From NCBI GenBank assembly GCA_002070965.1, contig MWEH01000095.1, forward strand, positions 6,349 through 70,348: a stretch of DNA of 64,000 nucleotides. Reading direction: 5' to 3'. A program made the translations under genes and the position numbers. Positions 1 through 64,000 of the stretch are shown here, one piece after another. The notes beneath the pieces were generated by a model, which saw only the letters and a program-made list of their open reading frames with translations, made no database searches and was not told the origin of the DNA. This stretch comes from Firmicutes bacterium ADurb.Bin080. GTDB taxonomy: Bacteria; Bacillota; Clostridia; Christensenellales; DTU072. Positions within the stretch are counted from its first letter, which is position 1; each line of letters begins with the position of its first letter.

Positions 1-362
1 GCGAAAACAATCCTGAACTTCAACAAATAGCTATAATCGGACTTGAACTATACTTTACCGCCATATTATTTATGGGATTCAATACCATCACCTCAACTTT
101 CTTTACCTCAATTGAAAGACCCATCCCTGCACAAATTATATCTGTATTGAAAGGACTTGTAATAATTATCCCCATGGCTATTTTGATGTCTTCCCTGCTA
201 GGAATTACAGGGGTCTGGTTGTCTTTCCCTGCAAGCGAAGGAATCGTCGCGATAGTTTCCTTAATTCTTATTCTCATATCAAGAAAGGCTTGGGGGAAAC
301 ATAATTCTGACAATCTCTTGCCCATTACTCCTGTCTTAATAGACCCTTCTAGAAAGAACTAA
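1..362 (+). CDS. MATE-type efflux transporter, C-terminal fragment (5' end outside window)
   Basis: The frame is open from the window edge to the stop at 360-362. The product is a run of hydrophobic helices (..FMGFNTITSTFFTSIERPIPAQIISVLKGLVIIIPMAILMSSLLGITGVWLSFPASEGIV..) like the last TM helices of MATE exporters. Confidence 0.55.
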   Translation, partial: ENNPELQQIAIIGLELYFTAILFMGFNTITSTFFTSIERPIPAQIISVLKGLVIIIPMAILMSSLLGITGVWLSFPASEGIVAIVSLILILISRKAWGKHNSDNLLPITPVLIDPSRKN

Positions 363-505
363 ATTTAAAAAAATAGACTAGTTTTCTCACAATACTTAGT
401 AATTACTTTTTGAACTCAATCCTCTATATTAAAAAAATAGGGGTTACATTTTAGTTAAAAGTAATGTATATTATTAAGAGTTATATTTTGGAGGGACCTT
501 TTTCA

Positions 506-2056
506 ATGAACAGTAAACTCAGTAATATTGGTCATAAAATTTTTGGAACAAAGCCAAATGACGGTGATATTCAGCCAATTGAGGGAGTTGCCTTTGGCAT
601 AGCTGGTTTTGGACAAAATCTCATTTGTACAATAATAGGCTCCTACTTAACAATATTTATGACAGATGCCATCGGATTTCCTGCGCTATCGGTGGCTTTT
701 TTAATGTTATTTACCCGTCTTTTCGATGCCCTCAACGACCCAATTATGGGAAGTATAGTAGACAGAACAAGAACCAAATGGGGAAAATGCCGTCCATTCC
801 TTCTATGGATGCCCATTCCAATTGCGGTAATGACAATCCTATGCTTTCTTCCAATATATCCTAACAACCCCGGCGGTTTCGCAGCAATATCGGTTGTATA
901 TGTTGTATGGAGCGTTGTATACACAATAGCTGATGTACCCTACTGGGGATTATCTACAGCGATGACATCAAATACTGTAAAAAGAGCTAATATGCTTACT
1001 GTAGCGAGGCTACTTTGTACAGCCGGCGCTGGATTAGTCACAGTAATCGTGCCTTTAATCACTGGGCCTATCTCTGTTCAATATGGCACTGATGCCGGCC
1101 CCCGTCTAGCAAATGTATATTTTATAGTGGCAATAATTCTTTGTGTTGTTGCATTTCCAATGTTTCTTTTTGGATTCTACAAAACTCGCGAGAGAATGAT
1201 GTCCACTGATGCACCACCCTCTCTTAAACACAATCTGAAGCTCCTGGTAAAAAATAAACCCCTTTTACTCATAGTTATTTCAGGAATTCTAGGCTCAGCA
1301 AAGATGGCTTACACATATACTGGCGGTTTGTATTTTGCAAAATATGTTTTAGCCGATGTTTTCTTCTTAGGGATGAGAGGAGAACAACTTTACACAATTA
1401 TTACTATGGCTGCAGTCCCAGGAGGCTTGGTCGCTTCCTTAATGGTACCCTGGTTTGCCCAAAGATTTGGGAAAAGGAATACTTACATCTATTCCCACAT
1501 AGTAGGATCATTAATGATGTTCGTTTTATTCTTTGTAGGAATTGCTAATAAATCCTCCCTATATACCGACCCCACTACCCTTATAGTTGGACTAATTAGT
1601 CTTGTTATTATTGGTATTCCGATGGGCTTTGGTAATATCATAACCTATGCAATGATAGGAGATACAGTAGAATATTTGGAGCTAAAAACTGGAGAACGCG
1701 CTGAAGGGATTTGTTTTGCCATGCAAACTTTTATAAACAAAATAGGTATGGCAGTTGGTGCCTTTATTGGAGTCTTAGCCTACTATATGGCTGATGTCAC
1801 CCCAAATAATCCAGGAGCCCTTGATCCAAAAGGAAAGGATATTATGTGGATTATGCTTGTGCTTCTTGGGGCGATAAGCCTTGTAGGGACAGCCATCCCA
1901 TTATTCTTTTACAAATTTAATGAGAAGAACCAAAAAGCTGCTATTGACATTATAATGGAGAGAAGAAAGCTTGCCGAAGAAACAGGCAAGACTGTTCAAC
2001 AAATAATTGCAGAAGAAACAACTGATAGGGTCTCTGAAATACTTACAAAGAAATAA
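506..2056 (+). CDS. glycoside-pentoside-hexuronide (GPH) family sugar:cation symporter
   Basis: 12-TM protein with MelB/YicJ-like motifs (GFGQNLI.., FTRLFDALNDPIMGSIVDRT..GKCRPFLLW). Start moved to the ATG at 506, which follows GGAGGG. Confidence 0.8.
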   Translation: MNSKLSNIGHKIFGTKPNDGDIQPIEGVAFGIAGFGQNLICTIIGSYLTIFMTDAIGFPALSVAFLMLFTRLFDALNDPIMGSIVDRTRTKWGKCRPFLLWMPIPIAVMTILCFLPIYPNNPGGFAAISVVYVVWSVVYTIADVPYWGLSTAMTSNTVKRANMLTVARLLCTAGAGLVTVIVPLITGPISVQYGTDAGPRLANVYFIVAIILCVVAFPMFLFGFYKTRERMMSTDAPPSLKHNLKLLVKNKPLLLIVISGILGSAKMAYTYTGGLYFAKYVLADVFFLGMRGEQLYTIITMAAVPGGLVASLMVPWFAQRFGKRNTYIYSHIVGSLMMFVLFFVGIANKSSLYTDPTTLIVGLISLVIIGIPMGFGNIITYAMIGDTVEYLELKTGERAEGICFAMQTFINKIGMAVGAFIGVLAYYMADVTPNNPGALDPKGKDIMWIMLVLLGAISLVGTAIPLFFYKFNEKNQKAAIDIIMERRKLAEETGKTVQQIIAEETTDRVSEILTKK

Positions 2057-2077
2057 TCCTTTATCCCTCATCTATAC

Positions 2078-2108
2078 AAAAGGACCGGAATAACCGGTCC
2101 TTTTTTTT
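2078..2108 (+). terminator. rho-independent terminator after the GPH transporter gene
   Basis: GGACCGG / CCGGTCC stem (2082-2088 / 2094-2100) followed by T8 (2101-2108). The A-run upstream makes it potentially bidirectional. Confidence 0.8.
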
Positions 2109-2125
2109 ACCTTTAAGATATAATT

Positions 2126-2298
2126 GGTCCGAGGTTCCTCTAAATATCATCCGGCAAAACATCACCTCTGTCCTTTGTGATTTGTCAGAGATTCCTCTAA
2201 ATGTCATCGGATATAATATCATCTCTGTCCTTTTTTCATTGGCCCGAGATTGCACTAAATGTCCCCCGATAAAATATCATCTCTGTCCTTTTTGTATT
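2126..2298. repeat. three tandem copies (57-58 bp period) spanning the stop codon of the SDR gene
   Basis: On the minus strand the units read KKDRDDILSGDI-TAG (the real gene end, stop 2255-2257), KKDRDDIISDDI-TAG (stop 2197-2199) and TKDRGDVLPDDI-TAG (stop 2140-2142). Confidence 0.9.
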
Positions 2299-3055
2299 CT
2301 TTGAATTTTTTCTTTTCTAAAGCCAAATAGATTTTTTTAATCAAAGGGCATATAGACATTAAAGCTTTTGAAAAAACAAAAATCGGTGATGGACGAACTT
2401 TCTTACACCCCCTCTCAACACCTCTTACAAATTTTTCAGCAACCGGTTTAACATCTTGCACTGGGAAAGGCTTTTTATATGGGATTGGACAAGATGTCTT
2501 AAAAAAATTAGTGTCTGTTGCTATAGGATACAAACAAGTAATCTGAATATTTTCTGGCTTTTCCATCATTATGGATTGTCTAACACCATTTAGGGCATAC
2601 TTCGTTGCTGAATATAAGGCAAATCCAGGCATAGCCATTTCCCCAATAGCAGACACTGTCATTCCAAATATTCCTTTTTTACCATCCAAATATTGCCTAT
2701 ATTTCTGATAGGAATAAATGGGTGATATTACGTTAGTATTAAATATATCTCTGATTCTTTCCCAACTAGCATAATTCATTTCTTCATAATATGCGTAACC
2801 TGCATTAGCAAAAAAGAAATCTATCCCTCCCATTTTATCTATAGCATAGCTGAACAAATCATCAACAGCCTTTTCGCTACTTACATCAACACTATATGGA
2901 ATGACCTTATCCGATTTAATTACTTCAAGCTGATCAGTTTCCTTATCTGCAGCCACAATCAAATTCCCTTCTTTTTTCATCAGTATCTTCATGACTGCAA
3001 GTCCAATTCCACTGTTAGCCCCAGTAACAATAATTTTCATGTTTTCAATTTTCAT
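2255..3055 (-). CDS. SDR family oxidoreductase
   Basis: N-terminal TGANSGIG Rossmann motif and YSATK catalytic motif. Start set at the ATG at 3055 (MKIENMKIIVTG), preceded by GAGGTG. Confidence 0.8.
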   Translation of the reverse strand: MKIENMKIIVTGANSGIGLAVMKILMKKEGNLIVAADKETDQLEVIKSDKVIPYSVDVSSEKAVDDLFSYAIDKMGGIDFFFANAGYAYYEEMNYASWERIRDIFNTNVISPIYSYQKYRQYLDGKKGIFGMTVSAIGEMAMPGFALYSATKYALNGVRQSIMMEKPENIQITCLYPIATDTNFFKTSCPIPYKKPFPVQDVKPVAEKFVRGVERGCKKVRPSPIFVFSKALMSICPLIKKIYLALEKKKFKEYKKDRDDILSGDI

Positions 3056-3080
3056 ATTCACCTCAATAATATTTCCATTA

Positions 3081-3106
3081 AAAAAAAGCGAGTAAAACCT
3101 ACTCGC
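3081..3106 (-). terminator. terminator after the lipase-like gene
   Basis: GCGAGTA / TACTCGC stem (3088-3094 / 3100-3106), followed on the minus strand by a T7 run (complement of 3081-3087). Confidence 0.65.
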
Positions 3107-3122
3107 TTCCTTTCTTTTAGAA

Positions 3123-4556
3123 TTAAGCTCTTGCTGGATACCATAATTTTTCAAGGGCATTGAAGCTATTTAGAACGGCTTCATCAAGGACCTCATATGA
3201 AATGGCTTCTGCAACATTCTCATAATCATAAAGAATTGCGTAATGGTCATGCCCCTCAAAATACTGGGTGTTTTCTGGGTCGAAATCTCCAACTGTTGCC
3301 GAAACTGAAAGTACAACGCCATCTCCCTTCAATGAATCTTCCATATGATCTAAAATTACATCACCAGTCATCGGATTTGTTACATAGTATATTTTATATC
3401 CACCAGCCTTTCCAGAACCGTTAATATATGTTGTGTCTACAAGTTTAGTAGAGAATATCTTGCTCCCATCCTTTTGAGTAACATACATTGCATCCCTTGA
3501 TTCAAGCCACTGTTCCATCGGAGGTCTTAAATCTCCCCCTTCTAATTTTGCCCAAGGCCTGGTGCAATAGAACTCCCAAAGTTCTTGTTGGCTTTCAAAG
3601 TCCATTCTTTCCCCATCTAGATATATTCCCGCAAGTTCCCCTTGAAATTCAGTATTGAAAACCTCATACGACGGTAATAATTGGTATGGAGTCCACATAT
3701 TTACAAGAGAAAGAAATTGGTTTGTAAATACTGAATCAATATTATTGGATAGTCCTTCTAAGGCGGAAATTCCCAATCCGCTAATCGCATCCTTAACCCC
3801 TGCAATCATCCCATTTACATTTTCAAGTATAGAAATACCCGCAACAGAGCCCAGAAGGGGAGAATGATAACTCACGAACTTAGATACTTTCTTCCTGTTC
3901 TTTTCGCTTTTTGCTAAGTAGGTTGCGACCACCGGCCCACCATTACTGTGAGCAGCCAATATTACCTCGGTGTATTTCATTTCATCTATATACTCTTCAA
4001 GCTTATCGGCATTATATCTGGTGTCTTTTCTAAAGTCATAGTTAAATATCTGAACATCATATACATCCCCATATCTATTATACAAGGATTCCCACATATC
4101 TTTTTGCGCATTAATAACCCCGTATCTCCATCTGCTCTGATCCGACCACGGAACCCTTTCAATAGTGGGAATTGTAGATGTACCATCCGGATTCATGGCT
4201 ATCATATTTAATAAACTATCCGGCTCTCCTACTCCTCCGTTAGCCATTATCTTTCCCAACTCTTCTTGGACCACTTTGTTTCTAATTAACCCTAAAACCC
4301 CTGCCAAATTAATACCATCTGCATTCATAACCGTAGAAAAAGAAACATTCTCTAGCCCTTCAAAATTATCCCAGATATAATCTCCAGTCTCAGTATCGTA
4401 CAAACCGCTTCCAAAAAGACCAGGTAAAATAATTAAAGCTCTTTTCTGATATGCGTAAGTCAAGTATGAGCCGCCAAAGAGTCCACCCAGCCCAAGCACA
4501 ACCGCTATAACCGCCGAAAGCACTATTAAAATTATCTTCTTTTTCCCAAATCCCAT
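3123..4556 (-). CDS. membrane-anchored alpha/beta hydrolase, LCAT/lipase-like
   Basis: N-terminal TM anchor (KKIILIVLSAVIAVVLGLGGLFGG), LILPGLFGSGLYD segment and nucleophile elbow AHSNGG (GxSxG type). RBS AAGGAG lies upstream of the ATG. Confidence 0.6.
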   Translation of the reverse strand: MGFGKKKIILIVLSAVIAVVLGLGGLFGGSYLTYAYQKRALIILPGLFGSGLYDTETGDYIWDNFEGLENVSFSTVMNADGINLAGVLGLIRNKVVQEELGKIMANGGVGEPDSLLNMIAMNPDGTSTIPTIERVPWSDQSRWRYGVINAQKDMWESLYNRYGDVYDVQIFNYDFRKDTRYNADKLEEYIDEMKYTEVILAAHSNGGPVVATYLAKSEKNRKKVSKFVSYHSPLLGSVAGISILENVNGMIAGVKDAISGLGISALEGLSNNIDSVFTNQFLSLVNMWTPYQLLPSYEVFNTEFQGELAGIYLDGERMDFESQQELWEFYCTRPWAKLEGGDLRPPMEQWLESRDAMYVTQKDGSKIFSTKLVDTTYINGSGKAGGYKIYYVTNPMTGDVILDHMEDSLKGDGVVLSVSATVGDFDPENTQYFEGHDHYAILYDYENVAEAISYEVLDEAVLNSFNALEKLWYPARA

Positions 4557-4753
4557 ATCAAATCTCCTTAGCCATATATGTAAATATGATATACTATATG
4601 TTAGTCTAAATCAACATTTTTTATTTCAACCAAATTAAAAAATCAAGGCTGTTAATCTTTGGGTATTAAAAATATAGGGATACCATACTTGCATTTATGG
4701 AACCCCTATTCTTCATTATCAAACTTTTTTATTTACTACATAACCAGTAATTG

Positions 4754-6409
4754 TTAAAACAATCCTTCAATGATTCCTTCATCACTGATCGACATTTTTA
4801 TTGCTCCGGGAGTTTTTGACAAGCCCGGCATCAGCAACATTGAACCTGCAAGTGCTACAATAAACTCGGCACCCGTACGAACCTCTATATCTCTAACATG
4901 AAAAGTAAATCCCTCGGGAGCACCAAGTATCCCCGAATCATCGGTAAGAGAGTATTGAGTTTTGGCTATGCAAACTGGATAATTCTCATACCCCGATCCT
5001 TTAAGCATATCAATTTTTATCATCGCTTCATCAGTGTATTCCACATCTTTTGCCCCATAGATTTCTTTGGCAATCTTTTCAATTTTTCCCTTAATGCTGT
5101 CCTCTAAGTTATATACATACCTTATATCGGACTTTTTTTCCGCCAATTTTACTACCTTTCGGGCTAGTTTTATAGACCCTTCACCACCCTTTGAAAATGC
5201 TTCTGATATTTCAAATTCAGCTCCCCTTTGCTCACAATAATCCCTTATAAATTGAATTTCCTTATCGGTATCTGACGCAAATCTGTTTAAAGCTACAATT
5301 ACGGGTAATCCTATTTTTTTAGAAAGGTTATCAATGTGTTTCCCTAAATTCACTATTCCCTTTTCTAGAAACTCCAGATTTTCTATACTTAAATTTTCTT
5401 TGATTCCTGACCCGTTATATTTCAGTGCTTTCACGCTGGCAACTATCACAGCTACTTTGGGGAACATTCCAAGAGCCCGGCACTTGATATCTATAAATTT
5501 TTCTGCTCCCAGATCTGCTCCGAAACCTGCCTCCGTCACTACATAATCAGCAATCGTAAGGGCAGTTTTTGTAGCTATAACGCTATTACATCCGTGTGCA
5601 ATATTTGCAAAAGGACCTCCATGTATTATTGCCGGGGTTCCCTCCAGAGTCTGAACTAAATTTGGTTTTAACGCCTCTTTTACCAATATAGTAACAGCTT
5701 CTTCAATTTTTAAATCCCCGCAAGTAACCGGCTGATTATCAATATTTCTTCCGATACAGCTGTTTTTCACCCTTCTTTTAAAGTCTTTTAGGTCTTTAGC
5801 TAAGCAGAAAATTGCCATCATTTGACTTGCTGCGGTAATATTGAATCCATCCCTTCTGGGAATTCCGTTTGGGCCCCCTCCTTCAGCAACAGAAACACTT
5901 CTGAGGGCTCGATCATTTAAATCAATACACCTCTTCCAGGTAATTTTCTCAGGATCAATTCTAAGTTCATTTCCCTGGGTCAAATGATTATCAATTATTG
6001 ATGAAACCAGATTGTTTGCGGTAGTAATGGCATGAAAATCCCCTGTAAAATGAAGGTTTATCTCCTCCATTGGGACCACTTGGGAGTATCCTCCGCCCGC
6101 AGCTCCTCCTTTTATTCCGAAAACCGGGCCTAAAGAGGGCTCTCTTAACGCAAGACAGGATTTTTTTCCAATTTTTCTAAGCCCATCGGCGAGACCTATT
6201 GCAATAGTAGTCTTTCCTTCCCCTTGAGCAGTGGGATTAATAGCAGTTACTAAAATTAGATTATCTGATTTTGGTTCGGCCTTTATATTCAGCTTTGCCT
6301 TATTTCTACCATATAAGTCAAAATCTTCTTCTTTCAAACCAAGCGAAAGAGCTATTTCGCGAATGGGTTTTACTTCTCTCTCCCGTGCAATTTCTATATC
6401 CGATTTCAT
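4754..6409 (-). CDS. fhs: formate--tetrahydrofolate ligase
   Basis: Full-length 551-aa product with the typical Fhs N-terminus (MKSDIEIA...KPI.EIA..LGL) and P-loop region PTAQGEGKTT. Confidence 0.95.
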   Translation of the reverse strand: MKSDIEIAREREVKPIREIALSLGLKEEDFDLYGRNKAKLNIKAEPKSDNLILVTAINPTAQGEGKTTIAIGLADGLRKIGKKSCLALREPSLGPVFGIKGGAAGGGYSQVVPMEEINLHFTGDFHAITTANNLVSSIIDNHLTQGNELRIDPEKITWKRCIDLNDRALRSVSVAEGGGPNGIPRRDGFNITAASQMMAIFCLAKDLKDFKRRVKNSCIGRNIDNQPVTCGDLKIEEAVTILVKEALKPNLVQTLEGTPAIIHGGPFANIAHGCNSVIATKTALTIADYVVTEAGFGADLGAEKFIDIKCRALGMFPKVAVIVASVKALKYNGSGIKENLSIENLEFLEKGIVNLGKHIDNLSKKIGLPVIVALNRFASDTDKEIQFIRDYCEQRGAEFEISEAFSKGGEGSIKLARKVVKLAEKKSDIRYVYNLEDSIKGKIEKIAKEIYGAKDVEYTDEAMIKIDMLKGSGYENYPVCIAKTQYSLTDDSGILGAPEGFTFHVRDIEVRTGAEFIVALAGSMLLMPGLSKTPGAIKMSISDEGIIEGLF

Positions 6410-6560
6410 TCCCTAACTCTCCTTTTATTATTTCCAACGGTATTATATCACAAATAGCCATTATTATTCCCTTAAGTGCCACTATATAATTATTTTTGAA
6501 TTCTTTCTTTCCCAATAAATCTGCCCCATTTGTAAAACCTCTCAATTATGTAAAAGGCAC

Positions 6561-6585
6561 AAAAAAACCGGCTCATGCCGGTTTT
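6561..6585 (-). terminator. terminator after the P-II-like gene
   Basis: AAACCGGC / GCCGGTTT stem (6565-6572 / 6577-6584), with a T-run on the minus strand (complement of A7 at 6561-6567). Confidence 0.75.
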
Positions 6586-6609
6586 ACTTCAATATAATCC
6601 GAAAGATCA

Positions 6610-6963
6610 CTAGTTATTGGGTTTTATTAAAAATATATCATCAACAGGCATACTGAACATAAAACCTATAGCTCTTTTATTACAGGGTTGAAGAATCTTT
6701 CTAACCTCAGTTACTACCTCTGCAACCTGATCATCTTTCATTACCGTAATAATTGTTTTTGAGTTCTTCTTATCTTCCGGGTCGGACTGACCGTAAAAGG
6801 TGTTATGGTGCATCGCAGCAAACAAATCTGATTTTCTTGTTATTGCAGAAGCCATTCCCTCACTTTCAAGGATTGTTGCTCCTTTAATGTTTTTTTGCAG
6901 AAACATCTCTAAAATCGCTTGTATGTACTGAGTCTCTCTTAAGATGATGAATAATGCTTTCAT
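6610..6963 (-). CDS. P-II-like small signalling protein (DarA/PstA/YaaQ-like)
   Basis: 117 aa. The N-terminus MKALFIIL..(beta-alpha)..KGATILESEGM and C-terminus GFMFSMPVDDIF resemble the YaaQ/DarA pattern (..ATKLATTGGF.. / ..VFVMPVD..). Confidence 0.45.
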   Translation of the reverse strand: MKALFIILRETQYIQAILEMFLQKNIKGATILESEGMASAITRKSDLFAAMHHNTFYGQSDPEDKKNSKTIITVMKDDQVAEVVTEVRKILQPCNKRAIGFMFSMPVDDIFLIKPNN

Positions 6964-7085
6964 TTTTACACCCCATGTTCTTTTATACCTTTATTCTACT
7001 ACAAAACGAAGACGATAAAATACCCCAATCGAAAAATACACAAAAAATTCATTTACCTTGGTATACAGAGAAAAACATTTTATGA

Positions 7086-7373
7086 TTACTTTTTATCAGA
7101 AGAACTTTTTGGTCTTCCAAGTACTCTGACGTATCCTTTGCCGTATTGGACACAGCGGCTAACCCTACTTAAAGTCGCAGAAGAGATATCCGTTTCGGCA
7201 ATAACTTGATTGTATGTTTTGCCTTCTAATAAAAGTTTAGCGGCCTTTACTCTTTGAGCCATCTGCTCGACCTCTTTTTTGGTGCATAAATCATCAAAGA
7301 AGAACTCACAATCCCTAATGTTGTCAATACCAACAATAATCTCATAAAGTTCCCCAAAAACACTCTTTTCCAT
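7086..7373 (-). CDS. TrpR-like YerC/YecD family protein
   Basis: 95 aa with the characteristic ..FFDDLCT..E...MAQR...AKLL..G.TY..I...T..S.ATLSRV.R.. pattern. Confidence 0.75.
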   Translation of the reverse strand: MEKSVFGELYEIIVGIDNIRDCEFFFDDLCTKKEVEQMAQRVKAAKLLLEGKTYNQVIAETDISSATLSRVSRCVQYGKGYVRVLGRPKSSSDKK

Positions 7374-7449
7374 TTACACCCTCCCGAGTAGAGCATGTTT
7401 TAATTATACTTTAATACACTAATTAAGTAAAGACTCAACTATCAGAAAT

Positions 7450-7535
7450 GAGCTAAAGAAATATCAAAAATTTAATCTGCTATCATAAGTGAGCTCACAC
7501 CAAATATGAAAAGTTTAATCCGCCATACTATCTTT
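7450..7535. repeat. two tandem copies (about 43 bp period) spanning the stop codon of the methyltransferase gene
   Basis: gagctaaagaaatatcaaaaatttaatctgctatcataagt versus gagctcacaccaaatatgaaaagtttaatccgccatactatc. Real stop at 7515-7517, copy stop triplet at 7472-7474. Confidence 0.75.
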
Positions 7536-8678
7536 TAGAATTGTTTTTTTGGGGGCAGCACCAAAGTACTGAAAAAGATTACACTCTATTTCTGAGTTAT
7601 ATAACTTTCTTTTTTTATCTGCTCTTTTTCCAAAGCTTTTTTCTGTATCCTTAAACGAGGAAAGAATATATGCGCTCCATGAATCAAGAGATTCATACAT
7701 TTTGAAAAAATCTCTATATAACAAACCTATATCTCCTTCGTTCAGTCTCTCTCCATACGGGGGATTCGTAATTATGATCCCGTGTGAAAAACGCGAAGAA
7801 AAAGACCTCATATCTGCCTTTTGAAAATGAATATACTTTGACACCCCTGCTCCTTCGGCATGTTTCACAGCTAAACCAATGGCCTTTGGATCAATATCAT
7901 ATCCATATATCCTAAGTTGTTTGTCTTTAATTAAACTCTTGGCTTCCTCTATGGTATTTTCGAATATCTCCTTTCCTCCGGGGAAGGACTCATACGCAAA
8001 ATGACGATTTATACCCGGAGCAATCTCATTCCCTATCAGCGCAGCCTCAATAGGTATGGTTCCGGAGCCAGTGAAAGGGTCAAGAAGTACCCTGTCATCC
8101 TTCCAATACGATAAAAGGATAATTCCCGCAGCGAGTGTTTCTCTTAGGGGAGCTCTTCCAACATATGTTCTATATCCCCTTTTGTGAAGGGACTCTCCCG
8201 ATGTATCCAAAAACACTGTGACTATATCTGAATTAATAGAAATCTCTACAACTAGGTTGTTTTCAGTTTCTGGAAGGCGTGTTAAATTTTTCCTTTTCAT
8301 AATACGTGCCGCAATAGCTTTTTTTGTAATGCTTTGAACACTGGAAGGAGCCATCAAAGTGCTTTTCAACACCTTTGCTAGGACCGTTATTCCCTGCCCA
8401 TTTGGGATAATATCCTCCCAAGGAATCACAGAAATCTCCTCATATAGCGTATCAAAAGTATCAGCTTTGAAAGATGCCAGAATGATGAATACTCTACTTG
8501 CCGTTCTTAGGAACATATTTGCTCTGGCTACATCCTTAAGGGTTCCTTGGAAAGGGATCCTCCCGTTTATTGCCCCCTCGCAAAAAAGACCATTAGCTGT
8601 CATCTCTCTTTTAAGGACAGCCTCCAGTCCGCTTTGTACGCTTGCGCATAATTTCAAATTTGCAGAATAATAATCCAT
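7515..8678 (-). CDS. THUMP-domain class I SAM-dependent RNA methyltransferase (RlmL/YpsC-like)
   Basis: SAM-binding DPFTGSGTI and catalytic NPPYGERL motifs. The N-terminal region is THUMP-like. Confidence 0.8.
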   Translation of the reverse strand: MDYYSANLKLCASVQSGLEAVLKREMTANGLFCEGAINGRIPFQGTLKDVARANMFLRTASRVFIILASFKADTFDTLYEEISVIPWEDIIPNGQGITVLAKVLKSTLMAPSSVQSITKKAIAARIMKRKNLTRLPETENNLVVEISINSDIVTVFLDTSGESLHKRGYRTYVGRAPLRETLAAGIILLSYWKDDRVLLDPFTGSGTIPIEAALIGNEIAPGINRHFAYESFPGGKEIFENTIEEAKSLIKDKQLRIYGYDIDPKAIGLAVKHAEGAGVSKYIHFQKADMRSFSSRFSHGIIITNPPYGERLNEGDIGLLYRDFFKMYESLDSWSAYILSSFKDTEKSFGKRADKKRKLYNSEIECNLFQYFGAAPKKTILKDSMAD

Positions 8679-8830
8679 AACAGAATGATTATATCACATA
8701 GCTGTCCCAGTTAATAACAACATACACTATCAAATATTTCGCATATTTATTTTTCCACAAGCATTTAATTCATCTTTTATATATTCCTCATGTTAATTTT
8801 TAGCCCCCTTTTGATTCATCCTCGGTTTAA

Positions 8831-8925
8831 GTATCAAGCACTGGGAGGCATTCCTTTCTTTACTCATTTGATTTATCTTATTTTTATGTATCAGCATTGT
8901 AAGGGCTGCCTTTCTTTACTCATTT
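8831..8925. repeat. two degenerate direct copies (about 57 bp period) in a divergent intergenic region
   Basis: gtatcaagcactgggaggcattcctttctttactcattt (8831-8869) versus gtatcagcattgtaagggctgcctttctttactcattt (8888-8925). Confidence 0.7.
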
Positions 8926-8984
8926 CCTTTTTGGTGATAATATTGTAACTGTTAAACAAAAAAATACTCTTAACCAGGAAAAAT

Positions 8985-10151
8985 ATGCTAAAACTCTTTA
9001 AAAAAGTCTTTATTAAGGATTATCAAAATACAACAAGTTCAAAGGTTCGTTACTCTTACGGTGTATCAGCTGGTCTTTTTGGCGTTATATCTAACATTCT
9101 GATGGCAATTGGAAAAGCTGTTGCCGGAATTCTGAGTGGTAGTATAGCGATCATTGGGGATGCCGTAAATAATCTATCAGACACAGCTTCCTCCGTTACT
9201 ACTGTAATAGGATTTAAGATTGCTGCAAAACCGGCAGATAAAGATCATCCTTATGGCCACGCTAGATTTGAATATGTTACCGGATTAATAATAGCAACCG
9301 TTATGATAATCGTTGGAATAACCGTTGGTAAGTCAGCCATAGATAAAATTATTGCCCCAACAGACATCAGTATCTCAGCTCTCACTTACGGGATTCTTTC
9401 GGTTTCAGTCCTATTTAAGTTGTTTCAAATGTTTCTGTATAAAGACTTTGGGAAAAGTATAAAAAGCGAGGCCTTGATAGCTGCGGGACAAGACAGCAGG
9501 AATGATATTATATCGACTTTGGCAGTAATCGCAAGCTCAATAGTAATTAACACTACCGGAATAAATATTAACGGGTATATGGGGATTGCCGTATCTCTAT
9601 TCATCATAGTATCCTCTGTTATGCTTCTAAAAGATTCCATTAACCCTCTGCTTGGAGAAAAACCCGATAAGGCTCTGGTCAAATCTATCCGCAACAAACT
9701 GCTATCCTACGATTCAGTCAGAGGAATCCACGATTTAATGATTCATGATTATGGGGTCAACACTTGTTTTGCCATTGTTCATGTGGAAATTGACTGCAGG
9801 GAGGACATGCTTAAGGCACACGACCTGATTGATAATATCGAAAAGGACTTCTTAAACGAAATGGGAATTCACCTGGTAATTCACATGGACCCTGTTGATA
9901 CCGAAAATGAAGAGACCAACTTTCATCTGAAAAAGTGTACTGCTCTGCTTAATTCTCTGGACCCCTCAATATCCCTTCATGATTTCAGAATGGTTCCAGG
10001 ACATACTCACACCAATATTATTTTTGATGTGGAAGTACCCTTTGAAAGCAAGGAAACCTCGCTAACCATAAAGGAATATTTCGAGAATGCCTACCGCAAT
10101 GAATCTCAAAAATACTTCTTTGTCATCGAATTCGATAGACCACAGTCATAG
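8985..10151 (+). CDS. cation diffusion facilitator (CDF) family metal transporter
   Basis: Six TM helices with AIIGDAVNNLSD and DKDHPYGHARFE motifs typical of CzcD/FieF-type CDF proteins, plus a cytoplasmic C-terminal domain. Confidence 0.85.
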   Translation: MLKLFKKVFIKDYQNTTSSKVRYSYGVSAGLFGVISNILMAIGKAVAGILSGSIAIIGDAVNNLSDTASSVTTVIGFKIAAKPADKDHPYGHARFEYVTGLIIATVMIIVGITVGKSAIDKIIAPTDISISALTYGILSVSVLFKLFQMFLYKDFGKSIKSEALIAAGQDSRNDIISTLAVIASSIVINTTGININGYMGIAVSLFIIVSSVMLLKDSINPLLGEKPDKALVKSIRNKLLSYDSVRGIHDLMIHDYGVNTCFAIVHVEIDCREDMLKAHDLIDNIEKDFLNEMGIHLVIHMDPVDTENEETNFHLKKCTALLNSLDPSISLHDFRMVPGHTHTNIIFDVEVPFESKETSLTIKEYFENAYRNESQKYFFVIEFDRPQS

Positions 10152-10269
10152 CAACTACTAACCAAGACAATAATCAATAATTATCTTTATTGAATACTCA
10201 CTAACCAAAAAAATACTGATAATTCGGACTAATATATAAAATCTATTTCCCAGACTCAGGAGGACAAAA

Positions 10270-11667
10270 ATGACATTACTCATAAGAACTCTGCTATTTA
10301 AAAGCAAAAAAGAAGAACCTATAGTTCTTGAACCCATAGAATTCGACCGTGAAAAAGCTACTAAGGATCTAAAAGAACTTATTAAATGCAAAACTATCTC
10401 ATACACGGACAATTCTTTGGAAGATAATGCTGAGTTTATTAAACTTGAAGAGTATACGAAAAAAGCGTTTCCCCTTGTGTATAAAACAACTGAGTTTACA
10501 AAAGTTGGGACAAGGGGCTTGTTATTTAAATGGTCCGGTCTATCTTCTGAAAGTCCTGCTGTATTAATGGCGCACTATGACGTTGTTCCTGTTGAAGAAA
10601 GCGGGTGGAAGCTACCCCCCTTTTCCGGGGAAATTATTGATGGCGAATTATGGGGAAGAGGAACTTTAGATACCAAGTGTACATTCAATGCTGTTCTCCA
10701 GGCAGCCGAGAAACTTATTGAAGATGGTTTCACCCCTAAAAATGACATCTACATGGCTTTTGCCGGGGATGAAGAAACCGCGGGCTCACACGCTTCATCC
10801 ATAGTAAATATTCTTAAAGAAAAAGGAGTAGTCCCAAAAATAGTAGTCGACGAAGGCGGTGCCGTAGTAGACAATGTTTTCCCGGGAGTAAAGAAAAGAA
10901 GTGCTTTAATAGGGATAGCCGAAAAAGGATTTGCAGATATTAAATATACAGTAAAAGGAAGCGGAGGCCACTCCTCTACACCCCCTAGGCAGACCCCCAT
11001 TTCCATCCTTTCTAAAGCTTGCTTAAAAGTAAACAACACTCCATTTAAGATGCGTCTAACAAAACCCGCTTTGGAAATGTTTGACACCTTGGGTAGAGAA
11101 AGCAAAAGCTTTCCAATAAAACTAATCTTCGCTAATCTCTGGTTATTTAAAGGATTGCTAGGAAAAATGGCTTCCATGCTAGGAGGGGAAATGAACGCTC
11201 TGGTTCGCACCTCGACTGTTTTCACTCAGATGAAAGGTAGTGATGCAATGAATGTCATTCCTCCCGAAGCATCCATGCTTTCAAATCACCGAATAATCCA
11301 CGGCGAAACTGTCCAAAGCACCCTGGAATTTTTAAAGAAGACCGTTAATGATAAGAGAGTCGAACTTGAAGTAGTTTATGGAAACGATCCTTCCAGGATA
11401 TCTGAAACAAAAGGAACCGAAGGATATGAGATACTAAGAAATACAATCCGTGAAGTATGGAATGATGTAATTGTATCCCCTTATCTTATGCTTGCAGCAA
11501 GTGACAGCAGACACTACGGATTAATTTCAGATAGGGTATACAGGTTTTCTCCTCTAAATCTTACAAAAGATCAACGCAAACTTATCCACAGCAATGACGA
11601 AAGGATAAAGATTTCTGAAATTGAAAAGTCGGTTGAGTTTTATATTAGACTGGTCACCAAACTATAA
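10270..11667 (+). CDS. M20/M25/M40 family metallopeptidase
   Basis: MAHYDVVPV, GRGTLDTKC and GDEE(T) metal-ligand motifs. AGGAGG RBS lies upstream of the ATG. Confidence 0.8.
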   Translation: MTLLIRTLLFKSKKEEPIVLEPIEFDREKATKDLKELIKCKTISYTDNSLEDNAEFIKLEEYTKKAFPLVYKTTEFTKVGTRGLLFKWSGLSSESPAVLMAHYDVVPVEESGWKLPPFSGEIIDGELWGRGTLDTKCTFNAVLQAAEKLIEDGFTPKNDIYMAFAGDEETAGSHASSIVNILKEKGVVPKIVVDEGGAVVDNVFPGVKKRSALIGIAEKGFADIKYTVKGSGGHSSTPPRQTPISILSKACLKVNNTPFKMRLTKPALEMFDTLGRESKSFPIKLIFANLWLFKGLLGKMASMLGGEMNALVRTSTVFTQMKGSDAMNVIPPEASMLSNHRIIHGETVQSTLEFLKKTVNDKRVELEVVYGNDPSRISETKGTEGYEILRNTIREVWNDVIVSPYLMLAASDSRHYGLISDRVYRFSPLNLTKDQRKLIHSNDERIKISEIEKSVEFYIRLVTKL

Positions 11668-11796
11668 TTATCTACACATCACAATAATATCCTTGCTCAA
11701 GAAAACATAGTCTAAATGCCTAAAACGCCATAATCTGGTGTGTCTTTTTCCTAGCCAAAACCAACCTTCCTTGCCTCACTTCTAACGATTCTTCCT

Positions 11797-12024
11797 TTAT
11801 CCATTAACCTCAAAGTTTACGCTTAATTTACTTATATTCAATCCTTTCATCTCCAATTCTACACAATTTTCAAGCATCTTTTCTTTTTCTCTTTGTGCGC
11901 TAATTTCCTTGTTTTCTGTATCAATGGATACTAATTTCATAAAGTTTTCCACCTGCTCCATATACTGAAACAAGTGTTCGCAATCGAACCCCTCCCTAAT
12001 TCTTCCTGTGCCAAACAGAATCAA
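11797..12024 (-). CDS. hypothetical small protein (uncertain)
   Basis: 75-codon ORF with a TTG start and no recognisable motif. It is isolated between convergent and divergent neighbours. Confidence 0.2.
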   Translation of the reverse strand: MILFGTGRIREGFDCEHLFQYMEQVENFMKLVSIDTENKEISAQREKEKMLENCVELEMKGLNISKLSVNFEVNG

Positions 12025-12150
12025 TCCTCTAAAGCTAATATAACGAAACGTTACAAGAAACAGTTGTCAATTGACAAAGAGTTAATATAAATATAATATA
12101 TAAGTTACGCTACGCAACGCGTATTTTACCGTGCGAAAGGGGAATAGACA

Positions 12151-14298
12151 TTGGCAAAAAAGAATGACAATATAATGAATTCTGACAATCCTAACGAGTC
12201 CAAGAATGACAATATCTTAAATCCCAGTGTTTCAGACCCCGAGTCAGAAAGTCCAATTTTGGATAATCTTCCATCCGAGACCCAAACAGATATTTCTATT
12301 CAAGACACAAGCGAGGAACCCAATGTTCTCTCTGATGTCATTTCTAACGAACCTGCTGAGTCCGCTGAAGAAAGCGTTGATTCTGACACCGAAATACCTC
12401 CTCTTCTGGCAAAACCTGAAGAGCCTGCTGAGACTATTGAAGAAAGCGTTGATTCTGACTCCGAAATACCTCCTCTTCCGGCAAGACCTGAAGAGCCTGA
12501 GGTTTTTGTTGAGGGCAACTCTGAAGATGAATCATCCGAAATCTCTGAAATTGAAGGTGAGGCCCTTTCTGAAATTGAGCAGATAGAATATGAGCTTGAA
12601 AAACTTGAAAAAGAGATTGTACAGTCCGAAATAGATTCGGAAGGCGATTTCATTCCTGAGACAGAGGAAGAAAAACAAACAATGGCTGAAATTGAGCTTC
12701 TGGAAGTTGCTGCCAAAAAACAAACTAAAGAAGCAGATAAACTAACCAAGGAAATAATTCCTGCTCCAGAAGATGCAGATATGGTTGAAACTTACGTTCC
12801 AGAGTTTCAGAGAGAGCCTGGGACTCCTGAAAAACCCGCGGACGATGATGAGGAAGATCCTACACCAAAACCAGTAGAAGAAGAAAGTGAGGATTTACAA
12901 GCAGAGCTTGAAAGAATCTACGAAACTGGAGTTGGGACTGGGCTGGATGAATGGGATAGAGAAATTCTTCTCCCCGTTTTTGAGAACAGACTCAGAATGA
13001 CAAAAAATTCTACAAAGCTTTCTTACTCAAAACTAAAAAATCAAATTTTATCATTTAAGGGAATCTCCGCATCTTTCCAAGGACCCATCGAAAATTTCAG
13101 ATACAATAAAAAAATTGTTTTCAGATTCGCGATTAAAGATGATTCGGTTCAACTTTATTGTGCCCTTGACCCAGAGTCCATAGACAACAATGTATATCCG
13201 CACAAAAAGGCTAAAGGCGAGCACGCAAAGGCGACAGCGACAATACTTACTATAAACGATGAAAATTCTCTTAGAAATGCTGGGGAAATCATCACATTAG
13301 TTGCTGCAAAAATCGGAACTGCTGAAAAAGAACATCATGTTCCTGTAGCCTTCGCTGAAAGATACCCTATTAATCCCAACGGAGTCCTTTTTGGACAAGA
13401 AAGCAAACCACCCATCGATGGACAATATGATAACGATGATGACTATGCTCCGATATCCGGGGAAATAATAAACGGGATTATCGAAGCTAAGTTCGGAAAA
13501 TCCAAACTTCAGGAAAGGAAGGAGTTAAAGGGCAAGGAAGTTCTTGACGATTTGAGACAAACGGCAAACACAATTAAAGCTGCAGTAGCGCTCACAGAGC
13601 CCGTAGTATACTTCTTTGACGCGGCTTTAAACAAAGAAAGTTCTATTGAATATTTAAACATCCAACAGCTCTTGAACGATAAGTTTTTGGGGAAAATTGT
13701 TCCTCAGGTTTTCTTTGCAGTTGCTGAAGGAAGTGACAGAATTGAAAAATTTAATTTCCTATCTCTGGAATTTGCAGTAGAACAAGCTAATGCTTATCCA
13801 AGTACCCGATTTGTACTTGCATTAAGCTGCAGATTACTTATCAGGGATGAAGTCTTTGAAAGGCTGCTAAGAAACGCAAAAACCCTTAATGACAATTTGG
13901 TACTTGCGTTTGATTGTGCTCTTTTAGAATCACTTGGGGATATGGGTCTACAAAAAATTCGTAGGCTCAGAAACGAAGCAGGTGTTATGATTATGATAGA
14001 TAATTCAGAAAATGCAGGAATGCGTGTCTTGACAGAATATGATTTTGAATATATCAGATTTGACAGCAGATTCTACGCCGGAGACAATGCGAAACAACGG
14101 TCCCATCTTGAGATGATGACTGGATATGCAAGATCCCAAAATATCAAGACTACTTCCATCAACGTTCTTACTTTAAAAGAGGCCCAAATAATGGTTGAAA
14201 GAGGGGTCGATGTAATTCAAGGACCAGCCGCTTCAGAGCCAAAAAGAATAGCTACGCTGGCAATGAAAGGTGTTAAAAAACTTCCTCTTGGGAGGTAA
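12151..14298 (+). CDS. acidic-repeat protein with C-terminal degenerate EAL-like domain
   Basis: TTG start after AAAGGGG. The N-terminal ~260 aa are D/E/S/P-rich with a 24-aa tandem repeat. The C-terminal ~240 aa follow the EAL-domain motif order (EYL.., P..FF.VAE.., IMIDNSENAG for DDFGTGYS, IRFDSRFY for LKIDRSF, ..GVDVIQGPAASEP for G.D..QGY.F..P), but most catalytic residues are replaced. Confidence 0.6.
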   Translation: MAKKNDNIMNSDNPNESKNDNILNPSVSDPESESPILDNLPSETQTDISIQDTSEEPNVLSDVISNEPAESAEESVDSDTEIPPLLAKPEEPAETIEESVDSDSEIPPLPARPEEPEVFVEGNSEDESSEISEIEGEALSEIEQIEYELEKLEKEIVQSEIDSEGDFIPETEEEKQTMAEIELLEVAAKKQTKEADKLTKEIIPAPEDADMVETYVPEFQREPGTPEKPADDDEEDPTPKPVEEESEDLQAELERIYETGVGTGLDEWDREILLPVFENRLRMTKNSTKLSYSKLKNQILSFKGISASFQGPIENFRYNKKIVFRFAIKDDSVQLYCALDPESIDNNVYPHKKAKGEHAKATATILTINDENSLRNAGEIITLVAAKIGTAEKEHHVPVAFAERYPINPNGVLFGQESKPPIDGQYDNDDDYAPISGEIINGIIEAKFGKSKLQERKELKGKEVLDDLRQTANTIKAAVALTEPVVYFFDAALNKESSIEYLNIQQLLNDKFLGKIVPQVFFAVAEGSDRIEKFNFLSLEFAVEQANAYPSTRFVLALSCRLLIRDEVFERLLRNAKTLNDNLVLAFDCALLESLGDMGLQKIRRLRNEAGVMIMIDNSENAGMRVLTEYDFEYIRFDSRFYAGDNAKQRSHLEMMTGYARSQNIKTTSINVLTLKEAQIMVERGVDVIQGPAASEPKRIATLAMKGVKKLPLGR
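12352..12495 (+). repeat. in-frame 72-bp coding tandem repeat (2 copies)
   Basis: PAESAEESVDSDTEIPPLLAKPEE / PAETIEESVDSDSEIPPLPARPEE. The nucleotide copies at 12352-12423 and 12424-12495 are nearly identical. Confidence 0.95.
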
Positions 14299-14466
14299 GT
14301 ATTCACCTATCCTTCATGTAAATGCTTTTGTAGATTCGCGTAAAAAGAAGTATAATTATATAAAGGAAAACTGAAAAAATTAACGAACTGAAAGGCGAAA
14401 TAATATTTAGAAAATTACTCTATTTTTACTGAAAATTAACCGTAAAAATAGATAAACGGAGATTAA

Positions 14467-15495
14467 ATGGCAAAAAAAGACAATGTGGATAAAGAGGTAT
14501 TATCACCTCAGGAGCAGATGAAATCACGTCCAGCTCCGGATGCCCCGGTGGATAACAAGGGCACTTTAATCCGCAAAGAAAAACCAAAGAAGATGAAAGC
14601 TCGTGGAAAGAACATGGTGGAAAATACCGATGAACTATCCGGGAAATATGAGTATGTCATAAAGCACAAAAAAGTTGAAAAGGAAACAAAGAATCGTAGG
14701 TTCATAAGAATACTTCTAATCTTCCTTCTTTCCCTTCTAATCCTTGGGGGCGGACTATGGGGTGTCACCGCATTTATTGAGTACAACAATTTCCGTGTTG
14801 TTGTCGATAGACCCGGTCAAAATATTTTTGCAATCAGCCCTGCAAGAAGCCTTCAAAATACAACTGAAATTTATAACATCGATGGCCCAAGATATATGGA
14901 TAACATAACCCTTATGGGAATGGAAGACGTGATACTAGAAATCGAGGATTCTGATGGAGCAACCTCGAGGGACAACTTGATCGCTGCAACTTTTTATCTA
15001 ACAAATATCACCGATGATTCTAGGCGTTATAGAGAGGTTGTAGACATATCTGAAACTTCTCAAGGGCTCGAAGAAGCGATCCGAATTATGCTAATAAAGA
15101 GCACTTATAATGCTGACGGAACAGTCAAAAAACGTGTATGCAATGTATACGCTGCACCTCATTCTTTTGATGAGTTTGGGGTCCCAATACCCGAAGCTGT
15201 GGTTCCCTTGGCAACACCTTCTTATTACACCGGAGATGAGCTCAGACAGCTCGAAGGGCTTGGTCTTTCGGACTCAGAAGACTCGGAAGAATGGATGTCA
15301 ATACCCTTCCTTTCCTCAACTTTAGTCCTCGATCAAAACGGAGATTCTGAGGGCACTCCCGAAGACTACATTATCCCCCCAGGAGGCAAAGTGAAGTATA
15401 CACTTTTAATCTGGCTAGAGGGAAATGACAAGGACTGCATTGACGATAAACTCGGGGGCAGAATGAAACTTTCCTTGACCTTTAGCGAGGGTTAA
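14467..15495 (+). CDS. membrane-anchored TasA/TapA-like protein (paralog of the two downstream fibre-subunit candidates)
   Basis: ~75-aa basic cytoplasmic N-terminus, then a TM segment ending GGGLWGVTAFIEYNN (resembles SipW-type GGGTFAYFxD). The C-terminus YTLLIWLEGNDKDCIDDKLGGRMKLSLTFSEG shares the W-L-E-G...(L/V)xFx motif with ORFs 16616 and 17619. Confidence 0.5.
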   Translation: MAKKDNVDKEVLSPQEQMKSRPAPDAPVDNKGTLIRKEKPKKMKARGKNMVENTDELSGKYEYVIKHKKVEKETKNRRFIRILLIFLLSLLILGGGLWGVTAFIEYNNFRVVVDRPGQNIFAISPARSLQNTTEIYNIDGPRYMDNITLMGMEDVILEIEDSDGATSRDNLIAATFYLTNITDDSRRYREVVDISETSQGLEEAIRIMLIKSTYNADGTVKKRVCNVYAAPHSFDEFGVPIPEAVVPLATPSYYTGDELRQLEGLGLSDSEDSEEWMSIPFLSSTLVLDQNGDSEGTPEDYIIPPGGKVKYTLLIWLEGNDKDCIDDKLGGRMKLSLTFSEG

Positions 15496-15499
15496 AATT

Positions 15500-15600
15500 C
15501 TCAAAAAATCCCATTTTTTAAATTTTTAATATTTTCTGCACATCCACTCAAAAAATCCCATTTTAAATTTTTATATTTTCTGCACATTCACTCAAAAAAT
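15500..15600. repeat. about 2.3 near-identical tandem copies (44-47 bp) just downstream of ORF 14467..15495
   Basis: ctcaaaaaatcccattttttaaatttttaatattttctgcacatcca / ctcaaaaaatcccattttaaatttttatattttctgcacattca / ctcaaaaaatt... Confidence 0.9.
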
Positions 15601-16204
15601 TATTGCCAAACAATCCCAAATTTTTTTATTTCACTCAATAATCTCGGATTGCTTTTTTAACTATCTAAACAACAAATCCTTTTCGGTTTTTTCGCAAGCT
15701 TCTCCTTCATCCCCAATCTCCAATAATATTCTTTTTCCTCTTCCACTTTTACTTTCCCTCTCCCGGACCATAACAATAAAAAAGTAAGCACAATTTGTAT
15801 ATAATGATTTAAAAGAAACTAAAATCTTTTTCAATAGAGTTCAAAATTAGCTTAAGAAAATTTTCTGATCCATCATTCTTAGCCTCTTAAGTTAATACAA
15901 ATTAACAATAGAAACATCCTGCTCAATCAATTCCCGTAGAAACCTTTTTGCTTAGCACATAAGGTCAAGACAGTTAACCGATCCTATTGTTTCCACCCCT
16001 AACAGCCCCTACAAAAATACTTATTTTGGTAATTTGTCGTGAGATAAAAAAATAGTAAATGAACACTCAAGTTTCACAATTTCTTAATTGACTTAATCGC
16101 GCACGTGTATAATAATAAGACAGGAATTGAATTTTTAGCTTGAAATTTGTCACTTTACTCAACTAAACTAAAAAAGCTTAAAAATCAAAAACACGCGTAC
16201 ACTG

Positions 16205-16233
16205 TTGTGTCGAATATGTATACTTGTTATAAT
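16205..16233 (+). promoter_or_regulatory. sigma-70/SigA-type promoter candidate for the fibre-subunit operon
   Basis: TTGTGT (16205-16210), 17-nt spacer, then TATAAT (16228-16233), preceded by TGn (extended -10). It would give a ~375-nt leader before the ATG at 16616. Confidence 0.55.
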
Positions 16234-16410
16234 TACATTATGAAAGGAGCCCTTCACTTACACTCAATTTTTTCGGATGAGGCTCAAAAATCAAAAAATC
16301 TTTCTTACGAAGTGTTGCAAAACCCACACTTTCTTACATTGATTACAATACTTTTTTGTGGGATTCCCTATCAAATACTACTGCTGAGGCAGAGTATAAA
16401 AAATCCATAA

Positions 16411-16551
16411 CGGAGGTTGGCTATGGTAAACAAATCTTTTCGGTTAAGACGGTCAACTAGTAACGTTTCGTTACTGGTTCGGTTCTGTGAGGTAGATAGC
16501 TAGTACCGCACTTACCTAATTGGTAAACGTAACGTACATGGCCAACCACCG
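16411..16551 (+). promoter_or_regulatory. structured 5' leader element (candidate riboswitch or cis-regulatory RNA, class unknown)
   Basis: Closing helix CGG-A-GGTTGGCTATG (16411-16425) pairs with CATGGCCAACC-A-CCG (16537-16551): 14 bp with one G.U and one A.A. It encloses hairpins CTAGTAACG-TTT-CGTTACTGG (16457-16477) and GTGAGGTA..TACCGCAC (16487-16511). Confidence 0.45.
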
Positions 16552-16615
16552 AATATAACCGCGAAACAGATCGCACAAAACAAAATTAAAAAATTCTAAT
16601 TTATAGGAGAAAAAA

Positions 16616-17467
16616 ATGAAAACAAAATCACTTTTTATATCAACAATCGCAATGGTAGTATTGCTAGTTGTTGCTCTCGCCACCGGCACCTTTGCATGGT
16701 ACACCTCACAAAGCACTGCTACTGGTGAGTCTGCAGCTCTTTCAACTGCGGCTTCTACTTCTGCTACAATTGCTCTTGCCTGGTCTCCATCAGGAACAGG
16801 CAGTCAAGTTACTTTCGGTGTCTCCAATGTTGACCCAATGATACCGACTACGGAACTTGCAACTTATGACACGGGAAGTGGGGGAGTTCCTCCTGTGTTC
16901 GAAAGCGGTGTGCTTGGTGTTACTGGTGGGGGACAAGAGTACTTTAGGACAGTCAGCAGCCCTGCCTCTCCTTGGAAACAAAAGGATTCAACTAATGCTT
17001 TCAACACACTTTATCTCAGAAACTTAAACCCTAATGCTGGGGCAAAAATTACTACCTCTGTGACTCTTCCGACCACAGGAAACAGTGGGGAAACCATAGT
17101 TGATAACAATGACATACTTCGTGTCGCTATATACTCTGTCGTGGGAGACGCAACCGAGCATACTCTTATTGGCGTATGGGGCGTTGCTTCTGCTGGAGAC
17201 GCTTACTATGGTGATCTTACAGCATATCCTGGAACTGGCGAGTACACTGACTATTTAGTCGGAACATTCATGAGTGGTGCTTCCACACTCAGTTTAACAG
17301 GTTCCGGAGCCGCCAGTGTTACTTTTGATGTTCCAAAAAGCACGAATGCAGTTATTGAAATATACGCATGGCTTGAAGGAACAGTCCTTGACAACGATAG
17401 ATCTGCTTTAAGCACTACCGGAGATGAAGTAACTTTTAATGTCACTTTCTCTGCTGCAGAAATTTAA
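16616..17467 (+). CDS. secreted TasA-like fibre-subunit candidate with SipW-dependent-type signal peptide
   Basis: N-terminus MKTKSLFISTIAMVVLLVVALATGTFAWYTSQS matches the SipW-cognate pattern (h-region + G-T-F/Y-A-x-F/Y-S/T). S/T/G/A-rich mature part. C-terminal IEIYAWLEGTVLDND...VTFNVTFSA motif. Good RBS (AGGAG). Confidence 0.65.
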   Translation: MKTKSLFISTIAMVVLLVVALATGTFAWYTSQSTATGESAALSTAASTSATIALAWSPSGTGSQVTFGVSNVDPMIPTTELATYDTGSGGVPPVFESGVLGVTGGGQEYFRTVSSPASPWKQKDSTNAFNTLYLRNLNPNAGAKITTSVTLPTTGNSGETIVDNNDILRVAIYSVVGDATEHTLIGVWGVASAGDAYYGDLTAYPGTGEYTDYLVGTFMSGASTLSLTGSGAASVTFDVPKSTNAVIEIYAWLEGTVLDNDRSALSTTGDEVTFNVTFSAAEI

Positions 17468-17507
17468 TTCTACAATCATAGATACTTTCCGTCTTAATTA
17501 ACCGAAC

Positions 17508-17537
17508 CACCCCAGCGGGCAAAAGCCCGCTGGGGTG
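17508..17537 (+). terminator. strong intercistronic hairpin (attenuator or partial terminator) between the two fibre-subunit genes
   Basis: Perfect 13-bp stem CACCCCAGCGGGC / GCCCGCTGGGGTG with an AAAA loop. It is followed by AGAAAAGATTTT, so there is no immediate T-run. Confidence 0.6.
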
Positions 17538-17618
17538 AGAAAAGATTTTCACCGGCTAGAATAAAGTGAAGAGCACACTTCATTGTGGGATAGGGGGAAG
17601 TCAAAGAAGGTAAGATTA

Positions 17619-18470
17619 ATGTCAATAACCAATCCGAAATTTTCATTAAGATCATCGTCTCAGTTGTTTTTCACGACTATAGCGATGATTTTGTTGTTAG
17701 TAGTGGGACTTTCCACTGCTACTTTTGCATGGTTTTCGGCAAATAGCAGAGTGGGATCTGGGTCAATTATTTTTGAAGCTAGAAACACCGCCTCAGCAAG
17801 CATTTATTTGGGCTGGGTTCCAGATTCTGTAGAAAGTAGTATAACTTTCTCTGCCCCAGAGGAAATAGACCCTATGGTGCCCTCTTTTGCACCTATCAAT
17901 ACTACGAGAGTAGATGACTTTACGAATAATTTTTATACTGCTAGCATTAGTCCTGAAGGAGACAATGGTGAACCTTCTGTTTTCAATGAAAATGGATTTA
18001 GGGTCCTGCCGTATAAAGCATACCAAGGCCCCCCAGATTCGGTTGAGACCCAGGATTACTTTTATGTAATAAATGGAAGCGCTGAACCAACTATTGTCGT
18101 AATGCAGGTAACTTTCGAAGGAGATAACGCGGCATTACTTAGAGTTGGGCTGTTTGTGAATGAGACATATGTTGGAACGATAAGACCCTATGATGTAGAC
18201 CCAATGGCAACGACTCATTGCGGACCGATTGTTGAGGGTGGTAACCCATATAGCGATGGCTTTATTGAGATTCCAACAGATATGGCTTTATCATTTGGCT
18301 TGGGAGGAAAAGTTGATGGCTCAACCGATCATTTTGTGAGGGTTGAGGTTGTTTGCTGGTATGATGGAGTTTGGCTTGATGAAGATTTTATGGATGGAAA
18401 TGCGGAAATAGCGTTGGTATTTAGAGGACAAAAGGGTTTTAGTAATCCAAATGTTGTAACTAATCCGTAA
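17619..18470 (+). CDS. second TasA-like protein with SipW-dependent-type signal peptide
   Basis: Start set at the ATG at 17619 (MSITNPKF..). Signal region TTIAMILLLVVGLSTATFAWFSANS. C-terminal VEVVCWYDGVWLDEDFMDGNAEIALVFRG motif is paralogous to ORF 16616. Confidence 0.6.
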   Translation: MSITNPKFSLRSSSQLFFTTIAMILLLVVGLSTATFAWFSANSRVGSGSIIFEARNTASASIYLGWVPDSVESSITFSAPEEIDPMVPSFAPINTTRVDDFTNNFYTASISPEGDNGEPSVFNENGFRVLPYKAYQGPPDSVETQDYFYVINGSAEPTIVVMQVTFEGDNAALLRVGLFVNETYVGTIRPYDVDPMATTHCGPIVEGGNPYSDGFIEIPTDMALSFGLGGKVDGSTDHFVRVEVVCWYDGVWLDEDFMDGNAEIALVFRGQKGFSNPNVVTNP

Positions 18471-18674
18471 AGTTTAGTTTCTTTTTCATAAATAATTTTG
18501 CCTTTTTCCAGTTATTATTATAAAAAAGTTGCTATTTACTTCTTTATTTAGCGCCTGCGCGCGCATAAAGTTAATTTAGTATTGTGTTTTGTTTGTGAAT
18601 ATAGTATATTAATCATATAAATGCATCGCTTACTCTATTGATATTAGCGAATGCTTGTGGAAAGGAGAACTTTA

Positions 18675-19439
18675 ATGGGGATACAAAAAAAAGCTAAAGT
18701 ATCCAAGCTCAATGAAAAGCAGAAAAAGATCCTTAACATCATAATAACTGTTGCTCAAGTAGTTTTGATCCTAGTAGCTGTAGTCGCTTCAATTATCATT
18801 CTTGTCAATCCAACCGGTGCTACAATTAGAGAAAAGGGGATAACTCTGATGCCGGTTCTATCCGACTCAATGGATGGAGATCAAGAAGACAGTTTCAAAG
18901 AGGGAGATCTGTTGATTGTTCATGCTCCTGATGCCAAAAAGTATGACCCTACAAAATTGGTTGTAGGTGATATCATTACTTTTGAGTGGACCGTAGCCGG
19001 ACAAAAGATATATAACACTCACAGAATTGTCGATGTGGATGTTTTTGGAGATTCTGTAGTATATACTGCTAGAGGTGATAATCCTAATATCTTAGCAACT
19101 GATACACAGGTTGTTCCTGCAAACAAAGTACTTGGAATTTGTACTGGAAGCTTGAAAGGGGTTGGAAAAACTATAAGTTTCTTACAAACACCTTTGTATT
19201 TCTTATTGGTTATATTACTCCCCTTAGCTTTGTTGTTCATATATAACATCGTGTTGTTTGTAAAAATGATCATGGAACAAAAGTTGGCAAAAGTTGGTGC
19301 ACTTGGCGGAAGCGAAGAAGATGAAGCCACAAGAAAACAAAGAATAATCGATGAATATCTTGCCTCACAACAAAAGCAGGAAGAAAATAAAGTAGAAGTA
19401 GAAGAGACTGAGGCAGAAGAGCCCGGGGACGAGGAATAA
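18675..19439 (+). CDS. SipW-type (ER/archaeal-type) signal peptidase I
   Basis: S26 boxes LSDSMDG (Ser nucleophile), NTHRIVDV (His) and ARGDNPNILATD. N-terminal and C-terminal TM segments and an acidic tail. Start set at the ATG at 18675 after AAAGGAG. Confidence 0.8.
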   Translation: MGIQKKAKVSKLNEKQKKILNIIITVAQVVLILVAVVASIIILVNPTGATIREKGITLMPVLSDSMDGDQEDSFKEGDLLIVHAPDAKKYDPTKLVVGDIITFEWTVAGQKIYNTHRIVDVDVFGDSVVYTARGDNPNILATDTQVVPANKVLGICTGSLKGVGKTISFLQTPLYFLLVILLPLALLFIYNIVLFVKMIMEQKLAKVGALGGSEEDEATRKQRIIDEYLASQQKQEENKVEVEETEAEEPGDEE

Positions 19440-19470
19440 CAATTAGGTCCGGGCGTACAAAAAGATAATA

Positions 19471-19494
19471 ACGCCCTGTACGCAGGGCGTTTTA
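19471..19494 (+). terminator. rho-independent terminator after the first sipW-like gene
   Basis: ACGCCCTG / CAGGGCGT stem with a TACG loop, followed by TTTT. Confidence 0.75.
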
Positions 19495-19558
19495 TGTTAA
19501 AAGGCTATTTGGCTTTTAACAAAATAATAAAAGCTAATTGTAAGGGAAAAATTATTTC

Positions 19559-21118
19559 ATGTTTGGAAATTTCTTAAAAGACTTTTTAGGTATATTCTTT
19601 GGCGGAATATTAGGAATATTTTGGTCTAGCAAAGCATCTGATAATTATGGGGGAATTTTTGGAGCCCTATTCCAGATGTTTAATTTCCCTGCGTATATAG
19701 AAATATTTAAAAATTATGGGGATAAGTTGTCGGCTGGCCTTTGGGTTGCTGCAGCATTTTGCGTGCTACTGGTTCTTGCTGCATTGGTGGCAATTGTCTG
19801 GGTTGTTCTCTTCTTTGGTAAAAGACTTTGGAAGAAAATTGTTGGAGACAAGGTTTTAAATCAGGACTTAATGGATGAAATTGATAATCTTAAGAGAGAA
19901 TTGATTAAGGTTACCAGAGAAAAAGATAGGATTTTGGGATTGAAAATCGCATATCAGGGATATGATGTGACAGAGGGAGAAGAAGGCGAAAGTACCTCGG
20001 GGGCGAAGAAAGAAGGCGAAAGCAGATTCTATAAATTAACTGAAGTTGATTCTTTCTATTCAGATCCCGAATACGTAGCAAGAGAATATGACATTTCTTG
20101 GAATTTGGAAGAACTCTGCGACAGATTTAGAAATTATGCTGCAAATAATCCGGACAGACCTTGGCGTCATCTATATTATGAGCCAAAAATTATTAGATTA
20201 TTCTTTGCATCACTTGCAACTACTCGTCTGGTTATTCTTCAGGGTATATCTGGTACAGGTAAGACATCCCTCCCTGAATGTATGGGACACTTTTTCAAGA
20301 ATGATACTACGATTGCTTCAGTTCAGCCCTCTTGGCGTGATAGAACAGAGCTATTTGGATACTTTAACGAGTTTACAAAGAGGTTTAACGAAACAGAAGT
20401 TTTGAGAGCATTGTATGAATCAACATATAATGAGGACATTCACTTGGTCGTCTTGGACGAAATGAACATAGCCCGTGTCGAATACTACTTCGCAGAAATG
20501 TTATCCATCTTGGAAATGCCTTCAAGAGATCAGTGGATAGTTGACTTGGTTCCTAGCGGTTGGCCTTCCGACCCTAAACACGTTTTAAAAGGTCGTTTTA
20601 GACTTCCTGAGAATGTTTGGTATTGCGGAACAGCAAACAACGACGACTCCACCTTTGCTATATCAGATAAGGTTTATGATAGAGGTATGCCAATAAATAT
20701 CAACAGTAAAGCTGCAGCGTTTGAAGCTCCACTAACTAGTGGCCTTCCAGTTAATTACAAGTATCTTGAAAGTTTATATAAACTTGCCATGGAAAAACAT
20801 AGAGTTTCGGATGAAAACTTGCAGAAGTTTGAGGAAATGGACAATTATGTTATCGAACATTTCAGATTGGCTTTTGGTAACCGTATTGTTAAGCAGCTGA
20901 GAGAATTCGTTCCCGTTTATGTTGCTTGTGGCGGAACAGAAATTGATGGACTTGATTACGTCCTTTGTAATAAAATCCTACGCAAGTTTGAATCCTTAAA
21001 CTTGGCATACATCCGTGACGAGGTCGATGACTACATCCTTTATTTGGATAATCAATTCGGCGAAGAAAATATGGGTGAATGTAAAGATTATCTCCGCCGC
21101 TTGAAGAAGTTGTTCTAG
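19559..21118 (+). CDS. membrane-anchored McrB-family (AAA_5-like) AAA+ NTPase
   Basis: Hydrophobic N-terminus (FLGIFFGGILGIFW.. and LWVAAAFCVLLVLAALVAIVWVVLFFG), then a short coiled segment. Walker A GISGTGKTS, SVQPSWRDRTELFGYFN, Walker B and McrB-like signature VVLDEMNIARVEYYFAEMLSILE, and GTANNDDSTF. Confidence 0.75.
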   Translation: MFGNFLKDFLGIFFGGILGIFWSSKASDNYGGIFGALFQMFNFPAYIEIFKNYGDKLSAGLWVAAAFCVLLVLAALVAIVWVVLFFGKRLWKKIVGDKVLNQDLMDEIDNLKRELIKVTREKDRILGLKIAYQGYDVTEGEEGESTSGAKKEGESRFYKLTEVDSFYSDPEYVAREYDISWNLEELCDRFRNYAANNPDRPWRHLYYEPKIIRLFFASLATTRLVILQGISGTGKTSLPECMGHFFKNDTTIASVQPSWRDRTELFGYFNEFTKRFNETEVLRALYESTYNEDIHLVVLDEMNIARVEYYFAEMLSILEMPSRDQWIVDLVPSGWPSDPKHVLKGRFRLPENVWYCGTANNDDSTFAISDKVYDRGMPININSKAAAFEAPLTSGLPVNYKYLESLYKLAMEKHRVSDENLQKFEEMDNYVIEHFRLAFGNRIVKQLREFVPVYVACGGTEIDGLDYVLCNKILRKFESLNLAYIRDEVDDYILYLDNQFGEENMGECKDYLRRLKKLF

Positions 21119-21182
21119 TCAAACTGAATATATTTCAGCTGATGTATAAATAAGTGTATTTTGGGAGTTAACGTAGGTATTT

Positions 21183-23168
21183 ATGGCTCAATCACAGTAT
21201 GATGAGATTATTTTCCAGATAAATAATCTCCTTAAACAGGAGAAGATTTATCCATTGTACATGGGGTCAATTGCCGAAGGCAAAAACGACTATAAAATCA
21301 GCCAGGTTTACACAAAAAAGAACTATGATGACAGCTGGATAACTACCCTTGAAGAGTGTATTGTTCCTCTAGACACCATAGTAAGAAACCCCAGAAAGTT
21401 CATTATTATCGAAGAAGATATAGTCGATGTATCTTTAGCTAGATCCATTTCTATTGAATCAGTCAAGCATTTGGCTCAACATACCAACTTGATAGCAGCC
21501 GTTAAGAAAGATGGCTCAATTATCCCTTCAAAAATTCTTAATACCAGCAAGGAAGAGAGCTTTGAGATATATGAAAACCGTTTTATATACACCCTCTTAT
21601 TAAAGGTTAACGAGTTCGTTGAAAGAAGAACCGGGATTGTAAAAAAAGCATTGATGCAAGCTGGGGCACTTGGGGTCGACATCAAGTCAAATTTTAAAAT
21701 TAATGACTTCAGCGTAGACTTCACAATGAGCAATTCAGCAAACTTCCCTTTCGAGGCAGCCTTCAAGAAACAAGGAGACGAACACTCTGACCTTGAAAGA
21801 ATTGCATATATTACTCGTATTTACCAGGACTTCTTGTCCTCTCCATTTGCAAAAGAGCTAAAAAACTGCGCACTTGTTCGTCCCCCTATTACTCGTACTA
21901 ACGTAATTCTAAAGGATCCAAACTTTAAAAAAGCCCTAACTTTATGGCAGTTCGTTGAAAGTGCGGAAAAAATGGACTTCCGAATAGATACAGTAACTGA
22001 GGCGACTGATTTAAACGCCACCCTTACAGAAAAATATCGTGGTATCGTTTTCTTAAATACTGTTCTTCTTCAATCTATTGCCGAAACCAGACAAGAAAAT
22101 GAATCCTTAGAAAAAACGCTTAAACAAGACCAGGTTTTAGCAGATGATTATGTTACGAAAAATATAGATGACTTTGTCCCGGATGATTTCCCGCAGCTTA
22201 AGATGGATCTGAACGAAGTCAGACGAATATATTATCGTGTTCCAGGGCAAAAAACCCTTAGTTTAACAGAAATTGCAAAAGTTAATGCAGCTTTAGACAG
22301 GGTATACAGACAATATAGAATTAACAAAGCCAGAGATGACAGTATCACCAAAAAGAGATTAATTGCTAAACAGCTTGAAGAAGAAGCTCAAGCTAAACGA
22401 CTAGCTCTTAGGGAAGCTAGAGACATAGAAAGAGCAAAGAAACAAGAGGAAGCAAGGAGACGACTTGAACAAAGAAAGCTTGAAGCCGAAAGAAGAGCTG
22501 CACTTGAACGTGCTGAACAAGAGAGATTAGAAGCCGAAAGAAGAGCTGAAGAAGAGAGAATTCTTTTAGAGGCAGAAAAAGTACGTCTTGAGCAAGAAAG
22601 AAAGCGTCAAGAAGAAGAAAAACGAATTGAAATAGAAAAACAAGCTGCCGAAGAAGCGCATAAACTGAAAATTATTGAAGAACAAAAGATGGCCGCGCGT
22701 ATCCAGCAGGAAATGGAAGAATATAAAGCACGTCTTGAATCTGAAGAAAAGAGAATTGAGCTTGAACTGATTGAGAGACAGGAAAACTATTGGAAGAAGC
22801 AAAAAGAACTTCAGTTAAGATTACAAGTTGAAGATGATAAGACAAAGATATTTGAAAAGGAAACCTTCTATTTCTCGAAAGTTAAAAAAGATGAGAAGAA
22901 CAAAATGACAAAGCTTGAAATGCTTCGCAATACCCTCAGAAATGCGATGATCGTGGAGCATTACCAGGAAATTGAGAGCATATTAGAGTCTGCAAAAGAA
23001 CATTATTCCGAAGAACAATTAAAGGAAATCCGCGCCGAAATAAAAGCCACTGAAAAAGCTGAAGAAAAGAAAAGAAAAAAGAAAGAAAATAAAGGGCGCA
23101 AAAACGGACTTCAAAAGCTGACTGGGTTGTTTTCAAAGAAGGATAAAGATATAATAGAGAATAAATAA
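21183..23168 (+). CDS. McrC-N-terminal-like (DUF2357-like) protein fused to a long E/K/R-rich coiled coil; no nuclease domain recognised
   Basis: The N-terminal ~330 aa contain EESFEIYENRFIYTLLLKVNEFVERR (the ENRF-type motif of McrC-like partners). aa ~385-560 are almost pure E/K/R/A/L/Q heptad-like sequence (LEAERRAALERAEQERLEAERRAEEERILLEAEKVRLEQERKRQEEEKR..). Basic K-rich tail. Confidence 0.5.
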   Translation: MAQSQYDEIIFQINNLLKQEKIYPLYMGSIAEGKNDYKISQVYTKKNYDDSWITTLEECIVPLDTIVRNPRKFIIIEEDIVDVSLARSISIESVKHLAQHTNLIAAVKKDGSIIPSKILNTSKEESFEIYENRFIYTLLLKVNEFVERRTGIVKKALMQAGALGVDIKSNFKINDFSVDFTMSNSANFPFEAAFKKQGDEHSDLERIAYITRIYQDFLSSPFAKELKNCALVRPPITRTNVILKDPNFKKALTLWQFVESAEKMDFRIDTVTEATDLNATLTEKYRGIVFLNTVLLQSIAETRQENESLEKTLKQDQVLADDYVTKNIDDFVPDDFPQLKMDLNEVRRIYYRVPGQKTLSLTEIAKVNAALDRVYRQYRINKARDDSITKKRLIAKQLEEEAQAKRLALREARDIERAKKQEEARRRLEQRKLEAERRAALERAEQERLEAERRAEEERILLEAEKVRLEQERKRQEEEKRIEIEKQAAEEAHKLKIIEEQKMAARIQQEMEEYKARLESEEKRIELELIERQENYWKKQKELQLRLQVEDDKTKIFEKETFYFSKVKKDEKNKMTKLEMLRNTLRNAMIVEHYQEIESILESAKEHYSEEQLKEIRAEIKATEKAEEKKRKKKENKGRKNGLQKLTGLFSKKDKDIIENK

Positions 23169-23207
23169 TCTCTTATTATTTCCTGTTCTTTTGGGAGAGA
23201 TCTCTTA

Positions 23208-23948
23208 ATGATTGAATATAAATCGAAAGATTCTATTTCTAAACAAAAAAATCCAAAAAAGGGCGTAAAACTCGCGATAAATATCGCTACTTGGGTAGTG
23301 TTTATCATAATTTTTCTTTTAGTTTTTTCCGTACTTATTCAAAGTATAATGGGAGTTACTCCAAACCTTTTTGGCTACAGGTTTTATTTTGTACTTACTT
23401 CCAGTATGTCTCCCGAACTAAACCCTGGTGATGTTATTTTAAGTAAGTTATATAATGATGAAAAGAATATACCTGAACTAAAAGTCGGGGATGTGGTCAC
23501 TTACATAATTCCGGAGGGACAACCTAGAGCCGGATACCCTAATACTCATAAAATTATTACAGCTCCTTATGAAGACGAAGGGAAAACATATATAGTAACT
23601 AAGGGAGTTAATAACGTTATAGCCGATGCCCCCACTCCAGTAGAAAATGTGGAAGCTGTAATGGTACGCAAGTCTTCTTTTATGTCAGTATTGTATGGCT
23701 GGTTTATCGGAGGGAATACAGTGCTGATTATTCTGTTTATTGTCCCCTTCCTATTCATCATCGGATCTTTGATCTACCGATTGGTAGTTACTCTGAAATC
23801 AAAATCTACTCAACCCGTTCCTCCTGTCGAAGATGAGGATTACAAAAAGAAAGTAATAGAGGATTACTTGAAAAATACTGAATCAAAAAAGAAAGAGGAT
23901 CCGGATAATGAGTTGCCGCCTTTATCAGAGGATGAAAAAGAAGATTAG
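23208..23948 (+). CDS. second SipW-type signal peptidase I
   Basis: S26 boxes LTSSMSPEL, NTHKIITA and TKGVNNVIADAP. N- and C-terminal TM segments and an acidic tail. It lies 39 nt downstream of the coiled-coil gene with no terminator between them. Confidence 0.8.
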   Translation: MIEYKSKDSISKQKNPKKGVKLAINIATWVVFIIIFLLVFSVLIQSIMGVTPNLFGYRFYFVLTSSMSPELNPGDVILSKLYNDEKNIPELKVGDVVTYIIPEGQPRAGYPNTHKIITAPYEDEGKTYIVTKGVNNVIADAPTPVENVEAVMVRKSSFMSVLYGWFIGGNTVLIILFIVPFLFIIGSLIYRLVVTLKSKSTQPVPPVEDEDYKKKVIEDYLKNTESKKKEDPDNELPPLSEDEKED

Positions 23949-24090
23949 TTTTTATTTTTCTCTCGAAAAGACATATTCATAAGCCTAAAAATTGTTCGAA
24001 AAATGATCTTTTATATGGAGTATAAAATGTTTTGTTTTATGCTCCGTTTTTTTGTTATATAATCTATACATAATAAATAGGAGTATTTAT

Positions 24091-25230
24091 ATGAAAGTTG
24101 TTATTGCACCGGATAGTTTTAAAGGAACAATGAAGGCCTCAGAAGTGGCTGATATCATTGAAAAAGGGGTATTAGATGTCTTCCCAAATGCTAATATTTC
24201 AAAGATTCCCTTTTCTGATGGAGGGGAAGGAAGCGCTGAGTGCTTTCACTCCGCTATTGGTGGGGAATTAATTAATGTAAGGGTTAAAGATCCACTTGGG
24301 AGGATAGTTAATGCTCACTACTTGTACAAAGATGGACTTGCTATTATTGAGTCAGCTCAGGCTTGCGGTCTTCCACTACTTAATGAAGACGAGAAGAACC
24401 CTTTAGTAACTACAACTTATGGTGTGGGCGAATTAATATCGTTTGCACTCGACAAGGGAGCCCAGAAGATCGTTCTAACCCTTGGTGGAAGCTCAACTAA
24501 TGATGGCGGAGCTGGAATGGCTGCAGCTCTTGGAGTTAAATTCATTAATAAATCAGGCATTAGCTTTGTCCCCGTTGGAGGAACCTTAAATGAAATAAAC
24601 TCCGTCGATATGACAAGTATTGATAAAAGAATATTTAGAACTGAATTTATAGGTATGTGCGATGTAAAAAACACAGTTTGTGGGGAATTTGGGGCAAGCG
24701 CAGTATATGCCCCGCAAAAAGGTGCTTCTCCAGCAGATGTCGAGGAACTAGAAAATGGATTATGTCATCTTACAGAAATTTTAAATAGCATGAACAATAT
24801 AGACTACTTTTCTTCTGAAGGTGGAGGCGCAGCCGGAGGATTAGGCCTTGCGGTTCTTGCATTTTTAAAAGGAAAACTCGTAAGTGGAATTCAACTAATG
24901 ATGGAAATAGCCGAGTTTGATAGAAAAACTGCTGATGCAAACCTTCTTATTACTGGAGAAGGAAGGCTTGATAGACAAAGCTTTATGGGAAAAGTAATCG
25001 ATGGGATGTCTCAAAAAGCCATTACTCACCAAATCCCACTAATAATTATTGCCGGATCTGTTACTTCAGAAGTTACCCCTGATATATTAAAAGAACATGG
25101 GGTAATTATCGCGGAAAGCACTGATCTTACCGGAAAACCCTTTAAAGAGATTAGACACAGAGCAAAACAAGACCTTGCGCTTGCTTCAGTCAGAGTAATG
25201 CAAAAATACAAAGAAATGATTGAAGAATAA
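24091..25230 (+). CDS. glycerate kinase
   Basis: MKVVIAPDSFKGT.. N-terminus and LLITGEGRLD.QS..GK motif typical of GlxK/GarK. Start at the ATG at 24091 after AGGAG. Confidence 0.9.
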   Translation: MKVVIAPDSFKGTMKASEVADIIEKGVLDVFPNANISKIPFSDGGEGSAECFHSAIGGELINVRVKDPLGRIVNAHYLYKDGLAIIESAQACGLPLLNEDEKNPLVTTTYGVGELISFALDKGAQKIVLTLGGSSTNDGGAGMAAALGVKFINKSGISFVPVGGTLNEINSVDMTSIDKRIFRTEFIGMCDVKNTVCGEFGASAVYAPQKGASPADVEELENGLCHLTEILNSMNNIDYFSSEGGGAAGGLGLAVLAFLKGKLVSGIQLMMEIAEFDRKTADANLLITGEGRLDRQSFMGKVIDGMSQKAITHQIPLIIIAGSVTSEVTPDILKEHGVIIAESTDLTGKPFKEIRHRAKQDLALASVRVMQKYKEMIEE

Positions 25231-25306
25231 AAGAATCTTATTAAGATCACCTAGATATATATATTTCAAATTAAGTCATTGGATTTTTCTTGTAACGTGA
25301 GAAAAA

Positions 25307-26509
25307 TTATATTCTTTTTATTAAAGGAAGAAGACTAACCCCGGATAAGCTATACTTAACTTTTAAAATGTCTGCTATAGTAGCCCCTATATATGAAAAT
25401 GAAGGGATAATCCCAAGAGGGAAATCCTTTTTGATTTTATCTCCAAAAAATAGAAGTGGAACATATTCACGAGAGTGGTCGGTTGAGGGACTTTTGGGGT
25501 CACACCCATGATCAGCAGTTATTATTAGTATATCGTCATTTTCCATTTTACTAATAAATGAACCCAACCAAGTATCAAACTCCGAAAGTGCCCTCGCATA
25601 CCCCTCTACATCATTTCTATGGCCGTAAAGCATATCGAAATCAACTAAGTTAGTAAATACTAATCCAGCAAAGTCTTTTTCTAAATATTGCATAGCATTC
25701 TTCATGCCATCTTGATTCGATATAGTATGAATCGATTTTGTCAGCCCTTGCCCTACAAAAATATCCTCAATTTTCCCTATACCAATAACATCATATCCTG
25801 CTCTCTTGAGGATATCTAAAAGAGTTTCTGAAGGAGGCTTCAAGGAAAAATCCCTTCTTTTTGCAGTTCGAGAAAAATTACCGGGAATTCCAATAAATGG
25901 TCGGGCAATTACTCTCGCTACAGCGTGAGTACCTACAAGAATCTTTCTTGCGATCTCACAGTATCTATATAGTTCTTCAACTGGAATTACATCCTCATGT
26001 GCGGCTATTTGAAAAACACTGTCCGCAGAAGTATATACAATCAAATCTCCCGTCTGCATATGGCATAAACCATACTCCTCAATTACTGCAGTACCTGAAA
26101 ACGGAAGATTGCATAAAACTTTTCTTTCGGTTTGTTTTTCAAATAAATCAATTATGGCTTTGGGAAAGCCTGACGGATAGGTAGGAAAAGGTGTCTCAGA
26201 AATTAGTCCGGTTATTTCCCAATGGCCAGTGGTAGTATCCTTTCCCTTTGATCTCTCAGCAGCTTTTCCATATGCCGCAATCGCCTTATTTTGAGTAGCA
26301 GGAATATTTATGTCTGGAATTTTATAAATTCCCATGTTTATTAGATTAGGTATTCTTAAGTTAACACTTTGGGATAATGATTTTAGGGTATTAGGGTTAA
26401 TATCGTTATAAAAAGAAGCGTCTGGTAATGCGCCAATACCAAGTCCATCAAGAATAATAAGGTGTACTCTTAAATTGGTCTTTTTTCCCTCTTCACTTGC
26501 TTTAACCAT
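25307..26509 (-). CDS. deoB: phosphopentomutase
   Basis: ~400 aa with ..ILDGLGIG.., TTGHWE and ADHGCDP motifs of DeoB. Confidence 0.9.
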   Translation of the reverse strand: MVKASEEGKKTNLRVHLIILDGLGIGALPDASFYNDINPNTLKSLSQSVNLRIPNLINMGIYKIPDINIPATQNKAIAAYGKAAERSKGKDTTTGHWEITGLISETPFPTYPSGFPKAIIDLFEKQTERKVLCNLPFSGTAVIEEYGLCHMQTGDLIVYTSADSVFQIAAHEDVIPVEELYRYCEIARKILVGTHAVARVIARPFIGIPGNFSRTAKRRDFSLKPPSETLLDILKRAGYDVIGIGKIEDIFVGQGLTKSIHTISNQDGMKNAMQYLEKDFAGLVFTNLVDFDMLYGHRNDVEGYARALSEFDTWLGSFISKMENDDILIITADHGCDPKSPSTDHSREYVPLLFFGDKIKKDFPLGIIPSFSYIGATIADILKVKYSLSGVSLLPLIKRI

Positions 26510-26530
26510 TTTTTATTTCCTCATCAATGA

Positions 26531-27241
26531 TTAGTCAGCAGTTCTAAGTGCAACTTCAAACATGGAGGCAAAAGATTTCTCTCTTTCCTCTGCTGTTAAA
26601 TTGGGGGCGTTTTTATCCACCAGGCTATCTGAAGCTGTGCAGATTAACAAAGCGTTCTTATTTGCTTTATATGCGTTCATATAAAGGGCTGCGCCTTCCA
26701 TCTCAACAGCTATAATATTATATTTTATAAAGTAAGGAATTTTTGCTGCTTCCCCATAAAAAACATCTGAAGAGAAAACATTTCCTATTTTAGGAATAAT
26801 GTTTAGAGATTCACAAACTTTATTTGCGCGGTTTAGAAGATATGGGCTAGCTTCTCCAATAAAATCCTTTTCCAACCCAAAGTTTTCAGCAAAACTGGAG
26901 GTTGTATAGGCTTTGTCCCCGATTACCAAATCTCTTACTTTAACTGAGTTATGGGTTGCTCCGCAAGAGCCAACCCTGATTACATTTTTAACGTCATAGA
27001 AGTTAAAGAGTTCATAAGCATATATTCCTATAGACGGCATCCCCATTCCGGAAGCCATTACTGAAATACGCTTACCCTCAAAGAACCCGGTATATCCTTG
27101 TATTCCTCTTACATTGTTTACTAAAACAGCTTTATCTAAATAATTATCGGCAATAAACTTGGATCTTAGTGGATCTCCCGGCATCAAAACAGTATCTGCA
27201 AAATCGCCTATTTTCGCTGTAATGTGTGGAGTCGGTATCAT
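26531..27241 (-). CDS. deoD: purine-nucleoside phosphorylase (DeoD type)
   Basis: The N-terminus TPHI.A..GDFADTVLMPGDPLR.KFIA and the VEMEGAAL motif are DeoD hallmarks. Confidence 0.9.
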   Translation of the reverse strand: MIPTPHITAKIGDFADTVLMPGDPLRSKFIADNYLDKAVLVNNVRGIQGYTGFFEGKRISVMASGMGMPSIGIYAYELFNFYDVKNVIRVGSCGATHNSVKVRDLVIGDKAYTTSSFAENFGLEKDFIGEASPYLLNRANKVCESLNIIPKIGNVFSSDVFYGEAAKIPYFIKYNIIAVEMEGAALYMNAYKANKNALLICTASDSLVDKNAPNLTAEEREKSFASMFEVALRTAD

Positions 27242-27294
27242 AATAATCCTCCATTTGTGGTTTTTCCCAAATATTATAAATAATCAGTAATTAC

Positions 27295-27960
27295 CTATAA
27301 TCCCATAGAGATAGCTTCTTTCACAAGACTACTTGCCCCTATCCTATCGCATCCCATATCTATAAACTCTTTGGCTCTCTCTAAAGAGCGAATCCCACCT
27401 GCGGCCTTTATCTTCAGCTCAGGAAATCTGTTGGATTTGAATATCTCTATATCACTATCCTTTGCGCCTTCTTTCGAGAATCCTGTGGATGTTTTTATAT
27501 AATCTGCCCCTGATGAAGATACTATCTTGGTAATTTCTTGAATTTCAAAAGGGGTTAAAAGACAGGTTTCAACAATAACTTTTAAAACATTGTTTCCTAT
27601 TGCCTTTTTTATTGAAGATATTTCATCAAGTATTTTTTCATAGTTATTTTGTTTTAGGTCGCCAATGTTTATAACCATATCCACTTCATTAGCGCCCTCA
27701 TTTAAAGCATTAACCGATTCTACAATCTTTGTAGCCTTTGTAGAATAACCCAGAGGGAAACCTATTACAGTGCAGATATTAAGAGTTGGTGCTTTTCTCC
27801 TCGCATATGAAACAAATGAAGGAGGGATACAAACACTAGCAGTATTGAATCTAATTGACTCTTCAATTAGTATATCAATATCCTTCTCGGTCGTATCCGG
27901 TCTTAAGCAGGTATGATCGGTGTGTCTTAAAACTTCGTATATTTCCTCTTTCGATAACAT
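27295..27960 (-). CDS. deoC: deoxyribose-phosphate aldolase
   Basis: 221 aa with ..DHT.L.. near the N-terminus and VKVI.ET..L and IKTSTGF (Schiff-base Lys) motifs. Confidence 0.9.
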   Translation of the reverse strand: MLSKEEIYEVLRHTDHTCLRPDTTEKDIDILIEESIRFNTASVCIPPSFVSYARRKAPTLNICTVIGFPLGYSTKATKIVESVNALNEGANEVDMVINIGDLKQNNYEKILDEISSIKKAIGNNVLKVIVETCLLTPFEIQEITKIVSSSGADYIKTSTGFSKEGAKDSDIEIFKSNRFPELKIKAAGGIRSLERAKEFIDMGCDRIGASSLVKEAISMGL

Positions 27961-28000
27961 GAATTCCTCTTCACTAATTTATTCTTGATTGTTCTGAGTA

Positions 28001-28756
28001 TCAATATATACTTTTCATATAAGTTAAACTCTTTCTAATGCTCTTATATGGGTTGGGGGATAAGTCTAATTCTATAACAGCATTTTCTACATTAGCAGCC
28101 TCAGCTTCTCCCATAATATCTTTAAAATCAAGCGTTCCTAATCCTATAGCACGAAAAACGGGTACTCCAAAAATTTTCGAGTAATCCTTAAGGTGAAGGG
28201 TGTTAATTCTGCCTGATAACTTTTTAATATAATCGTTTGGATCGTAACCGCCAACTTTGATCCAAAAGGTGTCCGGAATAAACTGAACTTCTTTTTGGGT
28301 TTCCTCAATCATAACATCGTATATTGTTTTTTCTCCGAGTTTTTTAAACTCAAAATTATGGTTATGGTATGCAATGGTCATCCCATATGGTTTAAGGTTT
28401 TCAGATACAATATTTAATAGCTCAATGAATTTTTTAATACCATCATTACTTCCACGATACTCTCCTGGCATCATTCCTATTCCCATGTTTTTACAGTTGA
28501 AATTTAAATGTTCTTCTGCAAGCCTTGGAAGGTCGTTTTTTATTCTTTCTACCGAGGAATGTGTTATGCATATTGGGAGCTCATTATCTTTTGATATCTT
28601 TCCAAGCTCAACGCTATCAATATCACACATATGAGATATCTGGACAACCTCAGCTCCCATTGATTTTACCTTTTGAAAAACACCCGGAACATCTTCAGGT
28701 TTTTTCAAATAGTCTCTTAGAGAGAACAGTTGGACTCCTACTTTTATTTTTCCCAT
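28001..28756 (-). CDS. sugar phosphate isomerase/epimerase (xylose-isomerase-like TIM barrel)
   Basis: AP-endonuclease-2/TIM barrel family pattern (..YHNH..EF.., LHLKD..). Paired with a Gfo/Idh/MocA gene. Confidence 0.75.
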   Translation of the reverse strand: MGKIKVGVQLFSLRDYLKKPEDVPGVFQKVKSMGAEVVQISHMCDIDSVELGKISKDNELPICITHSSVERIKNDLPRLAEEHLNFNCKNMGIGMMPGEYRGSNDGIKKFIELLNIVSENLKPYGMTIAYHNHNFEFKKLGEKTIYDVMIEETQKEVQFIPDTFWIKVGGYDPNDYIKKLSGRINTLHLKDYSKIFGVPVFRAIGLGTLDFKDIMGEAEAANVENAVIELDLSPNPYKSIRKSLTYMKSIY

Positions 28757-28834
28757 GATATTACCTCAATTCTTTATTTATTATTTATAGAATCTCAAAC
28801 AATTGAATAGACTGAGTTTGAAAAGGTCAGAATA

Positions 28835-30001
28835 CTAGGCCTTCTTATTGTATACTTTTTCCTCTGATTTTCTCTTTTCCAGCTCATTTATGAACTGATC
28901 CTCGTCTATTGGAAGGGTGATTTCCTTTCCTTGCCAACTTGATTGATACACTGCATTTGATAGAGTTAGTCCATTAATCCCGTCAAGACCGGGAGCTATA
29001 AGTTTTTCTCCAAACAGAACAGATTTTGAAAAGTTTCGGATAATATTTATGTGTTGCCCTATTAGTCCCATTCTAACAGCATTTGACAACGTGGATATCC
29101 TCTTTGTTTTCTTTGTATAAGGAATAATAGGCATAAATTTCTTATTATTCTTGTTGAATTCGCTTTCCTTGGTCTTAAGTTTTATAAAAGTAAACTTCTC
29201 AGAGAGCAGTCCTTTCCATTCAACGATAATTTGTCCGCCATCACCGGATATCTCTAATCTGTTGGTTCCAGGAGAATCATGAGTGCTTGTTACAAAGACT
29301 CCGCTTCCCCCGTCTTCGTATTCTGTATAAAATGTTACATCGTTCTCGACATTAATGTTTCTTTCCACTCCGACTTTCGCAAATCCATAAACTTTCTTGG
29401 GCATCCCGGCAAGCCATTGGAAAAGATCCAGTTGGTGAGGGCACTGATTAATTAGGACACCTCCGCCTTCTCCTTCCCATGTTCCTCTCCATCCACCTTG
29501 ATCATAATATGCTTGTGGACGATACCAATTGGTTATAACCCAATTAATTCTCTTTATCTTCCCTAATTGACCGCTTTCAATGATCTTTTTTGCCTCACGG
29601 TACATCGGATCAGTTCTTTGGTTATACATTATTCCAAAGGTAAGATCTTTTTTCTCTTTTGCTAGTTCATTCAGTTCTTTTACGGCTTTCGTAAAAACTC
29701 CTGCTGGTTTTTCTATAAGCACATGCTTACCTGCTTTAAGCGCTTTAATACCATATTCGGGGTGGAAATAGTGAGGGGTCGCTACTATTACTGCATCCAC
29801 ATCAGAACAGGAAATCAAATCATCAGCGTTTGAGAATATTTTTACATTTTTTAAATTCTTCTCTGCCCAACTTCTTCTCTCTTCTGAAATATCAGCAACA
29901 GCTACCAGAACAGAATTTTTATCCATGCCCTTGTTAATTTTCTTTGCATGTGAGTGTCCCATTTTTCCAATACCAATTATACCGTATCTTAATTTTGCCA
30001 T
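28835..30001 (-). CDS. Gfo/Idh/MocA family oxidoreductase
   Basis: N-terminal GIIGIGKMG Rossmann motif, EKP motif (VLIEKPAG), and C-terminal alpha/beta domain. Confidence 0.85.
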   Translation of the reverse strand: MAKLRYGIIGIGKMGHSHAKKINKGMDKNSVLVAVADISEERRSWAEKNLKNVKIFSNADDLISCSDVDAVIVATPHYFHPEYGIKALKAGKHVLIEKPAGVFTKAVKELNELAKEKKDLTFGIMYNQRTDPMYREAKKIIESGQLGKIKRINWVITNWYRPQAYYDQGGWRGTWEGEGGGVLINQCPHQLDLFQWLAGMPKKVYGFAKVGVERNINVENDVTFYTEYEDGGSGVFVTSTHDSPGTNRLEISGDGGQIIVEWKGLLSEKFTFIKLKTKESEFNKNNKKFMPIIPYTKKTKRISTLSNAVRMGLIGQHINIIRNFSKSVLFGEKLIAPGLDGINGLTLSNAVYQSSWQGKEITLPIDEDQFINELEKRKSEEKVYNKKA

Positions 30002-30056
30002 CTTAATCCTCCGTATTATTTGATTAGGGTTAACGATAAAAATATAACCCTGTTAA

Positions 30057-30983
30057 TTAATCCTTGTTCATTCCTACTTTATCCATTAACGCATCCAGCT
30101 GGCTATATTGCCAAACAAAAACATCCTTTCTGGATACTTTTTGCATGCTTTTTATATTCATGGTTTTGTCTACATACTTAAAAACCCTGTAACTATTCTT
30201 GATTGCCAGACTAAAAAGAGGGCAAAGATAAAAAGCCTTCTTCAAAAGTGCATATTTCCAGGTATGGGGTTCCATTGTTAAAAAGCCGTTATATTCCCTT
30301 TCTCTAAGGTCTTTAAGAATGTCTTCAATTCTGCCTTGTCCAAGTCCTAGTGGAACTTCAACTCCATCAAGGCAATCTTTCATATGATAATATACTGTAT
30401 AATCCCTAGTTTTTAAATATGCGTCGTATGGATCCACATTGCATTGTATGTAATTAGAAGCATCATAACATAGCTTTAAATTGGGGTGATTTACACCTTC
30501 ATATATTTCAATTGCCCTTTCAGGGACATCCCCGTAAATTTTCTTTTCATTTTCATGGATAAGAATTACATCTGTCCCCTCAACTTTTTCAAGAAATCCT
30601 TTCATCTTTCTGATAACCTCGGGGGTGTATCCTGCATAATTATCTCTTTGGTCCACAAAGAAAGAAAATACTCGTATATATTTGCATTCCATTGCCTGAG
30701 CAATTTTTACTAATGTTTCCAACTTCTTCAGCTGTTCCTTGTATGCATCTTCATTGTATAACCCAATTTTTCCGATTGGTGAACCTATACTAGAAAACTT
30801 TATTCCCTCTTTGTCAAGCACCGGCTTAACCTTATCCATAAATTCTTCATATGAATAATCCGCTATACTCTTTCCATTCACGCTTCTTGGGCACATATAC
30901 TTCATACCGAGTTCTTTACATATTTCTATTTGTAAAGACAAATCCGAAGAGTACTCATCTGTAAATCCACTAATTCTAACCAT
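30057..30983 (-). CDS. sugar phosphate isomerase/epimerase (TIM barrel)
   Basis: Same family pattern (..IHENE.., YHMKD..). Second member in the operon. Confidence 0.75.
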   Translation of the reverse strand: MVRISGFTDEYSSDLSLQIEICKELGMKYMCPRSVNGKSIADYSYEEFMDKVKPVLDKEGIKFSSIGSPIGKIGLYNEDAYKEQLKKLETLVKIAQAMECKYIRVFSFFVDQRDNYAGYTPEVIRKMKGFLEKVEGTDVILIHENEKKIYGDVPERAIEIYEGVNHPNLKLCYDASNYIQCNVDPYDAYLKTRDYTVYYHMKDCLDGVEVPLGLGQGRIEDILKDLREREYNGFLTMEPHTWKYALLKKAFYLCPLFSLAIKNSYRVFKYVDKTMNIKSMQKVSRKDVFVWQYSQLDALMDKVGMNKD

Positions 30984-30994
30984 TTTTTACCTCC

Positions 30995-32140
30995 TCACTT
31001 TATGCCCAGATAATCCTTCTCCTGAGCAATTTTCTCTTTTAAAATCTTCTCATAATATACGCCATCCACTGGAATTTCTGTTTTTCTATTTTCCCAAGCC
31101 GAGAGATAAATCGCATTGACCATCTCAACAGCCGGCAAACCCTCCCAAAGAGGAGAAATTAATGATTCTGTGCCTTTAATAGTGTTTACAAAATTCCTAA
31201 TAATAGCCGCCTGTTCCCCGAAATCTCTCGCTAATCTTAATGCAAACCTAATATTATATCCACATCGCCTTGTTTTTCTTGTGACAAATCCGTAACCTGA
31301 CTTTGTTTCCGAATTAACTTCACTCTCACATTTTTTAAAGGTGTATACCTTCATTCTGCGATTCTCGATGACAATTCTTCCTTTTTCGCCAGAAATTTCT
31401 AATCTGTTTGCTCCCCTTAACTCATGAGTATTTGCTGAAAATGAACAATACACATCTTCGGGGTATTCAAACAGTGCTATAACGTCATTTTCAACGGTAA
31501 TGTTTCTGCCCTTGGTAAACATCTTTGCTTCAACAGCTTTTGGAAGGCCTACAATCCACTGCAAAAGATCCAACTGATGGACGCATTGATTTATTAATGT
31601 TCCGCCTCCCTCGCCCCAAAGACAAGCTCTCCAACCTCCTTGATTGTAATATGCTTGAGAGCGATACCAATCAGCAACGATATAGTTAATTCTTTTGATC
31701 TTTCCTATCTTACCATCTCTTACCAAATCACGAGCCCTTTTATGAACGGTGTTGGTCCTTTGATTCCACATAACAGCTAGAGTCAACTCAGGATGTTTAT
31801 TTGCTTCTTCTATAACTGATCTGGCTTCCTCAGCAGTAACTGTCATAGGCTTTTCTGAAAGAACATGTTTTCCTTTCCCAATACAGTACTTAACTATATC
31901 CCCATGAAAATAATGCTCGGTAGAGACTATTACCGCATCAATACTTTCGTTATCCAACATTTGTTTGTAATTATCGTATGATGTAATCTTACCGTACTTT
32001 TTAGTAAACTTTGAAATCGCTTCCTCTTTTATGTCGCAAATACAAGCAAGCGTGGCACCTTTTATATGTCCAAGCTTAAGGTTTCTCGCATGGATGGTTC
32101 CCATTCTTCCGACACCAATAACTGCTACTTTTACTTTCAT
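30995..32140 (-). CDS. Gfo/Idh/MocA family oxidoreductase
   Basis: AVIGVGRMG Rossmann motif and VLSEKPM. Paralog of 28835..30001 (shared WYR.QAYY.QGGWR...GEGGG.LINQC.HQLDL.QW). Confidence 0.85.
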   Translation of the reverse strand: MKVKVAVIGVGRMGTIHARNLKLGHIKGATLACICDIKEEAISKFTKKYGKITSYDNYKQMLDNESIDAVIVSTEHYFHGDIVKYCIGKGKHVLSEKPMTVTAEEARSVIEEANKHPELTLAVMWNQRTNTVHKRARDLVRDGKIGKIKRINYIVADWYRSQAYYNQGGWRACLWGEGGGTLINQCVHQLDLLQWIVGLPKAVEAKMFTKGRNITVENDVIALFEYPEDVYCSFSANTHELRGANRLEISGEKGRIVIENRRMKVYTFKKCESEVNSETKSGYGFVTRKTRRCGYNIRFALRLARDFGEQAAIIRNFVNTIKGTESLISPLWEGLPAVEMVNAIYLSAWENRKTEIPVDGVYYEKILKEKIAQEKDYLGIK

Positions 32141-32200
32141 AAAACTCCTATACTAGTATATTTTATCATATATTCGCGTATGCGCACATATACCATGATT

Positions 32201-32312
32201 ATCAAAGACCAAGATTTTTTATTACGTTATTATCAATAATTATTTCTACCCCTGATTTTCAAAGACCAAGATTTTTTAAATAGTCGCTATCTACAATTAA
32301 TTCTACACCCCT
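32201..32312. repeat. two tandem copies (57 bp period) spanning the stop codon of the SDR (uxuB-like) gene
   Basis: tcaaagaccaagatttttta...aattatttctacccctga versus tcaaagaccaagattttttaa...aattaattctacacccctga. Real stop at 32303-32305, copy stop triplet at 32246-32248. Confidence 0.85.
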
Positions 32313-33112
32313 GAGTATGCGCTAAATCCTCCATCTATTGGCACGACAATTCCTGTCACAAAGCCACTTGCATCGTTGTCCGTAAGCCACTCAATCGTTC
32401 CTAAAAGTTCCTCTGGTTCGCCAAATCTTCCCATGGGCGTATTACTGAGAATCTTCTTAGAGCGGTCGGTTAAAGAACCATCTTCTTTGTAAAGCAAAGT
32501 CTTGTTTTGATTTGTAGAGAAAAAACCAGGAGCAATTGCGTTTACCCTCATTCCCACTTTCGCAAAATACACTGCTAACCACTGAGTAAAATTCGAAACT
32601 GCCGACTTTGCTGCAGAGTATGCCGGAATCTTTGTAAGGGGGGTAAATGCATTCATGGAAGAAATATTAATTATGCAACTGCCCTTCTTCTTCGCCATTT
32701 CTTCGGCAAAAACCTGGGTGGTTAAAAATGCACCCATAAAATTAAGATTGAAAACAAAATCAACTCCCGATTGTTCTAGAGCAAAGAAATCCTTTACCCC
32801 ATTTTCGCCATGGAACTCAATATCGGTAGTTGCTTTTGCATTATTTCCTCCAGCTCCGTTAATCAATATATCACAGTTTCCAAAGTCTTTAACAACCTTA
32901 TCCCTAGCTTCAGTAAGGCTCTGTTTTTCCAATACATTTGCCTTGTAGCCTCGGGCTGTATATCCTTTTTCATTAAACTTTTTTGCGAGTGCTTCAACTG
33001 CATCTAAATTAATATCCAGCAGGGCAACTTTATCTTTAAGCTTAGCGAAGTGTTCTGCTATTACTCCACAAAGTACTCCTCCTGCTCCGGTAATAACTAC
33101 AACTCTATTCAT
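32303..33112 (-). CDS. SDR family oxidoreductase, likely fructuronate/D-mannonate oxidoreductase (YjmF/UxuB-like)
   Basis: VITGAGGVLCG Rossmann motif and YSAAK catalytic motif. It lies immediately downstream of uxuA, as with B. subtilis yjmF. Start at the ATG at 33112 after AGGAGG. Confidence 0.7.
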   Translation of the reverse strand: MNRVVVITGAGGVLCGVIAEHFAKLKDKVALLDINLDAVEALAKKFNEKGYTARGYKANVLEKQSLTEARDKVVKDFGNCDILINGAGGNNAKATTDIEFHGENGVKDFFALEQSGVDFVFNLNFMGAFLTTQVFAEEMAKKKGSCIINISSMNAFTPLTKIPAYSAAKSAVSNFTQWLAVYFAKVGMRVNAIAPGFFSTNQNKTLLYKEDGSLTDRSKKILSNTPMGRFGEPEELLGTIEWLTDNDASGFVTGIVVPIDGGFSAYSGV

Positions 33113-33234
33113 ATCATCCTCCTTTTTAGGTTCCCGCATATAATTGTTTGGAACTCTTTATTTATATTATTGAGAAATTCTGACTTATTTGTCTTTATTA
33201 ATCGCTTCCCCGCTAAATCCTTAACGAGCTTAGA

Positions 33235-34281
33235 TTATTGTTTCTTTGAATACTTTTCTACTGCCTCGAAGAGACCTCCAATGTATACTGCGCCAAGAGC
33301 CCTGTCATATAGTCCATAGCCGTATCTTCCCTTTTCACCCCAAATCATTCTCCCATGATCCGGCCTTACATATCCATCAAAGCCAGTTTCATAAAGGGCC
33401 TTAACAATTTCAAAAATATCTATGCTTCCGTATTCTGAGGGATGAGCCGTTTCTTCAAAGTCTCTTTCCCCCGATCTCTTTACATTTCTTATGTGTACGA
33501 AATGTACTCTTCCTTTTGCCATTTTAATTATCTTAATCAAATCGTTTTCGCTAGCAACTCCCAGAGATCCCGTGCAGAGAGTAATCCCGTTGGAGGGACT
33601 ATCCACCACGCTCAAAAATCTCTTGATATTATCGTAGTCTGTAATAATCCTAGGTAAGCCAAATATAGACCATGGAGGATCATCCGGGTGAATAGCCATC
33701 TTCACTCCGCACTCCTCCGCTACGGGAATTATTTCCTTTAAAAATACTGTCAAGTTCTTCCATAGGTCTTCCGGGCCAACATCTTTATATTGGGTCAAAA
33801 GAGCTCTTAGTCCCTCTCTTGAGTAACTACTATCCCACCCCGGCAAACTAAGCTCTGATTTTAAAGGGTCCATGGCTAAAACCTTATCGTGGGAATATGA
33901 TAAAGCATTAGATCCATCTTTTTTCTCCTTTTCTAGATCGCTTCTCAGCCAATCAAAAACAGGCATGAAGTTATAACAGATACATTTGACTCCGTATTTT
34001 GCTAATCTTCTTATATTTTCTTTGTAATTTTCAATGTATTGTTTTGCAGATGGAAGACCTAATTTTATATCCTCATGGACGGGGACGCTCTCAATGACTT
34101 CACATTCCAAGCCCTTTTCATGTGCGCTTTCAACCAGTTCCTTTATACTTTCTTCCTTCCAAACACTTCCGGGGGGCGTGTCGTATACAGCACTTACGAC
34201 CCCTCTGACAAAGGGTATCTGCCTGATCTTATCAAGAGTTACACTATCTCCCTTTCCATACCATCTGAATGTAATCTTCAT
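33235..34281 (-). CDS. uxuA: mannonate dehydratase
   Basis: The MKITFRWYG..D.V.L..IRQIP N-terminus and overall length are typical of UxuA. Confidence 0.9.
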   Translation of the reverse strand: MKITFRWYGKGDSVTLDKIRQIPFVRGVVSAVYDTPPGSVWKEESIKELVESAHEKGLECEVIESVPVHEDIKLGLPSAKQYIENYKENIRRLAKYGVKCICYNFMPVFDWLRSDLEKEKKDGSNALSYSHDKVLAMDPLKSELSLPGWDSSYSREGLRALLTQYKDVGPEDLWKNLTVFLKEIIPVAEECGVKMAIHPDDPPWSIFGLPRIITDYDNIKRFLSVVDSPSNGITLCTGSLGVASENDLIKIIKMAKGRVHFVHIRNVKRSGERDFEETAHPSEYGSIDIFEIVKALYETGFDGYVRPDHGRMIWGEKGRYGYGLYDRALGAVYIGGLFEAVEKYSKKQ

Positions 34282-34365
34282 GTTATTCTCCTTAAACTGT
34301 TTTTCCCTGTATTATTTAATAATTATCCCTAACCCTACTTTTCTTCAGGTAACAAATTTGCAATT

Positions 34366-35757
34366 CTATAGGCCATTTACTTTTTGACTTCTAATTCCCA
34401 TATACTTTTTAACGGACATGCGTTCCCTTTTTTTTAGAAGTTTTTTCGCATTAAGATATGCCAGATTTTTTGCTACTTCCAGGAGTTCAGAGTAGTTGTT
34501 TCCATCATAAAACTGAGAGAGAAAATCACACAATATTTCTCGGAAATAAGTGTGTCTTACATAGCTTAAAAAACTTCTGCTATCTGTTAGCATTCCTATT
34601 AACCCATTAATGTGTCCGAGTTCTGATGCCTTTTCAAGAAACTCGAAAATTCCTCTTTCATGATCATTAAACCACCATGCCATACCAGGAATTACTTCTG
34701 GGAATGAGCCTGCCAAAGTCAATATTTGGTAATACATTGTTGGATTAAGGGTATATACTATTGTCCTTGGAAGTTTTTTCTCTCCAATTCTGTTCAATAC
34801 TGATGATAGTGCCCTTGCAGGGACACATTCTCCTACCGAATCAAAACCAGTATCTCTTCCTAGTTTGTTAAACATTTCCATATTTGGATTACGAAGAGAA
34901 GAAAGATGAAGTTGCATAATAATACCTTTCTCAGCATAAAGCTTCCCTAAGAATACGAAAATATATCCTTGGAGTCTTTCTCTATCTTCCTTTGAAAGGG
35001 CATCTTTATCTAAAAAATCTTTTATTAAAAGGTCAGCCTCCTCTCTCGAAGCAATCTTGGTTGGGAAATCCTCTATACCAATGTCTGAAAACTTACAATC
35101 GTGAGCTATAAAATAATCCATTCTCATTTTAACTGCTTTTTCAAAGGATTCTATTCCCCTCATTTTTATTTTTGTCTTATTTGCAAGAAGACTTATGTAA
35201 GTCACATCCTTAAACTCTAATAACTTATCTGTCCTGAAGGTGGGGGCTACTTTTACCTCGTAGTCTTTTAGTTTTTCATGATACTCCAGGTCATCTAATA
35301 CATCGTCTGTTGTAGCAATATATTCTACTCCAGATTGTTTAATAAGCTTTCTGGGGGAGAGCTCATTTTCCTTAATTATCTGGCTGGTCTTTTCCCAAAT
35401 ATCATCCGCTGTCTTTTCGTTCAAGGGAGTGTCTATGGAAAAATATGTTTTCAATTCCATCTTGACCCACTCTTTTACTGGGTTCCCAAAAGCCCTGGCC
35501 AAAACTCGCGCAAATTCCGTATATTTTTCTTTAGTAGTCGTTTCTTTCCCGGTAATATATTTTTCATCTACCCCCGCACTTCTCATCAATCTCCACTTAT
35601 AGTGGTCGTAGGAAAGCCAGAGATCGCCTATATCAGAAAAAGGTTCGTCAAGATAAATCTCCTTAGGGCTTAAATGACAATGATAGTCAATTATCGGAAG
35701 ATCTTTAATTTCATTAAAGAGTTTTTCTCTGATTTCTTTATTATTTTCTCTTAACAT
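34366..35757 (-). CDS. uxaC: glucuronate isomerase
   Basis: LPIIDYHCHL motif near the N-terminus. 463 aa. Confidence 0.9.
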   Translation of the reverse strand: MLRENNKEIREKLFNEIKDLPIIDYHCHLSPKEIYLDEPFSDIGDLWLSYDHYKWRLMRSAGVDEKYITGKETTTKEKYTEFARVLARAFGNPVKEWVKMELKTYFSIDTPLNEKTADDIWEKTSQIIKENELSPRKLIKQSGVEYIATTDDVLDDLEYHEKLKDYEVKVAPTFRTDKLLEFKDVTYISLLANKTKIKMRGIESFEKAVKMRMDYFIAHDCKFSDIGIEDFPTKIASREEADLLIKDFLDKDALSKEDRERLQGYIFVFLGKLYAEKGIIMQLHLSSLRNPNMEMFNKLGRDTGFDSVGECVPARALSSVLNRIGEKKLPRTIVYTLNPTMYYQILTLAGSFPEVIPGMAWWFNDHERGIFEFLEKASELGHINGLIGMLTDSRSFLSYVRHTYFREILCDFLSQFYDGNNYSELLEVAKNLAYLNAKKLLKKRERMSVKKYMGIRSQKVNGL

Positions 35758-35806
35758 GTATTCCTTTTATATCCTTCTTCGGATTTTTTAAATACTTTAC
35801 TAAAAT

Positions 35807-35935
35807 TTATTTAACCCTTTCTAAACCGAACTCCCTGTATTTCGAATAATTATTTTATATACTAACCCTTCCTAAGCCGAACTCAAGTATGCCGAATAAT
35901 TATTTTATCTACTAACCCTTCCTGATCCTGTCCCT
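35807..35935. repeat. three tandem copies (48-50 bp period) spanning the stop codon of kdgK
   Basis: On the minus strand: GSGRVSR-TAA (real stop 35905-35907), GLGRVSI-TAA (35855-35857) and GLERVK-TAA (35807-35809). Each is followed by aataattattcg..-type sequence. Confidence 0.9.
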
Positions 35936-36927
35936 AAGGCAAGATCTTCAATTTCCTTCAAGGATACCAGGTTAAAATCTCCCTCGATGGTTTGTTTTAA
36001 GGCTGAGGCAGCTACTGCAAATTCGATGGTTTTTTGGTAGGAGAAATCCTTTATCAGCCCGTAAATAATACCAGCAGCAAAGCTATCCCCTCCTCCAATT
36101 CTATCTACTATATTAATGTTGTATTTTTTCGAAGGAAAAGAACCTTCTTCGGTACAGAGAATTCCACTCCAACCGTTTATGGAAGCCGATATGCTTTCTC
36201 TAAGCGAAAATGCAACTGCTTTTACACCGAATTTTTTGATTATTTCCGAGGCTATTTCTGAATACCCTTGTTTTGATAACTCTCCCTTTTCAATACTTGA
36301 TCCTTTTGCTTCGATACCAAACACATCTTTACAATCCTCTTCATTTGAAATCAGAACATCCACATATTGCATAAGAGAAGTCATCACTTTCCCGGCTTTT
36401 TCTCTTGACCAGAGTTTTTTTCTGTAATTCAAATCACAAGATACTTTGATCCCCATCTCTTTTGCCTGTTTCAGCAGAGTTGTGATAAACTTCTCAGTTT
36501 TTTCTGATAACGCGGGAGTTATTCCCGTAAAATGCAACCAATATACATCCGTAAATGTTTTTTCTAAATCAATCTCTTTAACATCAATATCCGAAAAAGA
36601 AGAATACCTCCTGTCGTATACAACCACACTCCCCCTCTGAGCAGCACCCTTCTCACAAAAATATATTCCCAGCCTTTCCCCTCCTCTTGGAATATTAGAA
36701 GTATCCACTCCAAAGGATCTTAAGCTTTTAATGGCTGAATCACCTATAAGATTATCGGGAAGTTTGGATAAAAAGGAAGCATCCAGCCCAAGAGAAGCTA
36801 GTGAAACAGCTACATTTGCTTCCGCACCGCCAAAACAGACGTCAAACTTATCAGCCTGGACTAATCTTTTGTATCCCTCAGGCTGCAATCTCATCATTAT
36901 TTCGCCAACTGTTAATATTTTACTCAT
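35905..36927 (-). CDS. kdgK: 2-dehydro-3-deoxygluconokinase (PfkB family)
   Basis: PfkB motifs (GGAEANVAV.. near the N-terminus, DRIGGGDSF near the C-terminus) and operon context with eda. Start at the ATG at 36927 after GGAGGGAG. Confidence 0.85.
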   Translation of the reverse strand: MSKILTVGEIMMRLQPEGYKRLVQADKFDVCFGGAEANVAVSLASLGLDASFLSKLPDNLIGDSAIKSLRSFGVDTSNIPRGGERLGIYFCEKGAAQRGSVVVYDRRYSSFSDIDVKEIDLEKTFTDVYWLHFTGITPALSEKTEKFITTLLKQAKEMGIKVSCDLNYRKKLWSREKAGKVMTSLMQYVDVLISNEEDCKDVFGIEAKGSSIEKGELSKQGYSEIASEIIKKFGVKAVAFSLRESISASINGWSGILCTEEGSFPSKKYNINIVDRIGGGDSFAAGIIYGLIKDFSYQKTIEFAVAASALKQTIEGDFNLVSLKEIEDLALGTGSGRVSR

Positions 36928-36992
36928 ATCTCCCTCCAATATTTTGAGTCATAATATATTTTCTCAACCAGGTTTTAAAGTAGAGGTAAACC

Positions 36993-37637
36993 TCATGACA
37001 TAAATATTTCCTTAATTCTGTTTACCCACATCTTTGCGTCTTCCCTTACCCCGTTAAAGTCTCCATTTTTTGCTTTTATTGTCAAGTTTGAGCCTGCCCC
37101 GATGGCTGTCGCTCCTGCATCAAACCATTCCTTCATATTTTCGTAGGATACTCCCCCAGTTACCATAAATGATGCATTCGGGAAGGGCCCCCTCAAAGCT
37201 TTTAGCCCTTGAGGTTTCGCAATATCTCCAGGAAATAACTTCAGTACCTGGCATCCCCCTCTCATTGCAGATGCAACTTCTGAAGGAGAAAACACACCGG
37301 GTGTGTATGCAATATTTCCCTTTTTACAATATTCTGACAGATAAGGGTTAAAGTCAGGGCTGACAATATATTCTGCTCCATTTTCCAAAGCTTCCTTAGC
37401 TACTTCAATTTCAAGGACAGTCCCTGCTCCAATATATATGTCCTGGCCATTGTATTTTCTCGATAGAATGTTAATAATTTTTGAAGCGCCTGGTACTGTA
37501 AATGTAATTTCAATAAATTTCACTCCACCCTGAATGCAAGCTTCGGCAGTTTCAATTGCTTCTTCGAGACTTTTTCCTCTCACTACTACTACTAATTTTT
37601 CTTCTTTAAGTTTTTTTAAAAAATCGATGTTTTGCAT
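36993..37637 (-). CDS. eda: 2-dehydro-3-deoxyphosphogluconate (KDPG) aldolase
   Basis: VVVVRG..., IEITF..P, GAGTVL and the LKLFP (Schiff-base Lys region) pattern. Start at the ATG at 37637 after GAGGAA. Confidence 0.85.
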   Translation of the reverse strand: MQNIDFLKKLKEEKLVVVVRGKSLEEAIETAEACIQGGVKFIEITFTVPGASKIINILSRKYNGQDIYIGAGTVLEIEVAKEALENGAEYIVSPDFNPYLSEYCKKGNIAYTPGVFSPSEVASAMRGGCQVLKLFPGDIAKPQGLKALRGPFPNASFMVTGGVSYENMKEWFDAGATAIGAGSNLTIKAKNGDFNGVREDAKMWVNRIKEIFMS

Positions 37638-37656
37638 ATTTTCCTCAACATATATA

Positions 37657-38316
37657 TTATTTTTTAAAGTATTCGGGATATTTATATAATAGTACCGGCA
37701 TTTTCTCGGTACAAAAACCAACATGTGAAAGAAGCTGTGGTTCTATTTCCTCTATTTTCCTTTCTGTTATACTCTTCAAAATATTTTTATGGTGTATATA
37801 TAACAGTTCAAAGTTATTGTCATCTGCCATAGCCAGCCTTCTGTATCGCATATAATGAGCCTCGTACTTTCTTATAATATCCCACCACAGTGATTTCCCT
37901 GCCAAAGAAAACAGTCTTTCGTGAAACTGGTTATCAAGTTCCCAAAATAATTCAATATCTTTATCAGTCAACGCCGTTTCCTGACTCTTTAAACACTCAC
38001 CCAGAGTTTCAATATCTTTTAGAGTTAAATTGAAAATGAGATCCTTTTGAACCTTAGTTTCCAGTTGTATCCTCATTTCTAACATTTGTCTAACTGAGAT
38101 CGGGTCTATTAAAGTAACTTTTGTTCCATGTCTTGGCAAAACTGTCAAATAGCCCTCGGCCTCAAGTCTCTTGAGTATCTCTCTTAGTGGGGTGCGAGAA
38201 ATTTTAAACCTTAGGCTTAAATCATTTTCTTTTATGAACTCGCCCGGTTTAATCTTCAGCTTCACAATCTCCGACAATAGCTCTGAATATATTAACTCTT
38301 TAGTGTTAAGAACCAA
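37657..38316 (-). CDS. GntR family (FadR/FCD subfamily) transcriptional regulator
   Basis: wHTH L.E..LS..F.ISRTPLREILKRLEAEGY plus a C-terminal all-helical FCD-like domain. Start assigned to the TTG at 38316 after GGAGGG; the longer GTG-start ORF to 38388 has no RBS. Confidence 0.75.
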   Translation of the reverse strand: MVLNTKELIYSELLSEIVKLKIKPGEFIKENDLSLRFKISRTPLREILKRLEAEGYLTVLPRHGTKVTLIDPISVRQMLEMRIQLETKVQKDLIFNLTLKDIETLGECLKSQETALTDKDIELFWELDNQFHERLFSLAGKSLWWDIIRKYEAHYMRYRRLAMADDNNFELLYIHHKNILKSITERKIEEIEPQLLSHVGFCTEKMPVLLYKYPEYFKK

Positions 38317-38399
38317 TTTTCCCTCCAAAAGACCAGTATAAATATTGTATCCTTTTCGATATATATAAGTCAATACAGCAAGATTCACTTTTTATACAT

Positions 38400-38411
38400 C
38401 TTGTATACAAG
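38400..38411. promoter_or_regulatory. GntR/FadR-type operator palindrome CTTGTATACAAG
   Basis: Perfect 12-bp palindrome with a TTGTATACAA core. It matches the GT-N-AC architecture of GntR-family operators and lies upstream of the gntR-eda-kdgK-uxaC... operon. Confidence 0.55.
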
Positions 38412-38453
38412 ACATTCGTATTTACCTTAAAATCGAAGTTAATCTTTGGTCAC

Positions 38454-38463
38454 TTGTATACAA
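38454..38463. promoter_or_regulatory. second TTGTATACAA operator palindrome
   Basis: Identical 10-bp core, 53 bp from the first, in the same upstream region. Confidence 0.5.
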
Positions 38464-38491
38464 CAACTGATTATAGTTAAAATGCAGACAT

Positions 38492-38521
38492 AAAAAATAT
38501 CCCTTTTTTTAGGGATATTTT
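38492..38521 (-). terminator. terminator after the surface-protein gene (potentially bidirectional)
   Basis: AATATCCC / GGGATATT stem with a T-rich loop, flanked by an A-run and a T-run. Confidence 0.65.
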
Positions 38522-38564
38522 ATGTGTTCAAATTACTTTTAGCTTTTGATAATAAAGTACTAGA

Positions 38565-40739
38565 TTATTTCTTTCTTATGGGAGCATCCAAAACTTTCTT
38601 TGTAGTCTTTTTCCTTTTAATTATCATATCCTTAAAAGTTTTTTTCTTAATGCCGAACCAGATAATAGAAAATACGCTAGCGCCAAGTACCACTGCACCC
38701 GCTATCGAGATGCCTGCTATTGCTCCTCCCGAAAGCCCTTCATTTTCGCGAATTACATTGTATATATTGTTGTTTGTATTTTCGGTCTCTCCTGGAAGGA
38801 TAGTAGAAGAAGTATATATTGCCTCTGCTTTTACTGAACCAAGAATTGTAATAGAATCCCCTGGTTGGAAAGTAATGCCATTGATTTTCCAGCCTTCAAA
38901 GGTATAGCCCTCTTTTGCCGGGCCTTCCGGAAGAGTAAGCTGATCATTAATATTTAAGGTTTCTGGGTCAAGAAGATTTGTCCCACCCAAGGTAAAACTA
39001 ACTGTGTAATCTACTATTTCGTAATAAACTCCGAGCACCAGGCTCTCATCTGAGGAAATAACTCCACTTTCAAGGTACTCCTTAGAGTGTTGAGTTGCAT
39101 ATCCCGCCAGTTTCTTGTACCCTGGAACAACTGCTAGGGCATATACCGTCGAATCGGTAGTTCCCTCAAGAGTCTCTTCCCTCAATAGGGAATCATCCAG
39201 AGCAAGAATATGTTTAACCTTATATTTGGTATTTGTGTTAGGAGAGAATTTAGCTGTAAGGGTCAAGGTGTCTAATTTTGCACCCCCTTCGTCGGTGGGA
39301 GCTATCATAGTGTATTTATTTGATGTAGAAAAGACCTTTAAATCGTCTCCAGTCTTTGTTTTTCCATCGGTCCAACCCACAAAAAAGTACCCGGGTTTAC
39401 TAATTCCTTCCCCTGTTTGAAGAGAAAATCTTTGCTCAAATTTATATTCAGTACTGTCAACGGGTGCTTCTCCTTGAACAAGGATATCCTCCCCCTTGCT
39501 ATATAAAACACCATAGCTATCCCGGCTATAATACAATTTCAAAATTAAGCTGCCATTTGCTTTAATCGTTCCTGAATAATTATCCTCAGTTTCTGTCTTT
39601 TCCTTGTTGAACGTAAATCCGTCCATTTTCCATAGTCTAGGCTCTTCGGGATCATTTATATCAATAGTAACTGTTGCATCGGTAGTTCCCTCATGTGTCT
39701 GAGTATCGATATCCCTCTTTTGATATGAGTTAGGGTCACTAAGTCCCTGTCTATAATGTTCTATTTTATACTTCGTATCATCTTTTGGATCCCACTGGGC
39801 AATAAAGATGACTTTGGCGACCGGGTCAAGATCAAAAGTCCTGTTATATTCTTCAGGAGCATTTGTCTCATTGGAATATTCCTTTCCACTTGCATCCCCT
39901 TCGATTATAAAGCTTCTGAAATTATATCCTGTGTTGGTAAAAGTATTTACTACAACTGATCCGGAATACTTGTTGGTTTCCGAGGTATAGGTTATTAAAC
40001 TACTTTGCATAGTTACTTGAGAGGCGCCTGCCCCTTTAAAAATTATTTCCGGTTTTGCAAGAACTTCTACGCTAATAGTCTTATCCACAGGGTTGAGATC
40101 TAAAAAGTTATCTTCTGTGCCAGCTGGTGCTGTAAACTTCAATATTACTCCCGCAACAGTCGCAGCAGTTTCAAGCCTCCCACCAAGTGTATATCCTGAT
40201 GGCAGAGTATTAATTGCCCAGCCTAGAGGGAGAATAACCTCCTGAAGGGACATTCCAACAGATGCCCTGTATGTTGATGCCACCGCACTTGCTGGATCAT
40301 TCTTTGAAATAGTATATTCGAAAAAGGTATCTTCCCCTTCTTTTGGGGTATAATCCGTCCTGTCATATATCCTAACTTGTCTTTTGTAAGTTCCCGAAAG
40401 CACAAAATTATTGACTTTCGTATCTAGCTCGGTATACTCTGTGCCATCCGCCTCCTTAAATTGCCACGTGCTTCCATCAGAATACACAAAGTTACTTCCT
40501 TCAATGAGGTTATAACTAGAAGCACCGACTGCATAGGTTGCTGTATAACCGGTAGATAAAGGTTGGGGAAGAGAGGTGTATCTCACTGTAGAACTTGCGG
40601 AGTATCTTATTGTTCCGCTTACTTCAATAGGGGCTGCATATGCTATTTGATCAACTCCCTGCATAAAAACGATAAAAGATAGGATTAATAATGATACAAT
40701 CACTACTCCGATAGATAACTTCTTTGCTAATGTTTTCAT
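38565..40739 (-). CDS. large surface protein with Listeria-Bacteroides (InlB B-repeat/Flg_new) repeats and a C-terminal TM anchor
   Basis: N-terminal signal/TM. Repeats of the type GY.F.GW....(T/K)....F...D.....(L)TA.F/Y (e.g. PGYFFVGWTDGKTKTG..LTAKFSP, EGYTFEGWKINGITFQPGDSI..VKAEAIY). The C-terminus GGAIAGISIAGAVVLGASVFSIIWFGIKKK is followed by a basic tail. No LPxTG. Confidence 0.7.
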   Translation of the reverse strand: MKTLAKKLSIGVVIVSLLILSFIVFMQGVDQIAYAAPIEVSGTIRYSASSTVRYTSLPQPLSTGYTATYAVGASSYNLIEGSNFVYSDGSTWQFKEADGTEYTELDTKVNNFVLSGTYKRQVRIYDRTDYTPKEGEDTFFEYTISKNDPASAVASTYRASVGMSLQEVILPLGWAINTLPSGYTLGGRLETAATVAGVILKFTAPAGTEDNFLDLNPVDKTISVEVLAKPEIIFKGAGASQVTMQSSLITYTSETNKYSGSVVVNTFTNTGYNFRSFIIEGDASGKEYSNETNAPEEYNRTFDLDPVAKVIFIAQWDPKDDTKYKIEHYRQGLSDPNSYQKRDIDTQTHEGTTDATVTIDINDPEEPRLWKMDGFTFNKEKTETEDNYSGTIKANGSLILKLYYSRDSYGVLYSKGEDILVQGEAPVDSTEYKFEQRFSLQTGEGISKPGYFFVGWTDGKTKTGDDLKVFSTSNKYTMIAPTDEGGAKLDTLTLTAKFSPNTNTKYKVKHILALDDSLLREETLEGTTDSTVYALAVVPGYKKLAGYATQHSKEYLESGVISSDESLVLGVYYEIVDYTVSFTLGGTNLLDPETLNINDQLTLPEGPAKEGYTFEGWKINGITFQPGDSITILGSVKAEAIYTSSTILPGETENTNNNIYNVIRENEGLSGGAIAGISIAGAVVLGASVFSIIWFGIKKKTFKDMIIKRKKTTKKVLDAPIRKK

Positions 40740-40832
40740 ATTCCGCCTTTCTGTTCTATGTTTACGCTTCTCGCGCGCATACTAGTAATTATATATTAGG
40801 GTGATATGGGTGTCAAACATATAAAAAAATCA

Positions 40833-40925
40833 TGGAAGTTCCCAATAGAAATGTATGTAAAACTTGCTTTGAAAATTTCCTGGAACTTCCCAATACAAAT
40901 GTATATAAATCCTGCTTTAAGAAAT
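40833..40925. repeat. two direct copies (48 bp period) in the promoter region of the surface-protein gene
   Basis: tggaagttcccaatagaaatgtatgtaaaacttgctttgaaaat (40833-40876) versus tggaacttcccaatacaaatgtatataaatcctgctttaagaaat (40881-40925). Confidence 0.8.
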
Positions 40926-41019
40926 CTATGGTGTTCGTTTTTTTACATAAAGGCTTTGGGTTTTAACCAAGAAAATACTTTAACAAAAGTCAAAATTGGC
41001 TTACAGAAAAATAGCTATA

Positions 41020-41721
41020 TTACAACATAATGTATGTTGCTGCGATGCAACATGCGGGCCCAACAAAAGTGAGTACGTGAAATACTGTATGGGTATATTT
41101 CTTCCCTATTTTATAAAAAATAGCACCTATAAGACAAAAAATTACGCCTGCTAAATACCACATTTTGGCATCAAAAGGGATAAAATCCTTGCTTACCAAA
41201 TAAGCTATTACAAGGAATGCTCCTGCAACGAAGTCGTTTATCAAAGCAACAATTCTAAAAGTTTTAAAATTAACGATACACCCAATATAGTTAACCGCGG
41301 CCAGCCCATAACACAAACCCAAAATTATATAATTAACTGTGCTTGGAGGGGTCGCCATAACCACTGCAGCACCACAGGAAATAACAACTAATATGACACT
41401 TGCGTGATCAAATTTCCTGATTTTTCTTTTCAAATCAGTGTTTTTTATCGCATGATAGGTAGCTGAAGTCGCATAAAGGATTATGAAACCTAAACATATT
41501 AAGATTCCAAGTACTACACCACTTGCAGTAGTTGCTTTAGAAAGAGTAAAAATAAGTGCGATTATCCCAAGAAAAATCCCCGCTCCATGGGTTATTGCAT
41601 TCAGTAATTCCTCAAGCGGAGTATAGTAAACAAGCTCTAGCGAATTATATTCCTCTTTACGTTCCTTAATTTCCTCGTCGCTAGGATTCCAATTAATTTT
41701 TAATTTCTCTGTTTGGTTCAT
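41020..41721 (-). CDS. hemolysin III / PAQR family membrane protein
   Basis: E.LNAITHG.G motif and seven TM helices with conserved His residues (YH..., HVL). Start at the ATG at 41721 after AAGGGAAAG. Confidence 0.85.
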   Translation of the reverse strand: MNQTEKLKINWNPSDEEIKERKEEYNSLELVYYTPLEELLNAITHGAGIFLGIIALIFTLSKATTASGVVLGILICLGFIILYATSATYHAIKNTDLKRKIRKFDHASVILVVISCGAAVVMATPPSTVNYIILGLCYGLAAVNYIGCIVNFKTFRIVALINDFVAGAFLVIAYLVSKDFIPFDAKMWYLAGVIFCLIGAIFYKIGKKYTHTVFHVLTFVGPACCIAATYIML

Positions 41722-41790
41722 CTTTCCCTTATCCAAAATCTATGGTCTAATTATACTTATATAATGGATATATGTAAACCTTATACAGGA

Positions 41791-41829
41791 AAAAGAAAAG
41801 AAAATTGCCCATGGAATTCTTGGGCAATT
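41791..41829 (-). terminator. terminator after the esterase gene
   Basis: AATTGCCCA / TGGGCAATT stem, followed on the minus strand by a T-rich run (complement of aaaagaaaagaaa). Confidence 0.75.
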
Positions 41830-41863
41830 CTAAGATAATGCTTTTAAGTTTGAGATATATGAT

Positions 41864-42898
41864 TTATTTTTTTAGTTGCTTTTTGAACTCTTTATAACTC
41901 AATACCAAATCAAGCTCGGACTTGTCTTTTACCAAGTCTTCCATTAAAAACTTTACGCATTCGAGACACGCCCTATTAGCTCCGTTCATCCAGGGTTTAA
42001 GATGGAAGCAGTGAAAGCTGTTGAGAAAGGTCTTAAAATGACGATAGCGGTATTTGGCTCCCACTTCGTCCAACTTCTTAACTAAATCCTTATTCTGGAA
42101 TTTTGTAAAAAAATCTGTCCTGCCGGTCGCTATCATAATTTCCGGATAATCTTTATCTATATAGTTTGCGGGACTAACTTCCTTTGCGAATTCATAAGCT
42201 GAGTAATCCTTTCTTCTCATAACTCCAGTTAAACTCTTTACCATTGTACTCATTATTGGGAAATAAAAAATCGGTCTGTCAAAATACAAAACTGAAGAAT
42301 GAAGAATTGCCTTATTTATGGTTACTTTTGGCTCGGGAACTGAGAGTTTGTCTCTTAGTTCCTTATTTTGTTGACAAGCAAGTGCCATACCCGAAAGATG
42401 GCCTCCGGCGCTATCTCCGCATACCGATACATTCTCAAGGTCAAGATTGTATTTATCTTTATTTTCGTATATCCACTCTATCGCACGCGACACATTCTGA
42501 ACATTAACTGGGAACTTATATTTTGGGCCAAAACAGTAATTTATGTTCACTACAAAGAATCCTTCGTGAGCAAACATCATGCAATATCCCCTTCTATAAC
42601 TCTTATCCCCTACAATCCACCCACCTCCGTGAATATTCAAGAGAACAGGATACTTTCCCTCAGTAAATCTTCCTTTTTTACTTTCATTAAAAAGTACATC
42701 TAACTGACAATAGTCCGGGTATTTTTCATCATAAATGATATTGTTAATTTCGGTAATTCCCGGATAGGGAAGCATGTTTGATTGCTTGAATTTAATCTGA
42801 TCGTCAAATATGAAAATATTCCCTAAAAATGTTTGGTCTTCGAGAAGCCCTTTCCCTACTGGGATGCCACAATTTTCCTTATTTGCCCAACTTTTCAT
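41864..42898 (-). CDS. alpha/beta hydrolase, hormone-sensitive-lipase-like esterase
   Basis: Oxyanion HGGGW and nucleophile GDSAGG motifs. Start at the ATG at 42898 after AAGGAG. Confidence 0.8.
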   Translation of the reverse strand: MKSWANKENCGIPVGKGLLEDQTFLGNIFIFDDQIKFKQSNMLPYPGITEINNIIYDEKYPDYCQLDVLFNESKKGRFTEGKYPVLLNIHGGGWIVGDKSYRRGYCMMFAHEGFFVVNINYCFGPKYKFPVNVQNVSRAIEWIYENKDKYNLDLENVSVCGDSAGGHLSGMALACQQNKELRDKLSVPEPKVTINKAILHSSVLYFDRPIFYFPIMSTMVKSLTGVMRRKDYSAYEFAKEVSPANYIDKDYPEIMIATGRTDFFTKFQNKDLVKKLDEVGAKYRYRHFKTFLNSFHCFHLKPWMNGANRACLECVKFLMEDLVKDKSELDLVLSYKEFKKQLKK

Positions 42899-42952
42899 TA
42901 CCAATCTCCTTTTTAAAAAATTTTACACCTAACGGAATGAACCACTGGATTA

Positions 42953-43441
42953 TTAGTCACAGAAACAAGTCCCCGCGGAAAGTTTATTTCCTTCAATCAA
43001 TAATAAATACTTCTTCTTATCTACTCCAGATGCATAACCACCAAGACTTCCATCCTTATGAATAGCTCTGTGGCAGGGAATTATTATGGGGAGGGGATTT
43101 TGATTACATGCGTTTCCAACTGCCCTTGCACCCTTCGGAGACCCTATCTCAGATGCGATTTGGGAGTAAGTCTTCGTTTTTCCATATGGAATCTGCAGTA
43201 AAGCGTTCCAAACTTTTTTCTGAAAATCCGTTCCTTTAGCTTCATAAGGGACAGAAAAAGATTTTATCTTTCCATGGACAAAGTCATTTATTTCAAAAGC
43301 AGCTTTATCTGTAAGCTTGCTTCCGTTATTTGTATTAACAACATTGTCAACGTATTCGATCTTAACAATCTTGCTTTCTGTTGCATAAATTGCTATTTTC
43401 CCAATTTCAGTTAAATATGTTTCATTAAATATTTTTTCCAT
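42953..43441 (-). CDS. ogt: methylated-DNA--protein-cysteine methyltransferase
   Basis: Active-site IIIPCHRAI motif and the preceding YG.T.TY..IA pattern. Confidence 0.9.
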   Translation of the reverse strand: MEKIFNETYLTEIGKIAIYATESKIVKIEYVDNVVNTNNGSKLTDKAAFEINDFVHGKIKSFSVPYEAKGTDFQKKVWNALLQIPYGKTKTYSQIASEIGSPKGARAVGNACNQNPLPIIIPCHRAIHKDGSLGGYASGVDKKKYLLLIEGNKLSAGTCFCD

Positions 43442-43569
43442 GTTATCTCTCCATCTCTATCTTTCTATTTTATCACAATTTTTTCCTATTCTCACCACTG
43501 ATTATTAAAAAAGATTCGAATGCTTGGGTTATTCAAATACAACCAAAATATTCTTGTTTTAATTGGTTA

Positions 43570-43619
43570 TCGTCCGTTTATATATATAATTCGGACGATT
43601 ATTGGTCGGTTGTGGACGA
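43570..43619. repeat. three-half-site motif array A (TCGTCCG-N16-GGACGAT-N14-GGACGA)
   Basis: Half-sites at 43570-43576, 43593-43599 and 43614-43619. A TATAAT-like box (43585-43590) sits inside the palindrome. The same array occurs inverted at 44706-44754. Confidence 0.7.
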
Positions 43620-43623
43620 TAAA

Positions 43624-44688
43624 TTACTTTATAGCATCGTATCTGATATAGAAGGTGGCTCTACCTGAGCCTTTTTTAACAATAATTTGTTCTGCACTCA
43701 ATTTTTTGAGAGAATCTAAAATTGCAGTTCGTCCTCCAATCGGGCATGCTCTAATAACCTCGGCGGCAGTAAACTTCCCGATACTGCCAGTCACATATTT
43801 TTTTACTACATCGTATACCGTACTCTTATAACCTTGCTCGTTTATCATACTAACTCTTTCTTCAAACTCCCTATAACAAGCCAGTATTATTTGAAGCATA
43901 TATTTAATAAATGGTGTTGAATCGTTTTCTTCACTGTGCCATCCTTTGTCTGCCTGATGAAGTGTGGCATAATATTCGTCTTTGGTCTTTTCTATCATTT
44001 TTTCAATGCTTATATATTTCCCAACTGAAAACCCGTTTTTGTAAAGCAAAAGTAGAGTCAATAATCTACTTAGTCTTCCATTACCATCATTAAATGGGTG
44101 TATGCACAAGAAGTCACATATAAATGTGGGGATTAGTAGCAATGGATCAACAAGTTCCTGCTCAATAGTTCTGGTATAACTCTCACAAATAGCAATTATT
44201 GCATTTTCAGTTTCATAAGGCTTCAAGGGAGTAAATCTTGTCAAGACAGATCCATCCGGTTTTATTTCGTTAATGTAGTTTTGCGTGTTTTTATATTGCC
44301 CCCCAAAACTCTTGTCGGTATGTTTTAATAAATCCCTATGCATTTGCAGGATATAACTCGGCTTAATTGGAATATACTCGAAGCTTTCATGAATAGTTTT
44401 CAGAACATCTCTATAGCCAATAATCTCTTTCTCATCCCTGGTTAGTGGTGCAACTTTTTCCTCCATTAGTTGTTTGATTCTTGTACTAGTAGTCACAATG
44501 CCCTCTATCCTATTAGAGGCTTCAACACTTTGAATTTTAGCAATAGTAGTAAGTCTTTCTAGTTCAACTGGTTTCTCACGGGAATATAGATCCTCTCTGC
44601 CCTTACACTCATTAATTTTAGCAATATATGAAACTATCTCCCCATCCCATTTTTGCCTAGCAAGCTTGCTGTAATCAAATTCGCGCAT
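43624..44688 (-). CDS. Fic family protein (AMPylase-type; autoinhibitory helix present)
   Basis: Fic core HPFNDGNGRLSR. Upstream inhibitory-type motif S-N-R-I-E-G ((S/T)xxxE(G/N)). C-terminal wHTH-like region. Start assigned to the ATG at 44688 (AAGGAAG RBS); the longer ORF to 44733 lacks an RBS. Confidence 0.8.
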   Translation of the reverse strand: MREFDYSKLARQKWDGEIVSYIAKINECKGREDLYSREKPVELERLTTIAKIQSVEASNRIEGIVTTSTRIKQLMEEKVAPLTRDEKEIIGYRDVLKTIHESFEYIPIKPSYILQMHRDLLKHTDKSFGGQYKNTQNYINEIKPDGSVLTRFTPLKPYETENAIIAICESYTRTIEQELVDPLLLIPTFICDFLCIHPFNDGNGRLSRLLTLLLLYKNGFSVGKYISIEKMIEKTKDEYYATLHQADKGWHSEENDSTPFIKYMLQIILACYREFEERVSMINEQGYKSTVYDVVKKYVTGSIGKFTAAEVIRACPIGGRTAILDSLKKLSAEQIIVKKGSGRATFYIRYDAIK

Positions 44689-44705
44689 TATTATTTCTTC
44701 CTTTT

Positions 44706-44754
44706 TCGTCCATATTTTTCTCTTATCGTCCATATTATACTATAATTCGGACGA
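44706..44754. repeat. three-half-site motif array B, inverted copy of array A, overlapping the Fic promoter region
   Basis: Read on the minus strand: TCGTCCG (44754-44748), N16 containing TATAAT (44739-44734), GGACGA (44731-44726), N14, GGACGA (44711-44706). Confidence 0.7.
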
Positions 44755-44853
44755 AAATAAAAGGGATTATATCATATCCTAAACTTGAGATTCAATATTT
44801 GAGTAAAGCATAGAAACCCTGGTGGACGTTTTTCAAATATATCTTGGAATATT

Positions 44854-44888
44854 GAAAAAATTTACCTCCGAAAAAATTCTTCGGAGGT
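44854..44888 (-). terminator. terminator after the OYE/FadH-like reductase gene
   Basis: ACCTCCG / CGGAGGT stem (44864-44870 / 44882-44888), with a T-rich run following on the minus strand. Confidence 0.7.
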
Positions 44889-44921
44889 ATTTTATTAGGA
44901 AGTATTTTAGGTTATGCGAGG

Positions 44922-47207
44922 TTAAATAGATCTTGCTTTTCTATATGCAGACCTTGTAGCCTCAAATATCTTTGCACCTTTGAAACTATCCCCTACGTTG
45001 TATACTTCGGGCGCTACATTATTTGCTACACAGTCGAAGAATAGTTTGTTTGAACTGCGCACTCCCATGGCCAAAACCACTAGATCGGCGTCCAATTCTC
45101 TTTCAACGCTTTCATCCTTAATTTTTCTCAAAAGATCCATTGGATTTTCGACATTCTCCGGAAGAATTGGGGCCCAGGTATTGTATGGGTTAGGAACGTT
45201 TTTATGCTTATTTTGAGAAACCACAACCTTATTACCCACTATCTTTACTAACTTTGTACAATTTAGCAGCTCAACTCCGGCTTCTTCAAGATAATGTATT
45301 ATGTGTCCTCTGTTAGCTGTGCAGGTATGATTCATTATGTACTTATCCATCTCAACTACTTTAACTTCCTTGTCATACTCAAAGGTAAGCCAGTATGCTG
45401 TCTCTGCACCAACTACTCCCCCTCCAATGACAACAATCTTTTTCTTTCCTTCTGCAAGAGATGGATTTTGAAGGAGGTCAATAGCGGCAACAACATTTTC
45501 CCCATTGATACCCTCAATTGACCCCGGTCTAACTGGGGAAGTACCTGTAGCCGTAATGATTACATCATATCCGCCTTGTTTCAATGTCTCCAAGCTTCCT
45601 TCAGTTCCTAGCAAGAGTTTAAAATTGGAATTCTTTTCTAGCTCTTCTACCGTTTTTTCAAGGAATTTAAGGTAGTTCTTGATCTCGTATTTTATTTTTG
45701 CAATACTGCCTGCAATGAGGTTTCCGCCCAGCCTAGTGCTCTTTTCATATAAATCGACTTTATGTCCCCTTTGGAGTAACACTGAAGCGGCCGTAATTCC
45801 TGCGGGCCCGCCACCAATGACTGCCACCTTCTTGCTCTTATCGGCCTTGGGTATCTCCTGAGAAAACTCATCTTCATATGACGTTCTTGGATTCACTGCG
45901 CACTGTGGATGTCCACCTTCCACAAACTCGTTTATACAGGCTTCCTGACATCCTATACAGGGACGAATATCTTCGACTTTCCCAGCATATGCTTTATTGC
46001 ACCAGTCTGGATCGGCTAAAAGAGGTCTTCCCAGCATAACCATATCGCATTTGTCATCCCTTAAGGCTTTTTCAGCTAAATCGGGGTATCCGAGTTTTCC
46101 TACAGCTACTACAGGAACCTCTAGCCCTTTATTAGTCTTTATGCCATTTGCCGCGAAGTATTTCTTGACTATCTCTGCGATATCCAGATAACATCCTGCT
46201 GGCATTGACGATGGGGGATGTGGTAACCACCAGTTATCATAACATCCAAGGTCGACGTCAAACATATCAACGCCTGCTTCTACAAGGTTTTTCATATATG
46301 TCAAAGTCTCTTCGGGCGTTCTCTCATCTTTGAATTTCTTCAGAGGACTGACCGTCTTCATTTTCTCTTTATACGTAACATTTAGCATTAGGGACAGGTC
46401 AATTCTGTACATAATGGGGTAGTCTTTTCCTACTCTTCTACGTATTTCTTTAATCATATCTATTCCGAATCTTTCATAGTCGGCATACTTACCCATTACC
46501 CTTCTGTTAAACGCGGGATTGGTCATTTGCTCCAAAAGATATCCCTCATGGCCATGTAAATACACTCCATCGAGATTTAACCCTTTTGCATCTGCTGACC
46601 CCTGGCCAACATTTTTGATGATCTTTTTTAAGCTCTTATCTGAAAGTCTCAAGCAAGGAACATCTTTCATATACCAATTGGGATTGAAAGAGGAGCTCCT
46701 TGGAAACTGCAGGGAATTGACTAAACATTGTGGATTTCCCACCCTTCCAAGTCCAGGAGTTAATTGGACAAAAAAGTGTGCACCATGAGCATGTACTTTT
46801 GCTGCAAGATCTCTCCAGCCAGCATATACTGTTCTGCTTCTGTCTATCCTTGGGAAGTAAGATAAATCTCCAAGTTCATATAATGACTTGTCAATACCAA
46901 AGGAAACAGGAATAAGTCCGGAAGTAATCAGTCCAACCCCGCCTTTAGCTCTTTCCTCAAAGTATTTAATCATTTTATCGTTGGGTCTTCCAGTTTCTTC
47001 CGCCATGCAAATGTTTCCCATAGGGGCCATAACCAATCTGTTTTTAACGGTAAGATTGTTAATCCTTATAGGAGAAAACATTTTCTCGTAAGGATATAGG
47101 TTTGCTGTCATCTCCGGGACATCGAAGCCGTGTTTCCACCAATCTCCGAACTGTGAATCCAATTCCTTTAGTTTATCCTCGTAACTCATTACCTTCTTTT
47201 CTTCCAT
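44922..47207 (-). CDS. OYE-like FMN oxidoreductase fused to an FAD/NAD(P)-binding domain (2,4-dienoyl-CoA reductase/enoate reductase family)
   Basis: N-terminal TIM-barrel OYE pattern (..VMAPM.., HGHEGYLL.QM). Cys cluster RPCIGCQEACI..C. Two Rossmann motifs (VIGGGPAG, VIGGGVVG). Start at the ATG at 47207 after AAGGAG. Confidence 0.8.
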   Translation of the reverse strand: MEEKKVMSYEDKLKELDSQFGDWWKHGFDVPEMTANLYPYEKMFSPIRINNLTVKNRLVMAPMGNICMAEETGRPNDKMIKYFEERAKGGVGLITSGLIPVSFGIDKSLYELGDLSYFPRIDRSRTVYAGWRDLAAKVHAHGAHFFVQLTPGLGRVGNPQCLVNSLQFPRSSSFNPNWYMKDVPCLRLSDKSLKKIIKNVGQGSADAKGLNLDGVYLHGHEGYLLEQMTNPAFNRRVMGKYADYERFGIDMIKEIRRRVGKDYPIMYRIDLSLMLNVTYKEKMKTVSPLKKFKDERTPEETLTYMKNLVEAGVDMFDVDLGCYDNWWLPHPPSSMPAGCYLDIAEIVKKYFAANGIKTNKGLEVPVVAVGKLGYPDLAEKALRDDKCDMVMLGRPLLADPDWCNKAYAGKVEDIRPCIGCQEACINEFVEGGHPQCAVNPRTSYEDEFSQEIPKADKSKKVAVIGGGPAGITAASVLLQRGHKVDLYEKSTRLGGNLIAGSIAKIKYEIKNYLKFLEKTVEELEKNSNFKLLLGTEGSLETLKQGGYDVIITATGTSPVRPGSIEGINGENVVAAIDLLQNPSLAEGKKKIVVIGGGVVGAETAYWLTFEYDKEVKVVEMDKYIMNHTCTANRGHIIHYLEEAGVELLNCTKLVKIVGNKVVVSQNKHKNVPNPYNTWAPILPENVENPMDLLRKIKDESVERELDADLVVLAMGVRSSNKLFFDCVANNVAPEVYNVGDSFKGAKIFEATRSAYRKARSI

Positions 47208-47284
47208 TTCTTTCTCCTTATTCAAATACATACTTCAAATAATTGTTTTTATTTTCCCCGATAATCGGGGTAAATATGTGTAAC

Positions 47285-47731
47285 TTAAAAAACTTCTACA
47301 GTTCCATCCTTGTGAATAGAAATCTTCATTCCATTCTGGACATAATCTAAAAATTCATCTCCAAGTTTATCTATTACAGGCATTGGAGTGTCTGTCCAAA
47401 CATCGTTTAATATGATACCTGCAGCGGATACTGGATCTACTTCCTTTGAATACAACATACAGGCCGGGAGTCTTCCCATATCACCTACGCAATAAATAAT
47501 CATTCCACCCGTTGTCGAGCCTATTGTTAGAGGGAGACAAAGTGCTTTTCCAGCCATCTTGACACCATAAATGTTTTCATTATTCTGGTCATCACAGGGA
47601 GCTTCCTTTCCTGAAGGCAAGGGAAGAAGTGCTTTTTTGAAACTTGCAAGGCAATTAAAACCTTGCTTTGAAACCACAGCTTCAGCTGTTAGTTCTCCGG
47701 GGACTACAACACGTCCTTTGAATTGTTTCAT
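47285..47731 (-). CDS. aconitase X swivel-domain protein (DUF126, AcnX small subunit)
   Basis: 148 aa. MKQFKGRVVVPGE..AEAVVS...F N-terminus is typical of DUF126. The start overlaps the stop region of the upstream DUF521 gene. Confidence 0.7.
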   Translation of the reverse strand: MKQFKGRVVVPGELTAEAVVSKQGFNCLASFKKALLPLPSGKEAPCDDQNNENIYGVKMAGKALCLPLTIGSTTGGMIIYCVGDMGRLPACMLYSKEVDPVSAAGIILNDVWTDTPMPVIDKLGDEFLDYVQNGMKISIHKDGTVEVF

Positions 47732-47732
47732 A

Positions 47733-49004
47733 TTACTTTACCTCCTTAGTGATGTAATCTGCTATCTCTTCATCAGTATAATATCTTGCAGTAGAATATG
47801 TTCTAAACTTGTTGCTGTTAGTAATAACAGGTACTTTACTGGATCCTGGGCTTGCAGAATATGTTAACGGGCATATGAAACTGACAACTACTCCTGTCTT
47901 CTTTAACCTCTCAGCATACTCTGTTTTGTCAAACTCCTTTTTTACAGCCGTAGGAGTAGTAAAAACTGTGGGTATCGTCACTTTCTTAGTCCCATTCTTT
48001 TTTAAATTTTCTTCTATTCTTTCAGTCCATTCAATCAACTGCACTAGCGAAAGATGTGGACAGCCAATAAAACATAGTTTAGGAACAGCATTTGGGTCCT
48101 CCCAAATTACAGGGTAGCTTGCCTTTACTCTCTCGAGCTCGGCATCATCTATCACATATGTCTTTGCACCTTCTTTTATTATCTTTTCTCCCAATTCAAC
48201 AGCTTCTGGTGTTAAATTCTCTATGTGGTAAAGTCCTACTGCTCCGTTACTTGCGGTTGCAGCCCCAAAATCCTTAAGATAGCTTGTCGTTTTTTCATCA
48301 AGTATATTTCCGATAAACTTATCAAGACCTTTTACGAATGGGACCTGATCAACAACCTTCATCCCAATTGCACTCCCGAGAATTTGTGCTTCCGGCTTCT
48401 TGGTTGTCTTGACCTCCACTATCCAGTCGGCTTTTCTATTATCATCTAAAATAAAACCAAACGCGGGGACTAACCCAAGAACAGAACCAAAGAGCTCTAA
48501 AATTCCTGAGTTTCTGTTGCATCTTGCACCGAGAACTGAATTTGCATAAACTACCGCGGATGACTCAGCCCATGAAAGAACATCTCCTTTTTTGGGAATA
48601 TTTCCCACTTCTTTCTGGTAACAGGTACATGTATGAGCGTCCTCATCCTTCTTCCCTAATTGCCAAAGTTGCTTTTCATATCTCTTTTGTTGAGAATAAA
48701 CAATTTTAAAAATGAGCTTTTCAAGAGGTGAACATGGTACATTCTTGTCATAAGGTCTGGGGTCAAGTGTAAATTTCTCTTTGGGAAGAGCCCCGTCATC
48801 TATTAGTCTCTGCATAAGATTAAACGCAGCCTTCCAGGAAATAACTCCCGCATTCGTAACTAGGTGTCCATATTCTTGGGTTACGGGAACCATTTTTTCC
48901 GCACCATACAATTCGCCATACTTAATCAGCGTTTTCATTATCTTGGCTTTTGTTTCCCCTTGTTTTCCATCCAGAATAGATTGTTGTTCTTCGGTCAAAA
49001 ACAT
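47733..49004 (-). CDS. aconitase X catalytic-domain protein (DUF521, AcnX large subunit)
   Basis: LTEEQQSILDG..GE..AK.M..L..YGE.. N-terminus and conserved Cys-containing segments. Adjacent to the DUF126 partner. Start at the ATG at 49004 after GAGGGAGGG. Confidence 0.7.
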   Translation of the reverse strand: MFLTEEQQSILDGKQGETKAKIMKTLIKYGELYGAEKMVPVTQEYGHLVTNAGVISWKAAFNLMQRLIDDGALPKEKFTLDPRPYDKNVPCSPLEKLIFKIVYSQQKRYEKQLWQLGKKDEDAHTCTCYQKEVGNIPKKGDVLSWAESSAVVYANSVLGARCNRNSGILELFGSVLGLVPAFGFILDDNRKADWIVEVKTTKKPEAQILGSAIGMKVVDQVPFVKGLDKFIGNILDEKTTSYLKDFGAATASNGAVGLYHIENLTPEAVELGEKIIKEGAKTYVIDDAELERVKASYPVIWEDPNAVPKLCFIGCPHLSLVQLIEWTERIEENLKKNGTKKVTIPTVFTTPTAVKKEFDKTEYAERLKKTGVVVSFICPLTYSASPGSSKVPVITNSNKFRTYSTARYYTDEEIADYITKEVK

Positions 49005-49268
49005 ATATATACCCTCCCTCAATGCGCTTAAGAAGCGTTATCTCTCAATAAAACAATTGTTAGCCACTGTTTTATATCATACCAAATTTAATCGTGAGAT
49101 TAAAGACCGATTTTATAAAAAACCGTATATTTTTATAGGTTTTCGCTCTTGATAACTTTCAATCGGTCTTTTTAGAAAAGATACCTTCCGAATATAATAT
49201 TATACTGAAATCTGGAAGAAATCGGGATCTATGCCAGTCTATTATTTAAAAATATCATTCAATAACTT

Positions 49269-50453
49269 TTAAGGTCTAAATACTGGGATAAGTGTTTTTG
49301 CGGTAGTAAGAAGCTTGTTAAATCCTCTTTGTTTTGTATCGAGTTTAGAATACACTAATGCTGCTGTTCTCACTACACCAATTACACCCTTATTCTTGGG
49401 GTCTATTTTTGTGCATAACGCCGTTGCCGTACGAAGGGCAATGCCGACCCCAAATTTAACCGGATTAGTCGTGGGGTACAAAGCGATTACTGTCCTAAGT
49501 GCCCCCCTTAAGTCATTATACCCCAGTCTATTAGCACTGGAGGTAGCAACAGTTTTTCCTTTATTAATTTCTTTAATAGGTCTTCTTAAAAGTTTTCTTT
49601 TAAAAACCCTCTTCATTACTTTTTTCCCAGGAAAAATCCGGAATACTACTCCGTTATTCTTTGTGAAGACTTCAACCTTGGGAGCATAGTCAAGGGAAAG
49701 TAAAGCGCAGTATACATGTGAAGCACAAATACCTATATCTATATTAGGATATGCCCATTTGAAAGGTTTAAAATCACCTGGAAGTCCAATTAGAATACTT
49801 TCAAAATTATCATCGAAAGAGAATCTCCAGGGTTGCATATTTACTGCTGAGGGAGAGCGCATTCCCATATCCAAAGCGAACATTATATCTTGGGGTATTT
49901 TGGGTTCAGCTGATGGCTCTTCAAGCAATTCTGAAAGCACCTTTCTATTCAAAGAAAAAACTGTCTTAACTAACCTGTCATAAAACCTTAGCCCCTTTTC
50001 TTCAAAGTAACCTACAGGACAGCAACAAACAGTTGCTCGGCTCATTACCGAAGGGTCACTAATTCCAGGATTGTCAACTCCCACCAACGCTTCCGGAGAA
50101 ACAGAAAGAAGCTCCGATTTTTTAAAGGTTCCTATCCAACAAGTAGAAAGGCCCAGTGAAGTTGCCTTAAGAACTGAAAGTTCGCCGATGAATCCCGTTT
50201 TCCCTAAAGAAATGGGGTCTAGATCAGATATAAAAGCCATGTTGTCTTCCGGGGCACGGATTGTGTAATATAGTTCCTTCGTGGGCTGACTCTTAAAAAA
50301 CTTTATCTCCGTATTATGTTGAAAAGGAAATGGAAAGGTCTTGATAAACTTCGAAAGTTCTGCCATCGCCTCCCCTTCAATGGGATCGCTTTTAAAACTT
50401 CTAACCGATCTTCTGTTTTCAATAGCAGTTTTTGCATCAAATAACCCGTTCAT
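49269..50453 (-). CDS. nitroreductase-family protein with a ~110-aa basic C-terminal extension
   Basis: The N-terminus ..AIENRRSVRSF.. is the nitroreductase hallmark. The C-terminal part (KRKLLRRPIKEINKGK...GVGIALRTATALCTKIDPKNKGVIGVVRTAALVYSKLDTKQRGF..) has no motif I recognise. Confidence 0.55.
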   Translation of the reverse strand: MNGLFDAKTAIENRRSVRSFKSDPIEGEAMAELSKFIKTFPFPFQHNTEIKFFKSQPTKELYYTIRAPEDNMAFISDLDPISLGKTGFIGELSVLKATSLGLSTCWIGTFKKSELLSVSPEALVGVDNPGISDPSVMSRATVCCCPVGYFEEKGLRFYDRLVKTVFSLNRKVLSELLEEPSAEPKIPQDIMFALDMGMRSPSAVNMQPWRFSFDDNFESILIGLPGDFKPFKWAYPNIDIGICASHVYCALLSLDYAPKVEVFTKNNGVVFRIFPGKKVMKRVFKRKLLRRPIKEINKGKTVATSSANRLGYNDLRGALRTVIALYPTTNPVKFGVGIALRTATALCTKIDPKNKGVIGVVRTAALVYSKLDTKQRGFNKLLTTAKTLIPVFRP

Positions 50454-50605
50454 TCTTTCTCCTTTAATATTACTCACATATCAAAGTACATAAAATAATT
50501 TGGATGGTAATGAAATTTTTCGCGGATATCCTAACTTGAAGTCATCAACTTTCTTTATTCGGAGCACATTCGATAATTGTAGAAAGAAACATTATCCTTG
50601 ATTAG

Positions 50606-53600
50606 TTAGTCTTCGTTGTTTTGGGGGTCTTCTACTATATTGCCACCTGTATTTTCTTCTGCCCAGTTTTCATTTAGTGGAAAAGGACTGTCTTCTACTC
50701 TTTCATCTAATTCCCTTCCATACTCCTCTACTGTCCCATAAATAAGAGGCGTTTCAAGAGACTTGAGAGTGTTTTCCTCGCCTATGTATTTTCGAGTTGT
50801 TTTCTTTTTATTCCACTCTCTTATTGGGGGAATAATCCTAATTTGCTTCCCTTCTATTACTCCCCTTATTTGATTGGTGAAGAAATGGTCGGTCTCATCG
50901 AATATGTTGTCCTCATCAATCTTATCAATATTTGCATCCTTCAAAGCCTTGAATTCTTCGGGAATCTTATACTTCCTATTAATTATATCATAAGCGATAG
51001 GGACTACATAAAGGGTAACAAATGTCGCATAACCTAACCCTCCAACCATAGCTATTGCTATTGGAGCGAGTAGCAGACCATAATCGGTCCGATTTGTAGC
51101 CATAATAATCATAGCTGAAATAGTTGTTAAAGCAGTCAAGAGAATTGGTCTAAGCCTATCCACGCCTGTTTTCAGCAATGCTTCTCGCTTATCTATTCCA
51201 GACTCAATAACCTTGTCGGTGTAATCAACGAAAACAATCCCGTTATTAACCACAACCCCCATGAGAATTATAATCCCAATAAGGGACATTATGTTAATTG
51301 AAGTACCGGTAAGAAGCATCAATGCAAAAGACCCAGTAAACGCTAATGGAACGGTAAACATTACTATGAAAGGTTTTTTCCAGCTTTGGAATTGAGCAAC
51401 CATTATAAGGAAAATCAATATAATTGCAGCTCCCAAAATCAAGTAAAGATTATTGAAGACCTCATCCATTATTCCAATCGCTTCTTTAGTATCAACCGAA
51501 ATAGTTGAAGGTTTACTTTCATTATATACCCCCACTATATCATTAATATCGTTAACAGCATCACTTTCCGAGTAAGCACCGTCATATTCGACAGTTAAAG
51601 TGATGATCTTTCTTCCCTCAGAGTGTTTAATCCCCGTGTATCCGGAGGTCTTTACAAAAGATGCCGGAATATCCTCCGAAAATCCAGAACGGTATAAAAC
51701 ATTCCCTGAATTATCTTTTGAAAAACAATCTTCTGTAAGAAGCTTGTATAAAGGAACGGATTTAGTGGTAGCTCCTGTCCCAAGAACATCACTTCCCTCA
51801 ATATTAAGGGTCATGAGGTCAATCTCATCCCTTTTTATCGAATAGAATTGGGTCATCTGTTCTACGGTTATCCCTTGTGTTGAGTACGTTATATCGTGTA
51901 GTCCCGTATCCTCGTTCTCGGTTACCACGGCATAATCATATGAGAAAGCCCCATCTTCAAAACTTACCGGTATCATTTGATTCGTCCCTATTACCTCGAC
52001 GAATCCCGAGTCTTTTACAAATAAAGTGTTTCCGCTTGTATTTTTTACAAAATATTGGTTCTCTTCCCCACCGTAGTCATAGTTGTTATTGACAAAGATC
52101 TTTATCGGGGTTCCATTTCTCTCCCCTAACAACCAACTTGTGTTTTCGTATATTTCAGAATAAATCATTACATCGTAATCGGTTTTCACTGAGTTAGTAT
52201 CATCCGCATACAGTCTTAAAGTGTGGGAAGAGGATACTGATTTTAATGCATCCGAAATTTGCAAGTATACCTGGCCAGTTGTAAGCCCGTATTTTGAAGC
52301 TTCATCTTTATCTACTATTAGCTTATATTCTTCTGCGGCTGTGTCCACATTCTTTTTAACTGATACTATCTTTTCAGAAGCACTTATCGCTAAAGCAAGT
52401 TTATCTGCTTCTTCAATCATTTGGTCATAATCATTTCCGAAAACATAAATGCTATATTCTGTGTCCACAAAGGACCCGGAAAAGGACATTATTGAACTAA
52501 CTGAAACGGAGGTAGTAAATAATTTTCCCCCAACGGCATCTAGAGATTTTTCTATTTCTTCACATAAATCAAAAGGATCCATCGTTCTTTCTTTTTCCGT
52601 TACTAAGGAAAGAGAGGCCGAAAGTGCGCCACCTCCTATTGAAAAACCACCTACACTCATCCCTGTATCTGAATATATTGCCGCCGCTTCAATATCTGGA
52701 TAGTTATTAAAAATATCTAATGCTTTTGTAACTATCTCAGCCTCTATATCCTCAGTGGTTAAATATCCTTCATCCATAACCGATAAACCAAAGTTTCTCT
52801 CATCAATCGCATCTTTGTTTATGTCAAAGCTAACACTCACCGATCCCATATATGTTTTCGGAAAGACTTCTGTTTTGGACACAAAAAAGCCGGAAAGAGT
52901 CATTCCAACAAATAAGATTAAAGTTATCGACAAGACAATCCATTTATTGTTTAGCGAGAAATTCAATGATCTAATATATGCCTTCTTCACAGACTTAATA
53001 AACCTTGAGTCATTCTTGGGGAGTTCTTTAATAATGTATGCTGTAGAAATGGGAATAACCGTTAGAGCTACAAATAAGGATGCCAAGAGTGAAAAACATA
53101 CGGTTAAAGCCATATCAGTAAGAATTTCTCTTACTAATCCACTAATAAATACTATCGGAAGAAAAACAACTATTGTAGTCATAGTGGAGGCAAAAATCGC
53201 TCCTGTCATTTGCTTCGCACCTTGAATAGCGGACTCGAATCGGGTTTTTCCTTGTAATCTCAACCTTTGAATGTTTTCTAAGACAACGATTGAATTGTCC
53301 ACCAACATCCCAACTCCAAGAGTTAATCCACCCATAGACACTATGTTAAGGGTAATTCCTGCAAAGTACATTAGAACAAAAGTGAATACCACGGAAAAGA
53401 CAATGGATATAGAAACCGCTATTGTGGGTTTAATCCTCTTAAAGAAAATCAAAAGAACTGCAGCTGCAAGCACTGCTCCCCAAAGCAAACTTTCAAGAAC
53501 AGAGTTCATCATAAACCCTATCATACGACCATCATCCGAAATCACGTTAAAAGTAAAACTTTCTCTTTCTGCTTTGATATTTTCTAATAATGCTTTGATT

Positions 53601-56302
53601 TGGTCTGAAACAACAGTGGTGGAAGCATCGGCCTCTTTCTCTATTGTCAAAACAACAGAAGGACTAGAACTAAAATTCCCATTTCCATCGTTAACTAACA
53701 ACCTTGTTATCAATTTTGAGGAATCGTTCAAGAATATCATGTCCGCTATATCCCCGATTTTTAAATCAATCGTAAGATCGTCTGTAGCTTCTCTCATAGT
53801 TTCTTTTATAATGTTTACATCAATAGCGTAACTGTTTTCTCCAGTATCCTCATCTGTAGTAACAACAACTGCACCCTCTCCACCGTAATCTTGAAGTACC
53901 TCAAGCACGGCTTCTATTGTATTCCTAATATCTTCAGCGTTTCTTCCTGAAAGCATGCTAATATAATTATCGTAATTTTCTTCGCCCACTGACTCTCTAA
54001 TTGAGTTAACCCTACTTTCATAAGCTCCAAATTGAACTATATTCGTATCAATGGCAGTCGCAAAGGTATCTTTATACGCCGACCATATCCTAGCTGCAGT
54101 GATAGTAGTTCCTACTGGGATTACGGATGGGGAAGATGCATTAGTATCCATGAAATCCAATATTAAGTACTGCCAGTTATCGGTTGTATTGATACCCGAG
54201 GTAACAGCTTGAAAAGCTACGTCCTCCTGAAGGGATAGACTCCAAGCATCTACAAAAGATGTGCTTAAATAAAATTCAGTATTTGGAGTCCTGTTAGCAA
54301 TCAGATTAATCGCCCAGTCGGCATAACCCTCCGTATCTGTGGGTTTACCCACATTCAATGCAGTTAGTGTCGCATTTAACGAGTTATCATAATAGGCGGT
54401 ATATCCGGCATTCCACCCTGTTGAGGGATAAATATTGTTATCAGTAACATAACCTAAAACATATTTTTGCCAATGAGTTCCAGAAACAAGAGCTAGAAGA
54501 TTATTACCAAGAGTCAAATCGGAAGTTATAACATTTCTCCACTCATTCACCTGCTCGGGAGTCAATGCATAACTAAAAACCGAGTAATTATTTGCAATAT
54601 TTATTATGTAATCAGCAGACTGTTCCAAAAAAGCTTCTTTATAATCCTCATCTGTTGAATAGCCCGATCTCAAAACCCTTCCATCTGCCGTATCTTCAAG
54701 CTCTTCGGTGATTCTGCTAGTATAATGTTCGGTATACTCTGAATTCCAAATCAAGGGGTCGGCTATAACAGAATCAGAAGAAAGATAAATTTCTGAATCT
54801 CTAATCAATTCAAAAACTTGAGTTCTCCATTCAAGAGGCAAATCCCCCTCATATTCTTCCATTAATTCTATGAAGTCAGGGTTATTGTCTATAATTTCTT
54901 TCCAATCATCTTGGGCCGCTTCAGACATGTATAAATTTGAAAATGTAAAGTCGCTTACGACATTATCTATTACCCACTGTGAGTAATCATTAACTTCTTC
55001 TGCAGTCCTGGCCAATTCTTCAGAAATAAAGGCTATGTCATCATCGGTTATTGTGTATATCCCGTCTTCGGCAGTATAGGACATTATTGTCAGTATAGTT
55101 TCGATTTGGACTATATATTCTTCTACAATATTACCTATGTCTATACTAACTGCAGCCGTCTCCATAAACTCTTCTCTTGAATTTACGTTATTGCCTATCT
55201 TCACCACAAAACTTGTGGCCCCCTGAGTGATATTACCAGCCGGCATATCAAAATCCTGTGCCATAATAATGGAGGATAAAATCTCAGAATTAATTGCTGA
55301 AAGCATACTTCTTGTGTAACCATATGCCATATTTATAAGGCCTGAATAAAAAATCTCGTCTATTGTATCTCCGAATATCTTTTTGTTTTCTTCCCCATCT
55401 TCAAGCATAAACTTGTTTTCTAAAACCAAATCAATCATATCTATAGTTACTGCTCTAAATTCAGAATCGGGGTTTCTAAGTTCGGGTAAAAGAATGCTCG
55501 TAATTAAGTTCTCTTCACTTGTCCCCTCCCCTTGAGTATCCTCGAGCTCTTCCACGAGTCTATCTAAAACTTTTTCGGGATCTATTTCCCCACCTGTCGA
55601 AAGGGTCTCATCATCTTCAGCATCTTCTACTATTTCTTGTAAACTAGTTCGTATAGTTTCCTTTTGACCTTCGGAAATTTTTAAAGTAATTCCAAAATCC
55701 CCCGCTGTTCCAGAAACAAAAGTCTCCGCTGTTTTCTGGCTGTTCAGATTCATAAGGACCAAATTGGAAACTAACCCATTTGCTGAAACTGCAGCAACTC
55801 CATCTATAGCTGCTATCTGGCTAACTACTCCTTCCAAATAATCGGAAACATTCTCAATGGTCTCATTTGCAACCCCAATACTTACAGTCATCATAGGTAA
55901 GAGCGCTGCACTTATTTCAATTATTATTGGATCCTGTCTTAAGGGGTCACTAGGTAAACTTATTAATTTTAGACCTGATTCAATATCTTGTTTTACCTCA
56001 GAGGAGTCCGCCTCGTTAGACAATTCTAGAGTAATCATTGAATAGTGTTCCGCAGAAGTAGAAGTCATCTTTTTAATGCCTGATATCTTTGCTACAACCG
56101 ATTCAATAGGAGTAGTAACATCCTTTTCGACGACATCAGGGACAGCACCTGGAAACACCGTGACAACAACAATATAGGGAAGATCCATTTCGGGTAACAA
56201 ATCAACAGAAGTGTTCAAATATGAAACAACCCCTAATGCAATGACAATAATGACTACTACAATAATCAACAGGGGTTTCTTAACACTTAGTTTTGCGAGC
56301 AT
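50606..56302 (-). CDS. RND-superfamily (AcrB/SwrC-like) permease with greatly expanded extracytoplasmic loops
   Basis: AcrB-like N-terminus (..LLPEMDLPYIVVVTVFPGA.PDVVEKDVT.PIE..) and TM-bundle motif GVGMLVDNSIVVLENI. 12-TM layout, but 1898 aa. Loop 1 spans roughly aa 30-935 and loop 2 roughly aa 1155-1620. Acidic ~130-aa C-terminal tail. Confidence 0.8.
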   Translation of the reverse strand: MLAKLSVKKPLLIIVVVIIVIALGVVSYLNTSVDLLPEMDLPYIVVVTVFPGAVPDVVEKDVTTPIESVVAKISGIKKMTSTSAEHYSMITLELSNEADSSEVKQDIESGLKLISLPSDPLRQDPIIIEISAALLPMMTVSIGVANETIENVSDYLEGVVSQIAAIDGVAAVSANGLVSNLVLMNLNSQKTAETFVSGTAGDFGITLKISEGQKETIRTSLQEIVEDAEDDETLSTGGEIDPEKVLDRLVEELEDTQGEGTSEENLITSILLPELRNPDSEFRAVTIDMIDLVLENKFMLEDGEENKKIFGDTIDEIFYSGLINMAYGYTRSMLSAINSEILSSIIMAQDFDMPAGNITQGATSFVVKIGNNVNSREEFMETAAVSIDIGNIVEEYIVQIETILTIMSYTAEDGIYTITDDDIAFISEELARTAEEVNDYSQWVIDNVVSDFTFSNLYMSEAAQDDWKEIIDNNPDFIELMEEYEGDLPLEWRTQVFELIRDSEIYLSSDSVIADPLIWNSEYTEHYTSRITEELEDTADGRVLRSGYSTDEDYKEAFLEQSADYIINIANNYSVFSYALTPEQVNEWRNVITSDLTLGNNLLALVSGTHWQKYVLGYVTDNNIYPSTGWNAGYTAYYDNSLNATLTALNVGKPTDTEGYADWAINLIANRTPNTEFYLSTSFVDAWSLSLQEDVAFQAVTSGINTTDNWQYLILDFMDTNASSPSVIPVGTTITAARIWSAYKDTFATAIDTNIVQFGAYESRVNSIRESVGEENYDNYISMLSGRNAEDIRNTIEAVLEVLQDYGGEGAVVVTTDEDTGENSYAIDVNIIKETMREATDDLTIDLKIGDIADMIFLNDSSKLITRLLVNDGNGNFSSSPSVVLTIEKEADASTTVVSDQIKALLENIKAERESFTFNVISDDGRMIGFMMNSVLESLLWGAVLAAAVLLIFFKRIKPTIAVSISIVFSVVFTFVLMYFAGITLNIVSMGGLTLGVGMLVDNSIVVLENIQRLRLQGKTRFESAIQGAKQMTGAIFASTMTTIVVFLPIVFISGLVREILTDMALTVCFSLLASLFVALTVIPISTAYIIKELPKNDSRFIKSVKKAYIRSLNFSLNNKWIVLSITLILFVGMTLSGFFVSKTEVFPKTYMGSVSVSFDINKDAIDERNFGLSVMDEGYLTTEDIEAEIVTKALDIFNNYPDIEAAAIYSDTGMSVGGFSIGGGALSASLSLVTEKERTMDPFDLCEEIEKSLDAVGGKLFTTSVSVSSIMSFSGSFVDTEYSIYVFGNDYDQMIEEADKLALAISASEKIVSVKKNVDTAAEEYKLIVDKDEASKYGLTTGQVYLQISDALKSVSSSHTLRLYADDTNSVKTDYDVMIYSEIYENTSWLLGERNGTPIKIFVNNNYDYGGEENQYFVKNTSGNTLFVKDSGFVEVIGTNQMIPVSFEDGAFSYDYAVVTENEDTGLHDITYSTQGITVEQMTQFYSIKRDEIDLMTLNIEGSDVLGTGATTKSVPLYKLLTEDCFSKDNSGNVLYRSGFSEDIPASFVKTSGYTGIKHSEGRKIITLTVEYDGAYSESDAVNDINDIVGVYNESKPSTISVDTKEAIGIMDEVFNNLYLILGAAIILIFLIMVAQFQSWKKPFIVMFTVPLAFTGSFALMLLTGTSINIMSLIGIIILMGVVVNNGIVFVDYTDKVIESGIDKREALLKTGVDRLRPILLTALTTISAMIIMATNRTDYGLLLAPIAIAMVGGLGYATFVTLYVVPIAYDIINRKYKIPEEFKALKDANIDKIDEDNIFDETDHFFTNQIRGVIEGKQIRIIPPIREWNKKKTTRKYIGEENTLKSLETPLIYGTVEEYGRELDERVEDSPFPLNENWAEENTGGNIVEDPQNNED

Positions 56303-56389
56303 ATTACTCCAGAATAACGGTCTTTTCTCCCCGGACCGTTTCGGGAAAAATTAGGATATGTTTAAGGCCTCATTACCTCGGCCCGATTG

Positions 56390-57619
56390 TTAATCAAAAT
56401 CGCCACCATATGGGTTCCAGTTAAAATCATCTTCTTCGGCCTCTCTTTCTCTTCTAAAAACCGTTCTCCCTTCAAGATTTTCTGAAGCAGGGGTAAAAAT
56501 ATCACTGCTCAAATCTATAATAGGATTGTAGTCAAAAGTTTCCTGAATATTCAAAATGAAATTAATCTCAAAAACATCCTTGACCCCATCAGTTGAAGTA
56601 ACGAAAGTATGAAGTAAACTCAATATGCTATTTACCTCGCTCTCGCTAGCTATCTCCAGTTCAGATGCAATTAGCTTAATGTCTGCATCTGGAACTCTTA
56701 TCGTAATCTTGCTCTCATATCCTGAAGAGAGGAGATAACCTTCTGCATTTGCACTTCCTGTGTATACAGTATCCCCAATTGTAATCCAGCCTTTTGCCAT
56801 TTCGTAATATGATGAATAAACATTTTGAACAAATTCCAGCATCTCTTCATCATCTAGATTAAGAATATACTCCCCATAAACTTCATTTACTTCAGCTAGA
56901 ATCATATCGAGCAAACTTCCCCCGGGAATAGTATATTGAAAGTTAAACTCTCCAGTCCCTATGTTAATTTCATCTCCCAAAGAATTAGTTAATACTGAAA
57001 AGTCAACCGTGGGAACTATAGGTTTCATAACTGTTTCTAAAATGTCTATTTCTTTAATATAATTAAAATCATTACTCTCCTGCTCAGCCAAAATATCGTA
57101 AAAGCCAGCTCCAATAAACAGACTGTATTCAGTCTCATCCAAGGTATATTTGTAATCAGGAACAACTCCATCCGCGCATACATCTGCTCTTCCGTTTATG
57201 TTCCCGTTTGAATAGCCAATTTCAAAAACACCTTTAACCTCGCCTTTAATATATTTACCGAAGTCTTCCGGAGCGCGGGTCAATGCCATATCTACAATTG
57301 CTTTTAATGCAGTTGATAACTTAAATTCGGAGGTGCCAATTGTCCCTTTTATGAGTATATCGCCTTCCTTTTGGACCCTTTCCATCGCGATTTCTTGGGT
57401 TATCCTCATAGGGTTACCTTGGACATCATATATGACTACAGATAGTCCTACAGTGCTATTTATTTTCTTGTCCTGGGTCTGTTCAGCCTTTGTAATAGCA
57501 GCAGCAAGCGACACATTTTCAATTACTTCCTCGGGGGTGCACCCAGGGAGAAAAACACTCCCAACTATAACCATTGCGACTAACAAAAATATACCAATTA
57601 ATCTATAAAATTTTGTCAT
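56390..57619 (-). CDS. putative lipoprotein, co-oriented immediately upstream of the giant RND gene
   Basis: Signal peptide ending in a lipobox-like FLPGC. Acidic mature protein without recognisable motifs. Confidence 0.55.
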   Translation of the reverse strand: MTKFYRLIGIFLLVAMVIVGSVFLPGCTPEEVIENVSLAAAITKAEQTQDKKINSTVGLSVVIYDVQGNPMRITQEIAMERVQKEGDILIKGTIGTSEFKLSTALKAIVDMALTRAPEDFGKYIKGEVKGVFEIGYSNGNINGRADVCADGVVPDYKYTLDETEYSLFIGAGFYDILAEQESNDFNYIKEIDILETVMKPIVPTVDFSVLTNSLGDEINIGTGEFNFQYTIPGGSLLDMILAEVNEVYGEYILNLDDEEMLEFVQNVYSSYYEMAKGWITIGDTVYTGSANAEGYLLSSGYESKITIRVPDADIKLIASELEIASESEVNSILSLLHTFVTSTDGVKDVFEINFILNIQETFDYNPIIDLSSDIFTPASENLEGRTVFRREREAEEDDFNWNPYGGDFD

Positions 57620-57893
57620 AATTCTCCGTTAAGAATATAAAAAATATAAAAAATTGAAATAATCACCCATTATATATATATAAGTAATTTTTAGTCTAAC
57701 ATAGAGAGTATATCAAATCAATATATACAAATAAAATTTTTTCAGCTAAAAACCAATAGAAGAAAACTCTCCCATTTCTTGAATGAAATTTTCCATTTTT
57801 TCTATGTAACTATGGGGGAAGTCCTTCAATTTGCCGTCAAAAAAAAGTTTCTTAGCTCTCGAAAATAGATAAATTTTTAGTAGAAAATCCAGT

Positions 57894-58589
57894 CTATCTC
57901 TTTATTAACTCACCTTTATGAGAGCGAAGAGCCTGCGCGAAATCACTTTCGGTATCGATTCTTACCTCGTCATGGAAATACATGCCGCATCCAATATCAT
58001 TTTTTTGGTGAAAATCACTTCCTGAGGTTTTAATGAGCTTAAACCGTTCTGCCATTTCCTCTGCTTTTTCATTGTGATTGTCGTGACGTGGATTTCCGTT
58101 AAATACCTCTAATCCATGCAAAAGAGAAAAATCAAGGGGAACTACATTCCCTCTGAATGGGTGAGACTGAACAATAATCCAACCTTTTTTCTCGGCGAGT
58201 TCGAAAAGACTTTTTTGGCTTTGATTTATAAGACTCAATCCGTATTCTAAAACCTGTTCAGGAGATATACCATAAAGAAGAATTTCGGAATACTGTGGTC
58301 TGCGGAAACGCTTTTCCTGTCCATTAAGGGATAGTTCTAATCCCATCAGAACCTTGATACCATAAACCGCACAAAAACTCTTCAGACGTTTGAACTCATT
58401 TACATATCTTTTTACCCAGTTGTTCTTCTTGCAGGGATACTCATTCTCAAAACAAGCGAGGTTGAAATGATTTGTGTATATTATCCCTTTGTAGTCCGCT
58501 TTAGAATATATCTTTGCTATTTTTCGAGCAGACACTTTTCCGCAGCCGCTACCCCTGATTGTATGAAGATGAGTTTCCCATTTTTGCAT
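57894..58589 (-). CDS. PHP-domain metal-dependent phosphoesterase
   Basis: ETHLHT near the N-terminus and SGSDFH near the C-terminus (PHP His motifs). Start at the ATG at 58589 after GAGGT. Confidence 0.7.
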   Translation of the reverse strand: MQKWETHLHTIRGSGCGKVSARKIAKIYSKADYKGIIYTNHFNLACFENEYPCKKNNWVKRYVNEFKRLKSFCAVYGIKVLMGLELSLNGQEKRFRRPQYSEILLYGISPEQVLEYGLSLINQSQKSLFELAEKKGWIIVQSHPFRGNVVPLDFSLLHGLEVFNGNPRHDNHNEKAEEMAERFKLIKTSGSDFHQKNDIGCGMYFHDEVRIDTESDFAQALRSHKGELIKR

Positions 58590-58610
58590 ATTTAGTAACC
58601 TCAAAGTAAG

Positions 58611-59930
58611 TTATTTGTATTCTGGCAGATATCCATCTTTTCTATGCTTCTTGTATAAAGCACGGGTCATTTTTTCAATAGCTTCAAGAGTCAATACTGC
58701 CCCGGTATGTGGATCCATCGCAACAGCGTGTACAATATCTTGAAGTTTACCCGTTTTTGCTGCTTTCAAGGTAAGCAGCTGAGGAGTGATATTTGAACAG
58801 TTTATAGCTGCACATTGTTCTGGTAGTGGTTTGCATGTCTGAGGATGAAAACCTTCCTTGTCACAAATAATTGGAACCTCTACGCATGCTTCTCTTGGAA
58901 GATTGGGGATAAGACCCGCACTATTTAAAACACTGCCGTGAAAGTTATATGGTTTATTTGTCCATATGCCCGTAATAATCCGAGACCCATATTCACTGCT
59001 TAATTTGTGATCCATTATTTTCCCTTTCTTAATTTTTCTCGCAGTTATATTCCACCTCAGTATTTGCACACGGCAACGGCGAGGGTATTCATTTAAGGGA
59101 ATTAAGTATTTTGCCCAATATAAAAAGTTTATCCTCTTAATAAACCATGGAACATATTCAGATGTGTGTTCACTGCTTTCGGTAATGTAATAACCAAAAG
59201 TATCCATCATCTTCAACCGCACTTTATCGGCCAAAGCAAGTAATGTCGGATTACGTCCTTTTGCATTCTTTTTTATTTCCGGATAAATATCGTTTCCATC
59301 CTTGTCGTTTACTGAAAGAAGCCAAGCTTGATGGTTTATTCCATATATATCCCACTTTGTCGTTTCTGGGTCAATATCTATTTTCAGCTCTTTCAAAAGT
59401 CTTGGAACACATGATTGAACACTATGGCACAACCCCACTGCCTTTACTTTTGTGTTTGAAAGCAAATATCCGGTTAGCATCGCCATGGGATTAGAGTAAT
59501 TCAAAAAGAAGGCATCAGGACAAACTTCTTCGATGTCTTTTGCAAACTCCTGCAAAACCGGGAAGGTCCGGAGGGCTCGCATAATTCCCCCGACACCCAA
59601 GGTATCTCCAATAGTCTGTTGCAACCCGTATCTTCTGGGAATGCGAAAATCTGTCACTGTACAAGGTCTATAGCCTCCCACTTGAATTGCATTAATAATG
59701 AAATTCGCACCCTTCAAAGCGTCTCTTCTATCAAGAAACTTAAGTACCGTAGCTTTCCCTTTGTACTTCTCGTTCAATTTTGAAATCACCTTATATGATT
59801 CCTCTAATCGCTTTTCATTAATATCGTGTAGAGCAATTTCAAACTCTCCTAGTTCCGGAGTCAGGATACAGTCACCCATCACATTTTTTGCAAATACTGT
59901 ACTTCCCGCACCTAAAAAACAAATCCTCAT
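58611..59930 (-). CDS. glycoside hydrolase family 4 (alpha-glucosidase/alpha-galactosidase/alpha-galacturonidase type)
   Basis: N-terminal NAD-binding ICFLGAGST.F and GH4 Cys-His region GLCHS. Start at the ATG at 59930 after AGGAG. Confidence 0.85.
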   Translation of the reverse strand: MRICFLGAGSTVFAKNVMGDCILTPELGEFEIALHDINEKRLEESYKVISKLNEKYKGKATVLKFLDRRDALKGANFIINAIQVGGYRPCTVTDFRIPRRYGLQQTIGDTLGVGGIMRALRTFPVLQEFAKDIEEVCPDAFFLNYSNPMAMLTGYLLSNTKVKAVGLCHSVQSCVPRLLKELKIDIDPETTKWDIYGINHQAWLLSVNDKDGNDIYPEIKKNAKGRNPTLLALADKVRLKMMDTFGYYITESSEHTSEYVPWFIKRINFLYWAKYLIPLNEYPRRCRVQILRWNITARKIKKGKIMDHKLSSEYGSRIITGIWTNKPYNFHGSVLNSAGLIPNLPREACVEVPIICDKEGFHPQTCKPLPEQCAAINCSNITPQLLTLKAAKTGKLQDIVHAVAMDPHTGAVLTLEAIEKMTRALYKKHRKDGYLPEYK

Positions 59931-59955
59931 ACTACATCTCCTTGATAATAATTTT

Positions 59956-60075
59956 TTAACCAAGAACAATTTTCAAAACCATTGCCCGTTGTACTAATCC
60001 TTTTTTATCCGAAACAATTTACTAACAAGAAAAGTTTTCATAAACCATTGCCTGTTGTCTTAAAACTTTTTATAC
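59956..60075. repeat. two tandem copies (about 66 bp period) spanning the stop codon of fucI
   Basis: On the minus strand: YKKF-TAA (real stop 60060-60062) and IKKD-TAG (59994-59996). Each is followed by ..acaac(a/g)ggcaatggttt..gaaaa..tt(c)ttg(g)tta.. Confidence 0.8.
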
Positions 60076-61859
60076 ATCGCTCCGTATGCTTTGCATGCAC
60101 GATAGTCCTGCCCTTCTTTATCCATGCCAAACGCATTCCAGCATGCCGGACGGAAAATGTTTCCTTCGTCTACATTGTGCATACATACGGGAATTCTTAA
60201 CATTGAGCACATTGTGATTAAGTCTGCCCCTATGTGTCCGTATGAGATTGCCCCATGATTTGCGCCCCAATTATTCATTACATCATATGCTGTTTTGAAG
60301 GCACCTTCTCCTGTAACCCTAGGTGCAAACCAAGTGCATGGCCATGTATAGTCTGTTCTCTTCCAAAGCTTGTCTGTCACTTCATCGGGTAATTTTATAG
60401 TCCAGCCCTCAGCAATTTGCATTACAGGGCCCAAGCCTTTGATAATATTTAACCGGATCATAGTGCAAGGCATTTCCGCTTTGGTCACAAACCGGCTGGA
60501 GTACCCGCCACCGCGGAAATATCCCAAGTCAGCATAAGGCCAAGAGGTTGCTTTCATGCATGCATCTATGTCCTTATCTGTCATTTCCCACCACTTTTTC
60601 ATAATTGCGTTGCCGCCTGAATCTTTTACTTCGCCGCAAGCATCCACACATGCAGCCCCGCTATTAATCAAGTGAATAAATCCGTCCGATTCTTTTGCTT
60701 TTCCCTTCAGAACATGGCCGGTTACCCTCTTAACTGCATCCCCCGACCAATATGTTCTGACATCGGCAAAGATTTGAGCTCTTGAAGTAAGAAGCTTTCC
60801 AAATAGCATACATAATCCATTTAAGCTATCATTTTCCGTGGCAAGGATATACGGCTCCCTTGCCCCATTCCAATCAAACGAGGAATTAAGTATGCTTTCA
60901 GGAAAATCACAGTTAGGGTAAAAGTCTGTCCATTGTCTTTGACCCTGGAAGCCCGCGGCAATTGCGTTATGTCCTACTGCTTCTTCCTCGGCTCCTACAG
61001 GGAGATTCATGTTTCCGTTCATCAGATCCTTAATGATACATGCCATCTTTGCAGTGAACTCCCAGTCTTTTTCCTTTTCCTCTTTACTTTTTTGCATCTT
61101 AGCAGGATTCTTATCAATGTCCGGCTTGCATTTTGTTTTTATCCAATTAAGTGCCTTATTATATTCCTTTTCGTCATAAATACCTTTTTCCATTCTTCTT
61201 ATTACTTCGACTTCATCAACGCTTTCCACCCTCATCCCGAGATAATCTTCAAATAAAGCCGAGTCAACAATAGAACCAGCTATGCCCATACAAATGGAAC
61301 CTATTTGTAGATATGATTTTCCACGCATGGTAGCAACCGCAACTGCACTGCGCGCAAACCTTAGAATCTTTTCTGATACATCGTTTGGAATTGTGGTGTC
61401 GTCCAAATCCTGAACATCTCGTCCATAAATGCCGAAAGCTGGCAAACCTTTCTGAGCATGGCCAGCGAGAACTGCTGCCAAATATACCGCTCCTGGACGT
61501 TCAGTGCCATTAAACCCCCACACGGCTTTTATTGTGTTTGGGTCCATATCCATGGTTTCTGATCCATAACACCAACAAGGAGTAACCGTCAAAGTAATAG
61601 CTACCCCAGCTTTTTTGAATTTATCTTCGCATGCTGCAGCTTCAGCAACTCTCCCTATTGTCGTATCGGCAATTATTACCTTAACTTTTTCTCCGTTAGA
61701 ATAAAAAACGTTATTTTCTATGAGTTTAGCCGCATTTTTAGCCATGTTCATGGTCTGTACTTCCAAGCTTTCTCTCACCTTCAGGGGACCACGTCTCCCA
61801 TCTATAGTGGGTCTTATGCCTATTAAAGGATAATCACCAATCAATCTATTCTCTGCCAT
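60060..61859 (-). CDS. fucI: L-fucose isomerase
   Basis: 599 aa. The N-terminus ..[23 protein letters not shown] and the overall length match FucI. Confidence 0.9.
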
Positions 61860-61901
61860 ATTAGTATCTCCTCATTATATTTTCTAAACACTGTTTAATA
61901 C

Positions 61902-62023
61902 TTATTAAAAAACTCCTTCCAGGGACTTTAAATTCCAAAGTTTAGCACAAGGCATTTAATAATTTATTTTAAGACTCCCTCGAGAGGGGTTAAATTCCAT
62001 AGTTTTGCAAGACCTTTAATGAT
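61902..62023. repeat. two tandem copies (62 bp period): the last ~20 codons plus stop of rhaD are duplicated immediately downstream
   Basis: ttattttaagactccctcgagaggggttaaattccatagttttgcaagacctttaatgat (gene end) versus ttattaaaaaactccttccagggactttaaattccaaagtttagcacaaggcatttaataat. Both begin with the TAA complement. Confidence 0.85.
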
Positions 62024-62773
62024 ATCATCCGGAATAATGTTTATTGCTTTCCCAAGTGTCAACATATATATTTGTGCTGTTTTTTCCACTGTTTCAATCA
62101 GTCCAAAAGCCTCATCCATCGTTGCACCTGTTCCGTATATCCCGTGATTTGTCCACACTACCAGGCGGAATTTTTTTATTTTCTCAGCAGTTGCTATCCC
62201 TATTTCATTTGTTCCGCATATCATACAGGGTAATATTCCTACACCATCCGGGAATACTATTACTGCTTCTGTGTTTGACTGCCAAAGCTTGTGTGTGAAA
62301 TCTTTTTCATCCAGAGGGCATACTGTATTCATAGCTATTGTATAGGTGGGGTGGGTATGCATCACAATACGATGTTTTTTATCAACTTCCAGCCTGGAAA
62401 TATGACTCATCATATGTGTTGGAAACTCGGAAGTAAATTTTCCTCCATCCTTGAAACCCCATAATAGTTCGGCAGTGGTTCCGTCAGTCCCTATACGAAC
62501 AATGCCGAGATTTGTCTCTGGATCCTTTTCCACATTTTTAAAATATTTTCCGGTACCTGTTACTATGAAGATTCTTCCAATGAGCTTCTCTGCAGAAAAG
62601 CTGGTAGGAATTTTGCGTAATACCCTTTTCAAGTCGAGATATTCGCTAACTTCTTTTTCCTCAAGCAGATAACTAATATTACCGCCATTTCGCTCATCCC
62701 ATCCAAGCCGATACATATTCGCAGTTGCTTCGCACATTTCCCGCACAAAGGGTGCATTGATAATATCTTTCAT
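61964..62773 (-). CDS. rhaD: rhamnulose-1-phosphate aldolase (class II aldolase)
   Basis: The N-terminal ..LGWDERNGGNIS.. segment is nearly identical in pattern to E. coli RhaD (KGWDERNGGNLT). 269 aa. Confidence 0.85.
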   Translation of the reverse strand: MKDIINAPFVREMCEATANMYRLGWDERNGGNISYLLEEKEVSEYLDLKRVLRKIPTSFSAEKLIGRIFIVTGTGKYFKNVEKDPETNLGIVRIGTDGTTAELLWGFKDGGKFTSEFPTHMMSHISRLEVDKKHRIVMHTHPTYTIAMNTVCPLDEKDFTHKLWQSNTEAVIVFPDGVGILPCMICGTNEIGIATAEKIKKFRLVVWTNHGIYGTGATMDEAFGLIETVEKTAQIYMLTLGKAINIIPDDIIKGLAKLWNLTPLEGVLK

Positions 62774-62823
62774 TTGTTATTTCTCCCAGTTTTTACTTGT
62801 GTTATTATTTTACTTCTATTAGG

Positions 62824-62941
62824 TTATTATCGCAAACATCCAATATTAACCATTTATCGAACCAATCATACTTCCTTTAGTTTATTCCCGCAAACTTTCT
62901 AAACTAACCATTGTTTGAACCAATCATACTTCCTTAATGTC
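62824..62941. repeat. two tandem copies (58 bp period) spanning the stop codon of rhaB
   Basis: ..taaccatttatcgaaccaatcatacttccttta versus ..taaccattgtttgaaccaatcatacttccttaatg. KEV-TGA is present in both (real stop 62924-62926, copy 62866-62868). Confidence 0.85.
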
Positions 62942-64000
62942 AAAAGATTTTTTTATGAGTTTTCTACCTTCTTTTACGGAGAGACACTCTCCTGCCGACA
63001 TCATCTGCACCAGTAGATTGCCTATTGCCGTACATTCTGCTGGCCCAGCAATCACTTTTCGCCCTGTCTTTTGTTTAGTCAGCTCGTTTAACAAGCTGTT
63101 TTGACTTCCACCGCCGATAATGTTCAAAGTTTTATATTGTTTTCCCAACACTTTTTCCAAATCATTTAATGAACGTGCATAATACCGAGCTAAATTATTA
63201 TATATTACATACGCAGTTTCACCAACACTCAATCTTTTCCCGACAGCCGAAAATATTTCTTCAGTCATGCTGTCAGGTGACAGAAAACGCAAATCATTAA
63301 CGTCTATTTCATAGTCCACCGGACTAAGCCTTGCCAAGTTAGTAAGGCCCTCAAAATCATATTTATCATTCAATTCTTTTCGAACACGCTGTATCATCCA
63401 AAGTCCCATTATGTTTTTTTGGAAGCGAAAGGTACCATCGAGCCCTCCCTCGTTAGAATAATCTGCCTCTCGTGACAATTTGTCCGTTCGTGCCTTATCT
63501 TGCTCAACCCCAAGAAGAGACCAAGTGCCACTTGATATATATGGGGTGTTGGAATCAAGCGGAGCAGCAATTACGGCACTTGCAGTGTCATGTGTCGCGG
63601 GCAAAACCACTAAAGCCTTATATCCAACAACCTTTGAAATCTCTTCAGTGAACTCTCCTAGAAGAGTTTTAGGCTGACTGATCCCTTTGAACAATGCTTT
63701 TTTATATCCCAGCCTGTCCAAAATCTCATCATCCCAAGTATGTGTATTAACGTTAATCATACCCGTTGTAGTTGCATGGGTGTATTCCTGCCTCTTGACA
63801 CCTGTTAGACGAAAATGAAAATAGCTGGGTAGCATAAGCATGCTTTCAGCCTTTTCCATCCGTCCTTTGATTAAGTCATCCCAGAGCTGATAAATTGTAT
63901 TAAATGTTGCAAACTGTATTCCGGTTTTTGCATACAGCTCCGCAAATGGGATTTTTTCATGCACCTCTGCAGTAGTTTTTTCAGTACGCGAATCCCTATA
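62924..64000 (-). CDS. rhaB: rhamnulokinase (FGGY family), N-terminus outside window
   Basis: FGGY C-terminal domain pattern (..LNIIGGGSQN.LLN.L.....G..V.AGP.E.TAIGN..). The frame stays open to the window edge. Adjacent to rhaD. Confidence 0.8.
   Translation of the reverse strand, partial: YRDSRTEKTTAEVHEKIPFAELYAKTGIQFATFNTIYQLWDDLIKGRMEKAESMLMLPSYFHFRLTGVKRQEYTHATTTGMINVNTHTWDDEILDRLGYKKALFKGISQPKTLLGEFTEEISKVVGYKALVVLPATHDTASAVIAAPLDSNTPYISSGTWSLLGVEQDKARTDKLSREADYSNEGGLDGTFRFQKNIMGLWMIQRVRKELNDKYDFEGLTNLARLSPVDYEIDVNDLRFLSPDSMTEEIFSAVGKRLSVGETAYVIYNNLARYYARSLNDLEKVLGKQYKTLNIIGGGSQNSLLNELTKQKTGRKVIAGPAECTAIGNLLVQMMSAGECLSVKEGRKLIKKSFDIKEV

Follow-up and report, generated by a model that had tools for sequence, protein, structure and literature searches.

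Seven genes in the window, the 64 kb stretch of the Firmicutes bacterium ADurb.Bin080 genome (uncultured Clostridia) that was analyzed, end inside short tandem arrays: genes for an SDR, an RlmL-type methyltransferase and a uxuB-like SDR, together with kdgK, fucI, rhaD and rhaB (Table 1). Approximately 30 kb of a sister species (74–80% DNA identity) was examined alongside. Ten array loci had been listed in the initial annotation, and every one was recovered with TRF, a repeat search and our own gapless scan as a tandem array of 2–3 copies, with units of 43–66 bp and 70–92% identity; a stop codon lies inside the array at seven of the ten. Beyond these loci, one weak start-spanning array (the only one of its kind in the window) and two in-frame coding arrays were found. 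Head-to-tail periods measured by TRF were 41–72 nt, at 1.9–3.2 copies. Gene callers predicted spurious small ORFs within the arrays.

Table 1. Tandem arrays and related repeats in the 64 kb window.
Feature	Position	Strand	Unit and copies	Relation to genes
SDR gene array	2123–2298	−	58 nt x 3.1	stop TAG at 2255
RlmL-type methyltransferase array	7439–7526	−	43 nt x 2.1	across TAA stop
Methyltransferase/cation-efflux divergent promoter region array	8810–8930	no strand	56 nt x 2.1	no gene end inside
In-frame repeat, EAL-domain protein gene	12344–12499	+	72 nt (24 aa) x 2.2	
Array after 342-aa hypothetical gene	15500–15600	+	44–47 nt x 2.2	
In-frame coding repeats, 661-aa gene	22432–22645	+	36–48 nt	
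uxuB-like SDR gene array	32193–32318	−	57 nt x 2.2	begins ~10 nt ahead of TAG stop
Dispersed decayed kdgK-tail copy (p = 0.0015 vs shuffles)	34300–34340	−		between uxaC and uxuA
kdgK array	35812–35928	−	50 nt x 2.3	across TAA stop
HlyIII spacer array	40822–40931	−	48 nt x 2.3	in 280-nt spacer, HlyIII gene to 724-aa gene
Weak start-spanning array	57604–57688	−	41 nt x 2.0, 70% matches	start codon of 409-aa gene
fucI array	59947–60071	−	66 nt x 1.9	across TAA stop; copy 2 has TAG
rhaD array	61894–62020	−	62 nt x 2.1	across TAA stop; bounded by ATTAAA
rhaB array	62811–62940	−	58 nt x 2.2	across TGA stop

The SDR unit comprises the last ~12 codons, the TAG stop and ~19 nt of downstream sequence, and the array is placed between the stop (2255) and a terminator hairpin (2078–2104). 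This hairpin, outside the array, was the only clear terminator; no intrinsic terminator was found within the arrays. The methyltransferase array lies within a 141-nt spacer ahead of a TrpR-like gene and its units are bordered by the direct repeat GATAG; the 43-nt array described there was confirmed, and a third copy proved very weak. At kdgK, where three tandem copies had been reported, there are 2.3, and an additional copy is dispersed beyond uxaC at ~34300–34340, so that uxaC is flanked by copies of the kdgK tail. The fucI array stops just short of the ribosome-binding site of GH4, which is the following gene, and the array following the 342-aa hypothetical gene starts 5 nt past its stop, with the direct repeat CTCAAAAAAT at its bounds. 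In both copies of the rhaB unit, an ATG overlapping the TGA stop (ATGA) opens a 7-codon ORF.

Units were unrelated across loci. All-against-all scores matched those of random window segments, and no consensus shared between loci was found (best inter-locus local scores of 20–29, versus a random 99th percentile of 24 and maximum of 40); a dispersed repeat family was rejected on these grounds. No dispersed copies were found by blastn-short except the kdgK-tail copy near uxaC. Similarity spans the full unit with mismatches evenly spread, and a CRISPR-like array was rejected because the whole unit is similar and alternation of a repeat with unrelated spacers is absent. Boundary repeats were visible (CTCAAAAAAT, ATTAAA, GATAG and AAAAAGGAC), and six of ten arrays extend 9–17 nt into a partial further copy, where an old truncated copy is indistinguishable from founding microhomology after decay. 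From gene copy to downstream copy, 54 G/C to A/T substitutions were counted versus 29 in the reverse direction, and the base carried by the downstream copy at mismatches was A in 43 cases, T in 40, G in 24 and C in 20. Copies differ from one another by 10–30%, the same order as the ~15–19% of four-fold sites segregating among strain haplotypes, and no recent identical copy pair was found within the window.

Array density was ~11–14 times that in 0.85–2.3 Mb of other genomes (13–14 arrays per 64 kb window versus 0.18–0.47 per 10 kb). Background DNA was taken from distant Clostridia matched by FucI search and from FTHFS relatives, which were at most 59% identical among the metagenome matches listed. 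The GC-matched background held 0.18 arrays per 10 kb versus 2.0 in the window (Poisson p ~3e-10), and shuffled sequence gave 0–3 hits, every one short-period. Array sequence makes up 1,108 of 7,684 intergenic bases (14% of the window’s intergenic DNA). All 11 non-protein arrays are mostly non-coding, versus 1.25 expected under random placement (non-coding DNA being 12% of the window). Enrichment at gene 3’ ends, a check proposed in the initial annotation, was seen within the window: seven arrays span a stop, versus 2.6–3 expected (p = 0.012), and stop-spanning exceeds start-spanning by 7:1 (p = 0.035). Each downstream copy had been said to keep a stop triplet in register; a triplet is kept in eight of nine clear copies, marginally above the prediction from decay at ~80% identity (p ~0.04). 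This retention and the stop-over-start bias are slightly stronger than a purely neutral filter requires. All seven stop-spanning cases do lie on the minus strand, as had been stated, and this is uninformative because 35 of the 47 genes lie there (p = 0.13). Unit size falls at 56–58 nt in five of eleven arrays, a cluster not predicted by simple slippage.

Strains differ at some of the arrays. The SDR array has three or four units depending on the strain and differs by ~9% between strains, versus ~2% for the SDR gene. The second rhaD copy was present in five independent assemblies and missing from 15 other same-species contigs examined. It is 24% diverged, yet missing in strains that are 96–98% identical; error-prone duplication at rhaD was considered and set aside as unneeded, the two-copy allele being carried on an rhaD haplotype with 5.6% divergence of its own. 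Copy number was invariant at rhaB, where the array was ~99% identical across all strains examined, and at fucI, where the array was found in all strains examined. Derivation of the rhaB unit from a deleted rhaA was rejected, since its alignment to the rhaA tails of relatives was insignificant (p = 0.07–0.5).

None of the window’s arrays is common to the sister species. There, the kdgK tail and the HlyIII spacer are single-copy, the uxuB-like spacer contains unrelated 19-nt arrays instead (~6 units in contig L199 and ~3 in L200), and no alignment with the window species was obtained for the spacers examined. The sister species has arrays of its own in other intergenic regions: across an esterase stop (64 nt x 3), at 3493–3606 (56 nt), at 5118–5238 (43 nt, two of the copies being nearly identical) and across a GFO start codon. 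Because divergence between copies resembles four-fold variation among strains and the examined spacers cannot be aligned to the sister species, steady birth and decay of arrays fits the data.

The arrays are probably locus-specific bacterial minisatellites, generated by slippage-type duplication at a high rate, with selection confining the survivors to intergenic DNA and the 3’ ends of genes. A frequent 40–70 bp tandem duplication surviving where neutral was one of two proposals in the initial annotation, and it is borne out by the locus-specific units, the copy-number variation among strains, the decay toward A+T, the confinement of all non-protein arrays to mostly non-coding DNA and the occurrence of different arrays at different intergenic sites in the sister species. 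An array would be founded when replication slippage or template switching duplicates 40–66 bp lying between short direct repeats. Units are then added or removed by unequal exchange, as the copy-number differences between strains show, and copies free of coding constraint drift to A+T, as the substitution counts show. The placement statistics suggest that selection purges duplications that would disturb either the frame of a gene or its 5’ control sequences. A stop-spanning duplication would leave the protein unchanged and lengthen only the spacer or 3’ UTR, and survivors would therefore accumulate in intergenic DNA and across stops; in-frame copies would persist as well in tolerant proteins. 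The EAL-gene repeat is probably a product of the same process, preserved where the coding sequence tolerates it. A high rate holds across the clade, since both species are about equally dense in arrays and the arrays differ between them.

A defect or peculiarity of lagging-strand flap processing or of template-switch avoidance is one possibility for the cause. Mutants with defective flap endonuclease (yeast rad27; E. coli polA 5’-nuclease mutants) have a duplication mutator effect, in which segments of tens of bp flanked by short direct repeats are duplicated. Short direct repeats are likewise present at most array edges here, a resemblance that offers a candidate lead to the cause of the high rate. 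In a broader and rather doubtful proposal, a clade-specific replication or repair peculiarity (weak flap processing, or template switching over a fixed ssDNA length) would make microhomology-bounded duplication of 40–66 bp the main route of intergenic turnover, and gene-tail arrays would then act as substrates for recombination by which genes are gained and lost. Template switching over a fixed length would fit the 56–58 nt unit cluster, and the position of uxaC between kdgK-tail copies hints at the role in gene gain and loss.

The second proposal of the initial annotation was that the copies are functional post-stop elements kept by selection (RNA signals in the 3’ UTR or between cistrons, or sites for protein binding, tuning termination, mRNA stability or translational coupling), and we consider this unlikely. 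It would account for stop-spanning placement above expectation and for stop triplets being mostly kept, and the ATGA overlap and 7-codon ORF of the rhaB unit recall the coupled ORFs described for MIRUs (PMC12548453). Near-invariance among strains is also seen in the fucI-GH4 and rhaB-rhaD spacers; the former has 2 differences in 129 nt, and the coding stretches bordering it are 4–5% different. At fucI-GH4, constraint is a possible reason, and so are separate recombination tracts, since in contigs L094 and L095 a break falls at the fucI end. Per-strain maps showed a population that is near-clonal and mosaic with a few hypervariable genes, and near-clonal segments and mosaic tract boundaries largely explain the invariance. 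The same population structure confounds a test of purifying selection on the extra copies, in which arrays initially seemed to have about a tenth of the polymorphism of four-fold sites, before all spacers of a second region turned out to be invariant; the test was not relied on, and no clear sign of selective constraint on the arrays was found. There were zero Rfam matches at the gathering threshold and fold z-scores were −1.0 to +1.2 in 10 of 11 (whole range −2.2 to +1.2), for which reasons a structured RNA was rejected. No motif is common to different loci. Further evidence against function is that the SDR array has outpaced its own gene and gained or lost a whole unit, that the second rhaD copy is dispensable in most strains and that no array is conserved in the sister species.

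Less probable again is an origin as insertion scars, either long target-site duplications of excised elements or products of homology-facilitated illegitimate recombination that joined imported and resident gene ends, with copies differing from birth. In its favor, the uxaC gene lies between kdgK-tail units and is missing at the corresponding site in the sister species, and the second rhaD copy is linked to a divergent rhaD haplotype. A TnpB/IS605-type gene just upstream of rhaB is also present or absent by strain, and recombination tracts frequently end close to gene ends. The downstream rhaD copy, however, is ~75% identical to the single-copy allele, and it is not the resident tail because it is no nearer to that allele than to the adjacent copy. 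No element remnants were found between copies, and IS200/IS605 elements are not known to make target duplications. Slippage, and not a single insertion, fits arrays with three or four copies and the 19-nt arrays, which reach six copies, and the two near-identical adjacent units in L200 represent duplication in place.

Two further explanations can be dismissed with near certainty. DGR template/variable repeats, or other error-prone copying aimed at gene 3’ ends, share with the arrays a diverged second copy of a gene 3’ end close downstream, but the substitution spectrum effectively refutes them, with each of the 12 substitution types represented and mismatches involving all base pairs with no restriction to the adenines of one copy. 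In addition, the units (43–66 nt) are shorter and tandem, the targets are housekeeping enzymes, and no reverse transcriptase was present in Pfam matches (20 window proteins, and genes recorded at same-species loci). The window comes from a MAG contig, and its repeats are not assembly artefacts because independent same-species assemblies carry them: the same arrays were recovered in contigs from separate samples and assemblers (JGI, ENA, NCBI and Logan assemblies), and copy identities of 70–92% are unlike assembly errors.

Locus-specific minisatellites thus remain the preferred reading, and they have close counterparts. Bacterial minisatellites/VNTRs (MLVA typing; ETR and QUB loci of Mycobacterium tuberculosis) are similarly built of head-to-tail units of tens of bp with locus-specific sequence, are mostly intergenic or at gene ends, and vary in copy number between strains. 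They are thought to originate by slipped-strand mispairing or unequal exchange. The arrays described here differ in that copies are few (2–4) and old (70–92% identity) and in their very high density, 14% of intergenic DNA; in E. coli variable segments, only ~18 non-PU minisatellite loci were counted (PMC2884548). MIRUs share ~50–100 bp tandem units in operon spacers that abut gene boundaries, and in MIRUs the ORF inside a unit is coupled to its neighboring gene with a spacing of −4 nt (PMC12548453), to which the ATGA overlap of the rhaB unit is similar. MIRUs are, however, a single dispersed and apparently mobile family with a common consensus that inserts at start codons, whereas the units here are unrelated between loci, copied from the local gene tail and favor stop codons. 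REP/BIME, BOX and Correia-type repeats are also short, located in operon spacers and sometimes tandem, but form genome-wide palindromic families, whereas these arrays have no common sequence or folding signal. The statement in the initial annotation that the feature was undescribed was therefore too strong, as intergenic minisatellites/VNTRs of 40–100 bp, some abutting gene ends (MIRUs, PMC12548453), are already known. The arrays are a dense example of this kind and look like ordinary products of replication slippage, not a new functional element; the unusual part is their density and the 7:1 stop-over-start bias.

The finding indicates no new molecular system. In practical terms, the arrays can mislead gene callers, and in this anaerobic-digester organism they also provide markers for strain typing. 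Should the same density extend over a whole genome of a few Mb, several hundred arrays would be expected, with a duplicated tail on ~15% of genes. The lineage would then offer a natural case study of a biased indel process that builds and renews intergenic DNA, and would also show selection shaping the persistence of its products, at stops far more than at starts.

The initial annotation reported recurrent tandem duplications at gene ends, and this observation was confirmed. Arrays at every locus that it listed were recovered by TRF (default and permissive settings), a repeat finder and a gapless period scan, and their copies were plainly visible once set out on the coding strand (full copies, 75–86% pairwise identity). 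Seven arrays took in the end of the gene upstream, with its stop codon and 10–50 nt of coding tail. Shuffled window sequence gave 0–3 matches, every one of short period. The arrays are real sequence, not assembly artefacts: separate samples, in contigs from JGI, ENA, NCBI and Logan, carried them too. The short ORFs of 74 aa and 60 aa called on top of arrays are probably spurious calls due to the repeats.

Locations of arrays and associated features (window coordinates unless a related contig, L, is named)
Feature	Location	Description
Stop-spanning arrays (n = 7)		SDR, RlmL-type methyltransferase, uxuB-like SDR, kdgK, fucI, rhaD, rhaB (gene identities by Pfam)
Spacer-only arrays (n = 3)	8810-8930; 15500-15600; 40822-40931	
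Weak start-spanning array	57604-57688	Permissive TRF
In-frame coding arrays	12344-12499; 22432-22645	Permissive TRF
Sister-species array		64-nt unit x3, spans esterase gene stop; one copy in window orthologue
Sister-species array		56-nt pair, after 724-aa gene
Sister-species array		43-nt unit, two near-identical units, before kdgK
Sister-species arrays	L199 1235-1454; L200 8439-8634	19-nt units, between uxuB and next gene
Small ORFs over arrays	40806-41030 (+); L186 1728-1952; L200 5118-5300	
Terminator stem	2078-2104	
LCAT/lipase-like gene	3123-4556	
Formate-tetrahydrofolate ligase	4754-6409	
342-aa hypothetical gene	14467-15495	
Region after 342-aa gene	15496-16615	~1.1 kb
uxaC	34282-35757	
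Sister-species site lacking uxaC	L200 6345-6397	
rhaB-rhaD-fucI	60060-63964	
TnpB/IS605 OrfB-type gene	L091 2435-3721; L092 6981-8267	

Array density in the window exceeds that of the other genomes compared. The gapless scan gave 1.56 arrays per 10 kb in the window vs 0.19 for a 1.29 Mb set of loci from other Clostridia, and permissive TRF gave 2.19 vs 0.47 in a 2.31 Mb background. For periods of 43–72 nt, 11 arrays were found in the 64 kb window vs 29 in the same 2.31 Mb; with the background restricted to 32–43% G+C, the rates were 2.03 and 0.18 per 10 kb, respectively (Poisson p about 3e-10). Array sequence made up 1,108 of the 7,684 non-coding window bases. The window (G+C 36–41%, GC skew negative across most of its length) is contained in the 74,483-nt contig JAKJBP010000004.1 of GCA_022706925.1, a metagenome-assembled Clostridia genome, and proteins of the same species are labelled as 'Clostridiaceae/Clostridiales/Clostridia bacterium' MAGs. 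Same-species contigs retrieved with its formate-tetrahydrofolate ligase all had an identical copy of that enzyme; relatives in a metagenome scan reached at best 52–59% identity among the matches listed, and from these low values the lineage may be phylogenetically isolated.

Contigs L199 and L200 of a sister species (GCA_964570825.1; syntenic with the window, 74–80% DNA identity) contained none of the window arrays, and the kdgK tail and HlyIII spacer were each single-copy there. The sister species carried arrays of its own at similar density (about 2 per 10 kb), which indicates that the duplication process runs throughout the clade, is still active and acts on each locus independently. In one of its 19-nt arrays, the repeated sequence takes in the ribosome-binding site and start region of the gene that follows, and the 19-nt copy number was about six in L199 vs about three in L200.

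Within the species (contigs 95–100% identical to the window), the rhaB and fucI arrays were nearly unchanged and copy number varied at two loci, rhaD and SDR. The second rhaD copy (64 nt) was shared by the window and contigs L092–L095, which come from four other samples, and was missing from the 15 other same-species contigs examined, giving a rhaD-fucI spacer of 104 nt where present vs 40 nt where missing. Since the two-copy allele lies on a rhaD haplotype itself 5.6% diverged from the single-copy haplotype, the 24% divergence of the second copy needs no unusual mechanism. The SDR array had three units in the window vs four in L189 and L196, with numerous substitutions among units. Gene order at the rhamnose locus was rhaB-rhaD-fucI without rhaA, and rhaB-rhaA-rhaD in other Clostridia with similar RhaD proteins; the rhaB-rhaD spacer, tested as a rhaA remnant, gave no significant match. 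Just past the window end, upstream of rhaB, the window's strain group carried a TnpB/IS605 OrfB-type gene, and strains without it had other genes at that site. The LCAT/lipase-like gene (up to 40 differences per 100 nt) and the 342-aa gene (about 20) were hypervariable between otherwise near-identical strains, with 0 differences in their flanking genes, a pattern suggestive of either replaced alleles or diversifying selection. The region after the 342-aa gene had neither an ORF of at least 100 aa nor an Rfam match; the sole ORF called there in strain contigs was 36 aa.

Of the two explanations in the initial annotation, a mutational process whose products survive where neutral was supported and is the probable one. 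Six of the ten arrays ran 9–17 nt into a further partial copy, and direct repeats lay at unit boundaries (CTCAAAAAAT at 15500, ATTAAA at rhaD, GATAG at the methyltransferase); AAAAAGGAC began each SDR unit and also occurred in the nearby terminator stem. Such features would be expected if short direct repeats had mediated slippage or template switching and unequal exchange had then acted on the arrays, and decayed, truncated older copies would look alike. Non-protein arrays lay mostly in non-coding DNA (11/11 vs 1.25 expected); given that placement, seven spanned a stop, vs 24–27% expected (p=0.012). Stop-spanning arrays outnumbered start-spanning arrays 7:1 in the window (p=0.035), and with the sister species added there were 8 arrays across stops, 2 across starts and 5 internal ones. 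Duplication across a stop would leave the protein intact, whereas duplication across a start would put a short ORF in front of the gene, together with a decoy ribosome-binding site, so a selective filter would account for the stop bias. The reported restriction of stop-spanning arrays to the minus strand was not significant (p=0.13), as that strand carries 35 of the 47 window genes. A stop triplet, described as kept in every downstream copy, was retained in 8/9; the excess was marginal (p about 0.04), and A+T-biased decay favours its persistence.

The other explanation, a functional post-stop element, is very unlikely. In its favour, the extra rhaB and fucI copies had 1–2 segregating sites per 113 nt vs 19% at four-fold sites. 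This low diversity was not trusted as a sign of constraint, given a near-clonal mosaic population: on per-strain maps, divergence lay only within recombination tracts and in a small number of hypervariable genes, and all spacers at 2.3–16.4 kb were invariant, with or without repeats. In the divergent strain L201, the 8810-8930 array differed by 3.3%, ordinary spacers by 6–10% and flanking genes by 2–4%; between strains, the SDR array differed by ~9% vs ~2% for its gene. Only the fucI-GH4 spacer hints at constraint (2 differences in 129 nt; 4–5% in adjoining coding stretches; two flanking tracts separable in L094 and L095). No Rfam match at gathering score was obtained anywhere in the window, and sense-strand array transcripts folded no better than shuffles (z -2.2 to +1.2, mostly near zero). 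Downstream copies showed net G/C to A/T drift (54 vs 29 reverse), the behaviour of relaxed sequence in an A+T-rich genome. A diversity-generating retroelement (DGR) was ruled out, mismatches between gene and downstream copies falling across all base pairs and not being adenine-specific. Units of different loci had no sequence relation, which ruled out a MIRU-, REP- or BOX-like dispersed family.

The kdgK-tail unit had a fourth copy, now decayed, between uxaC and uxuA (p=0.0015 vs shuffles), so that uxaC, which lies between kdgK and uxuA, is flanked on both sides by such copies. The sister species lacks uxaC at the corresponding site, and its kdgK-uxuA spacer is the counterpart of the uxaC-uxuA spacer. 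Two histories would account for this: insertion of uxaC into an existing array, or its loss from the sister species through inter-repeat recombination. This context is the sole hint of a role for arrays in the gain or loss of genes.

The arrays had the head-to-tail structure and strain-variable copy number that define bacterial minisatellites/VNTRs, with a probable origin by slippage, and failed the defining features tested for CRISPR-like arrays, structured RNAs, DGRs and families of the MIRU type. Gene boundaries inside operons are also where MIRUs occur (PMC12548453), and among variable segments minisatellites form a recognised minor class (PMC2884548). The present arrays are notable for their density, for copies that are few and deeply decayed, and for their bias towards stop codons. 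They are a dense further example of bacterial minisatellites, and their significance would grow if the high duplication rate were traced to a specific cause.

What the first reader, a model, noticed from the sequence alone, without database searches (positions are those of the whole stretch)
12151..23948. Expanded tapA-sipW-tasA-like fibre locus coupled to a membrane AAA+ module: candidate undescribed surface-fibre system
Nine co-oriented plus-strand elements form a unit that does not match the canonical three-gene tapA-sipW-tasA operon. The elements are: (1) an acidic protein with a degenerate EAL-like domain. (2) A membrane-anchored paralog with a long cytoplasmic N-terminus. (3) A 1.1 kb non-coding region with a strong promoter and structured leader. 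(4, 5) Two secreted paralogs with SipW-cognate signals (..ATGTFAWYTS.., ..STATFAWFSA..). (6) SipW-type peptidase 1, followed by a terminator. (7) A McrB-family AAA+ with N-terminal TM segments. (8) A McrC-N-like protein whose nuclease part is replaced by a ~180-aa E/K/R coiled coil. (9) SipW-type peptidase 2, with no terminator separating it from (7) and (8). The three TasA-like proteins share a C-terminal W-(L/Y)-(E/D)-G-x-x-x-D..hydrophobic-x-F motif. The second signal peptidase appears co-transcribed with the AAA+/coiled-coil pair. That suggests the NTPase module belongs to the fibre system (assembly, anchoring or remodelling) rather than being an unrelated insertion. I know of no described TasA/SipW system with such a module.
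Basis: partly seen in the sequence, partly recalled or inferred. Interest (0 to 1): 0.85.

Follow-up and report, generated by a model that had tools for sequence, protein, structure and literature searches.

The report
Membrane McrBC-like GTPase with surface-fibre genes
This is a real gene cluster, conserved across many uncultured gut and digester Clostridia, that joins secreted fibre-like surface proteins and their dedicated signal peptidases to a membrane-anchored, nuclease-free relative of the McrBC restriction motor; the class was named CoCoPALM in one paragraph of a 2024 paper and, as far as I could find, has never been studied.

Summary
The nine elements are all present as described. Family searches confirm a degenerate EAL protein, two archaeal/SipW-type signal peptidases, a McrB-type AAA+ with a transmembrane N-terminus, and a DUF2357 (McrC N-terminal) protein with a ~170-aa E/K/R-rich stretch instead of a nuclease. 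The three "TasA-like" proteins belong to one family.

The key prediction holds. Of 39 related loci with at least 6 kb of flank on both sides, 39 carry a signal peptidase, 39 the DUF2357 protein and 38 a p2-like anchor next to the AAA+ gene. The gene order is shuffled in some lineages. All four distant peptidase homologues I sampled sit in the same cluster. The module is therefore part of the system, not a defence insertion.

The TasA relationship is only weakly supported. There is no Pfam or PDB sequence match. The model is confident (pLDDT 86) and beta-rich, and its best fold matches are the AbpA bundling pilin (probability 0.89) and the TasA fibre, but none reaches E 0.001.

The system is not undescribed. 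Bell et al. [quoted passage not shown]

Not mentioned in the text of that paper:
- the pilin-like family
- the uncleaved anchor
- a conserved AIEEYLA cytoplasmic tail on the peptidases
- the c-di-GMP-type neighbours
- a hypervariable major subunit

The parts
12151..14298 (+). p1: acidic 715-aa protein with a catalytically degenerate C-terminal EAL domain (aa 509-697) and a 24-aa acidic tandem repeat (nt 12352-12499)
   Evidence: Pfam EAL 1.3e-15. Catalytic motifs are absent across 44 family members. pI 4.46. TRF period 72. An EAL-family gene lies upstream in 27 of 39 full-flank loci.
14467..15495 (+). p2: bitopic 'anchor' member (A-type) of the pilin-like family. It has a ~77-aa basic cytoplasmic N-terminus and one TM segment, and lacks the A|W cleavage motif.
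   Evidence: Profile homology to p3 and p4 over the full length. TM segment and juxtamembrane features. Present in 38 of 39 full-flank loci.
15500..15600 (.). 44-bp tandem repeat (2.2 copies) at the start of the long intergenic region
   Evidence: TRF score 172. Absent from the sister-species intergenic region.
16088..16116 (+). Sigma-70-like promoter candidate for p3 (TTGACT-17-AATAAT)
   Evidence: 10/12 match. TTGAC, CGCGCAC and the -10 region are conserved in L084. Inferred, not shown.
16431..16515 (+). Conserved 5'-leader block with two hairpins (16457-16477 and 16487-16511), about 100-185 nt upstream of the p3 start
   Evidence: nhmmer 5e-14 to L084. An 18-mer from it lies about 125 nt upstream of p3 orthologues in 18 of 19 metagenome contigs. 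RNAalifold pair counts. No Rfam family.
16616..17467 (+). p3: probable major secreted subunit (F-type). Signal peptide aa 1-27, predicted cleavage A27|W28. The mature domain is a beta-sandwich.
   Evidence: AF2 pLDDT 83.8 and 85.7. Foldseek best-probability hit is AbpA pilin 7ueg_A, and TasA fibre 8aur_A ranks 4th. The cleavage region aligns in register with TasA A27|A28. A relative is named by JGI as carrying a SipW-like signal peptide.
17583..18470 (+). p4: second secreted F-type paralogue (likely start ATG 17619), ..STATFA|WFSA..
   Evidence: 40% identity to p3 over the N-terminal 77 aa. Family profiles.
18651..19439 (+). p5: SipW/archaeal-type signal peptidase I with a ~54-aa cytoplasmic C-terminal tail carrying the motif RKQRIIDEYLAS
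   Evidence: NCBIfam SipW 2e-16; TIGR02228 3e-12, below cut-off. Ser, His and GD(N) Asp are conserved. The tail motif occurs in 45 of 69 p5-type proteins against 1 of 1098 background ORFs.
19470..19491 (+). Terminator-like 9-bp hairpin between p5 and p6 with a weak T-tract; possibly a partial terminator
   Evidence: In many relatives the peptidase and AAA+ genes are only 15-50 nt apart.
19559..21118 (+). p6: membrane-anchored McrB-family GTPase of the NxD clade. It has a G/F-rich N-terminus, a TM segment at aa ~60-87, a short coiled coil at ~98-130 and an AAA+ core from ~aa 200.
   Evidence: PDB McrB 2e-4. AAA_5. PADLOC PDC-M26A 3.7e-38. Hydropathy. N360-N-D362-D363, with D at position 3 invariant in 15 relatives. 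51-84% identity across at least 588 species genomes.
21183..23168 (+). p7: McrC-like protein without a nuclease. DUF2357 in the N-terminal third, an E/K/R-rich stretch at aa ~385-555 and a polybasic C-terminus.
   Evidence: Pfam DUF2357 at 24.2 bits, above the 23.3 cut-off; 33 of 35 family members hit it. No other domain. Composition. Always directly downstream of, or near, p6.
23208..23948 (+). p8: second SipW/archaeal-type signal peptidase. Ser and His are present, but the GD(N) Asp is replaced by Val. Tail motif KKKVIEDYLKN.
   Evidence: TIGR02228 6.6e-19, 68.3 bits, above the 51.85 cut-off. 23% identity to p5. Catalytic columns. At least two peptidases in 23 of 39 loci.
24015..24047 (+). 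Terminator-like hairpin with a T-run ending the unit
   Evidence: The next gene is a glycerate kinase, as in the sister species L084.

Best explanation
The locus is a chromosomal member of the CoCoPALM class. It is a conserved operon-like unit that most likely builds and anchors a protein polymer or array on the cell surface.

Shown:
- The genes form one conserved unit across orders of Clostridia.
- p3 and p4 carry a near-invariant N-terminal signal ending in (T/A)(F)A|W(F/Y)(T/S), next to two SipW/archaeal-type signal peptidases.
- p2, p3 and p4 are homologues.
- p6 is a TM-anchored McrB-type GTPase of the NxD clade.
- p7 is a DUF2357 (McrC N-terminal) protein with no recognisable nuclease.

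Inferred:
- p5, and possibly p8, cleave p3 and p4 at A|W.
- The mature jelly-roll-like subunits polymerise, probably through their N-terminal ~20 residues, which are disordered in the monomer model, in a donor-strand manner as in TasA and AbpA.
- p2, which lacks the cleavage motif, stays in the membrane as the base or anchor.
- A cytoplasmic p6 hexamer with the p7 DUF2357 stalk in its pore, as in McrBC, is tethered under the membrane by the p6 TM helices. It contacts the conserved AIEEYLA-type cytoplasmic tails of the peptidases and the basic N-terminus of p2, and uses GTP hydrolysis to drive or gate subunit processing and assembly. This would be functionally analogous to the ATPase, platform and prepilin-peptidase trio of type IV pili.
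- The degenerate EAL protein p1 supplies c-di-GMP-type regulatory input.
For: Linkage.
- At least 588 species genomes carry a p6 relative.
- In the 39 loci with at least 6 kb on both sides, a peptidase is present in 39, the DUF2357 protein in 39, a p2-type anchor in 38, an F-type subunit in 31 and an EAL protein in 27. There are about 3.5 pilin-like genes per locus.
- Gene order is rearranged in some lineages (A-B-S-C-S, B-C-S-A-S) while the genes stay neighbours.
- Reciprocal test: all four distant p5 homologues sampled (27-32% identity) lie in A-F-S-B-C-S clusters.

Not defence-like.
- The flanks are housekeeping genes and are syntenic with a sister species.
- p6 is 51-84% identical across orders.
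- No nuclease was found.

Secreted subunits.
- The signal region aligns in register with the experimentally defined TasA cleavage site.
- The mature model is confident, with pLDDT 85.7 and pTM 0.86.
- Its best-probability fold match is the AbpA bundling pilin, and the TasA fibre ranks 4th.
- The C-terminal strands align to a TasA-family profile at hhalign E 9e-4.
- The mature N-terminal 20 aa are unplaced in the monomer model.
- The mature part is hypervariable behind an invariant leader and signal peptide, as expected of an exposed major subunit.

Cytoplasmic coupling. The tail motif (E/D)E.K(R/K)(R/K)AIEEYLA occurs in 45 of 69 p5-type peptidases against 1 of 1098 background ORFs.

c-di-GMP link. 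EAL, GGDEF-EAL or HD+EAL genes lie upstream in many loci.

Literature. Bell et al. reached the pilus-assembly idea independently. In C. perfringens, secretion of SipW-operon, TasA-like BsaA oligomers depends on type IV pilus genes, and the oligomers are membrane-anchored (abstract and section titles of PMC11580942). That is a precedent for an NTPase machine serving TasA-like proteins.
Against: There is no experimental evidence of any kind.
- The fold matches are not significant (no Foldseek hit at E <= 1e-3; TM-scores 0.26-0.39).
- There is no Pfam, NCBIfam or PDB sequence membership in the TasA family.
- hhalign probability is only 22%.
- Polymerisation, cleavage, p6-p7 complex formation and every contact between the cytoplasmic and extracellular parts are inferred.
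- The closest sequence relatives of the p6 GTPase core include long coiled-coil fusions of CoCoNuT type, and p6 hits a PADLOC defence-candidate model.
- p8 in this window lacks the GD(N) Asp.
- In some lineages the downstream proteins with this signal are giant, adhesin-like proteins rather than small subunits. The cargo therefore need not be a fibre.
Confidence: 0.55

Rival explanations
1. It is a dedicated maturation, export and quality-control system for variable surface proteins (S-layer-like sheets or adhesins) rather than a fibre. The peptidases process a family of cargo proteins. The membrane GTPase/McrC-like pair regulates the peptidases or extracts signal peptides and anchors. No donor-strand polymer is formed.
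For: - The fold evidence for TasA/AbpA is not significant.
- Loci carry several diverse paralogues, and in about 20 loci giant (>2000 aa) secreted proteins; one 1298-aa protein carries the same FAW signal.
- A strong promoter, a long conserved leader and a hypervariable exposed domain also fit an S-layer-type major surface protein.
- The conserved peptidase tails point to regulation of the peptidase itself.
Against: - The best-probability fold hits are fibre subunits (AbpA and TasA; cannulae and EcpA also appear in the list).
- The mature N-terminal segment is disordered, as in donor strands.
- A conserved uncleaved paralogue (p2) is easier to explain as a polymer base.
Confidence: 0.25
2. It is a cell-division or envelope-morphogenesis complex. 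The FtsB-like TM plus coiled coil of p6 docks it at the divisome. The very high conservation of p6 reflects a housekeeping role, and the secreted paralogues are septal or sheath components.
For: - p6 is unusually conserved (58% mean column identity across orders, with long invariant runs).
- Bell et al. report homology of the N-terminal fusion to FtsB.
- The context is chromosomal, among housekeeping genes.
Against: - Pfam FtsL/DivIC matches to ten N-terminal fragments are at noise level (0.022 and 0.51).
- No division genes recur in the neighbourhood.
- A hypervariable major subunit and c-di-GMP-type regulators fit a surface or adhesion organelle better.
Confidence: 0.1
3. p6/p7 are an anti-phage McrBC/CoCoNuT-type defence module that merely sits beside a fibre operon.
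For: - McrB and DUF2357 homology.
- PADLOC candidate PDC-M26A, 3.7e-38.
- The NxD clade is shared with CoCoNuTs.
Against: - No nuclease or other effector domain was found.
- p6 has a TM anchor instead of a DNA- or RNA-binding domain.
- Co-occurrence with peptidases is 39 of 39, across orders and despite rearrangements.
- Conservation is extreme and the context is housekeeping rather than a defence island.
Confidence: 0.05

Closest known systems
[quoted passage not shown] 2024, eLife 13:RP94800 (PMC11090510)
   Same: An NxD-type McrB GTPase with an N-terminal TM plus coiled coil, a DUF2357 McrC homologue carrying a coiled coil, and adjacent signal-peptidase-family genes. All of these are seen here.
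   Different: The paper gives one paragraph and defers the analysis. Its text, and the supplements held as text, do not mention the substrate or pilin-like family, the uncleaved anchor paralogue, the EAL/GGDEF neighbours, the peptidase tail motif or the distribution. I could not check accession lists, so identity of the clade is inferred from the defining features.
tapA-sipW-tasA operon of Bacillus subtilis, with TasA donor-strand fibres (PMC9674648) and TapA (PMC10151520)
   Same: A dedicated ER/archaeal-type signal peptidase encoded with its secreted substrates. The cleavage-site region is similar (G-T-aromatic-A | aromatic). The model is beta-rich, with the TasA fibre among the top fold hits. 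There is an accessory paralogue that could nucleate or anchor the polymer.
   Different: - No sequence-family membership.
- Two peptidases with long cytoplasmic tails.
- The accessory protein p2 is a membrane-anchored paralogue of the subunits, not a TapA homologue.
- Three or more subunit paralogues per locus.
- An McrBC-derived GTPase module, which no TasA operon is known to have.
Archaeal bundling pili AbpA/AbpB of Pyrobaculum calidifontis (PMC9245690; PDB 7ueg)
   Same: It is the best-probability structural match of the p3 model (0.80 and 0.89). It is a jelly-roll subunit with an N-terminal donor strand and is a remote TasA homologue.
   Different: E-values are 0.014-0.042 and TM-scores about 0.3-0.4. 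The archaeal operon has no dedicated peptidase and no NTPase.
McrBC type IV restriction enzyme and CoCoNuT systems
   Same: p6 aligns to the McrB AAA+ core, including Walker A and B and the signature motif. p7 has the DUF2357 domain that in McrC inserts into the McrB ring (the last point from established knowledge of PDB 6hz4 and 6ut6).
   Different: No DNA- or RNA-binding domain and no PD-(D/E)xK, HEPN or other nuclease. p6 is membrane-anchored. The genes sit in a fixed housekeeping context and always have peptidase and pilin-like neighbours.
Type IV pilus / type II secretion machinery (functional analogy only)
   Same: Subunits with an N-terminal hydrophobic segment, a dedicated membrane peptidase, a hexameric cytoplasmic NTPase tethered to the membrane, and several minor-subunit paralogues. 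c-di-GMP receptors with degenerate EAL domains control some T4P systems (for example FimX; from my own knowledge).
   Different: None of the parts is homologous. The signal is a type I, SipW-type signal rather than a class III signal. The motor is a McrB-type GTPase rather than a PilB-type ATPase. No PilC-like platform protein is present.
Clostridium perfringens bsa operon (sipW-bsaA-bsaB-bsaC; PMC11580942)
   Same: It is a clostridial SipW operon with remote TasA homologues predicted to polymerise by donor-strand exchange. The oligomers are membrane-anchored, and their secretion depends on an NTPase-driven machine (type IV pilus genes).
   Different: That machine is a separate T4P system. There is no McrBC-like module. 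Homology of p3/p4 to BsaA was not tested.

Membership tests
CoCoPALM (Bell et al. 2024) | McrB-like GTPase with the NxD (not NxxD) signature motif, usually followed by E or D | tested here: met
   p6 reads GTA-N360-N-D362-D363-ST. In 15 diverse relatives the motif is GT.N.D(E/D/Q)ST, with D invariant at position 3.
CoCoPALM (Bell et al. 2024) | GTPase fused to an FtsB-like domain (TM helix plus coiled coil) | tested here: inconclusive
   The TM segment at aa ~60-87, followed by K/R residues and a heptad-like stretch at 98-130, is present and conserved in 16 homologues. Pfam FtsL/DivIC matches are only noise (0.022 and 0.51 in 2 of 10 fragments). The architecture is met; FtsB homology is not shown.
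CoCoPALM (Bell et al. 2024) | McrC homologue (DUF2357) carrying a coiled coil | tested here: met
   DUF2357 at 24.2 bits against a 23.3 cut-off, hit by 33 of 35 members. E/K/R-rich stretch at aa 385-555. The coiled coil itself is inferred from composition, not predicted with a dedicated tool.
CoCoPALM (Bell et al. 2024) | Genomic association with signal-peptidase-family genes | tested here: met
   39 of 39 full-flank loci, with two or more peptidases in 23 of 39. The reciprocal test gave 4 of 4.
TasA / camelysin family (Pfam Peptidase_M73; NCBI 'TasA family protein') | Match to the family sequence models | tested here: not met
   No Pfam or NCBIfam hit for p2, p3 or p4. None of 87 family members hits Peptidase_M73. 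The family profile finds nothing in the PDB, which includes TasA.
TasA / camelysin family | SipW-cognate signal peptide with cleavage after ..G-T-aromatic-A | tested here: inconclusive
   The region aligns in register, p3 A27|W28 to TasA A27|A28 (low probability because it is short). The mature TasA start was verified against 8aur. TIGR04088 was not hit for p3 or p4 at E <= 0.1, but JGI gives a relative a SipW-like signal-peptide name. Cleavage itself is not testable here.
TasA / AbpA superfamily (fold level) | Jelly-roll domain resembling TasA or AbpA | tested here: inconclusive
   The AF2 mature model has pLDDT 85.7. Foldseek gives 7ueg_A at probability 0.89, E 0.014, TMt 0.39, and 8aur_A at E 0.017, probability 0.38. 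No hit reaches E <= 1e-3. hhalign against the TasA-family alignment A8 gives E 9e-4 and probability 22% over the C-terminal strands only.
TasA / AbpA superfamily (fold level) | Polymerisation by donor-strand exchange | not testable with these tools
   Only the indirect observation that the first 20 mature residues are unplaced in the monomer model. This needs multimer modelling or cryo-EM.
SipW / archaeal-ER-type signal peptidase I (TIGR02228; NF046067 SipW equivalog) | Score above the curated cut-off | tested here: inconclusive
   On TIGR02228, p8 scores 68.3, above the 51.85 cut-off (met), and p5 scores 46.7, below it. Both are far below the Bacillus SipW equivalog cut-off (58-60 against 190). 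They are members of the type, not SipW orthologues.
SipW / archaeal-ER-type signal peptidase I | Catalytic Ser and His, plus the conserved Asp of the GDN box | tested here: inconclusive
   Ser(-Met) and (T)His are essentially invariant in both subfamilies. The GD(N) Asp is present in 67 of 69 p5-type proteins but only 37 of 52 p8-type, and window p8 has Val. Which Asp is essential could not be tested.
McrBC type IV restriction system | McrC PD-(D/E)xK nuclease and a nucleic-acid-binding N-terminal domain on McrB | tested here: not met
   p7 has no domain other than DUF2357. The p6 N-terminus is a membrane segment.
EAL c-di-GMP phosphodiesterase | EAL fold together with the catalytic motifs (E.L, N, E.TE, DDFG, K, EGVE, QG) | tested here: not met
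   The Pfam EAL domain is above its cut-off (57.8 against 31.3). In p1 the motif positions read LALS, AFDC, IDNSENAG, RFD, INVL and QG. Across the family EGVE occurs in 0 of 44 and DDFG in 2 of 44. No PDB EAL chain matches at E <= 0.01. The domain is present, but enzymatic membership is unlikely.

The most novel reading that the evidence does not exclude
The cluster encodes a previously uncharacterised kind of surface-filament machine. In it, a nuclease-less McrBC-type GTPase motor, anchored in the membrane, has been co-opted to drive or gate the processing and donor-strand assembly of TasA/AbpA-like subunits. It would do so through direct contact with the cytoplasmic tails of dedicated signal peptidases and a membrane-anchored base subunit, under c-di-GMP-type control. 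That would make it a non-homologous analogue of the type IV pilus machine, widespread in uncultured gut and digester Clostridia.
Probability: 0.3. Interest if true: 0.85.

Novelty: new member of a known kind. Interest (0 to 1): 0.62.

Why it matters
If the best reading is right, a restriction-enzyme motor (McrBC) has been repurposed as part of a cell-envelope assembly machine. That would be a rare, clear case of a defence NTPase recruited into housekeeping surface biogenesis.

TasA-type fibres are thought to self-assemble outside the cell without an energy source, so a coupled GTPase would change that picture for a large group of Firmicutes.

The system is present in at least 588 species-level genomes, mostly uncultured Christensenellales and Oscillospirales from animal and human guts and from anaerobic digesters. 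Its major subunit is hypervariable. It is therefore likely to be a main surface antigen or adhesion structure of abundant gut bacteria.

The class has a name but no published analysis. The parts list here (anchor paralogue, peptidase tail motif, EAL/GGDEF partners, predicted cleavage site) makes it directly testable.

Tried and rejected
1. Direct sequence membership of p2, p3 and p4 in the TasA family. Pfam, NCBIfam, a PDB profile search and per-member Pfam scans of 87 homologues were all negative.

2. hhalign of the family against a single TasA sequence aligned only the signal region. Against a nine-member TasA-family alignment built from Bacillus plasmids it gave a weak C-terminal match for A2 and nothing for A4.

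3. Foldseek with the full-length model was blurred by the signal helix. I repeated it with the mature domain. TasA then appeared at rank 4, but still not significantly.

4. A profile of the p7 N-terminus against the PDB gave only low-complexity ribosomal hits. Full-length p7 against Pfam gave nothing because of coiled-coil bias. The truncated query gave DUF2357.

5. FtsB/DivIC homology of the p6 N-terminus was at noise level.

6. Rfam on the whole unit, including the 1.1-kb gap, gave no credible family.

7. The leader block is conserved only in close relatives, so I built no covariance model.

8. A search for domain fusions among longer p6 relatives (a Rosetta-stone test) gave nothing informative.

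9. Cluster-member names for distant p6 representatives were almost all unnamed metagenomic proteins. One, from Evansella vedderi, is annotated 'myosin heavy subunit' and is a CoCoNuT-like fusion.

10. p1 EAL region against the PDB by phmmer gave no hit.

11. The defence-island reading was rejected on synteny, conservation and the absence of an effector.

12. Literature searches for a follow-up on CoCoPALM, or for any SipW/TasA plus McrB report, found none.

Full report
**1. What is in the sequence**

- p1 (715 aa) is acidic: pI 4.46, with 29% D+E in its first 300 residues. It contains a 24-aa tandem repeat. Its C-terminus matches Pfam EAL (1.3e-15).
- At the positions of the EAL catalytic motifs, p1 reads LALS, AFDC, IDNSENAG, RFD and INVL. 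Across 44 family members, EGVE is never present and DDFG occurs twice. No solved EAL chain matches at E <= 0.01.
- p5 and p8 hit the SipW and archaeal-type signal peptidase models. p8 is above the TIGR02228 cut-off, p5 is just below it, and both are far below the Bacillus SipW equivalog cut-off.
- p6 matches the McrB AAA+ core in three solved structures (about 2e-4 to 5e-4) and AAA_5 weakly. It has Walker A at 229 and Walker B at 297. Its N-terminus has a G/F-rich segment, a strongly hydrophobic stretch at aa ~60-87, a K/R cluster and a short heptad-like stretch.
- Full-length p7 hits nothing. Its first 420 residues hit Pfam DUF2357, the McrC N-terminal domain, above the curated cut-off. So do 33 of 35 homologues, the best at 3e-15.
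- Residues ~385-555 of p7 are 40-67% E/K/R. No nuclease domain is detectable.
- The p6-p7 and p7-p8 gaps are 64 and 39 nt, with no terminator-like site. A hairpin with a weak T-tract follows p5, and a hairpin with a T-run follows p8.

**2. The three 'TasA-like' proteins are one family**

- BLAST links p3 and p4 only through their first 77 residues (40% identity). p2 is barely linked at all.
- Iterated profile searches over the ORFs of 83 related loci join all three over their full lengths. The p2 profile reaches p3 at 4e-24, covering aa 2-280, and the p4 profile reaches p2 at 4e-36.
- The family has about 230 members in those loci. That is about 3.5 per locus in the loci with full flanks.
- The secreted (F-type) members share the N-terminus MKK-hydrophobic-L(S/T)TATFAWF(S/T). 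W is invariant and the preceding A nearly so.
- The p2 type (A-type) has a longer basic cytoplasmic N-terminus and lacks the A|W motif. Its TM segment runs straight into ..(I/V)(D/E).N(S/N)F(K/R)(V/I)... It therefore looks like an uncleaved signal-anchor.

**3. Are they TasA-like?**

Sequence-family membership is not met.
- Pfam and NCBIfam give nothing for p2, p3 or p4.
- None of 87 family members hits Peptidase_M73.
- A family profile finds nothing in the PDB.

The solved chain starts at residue 28, which confirms the known cleavage after A27.

- hhalign of the family against that sequence aligns only the cleavage region, but in register..ATGTFA|WYTS.. with ..GGGTWA|AFND...
- Against a nine-member TasA-family alignment built from Bacillus plasmid genes, the family profile aligns its last two strands, including the W.EG.D motif, to the last strands of TasA. 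The E-value is 9e-4 and the probability 22%. The narrower p3 alignment gives nothing.

AlphaFold2 models of p3 are confident.
- The full-length model has pLDDT 83.8. The mature 28-283 model has pLDDT 85.7 and pTM 0.86.
- They show an N-terminal helix (the signal peptide), about 20 unplaced residues, and then a beta-rich domain.
- Foldseek against the PDB gives no hit at E <= 1e-3.
- The highest-probability hit in both runs is AbpA, the TasA-like bundling pilin of Pyrobaculum (7ueg_A; probability 0.80 and 0.89, TMt ~0.4).
- With the mature model, the TasA fibre 8aur_A ranks 4th (E 0.017). Jelly-roll capsid proteins, the Pyrodictium cannula subunit and EcpA also appear.

Taken together, a remote TasA/AbpA-superfamily relationship is plausible (I put it near 0.6) but not demonstrated.

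**4. The decisive test: is the NTPase pair part of the system?**

p6 is very widespread and very conserved.
- Thousands of homologues exist at 60-99% identity, in MAGs labelled Clostridia, Christensenellaceae and similar.
- 58% of alignment columns are identical on average across 16 diverse members.
- 734 clusters at 50% identity score E <= 1e-30.
They include Christensenellales, Acutalibacteraceae, Oscillospiraceae, 'Ruminococcus sp. CAG:488' and some MAGs labelled Bacilli.

I searched the ORFs of the 80 best loci with the window's proteins and with iterated family profiles. Among the 39 loci with at least 6 kb on both sides of p6:

| Neighbour of p6 | Loci (of 39) |
|---|---|
| SipW-type peptidase | 39 |
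| DUF2357 protein | 39 |
| p2-type anchor | 38 |
| F-type subunit | 31 |
| EAL-family protein | 27 |
| Two or more peptidases | 23 |

- The commonest order is E-A-F-S-B-C-(S)-(F...), where E = EAL protein, A = p2-type anchor, F = secreted subunit, S = peptidase, B = p6 and C = p7.
- Several lineages have A-B-S-C-S, B-C-S-A-S or B-A-C. The genes stay neighbours through rearrangement.
- Reciprocally, four distant p5 homologues (27-32% identity) on long contigs all sit in complete A-F-S-B-C-S clusters.
- A sister species (p6 85% identical) has the same eight genes between the same housekeeping flanks: a cation-efflux gene and an M20 peptidase upstream, and glycerate kinase, phosphopentomutase, PNP and DeoC downstream (window flanks).

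The linkage is strongly supported.

**5. It already has a name**

A full-text search for DUF2357 plus 'signal peptidase' led to Bell et al. 2024 (eLife 13:RP94800, PMC11090510). [quoted passage not shown] They name them CoCoPALM and leave them for 'a separate, forthcoming publication'.

The defining features are met here.
- The signature motif in p6 is N360-N-D362-D363. In 15 diverse relatives it reads GT.N.D(E/D/Q)ST. This is the NxD variant followed by E or D, exactly as that paper describes.
- The TM-plus-coiled-coil N-terminus is present, although I could not show FtsB homology.
- The DUF2357-plus-coiled-coil partner and the peptidase association are present.

I found no later paper on CoCoPALM, nor any paper linking SipW/TasA with McrB. 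The supplements held as text do not mention it. The finding is therefore a member of a named but unanalysed class.

**6. Features I did not find in the text of that paper**

(a) The substrate/pilin-like family with cleaved (F) and uncleaved (A) forms, described in section 2.

(b) The peptidases have cytoplasmic tails of median ~54 aa after their second TM segment. These carry the motif (E/D)E.K(R/K)(R/K)AIEEYLA.
- It occurs in 45 of 69 p5-type and 15 of 52 p8-type proteins, against 1 of 1098 other ORFs.
- The window has RKQRIIDEYLAS in p5 and KKKVIEDYLKN in p8.
- A conserved cytoplasmic peptide on an enzyme whose active site is outside the cell argues for a cytoplasmic partner. p6 and p7 are the obvious candidates.

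(c) The p8-type peptidases often lack the GD(N) Asp (present in 37 of 52; the window has Val), while Ser and His stay invariant.

(d) Upstream regulators are c-di-GMP-related in several forms: degenerate EAL, GGDEF-EAL, and HD/HD_5+EAL next to a histidine kinase and response regulator.

(e) p3 has a conserved promoter and a ~500-nt leader, including a conserved ~90-nt block with two hairpins.
- An 18-mer from the block retrieved 19 metagenome contigs. In 18 of them it lies ~125 nt upstream of a p3 orthologue.
- In those orthologues the signal peptide (MKTKSLFISTIAMVV..GTFAWYT) is almost invariant, while the mature sequence diverges immediately after the cleavage site.
- The same pattern appears in the homologue list: 30-45% overall identity with an invariant N-terminus. 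This is the pattern expected of an abundant, exposed, diversifying surface subunit.

(f) In about 20 loci a giant secreted protein follows p7. In another group of loci, very large proteins carry the same FAW signal; one is 1298 aa.

**7. How it most likely works**

Shown:
- a conserved unit
- secreted paralogues with a SipW-like signal, next to SipW-type peptidases
- a TM-anchored NxD McrB GTPase
- a nuclease-less DUF2357 partner

Inferred:
- The peptidases cleave F-type subunits at A|W.
- The subunits polymerise on the surface through their free N-terminal strand, as TasA and AbpA do (PMC9674648, PMC9245690).
- The uncleaved p2 forms the membrane-embedded base.
- p6 forms a hexamer under the membrane with the p7 DUF2357 stalk in its pore, as McrC sits in McrB (established from PDB 6hz4 and 6ut6). 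The p7 coiled coil may bridge rings.
- GTP hydrolysis is coupled, through the peptidase tails and the p2 N-terminus, to processing, release or assembly of subunits. c-di-GMP-type proteins set the level.
- This is functionally analogous to the prepilin-peptidase, platform and ATPase logic of type IV pili, but built from unrelated parts.
- In C. perfringens, export of a SipW-operon TasA-like polymer depends on type IV pilus genes, and the polymer is membrane-anchored (PMC11580942). That is a precedent for coupling such proteins to an NTPase machine.

I give this overall reading 0.55. The specific 'GTP-driven assembly' step is weaker, at about 0.3.

**8. Rivals**

| Rival reading | Confidence | Main points |
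|---|---|---|
| Cargo-maturation system for S-layer-like proteins or adhesins, without fibres | 0.25 | Cannot be excluded: fold evidence is weak and some cargo proteins are giant. |
| Division or morphogenesis complex | 0.1 | Fits the conservation and the reported FtsB-like fusion; lacks neighbourhood support. |
| Defence module | 0.05 | Contradicted by synteny, context, conservation and the lack of any effector. The PADLOC candidate hit reflects the GTPase core shared with CoCoNuTs. |

**9. Verdict**

The linkage is strongly supported, the TasA relationship weakly, and the claim that the system is undescribed is not supported.
- Novelty: a new member of a known (named, uncharacterised) kind.
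- Interest 0.62. The biology would surprise specialists and is now testable, but the central idea is already in print, and nothing here is experimental.

Noticed in passing
window 16616-17467; L086-L104: p3 orthologues recovered from metagenomes share an almost invariant 5' leader and signal peptide (MKTKSLFISTIAMVV..GTFAWYT). Their sequences diverge sharply right after the predicted cleavage site, which suggests diversifying selection on an exposed major subunit.
   Followed up: partly
window 19280-19439 (p5 tail) and 23800-23948 (p8 tail); peptidase genes of L001-L108: The SipW-type peptidases carry cytoplasmic C-terminal tails of ~54 aa (median) with a conserved motif (E/D)E.K(R/K)(R/K)AIEEYLA. 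It occurs in 45 of 69 p5-type and 15 of 52 p8-type proteins, against 1 of 1098 background ORFs. From memory, the C-terminus of B. subtilis SipW has a separate regulatory role (Terra et al. 2012); I did not check this here.
   Followed up: partly
window 23208-23948: p8 has KGVNN where the family has KGD(N/A). The Asp is present in only 37 of 52 p8-type peptidases but in 67 of 69 p5-type ones. The second peptidase may have altered or lost activity in some lineages.
   Followed up: partly
window 15500-15600: A 44-bp tandem repeat (2.2 copies, 92% matches) lies just downstream of p2. It is absent from the shorter intergenic region of the sister species. Its function is unknown.
   Followed up: no
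window 12352-12499: A 72-bp (24-aa) tandem repeat lies in the acidic N-terminal half of p1 (..EESVDSD(T/S)EIPPL(L/P)A(K/R)PEEP..).
   Followed up: no
L048:13801-20970; L029:15679-19575: In about 20 Acutalibacteraceae-type loci a giant secreted protein (for example 2389 aa) directly follows the McrC-like gene. Another group of loci has very large proteins with the same ..SFAWY.. signal; one is 1298 aa. The system may therefore also handle large adhesin-like cargo.
   Followed up: no
L106:2660-6269; L107:1109-5394: In distant versions of the cluster the upstream regulator is a GGDEF+EAL protein plus a second EAL protein. In another it is an HD/HD_5+EAL protein next to a histidine kinase and response regulator. 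This reinforces a c-di-GMP connection.
   Followed up: partly
window 19559-21118: p6 hits the PADLOC defence-candidate model PDC-M26A (3.7e-38) over the GTPase core only. Automated defence finders may therefore mislabel CoCoPALM GTPases as defence genes.
   Followed up: no
L032 (CAVABL010000132.1): One locus comes from a bin assigned to the species 'Firmicutes bacterium TM09-10'. The strain-like name suggests a cultured isolate may exist, which could be an experimental host. This was not verified.
   Followed up: no
window 50606-56302 (- strand): A very long ORF (1898 aa) with an N-terminal TM segment lies elsewhere in the window. It was not examined.
   Followed up: no

Follow-up and report, generated by a model that had tools for sequence, protein, structure and literature searches.

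Paralogous proteins with SipW-type signals from a CoCoPALM-type operon in Christensenellales as candidate major and minor subunits of an extracellular fibre

Introduction

Christensenellales and related Clostridia are abundant in the gut and largely uncultured, and we know of essentially no surface biology described for them. In a genome of this group, a 64-kb stretch of DNA (the window, meaning the whole stretch that was analysed) contains two adjacent genes, here called A and B, with a perfect hairpin between them. The initial annotation read their products as SipW substrates, a highly expressed major subunit followed by an attenuated minor one. Do A and B build an extracellular fibre of the TasA kind, or are they exported for another purpose? 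The neighbouring genes sharpen this question, as the putative TasA/AbpA-like subunits are genetically locked to a highly conserved, membrane-anchored McrB/McrC-type NTPase pair.

The carriers of this gene set are all uncultured metagenome-assembled genomes (MAGs), so no fibre has been seen. Newly defined in this work are a sorting motif, the paralog classes A, B and C with the candidate anchor X342, and a set of conserved RNA elements.

Genes A and B as paralogs

The gene pair, its signals and the hairpin are real features of the window, confirmed at the coordinates given in Table 1 and far above chance. For gene B, a mechanical open reading frame call begins at an alternative TTG start (17583..18470), and the ATG at 17619 is the start chosen by gene callers in the close relative L050.

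Table 1. Features of the gene cluster and of the region around genes A and B (coordinates are those of the window)
Feature	Coordinates	Strand	Remarks
EAL-domain protein, first cluster gene	12151..14298	+	PF00563 E 1.3e-15; acidic repeat-rich N-terminus
X342, bitopic membrane protein	14467..15495	+	80-aa basic cytoplasmic N-terminus; TM 82-100; without TFAW motif
Sigma-70-like promoter	16088..16116	+	TTGACT-N17-AATAAT, overlapping a TATAAT
Conserved structured leader element, upstream of gene A	16412..16555	+	embeds 26-codon ORF 16424..16504
Gene A	16616..17467	+	283-aa precursor, putative major fibre subunit; ATG start; AGGAG 7 nt upstream
SipW-type signal peptide of A	16616..16696	+	MKTKSLFISTIAMVVLLVVALATGTFA; residues 1-27; predicted cleavage TFA|W
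Mature N-terminal extension of A (W28-A50), candidate donor strand	16697..16765	+	
Perfect 13-bp GC-rich hairpin, AAAA loop, after gene A	17508..17537	+	CACCCCAGCGGGC-AAAA-GCCCGCTGGGGTG
Second hairpin, AU-rich, leader of gene B	17556..17588	+	starts with conserved TAGAATAAAG (-10-like box)
Gene B	17619..18470	+	283-aa precursor, putative minor subunit; ATG start
Sip1, ER/archaeal-type (SipW-like) signal peptidase I	18651..19439	+	two TM; NF046067 E 2e-16; TIGR02228 E 3e-12
Membrane-anchored McrB-like AAA+ NTPase	19559..21118	+	TM 67-85, charged stretch, then AAA+ domain
McrC-like partner	21183..23168	+	N-terminal DUF2357 domain, then long charged coiled-coil-like region
Sip2, second ER/archaeal-type signal peptidase I	23208..23948	+	NF046067 E 9e-16; TIGR02228 68.3 bits (cut-off 51.85)

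The first 77 residues of A and B are 40% identical by BLASTP (E 3e-16), a similarity that extends past the signal peptide. Profiles of the two orthologue sets were aligned with hhalign, which pairs residues 1-281 of A with residues 11-271 of B (probability 100%, E 9.4e-43), and these comparisons indicate that A and B are true full-length paralogs. The initial annotation had suspected paralogy and named a likeness confined to the signal peptide as the finding that would count against it; the likeness goes beyond the signal in both analyses. The C-terminal motifs that it considered related are placed in register by the profile alignment (IEIYAWLEGTVLDND..VTFNVTFSA in A and VEVVCWYDGVWLDED..IALVFRG in B), and A is, as it had noted, the richer in serine, threonine, glycine and alanine (47% of mature A, 30% of mature B). 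Residues T10, M13, V19, T25, A27, W28, P74, M75, N136, G186, W252 and G255 are invariant in the A family. Scans of Pfam, NCBIfam and PADLOC gave no significant match for A, B or X342, and a search of PDB sequences with phmmer and the family profile returned only chance matches of the A/B family to antibody light chains.

SipW-type signals and the mature N-terminus

In both precursors a short, basic n-region precedes a single hydrophobic segment (residues 6-24 in A and 16-34 in B). Mature A is predicted to begin at W28; in B the predicted signal covers residues 1-37 and the mature protein begins at W38. The pattern common to the two is [basic]-hydrophobic-(S/A)T(A/G)-T-F-A|W-(Y/F)-(S/T), where the bar marks the predicted cut, and the motif reads GTFAWYT in A and ATFAWFS in B. 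These are the sole real open reading frames with a TFAW-type motif in the whole 64-kb window, and the motif is kept in every A, B or C paralog across 48 loci. It resembles the G-T-(F/Y)-A-Y-F-S-D of real TasA and CalY, which were represented by six real records from Bacillus plasmids, located with a TasA probe. Of 54 family members, 10 gave weak matches to the NCBIfam model TIGR04088 ('cognate_SipW'), the best at E 6.4e-4; the window proteins themselves gave none. The agreement with TasA/CalY, these weak matches and the two SipW-like peptidases encoded downstream support the SipW-type signal that had been recognised in A and B.

The cleavage position in A was inferred from TasA, in which the donor strand begins at residue 28 (PMC9674648). 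SipW-type cleavage of both A and B after T-F-A is thus predicted by analogy. The initial annotation had set type I cleavage against this reading, which is slightly mis-stated, since SipW itself is a type I signal peptidase. Threonine at -3 with alanine at -1 also fits the general rule for type I signal peptidases.

Among A homologs, the signal region is 84% identical and the mature domains 30%; the mature N-terminal extension stands at 40%, compared to 30% in the globular part, and in B- and C-type paralogs this extension follows an alternating V.V..I.F.A pattern. Such conservation of the N-terminal 27 residues is also a feature of pilins and archaellins, and the short basic leader MKTKS, with the hydrophobic stretch behind it, recalls the archaeal class III signal. 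By a type IV-pilin-like logic, the nearly invariant hydrophobic N-terminus would be retained to form the core of a filament, which the McrB-like NTPase would extract from the membrane, with the S26 homologs otherwise employed. We consider this very unlikely. Genuine SipW substrates show equally high conservation of the signal (83% in the real TasA/CalY records, with 63% in the mature part), and in the A/B family the invariant residues lie at the outer end of the hydrophobic segment, with the small residues at -3 and -1 that make up an S26 site. As a separate observation, one JGI homolog bears the name 'SipW-like signal peptide'.

RNA elements around gene A

With the sigma-70-like promoter upstream, the 5' UTR of gene A would measure about 500 nt; a similar TTGACA box occupies the corresponding position in three related loci (L001, L005 and L051). 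A riboswitch, especially of the c-di-GMP type, was sought with Rfam in the 1.1-kb region upstream of A and in the A-B gap, and no match appeared at the gathering threshold or with E allowed up to 1.

The A-B intergenic region folds with -54.2 kcal/mol (z = -5.7), and 0 of 200 shuffled sequences were as stable. The large hairpin by itself contributes about -30 kcal/mol; it is the strongest hairpin in the window and the sole perfect inverted repeat of at least 13 nt with a short loop. All 13 of its 13 pairs are perfect, and both its position and the lack of an immediate T-run were correctly described at the outset, the tail 3' of the stem being AGAAAAGATTTTCA. A U-tract directly 3' of the stem is absent from the tail AGAAAAGAUUUUCA, a terminator consensus scan gave no call, and related loci likewise carry no U-tract adjoining the stem. 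The hairpin is therefore not a canonical intrinsic terminator, and we regard it as a candidate leaky terminator or 3'-end stabiliser.

Strong stem-loops, acting as rho-independent terminators or 3' stabilisers, are known after major pilin genes such as fimA, papA and pilA. The hairpin described here is similarly placed, directly downstream of the putative major subunit gene and ahead of those for the minor subunit or the machinery, and this position is conserved across lineages; unlike rho-independent terminators, its stem has no adjoining U-tract, and its role is putative. The first subunit gene is followed by a strong hairpin, of -15 to -30 kcal/mol, in 22 loci, and these hairpins comprise about 17 unrelated sequences; in the controls, none was present downstream of X342 (0 of 35) or of the coiled-coil gene (0 of 18). 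The position is kept in related loci while the sequence is compensatory or wholly different. Together with the fast evolution of A and the B-type genes that tightly adjoin machinery genes in other clades, these 22 loci lend comparative support to the proposed major/minor layout, with putative attenuation at the hairpin.

A conserved TAGAAT/TAGAGT box and the second conserved hairpin lie between the large hairpin and B. Combined with the missing U-tract in every lineage, they would also suit a full transcription stop with a separate promoter for B, or a hairpin that is merely an RNase-protective stabiliser or processing site and leaves the A:B ratio unaffected. These options, which the data do not separate, are less likely than not, and other lineages have no convincing -35 box at the proper spacing.

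The operon and its partners

The cluster has the order EAL protein, X342, A, B, Sip1, McrB-like NTPase, DUF2357 (McrC-like) coiled-coil protein and Sip2. By gene content it matches the CoCoPALM systems, which were named in two sentences with their analysis deferred (Bell et al. 2024, eLife 13:RP94800, PMC11090510). Shared features are a McrB-like NTPase with an N-terminal transmembrane segment and a short charged helical stretch, a McrC-like DUF2357 protein with a long, strongly charged coiled-coil-like region, and associated genes of the signal peptidase family (here Sip1 and Sip2). These likenesses mark the pair as part of a CoCoPALM operon with a McrB/McrC-like NTPase, not of a simple tapA-sipW-tasA-type operon, a wider setting that the initial annotation had missed. 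The account of Bell et al. includes no substrate or subunit genes, EAL gene, X342, signal motif or RNA elements, and no follow-up paper was found. As putative subunits, A and B supply the missing 'cargo' of systems that have so far merely been named.

The NTPase matches McrB (PDB 6hz4, E 2e-4, residues 212-400; NCBIfam McrB, E 5e-4) and, more strongly, the PADLOC candidate defence model PDC-M26A (E 3.7e-38). Its charged, coiled-coil-like helical stretch covers about residues 98-129, as judged by eye. Walker A, Walker B and NNDD are invariant. The GTPase signature of CoCoPALM is given as NxD rather than NxxD, and the GTANNDDS present here can be read as either. The FtsB homology of the NTPase N-terminus was not recovered by Pfam, which gave no FtsB/DivIC match there at E up to 10. 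The McrC-like N-terminal domain corresponds to PF09823, which matches 16 of 18 orthologs (best E 1.8e-10) and the window protein at 24.3 bits (gathering 23.3); its profile had no match in the PDB. The C-terminal half is long, rich in E, K and R and coiled-coil-like (by eye, from the translation), and Pfam detected no nuclease or other domain in it.

Sip1 lies 180 nt and Sip2 4.7 kb downstream of the gene pair in the same operon. Both are syntenic in about 40 loci, and the SM and H that contain the catalytic serine and histidine are invariant among 54 orthologs. This retention is a further argument against a type IV-pilin-like logic, and the same holds for gene content: although the membrane-anchored NTPase that would extract the filament is the best conserved gene of the operon, the cluster contains no prepilin (aspartic) peptidase, platform protein or PilB/FlaI-type ATPase.

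The ectodomain of X342 is distantly related to A and B by profile comparison, in line with the paralogy that had been suspected for this gene, and X342 is a candidate membrane anchor or nucleator. The EAL gene is syntenic in 26 loci and its product is a putative c-di-GMP input.

Distribution and evolution of the cluster

The eight-gene cluster recurs in about 40 Christensenellales/Clostridia MAGs, where the gene order is shuffled while the set stays together. Compared to the related locus L001, A is the least conserved and fastest-evolving gene (35% identity), followed by B (46%), a flanking housekeeping gene (50%) and the NTPase (84%). In both the window and L001, RlmL, cation efflux and M20 genes precede the cluster, and glycerate kinase, metalloenzyme and PNP genes follow it. 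This common housekeeping context implies vertical inheritance and not a mobile island. The first subunit-position gene is far longer in L006, L019, L025 and L030 (381-523 aa), which suggests added domains.

The kinship of the NTPase pair raises the question whether the cluster serves conflict or defence, as a member of the CoCoNuT/McrBC lineage in which A and B would act as surface sensors, decoys or effectors. The matches of the NTPase to PDC-M26A and McrB, the McrC N-terminal domain of its partner and the rapid evolution of A would all fit, and Bell et al. place the CoCoPALM clade beside the CoCoNuTs (PMC11090510). Against this stand the absence of a detected nuclease domain in the McrC-like protein, the vertical inheritance of the cluster and an NTPase that is far better conserved than the flanking enzyme, unlike fast-turnover defence genes. 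Of the readings considered, this is the least probable. A narrower idea, that the NTPase and coiled-coil pair is an inserted defence module, was rejected because gene orders interleave with the peptidase and X342 genes across clades and the flanks are conserved. The McrB/McrC-type pair is better conserved than the neighbouring housekeeping genes, and we read it as a restriction-system motor reused for putative cell-surface assembly.

Predicted fold and relation to TasA-type subunits

AlphaFold models mature A as a jelly-roll beta-sandwich (pLDDT 85, pTM 0.85). The first ~20 mature residues are disordered in the monomer, with a pLDDT of about 31 for W28-A50. The models are all-beta after the signal and do not show the alpha-beta pilin fold that a type IV-pilin-like protein would have.

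Models of A (mature and full-length) were searched with Foldseek against 350,542 PDB chains. The AbpA bundling pilin 7ueg_A ranked 1-2 (probability 0.93, or 0.97 with the full-length model; E 3.6-4.5e-3), the cannula subunit CanA 9h8b ranked 5 and the TasA fibre 8aur_A ranked 11. All matches are weak, with none at E <=1e-3 and TM-scores of 0.27-0.40. Similar scores are reached by generic jelly-rolls, among them ephrin-receptor ligand-binding domains, carbohydrate-binding modules and phage receptor-binding proteins.

Sequence comparison adds no link between the mature domains. Pfam gave no match to A or B by hmmscan at E up to 1, including PF12389 (Peptidase_M73). With hhalign, the A, B, C and merged profiles reached a probability of 0.5-2.8% against the six TasA/CalY records, the signal peptide alone being aligned, and the profile of X342 gave nothing significant against the real TasA/CalY. 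Homology to TasA is not established, given the blank Pfam search, hhalign scores that are not significant outside the signal peptide and a Foldseek result that is weakly positive.

This outcome invites the reading that A and B are exported, SipW-processed jelly-rolls that do not polymerise, such as surface or secreted adhesins, glycan-binding modules or a wall coat, for which the NTPase pair would serve export or quality control. The missing sequence link to TasA, the many non-filament jelly-rolls among the top Foldseek matches and the domains suggested by the long first-position genes are all consistent with it. We nevertheless find it unlikely. Three PDB families of TasA-type subunits appear within the top 11 of the chains searched, the mature N-terminus is conserved and disordered with the alternating hydrophobic residues typical of donor strands, and the paralogs together with a membrane-anchored paralog mirror the major, minor and anchor sets of pili.

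A model for fibre assembly

The explanation that we favour, with moderate confidence, is that A is the major and B a minor structural subunit of an extracellular protein fibre built by a CoCoPALM-type operon. Both proteins are made with an N-terminal signal-anchor, as is evident from their sequences, and would be exported by Sec. By analogy to TasA and CalY, the two operon-encoded ER/archaeal-type signal peptidases may release them by cutting after the invariant T-F-A, so that each mature protein would begin with W-(Y/F)-(S/T). In the models, the mature protein is the jelly-roll with its unstructured first ~20 residues, and these residues could supply the next subunit with a donor strand, as is the case for TasA, BsaA, AbpA and the cannulae. 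X342, which is anchored in the membrane and lacks the cleavage motif of its paralogs, probably serves as the base or nucleator, in a role like that of TapA or AbpB.

The conserved anatomy of the region suggests how the subunit ratio may be set. Gene A would be expressed alone and at a high level, owing to its strong ribosome-binding site, the ~500-nt structured leader and the hairpin, which would end or stabilise most transcripts. Less B would be made, either via read-through or from a weak promoter at the conserved TAGAAT box.

The McrB-like NTPase and its DUF2357 partner, together with the EAL protein, probably link assembly or export to nucleotide hydrolysis and to the c-di-GMP state. The prevailing view is that TasA-like fibres form outside the cell and need no energy source, and we know of no TasA-like system that needs an NTPase; the TasA analogy may therefore miss the real mechanism. 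A tentative proposal, which goes beyond the favoured explanation, is a new nucleotide-powered pathway by which Gram-positive bacteria build a fibre of the donor-strand (TasA/AbpA-like) kind. In it, a ring of McrB-type GTPase anchored in the membrane, together with a DUF2357 coiled-coil 'plug' taken over from a restriction system, would either drive or gate the release of subunits by the two dedicated ER-type peptidases, and might push the growing fibre through the wall under the control of c-di-GMP. If true, this would be a class of pilus biogenesis distinct from the chaperone-usher, type IV, type V, sortase and passive TasA classes.

Comparison with known fibre systems

The tapA-sipW-tasA operon of B. 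subtilis and the sipW-tasA-calY operon of B. cereus share with the present cluster a dedicated ER-type signal peptidase and paralogous major and accessory proteins. At the protein level, the likeness to TasA and CalY includes a 27-residue signal that ends in G/A-T-(F/W/Y)-A and is followed by aromatic-F/Y-S/T, a signal far more conserved than the mature domain, and a jelly-roll subunit (here modelled) whose first mature residues form the donor strand (here a candidate). However, the mature domains of A and B have no detectable sequence homology to TasA/CalY and the +1 residue is W instead of A, F or Y. The operon also differs by its second peptidase, its three to five paralogs, the NTPase pair and the EAL protein.

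An experimental precedent for a clostridial major and minor TasA-like paralog with a dedicated SipW is the sipW-bsaA-bsaB-bsaC operon of C. perfringens, which encodes SipW and two remote TasA-like paralogs (Obana 2020; PMC11580942). BsaA forms a polymer and BsaB does not, and in the Bsa model the subunits are held in the membrane by their signal until SipW cleavage (PMC11580942). An N-E-K isopeptide triad locks the polymers of BsaA; for A such a triad was rejected, since neither K nor E is invariant in its family. For export, the Bsa proteins depend on type IV pilus proteins rather than on an NTPase of the McrB type.

In structure, the A model is matched best by AbpA of the AbpA/AbpB system (7UEG; PMC9245690) and Pyrodictium CanA (9H8B), at a Foldseek E of only ~4e-3. 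Both have an N-terminal donor strand, and their own kinship to TasA is seen at the profile or structure level only. AbpA/AbpB is an archaeal system whose operon has no dedicated peptidase or NTPase, but it does encode, like the cluster described here, a second, anchoring protein.

Paralogous ORFs with a shared signal motif

The two subunit-like ORFs, A and B, each carry a basic n-region and a single hydrophobic segment (residues 6-24 in A and 16-34 in B) that leads into the motif (GTFAWYT for A, ATFAWFS for B), as recorded in the initial annotation, and a six-frame scan of the 64-kb window showed it to be absent from every other real ORF. The ATG start of B is also the one called in the close relative L050. 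By BLASTP, the first 77 residues are 40% identical (E 3e-16). Profiles of the A and B types, built from orthologs in 48 related loci, were aligned by hhalign over A 1-281 and B 11-271 (probability 100%, E 9.4e-43), with the C-terminal motifs that had been proposed to be related falling in register; the similarity therefore continues past the signal peptide, and A and B are full-length paralogs. Neither has a sequence match in Pfam, NCBIfam, PADLOC or PDB. All of their homologs (117 for A, 21 for B) derive from metagenomes and MAGs of Clostridia/Christensenellales, and are unnamed except for a single JGI entry, "peptide with SipW-like signal peptide".

The N-terminus of the A family, MKTKSLFISTIAMVVLLVVALATGTFA, is 84% identical among homologs with only 30% identity in their mature domains, and the signal of A/B-like paralogs in the fetched loci ends almost invariantly in L-S-T-A-T-F-A-W-(F/Y)-(S/T). 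Six annotated TasA/CalY proteins, found with a TasA probe of a plasmid collection, were used as genuine SipW substrates for comparison. They share the imbalance (83% identity in the signal versus 63% in the mature part), and their signals finish in G-G-G-T-(Y/F)-A-Y-F-S-D. The TasA donor strand comprises residues 28-38, the first residues once SipW has cut (PMC9674648), which places cleavage after T-W-A at residue 27; the corresponding cut in A is predicted after T25-F26-A27. The cognate_SipW model TIGR04088 matched 10 of 54 family members weakly (best E 6.4e-4). Past the signal, hhalign picked up no relationship in sequence to TasA/CalY (probability <3%). By analogy with these substrates, export of A and B and their cleavage by the SipW-type peptidases of the operon are highly probable.

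A conserved cluster of the CoCoPALM class

Look-ups of distant homologs returned an identical gene set every time, and a scan with one genome per GTDB species, annotated by phmmer using the window proteins, gave 44 loci. Gene order varies among clades (in L028 and L042, for example, the X342 gene lies between the NTPase and coiled-coil genes), and the constant association of the genes despite this argues for a single system.

Features of the cluster and its surroundings (window positions)
Feature	Position	Strand	Description
EAL-domain protein	12151..14298	+	conserved set
Tandem repeat	12352-12499		72 nt, 2.1 copies, inside EAL gene
X342	14467..15495	+	conserved set; membrane-anchored paralog
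X342-A intergenic region	15496-16615		unusually long, 1.1 kb
Tandem repeat	15500-15600		44 nt, 2.2 copies, 92% matches, directly 3' of X342 stop codon
Promoter	16088-16116		sigma-70-like, upstream of A
Leader element	16412-16555	+	~140 nt, 5' leader of A
A	16616..17467	+	283 aa, ATG start, AGGAG ribosome-binding site
Hairpin	17508-17537	+	13 perfect pairs, AAAA loop, between A and B
B	17619..18470	+	283 aa from ATG 17619; mechanical ORF start TTG 17583
A/B-like paralogs			conserved set, one to four per locus
Sip1	18651..19439	+	matches SipW and archaeal/ER-type signal peptidase models
Terminator	19470-19491		canonical-looking stem and T-run behind Sip1, bidirectional palindrome
NTPase	19559..21118	+	519 aa, TM residues 67-85, McrB-type AAA+ domain
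Coiled-coil protein	21183..23168	+	661 aa, DUF2357 (McrC N-terminal domain)
Sip2	23208..23948	+	matches SipW and archaeal/ER-type signal peptidase models
Terminator	24015-24047		canonical-looking stem and T-run behind Sip2
Very large ORF	50606-56302	-	1898 aa, elsewhere in window

The NTPase matches McrB (PDB 6HZ4, E 2e-4) and PADLOC PDC-M26A (E 4e-38) in its AAA+ domain, and its signature region is readable as NxD or NxxD; more than 8000 clusters at 90% identity match it, none of them functionally named. DUF2357 was found in 16 of 18 orthologs of the coiled-coil, McrC-like protein (best E 1.8e-10), in which no nuclease domain was detected. Neither of the signal peptidases, Sip1 and Sip2, has lost its catalytic Ser or His in 54 orthologs. 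A McrB clade of exactly this kind was named CoCoPALM by Bell et al. (eLife 2024, PMC11090510), whose two sentences on it report a GTPase joined to a TM and coiled-coil region that resembles FtsB; its analysis is left for a later paper, and a search turned up no such paper. The window cluster has the CoCoPALM features of a McrB-family AAA+ domain, a DUF2357 coiled-coil partner and signal-peptidase genes; FtsB homology of the NTPase N-terminus was not found by Pfam. The initial annotation could not have seen that A and B form the cargo of a CoCoPALM-type operon centered on a McrB/McrC-like NTPase. No motor of this type is known from any TasA-like system.

X342, which has no TFAW motif, combines a basic cytoplasmic tail of 80 residues with a single TM segment. 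Its ectodomain is a distant relative of A and B: the suggested alignment gave a probability of 95.6% (E 1e-8) with the B profile and, at the X342 C-terminus, 96.6% (E 6e-10) with a merged subunit profile, pairing IWLEGNDKD..LSLTFS with AWLEGTVLD..VTFSA. A third, C-type subunit class, whose signal ends in ST-ATYAWY-S-A-(I/N)-N-R, lies between X342 and the B-type gene in L006, L008, L012, L017, L022, L023, L031, L039 and L045. First-position subunits are far longer in L006, L019, L025 and L030 (381-523 aa), which suggests extra domains. The Pfam match of the EAL protein does not begin until position 38 of the 236-position profile, so the domain may be degenerate and bind c-di-GMP without being active; through the repeat in its gene, an acidic peptide (..EESVDSD.EIPPL.A.PEEP..) is duplicated in the N-terminal portion of the protein.

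Identity to the related locus L001 is 84% for the NTPase, 78% for the McrC-like protein, 53% for EAL and X342, 50% for Sip2, 49% for Sip1, 46% for B and 35% for A. The flanking housekeeping glycerate kinase, at 50%, is far less conserved than the NTPase and the DUF2357 protein. In both the window and L001, RlmL, a cation-efflux protein and an M20 peptidase are encoded to one side of the cluster, and a glycerate kinase, a metalloenzyme and PNP to the other. This common gene context indicates that the locus is chromosomal and vertically inherited, an argument against a mobile defense island.

Expression signals of the putative subunit genes

Between A and B, the GC-rich hairpin of the initial annotation has no T-run directly 3', and was not called by a terminator scan. 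It is the sole perfect short-loop inverted repeat of at least 13 nt in the whole window, and the intergenic fold has z = -5.7 versus shuffles. Its position is conserved and its sequence is not: compensatory changes occur in L049 and L050, a different 12-bp stem (CCAACACCCAGT...) in L001, L005 and L051, and yet another in L003. When each intergenic region of the cluster was scanned in all loci, the first subunit gene was followed in 22 loci by a hairpin with a folding energy between -15 and -30 kcal/mol (~17 distinct sequences), and comparable hairpins followed X342 in 0 of 35 cases, the coiled-coil gene in 0 of 18 and the EAL gene in 1 of 26. A U-tract adjoins the stem in few of the hairpins behind the first subunit gene. 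In multi-paralog clades, the A-type gene stands alone behind the EAL gene, with its hairpin, and C- and B-type genes lie within 10-80 nt of the X342 and NTPase genes. A fast-evolving, separately expressed first subunit, with slower subunits beside the machinery, is what a major/minor arrangement predicts. The proposed layout of a major subunit and a putatively attenuated minor one stands in outline. Equally possible is transcription of B from its own weak promoter, since a conserved -10-like box, TAGAATAAAG, lies between the hairpin and B, where it opens a second, covarying AU-rich hairpin. On the sequence evidence, a major/minor expression logic appears moderately probable.

X342 and A lie 650 nt apart in L001 and L051, compared with 263 nt in L003. 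The promoter implies a 5' UTR of ~500 nt for A, and the leader within it is conserved at the nucleotide level in L001, L005 and L051, though their A proteins are only ~35% identical to that of the window. It contains the invariant blocks TTTTCGGTTAAGACGG and CTGTGAGGTAGATAGCTAGTACC, and a GGAGG with an ATG at 16424 that opens a 26-codon ORF, MVNKSFRLRRSTSNVSLLVRFCEVDS (MAKNYFRLRRYASDARLLDMYCEVDS in L051). RNAalifold predicted 38 pairs, of which 4 show compensatory changes, together with a long-range helix sequestering GGAGGTTGGC; there was no Rfam match. The element is confined to the clade of the window and may encode a leader peptide for the major subunit gene or act as its riboregulator. 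Given the canonical-looking terminators behind Sip1 and Sip2, there may be at least three transcription units: A, B with Sip1, and NTPase with the McrC-like gene and Sip2.

Predicted structure and proposed fiber formation

AlphaFold2, run with the family alignment, gave a confident beta-sandwich for full-length A (pLDDT 80.6) and for mature A a pLDDT of 85.1 and pTM of 0.85, with the initial 20 residues disordered (pLDDT ~31). Foldseek against 350,542 PDB chains ranked AbpA of the Pyrobaculum bundling pilus first (7UEG; probability 0.93, or 0.97 with the full-length model), a Pyrodictium cannula subunit fifth and the TasA fiber (8AUR) eleventh. Their joint presence among the top ranks, as the three known TasA-type families, is suggestive of a donor-strand filament. 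The matches are weak (no E <=1e-3, TM-scores 0.27-0.40) and generic jelly-rolls score on par; the best hypothesis is therefore that A would work like TasA/AbpA, rather than that it is a TasA family member.

The mature N-terminal segment is somewhat more conserved than the globular part, and in B- and C-type paralogs shows the alternating hydrophobic pattern N-x-V-x-V-S-x-I-x-F-x-A, as would be expected of a donor strand. We give fiber formation through strand exchange an even chance; plausibly, A would be the major and B a minor subunit of such a fiber. The nearest experimentally studied analog of the pair is sipW-bsaA-bsaB of C. perfringens, in which one TasA-like paralog polymerizes and the other does not (PMC11580942).
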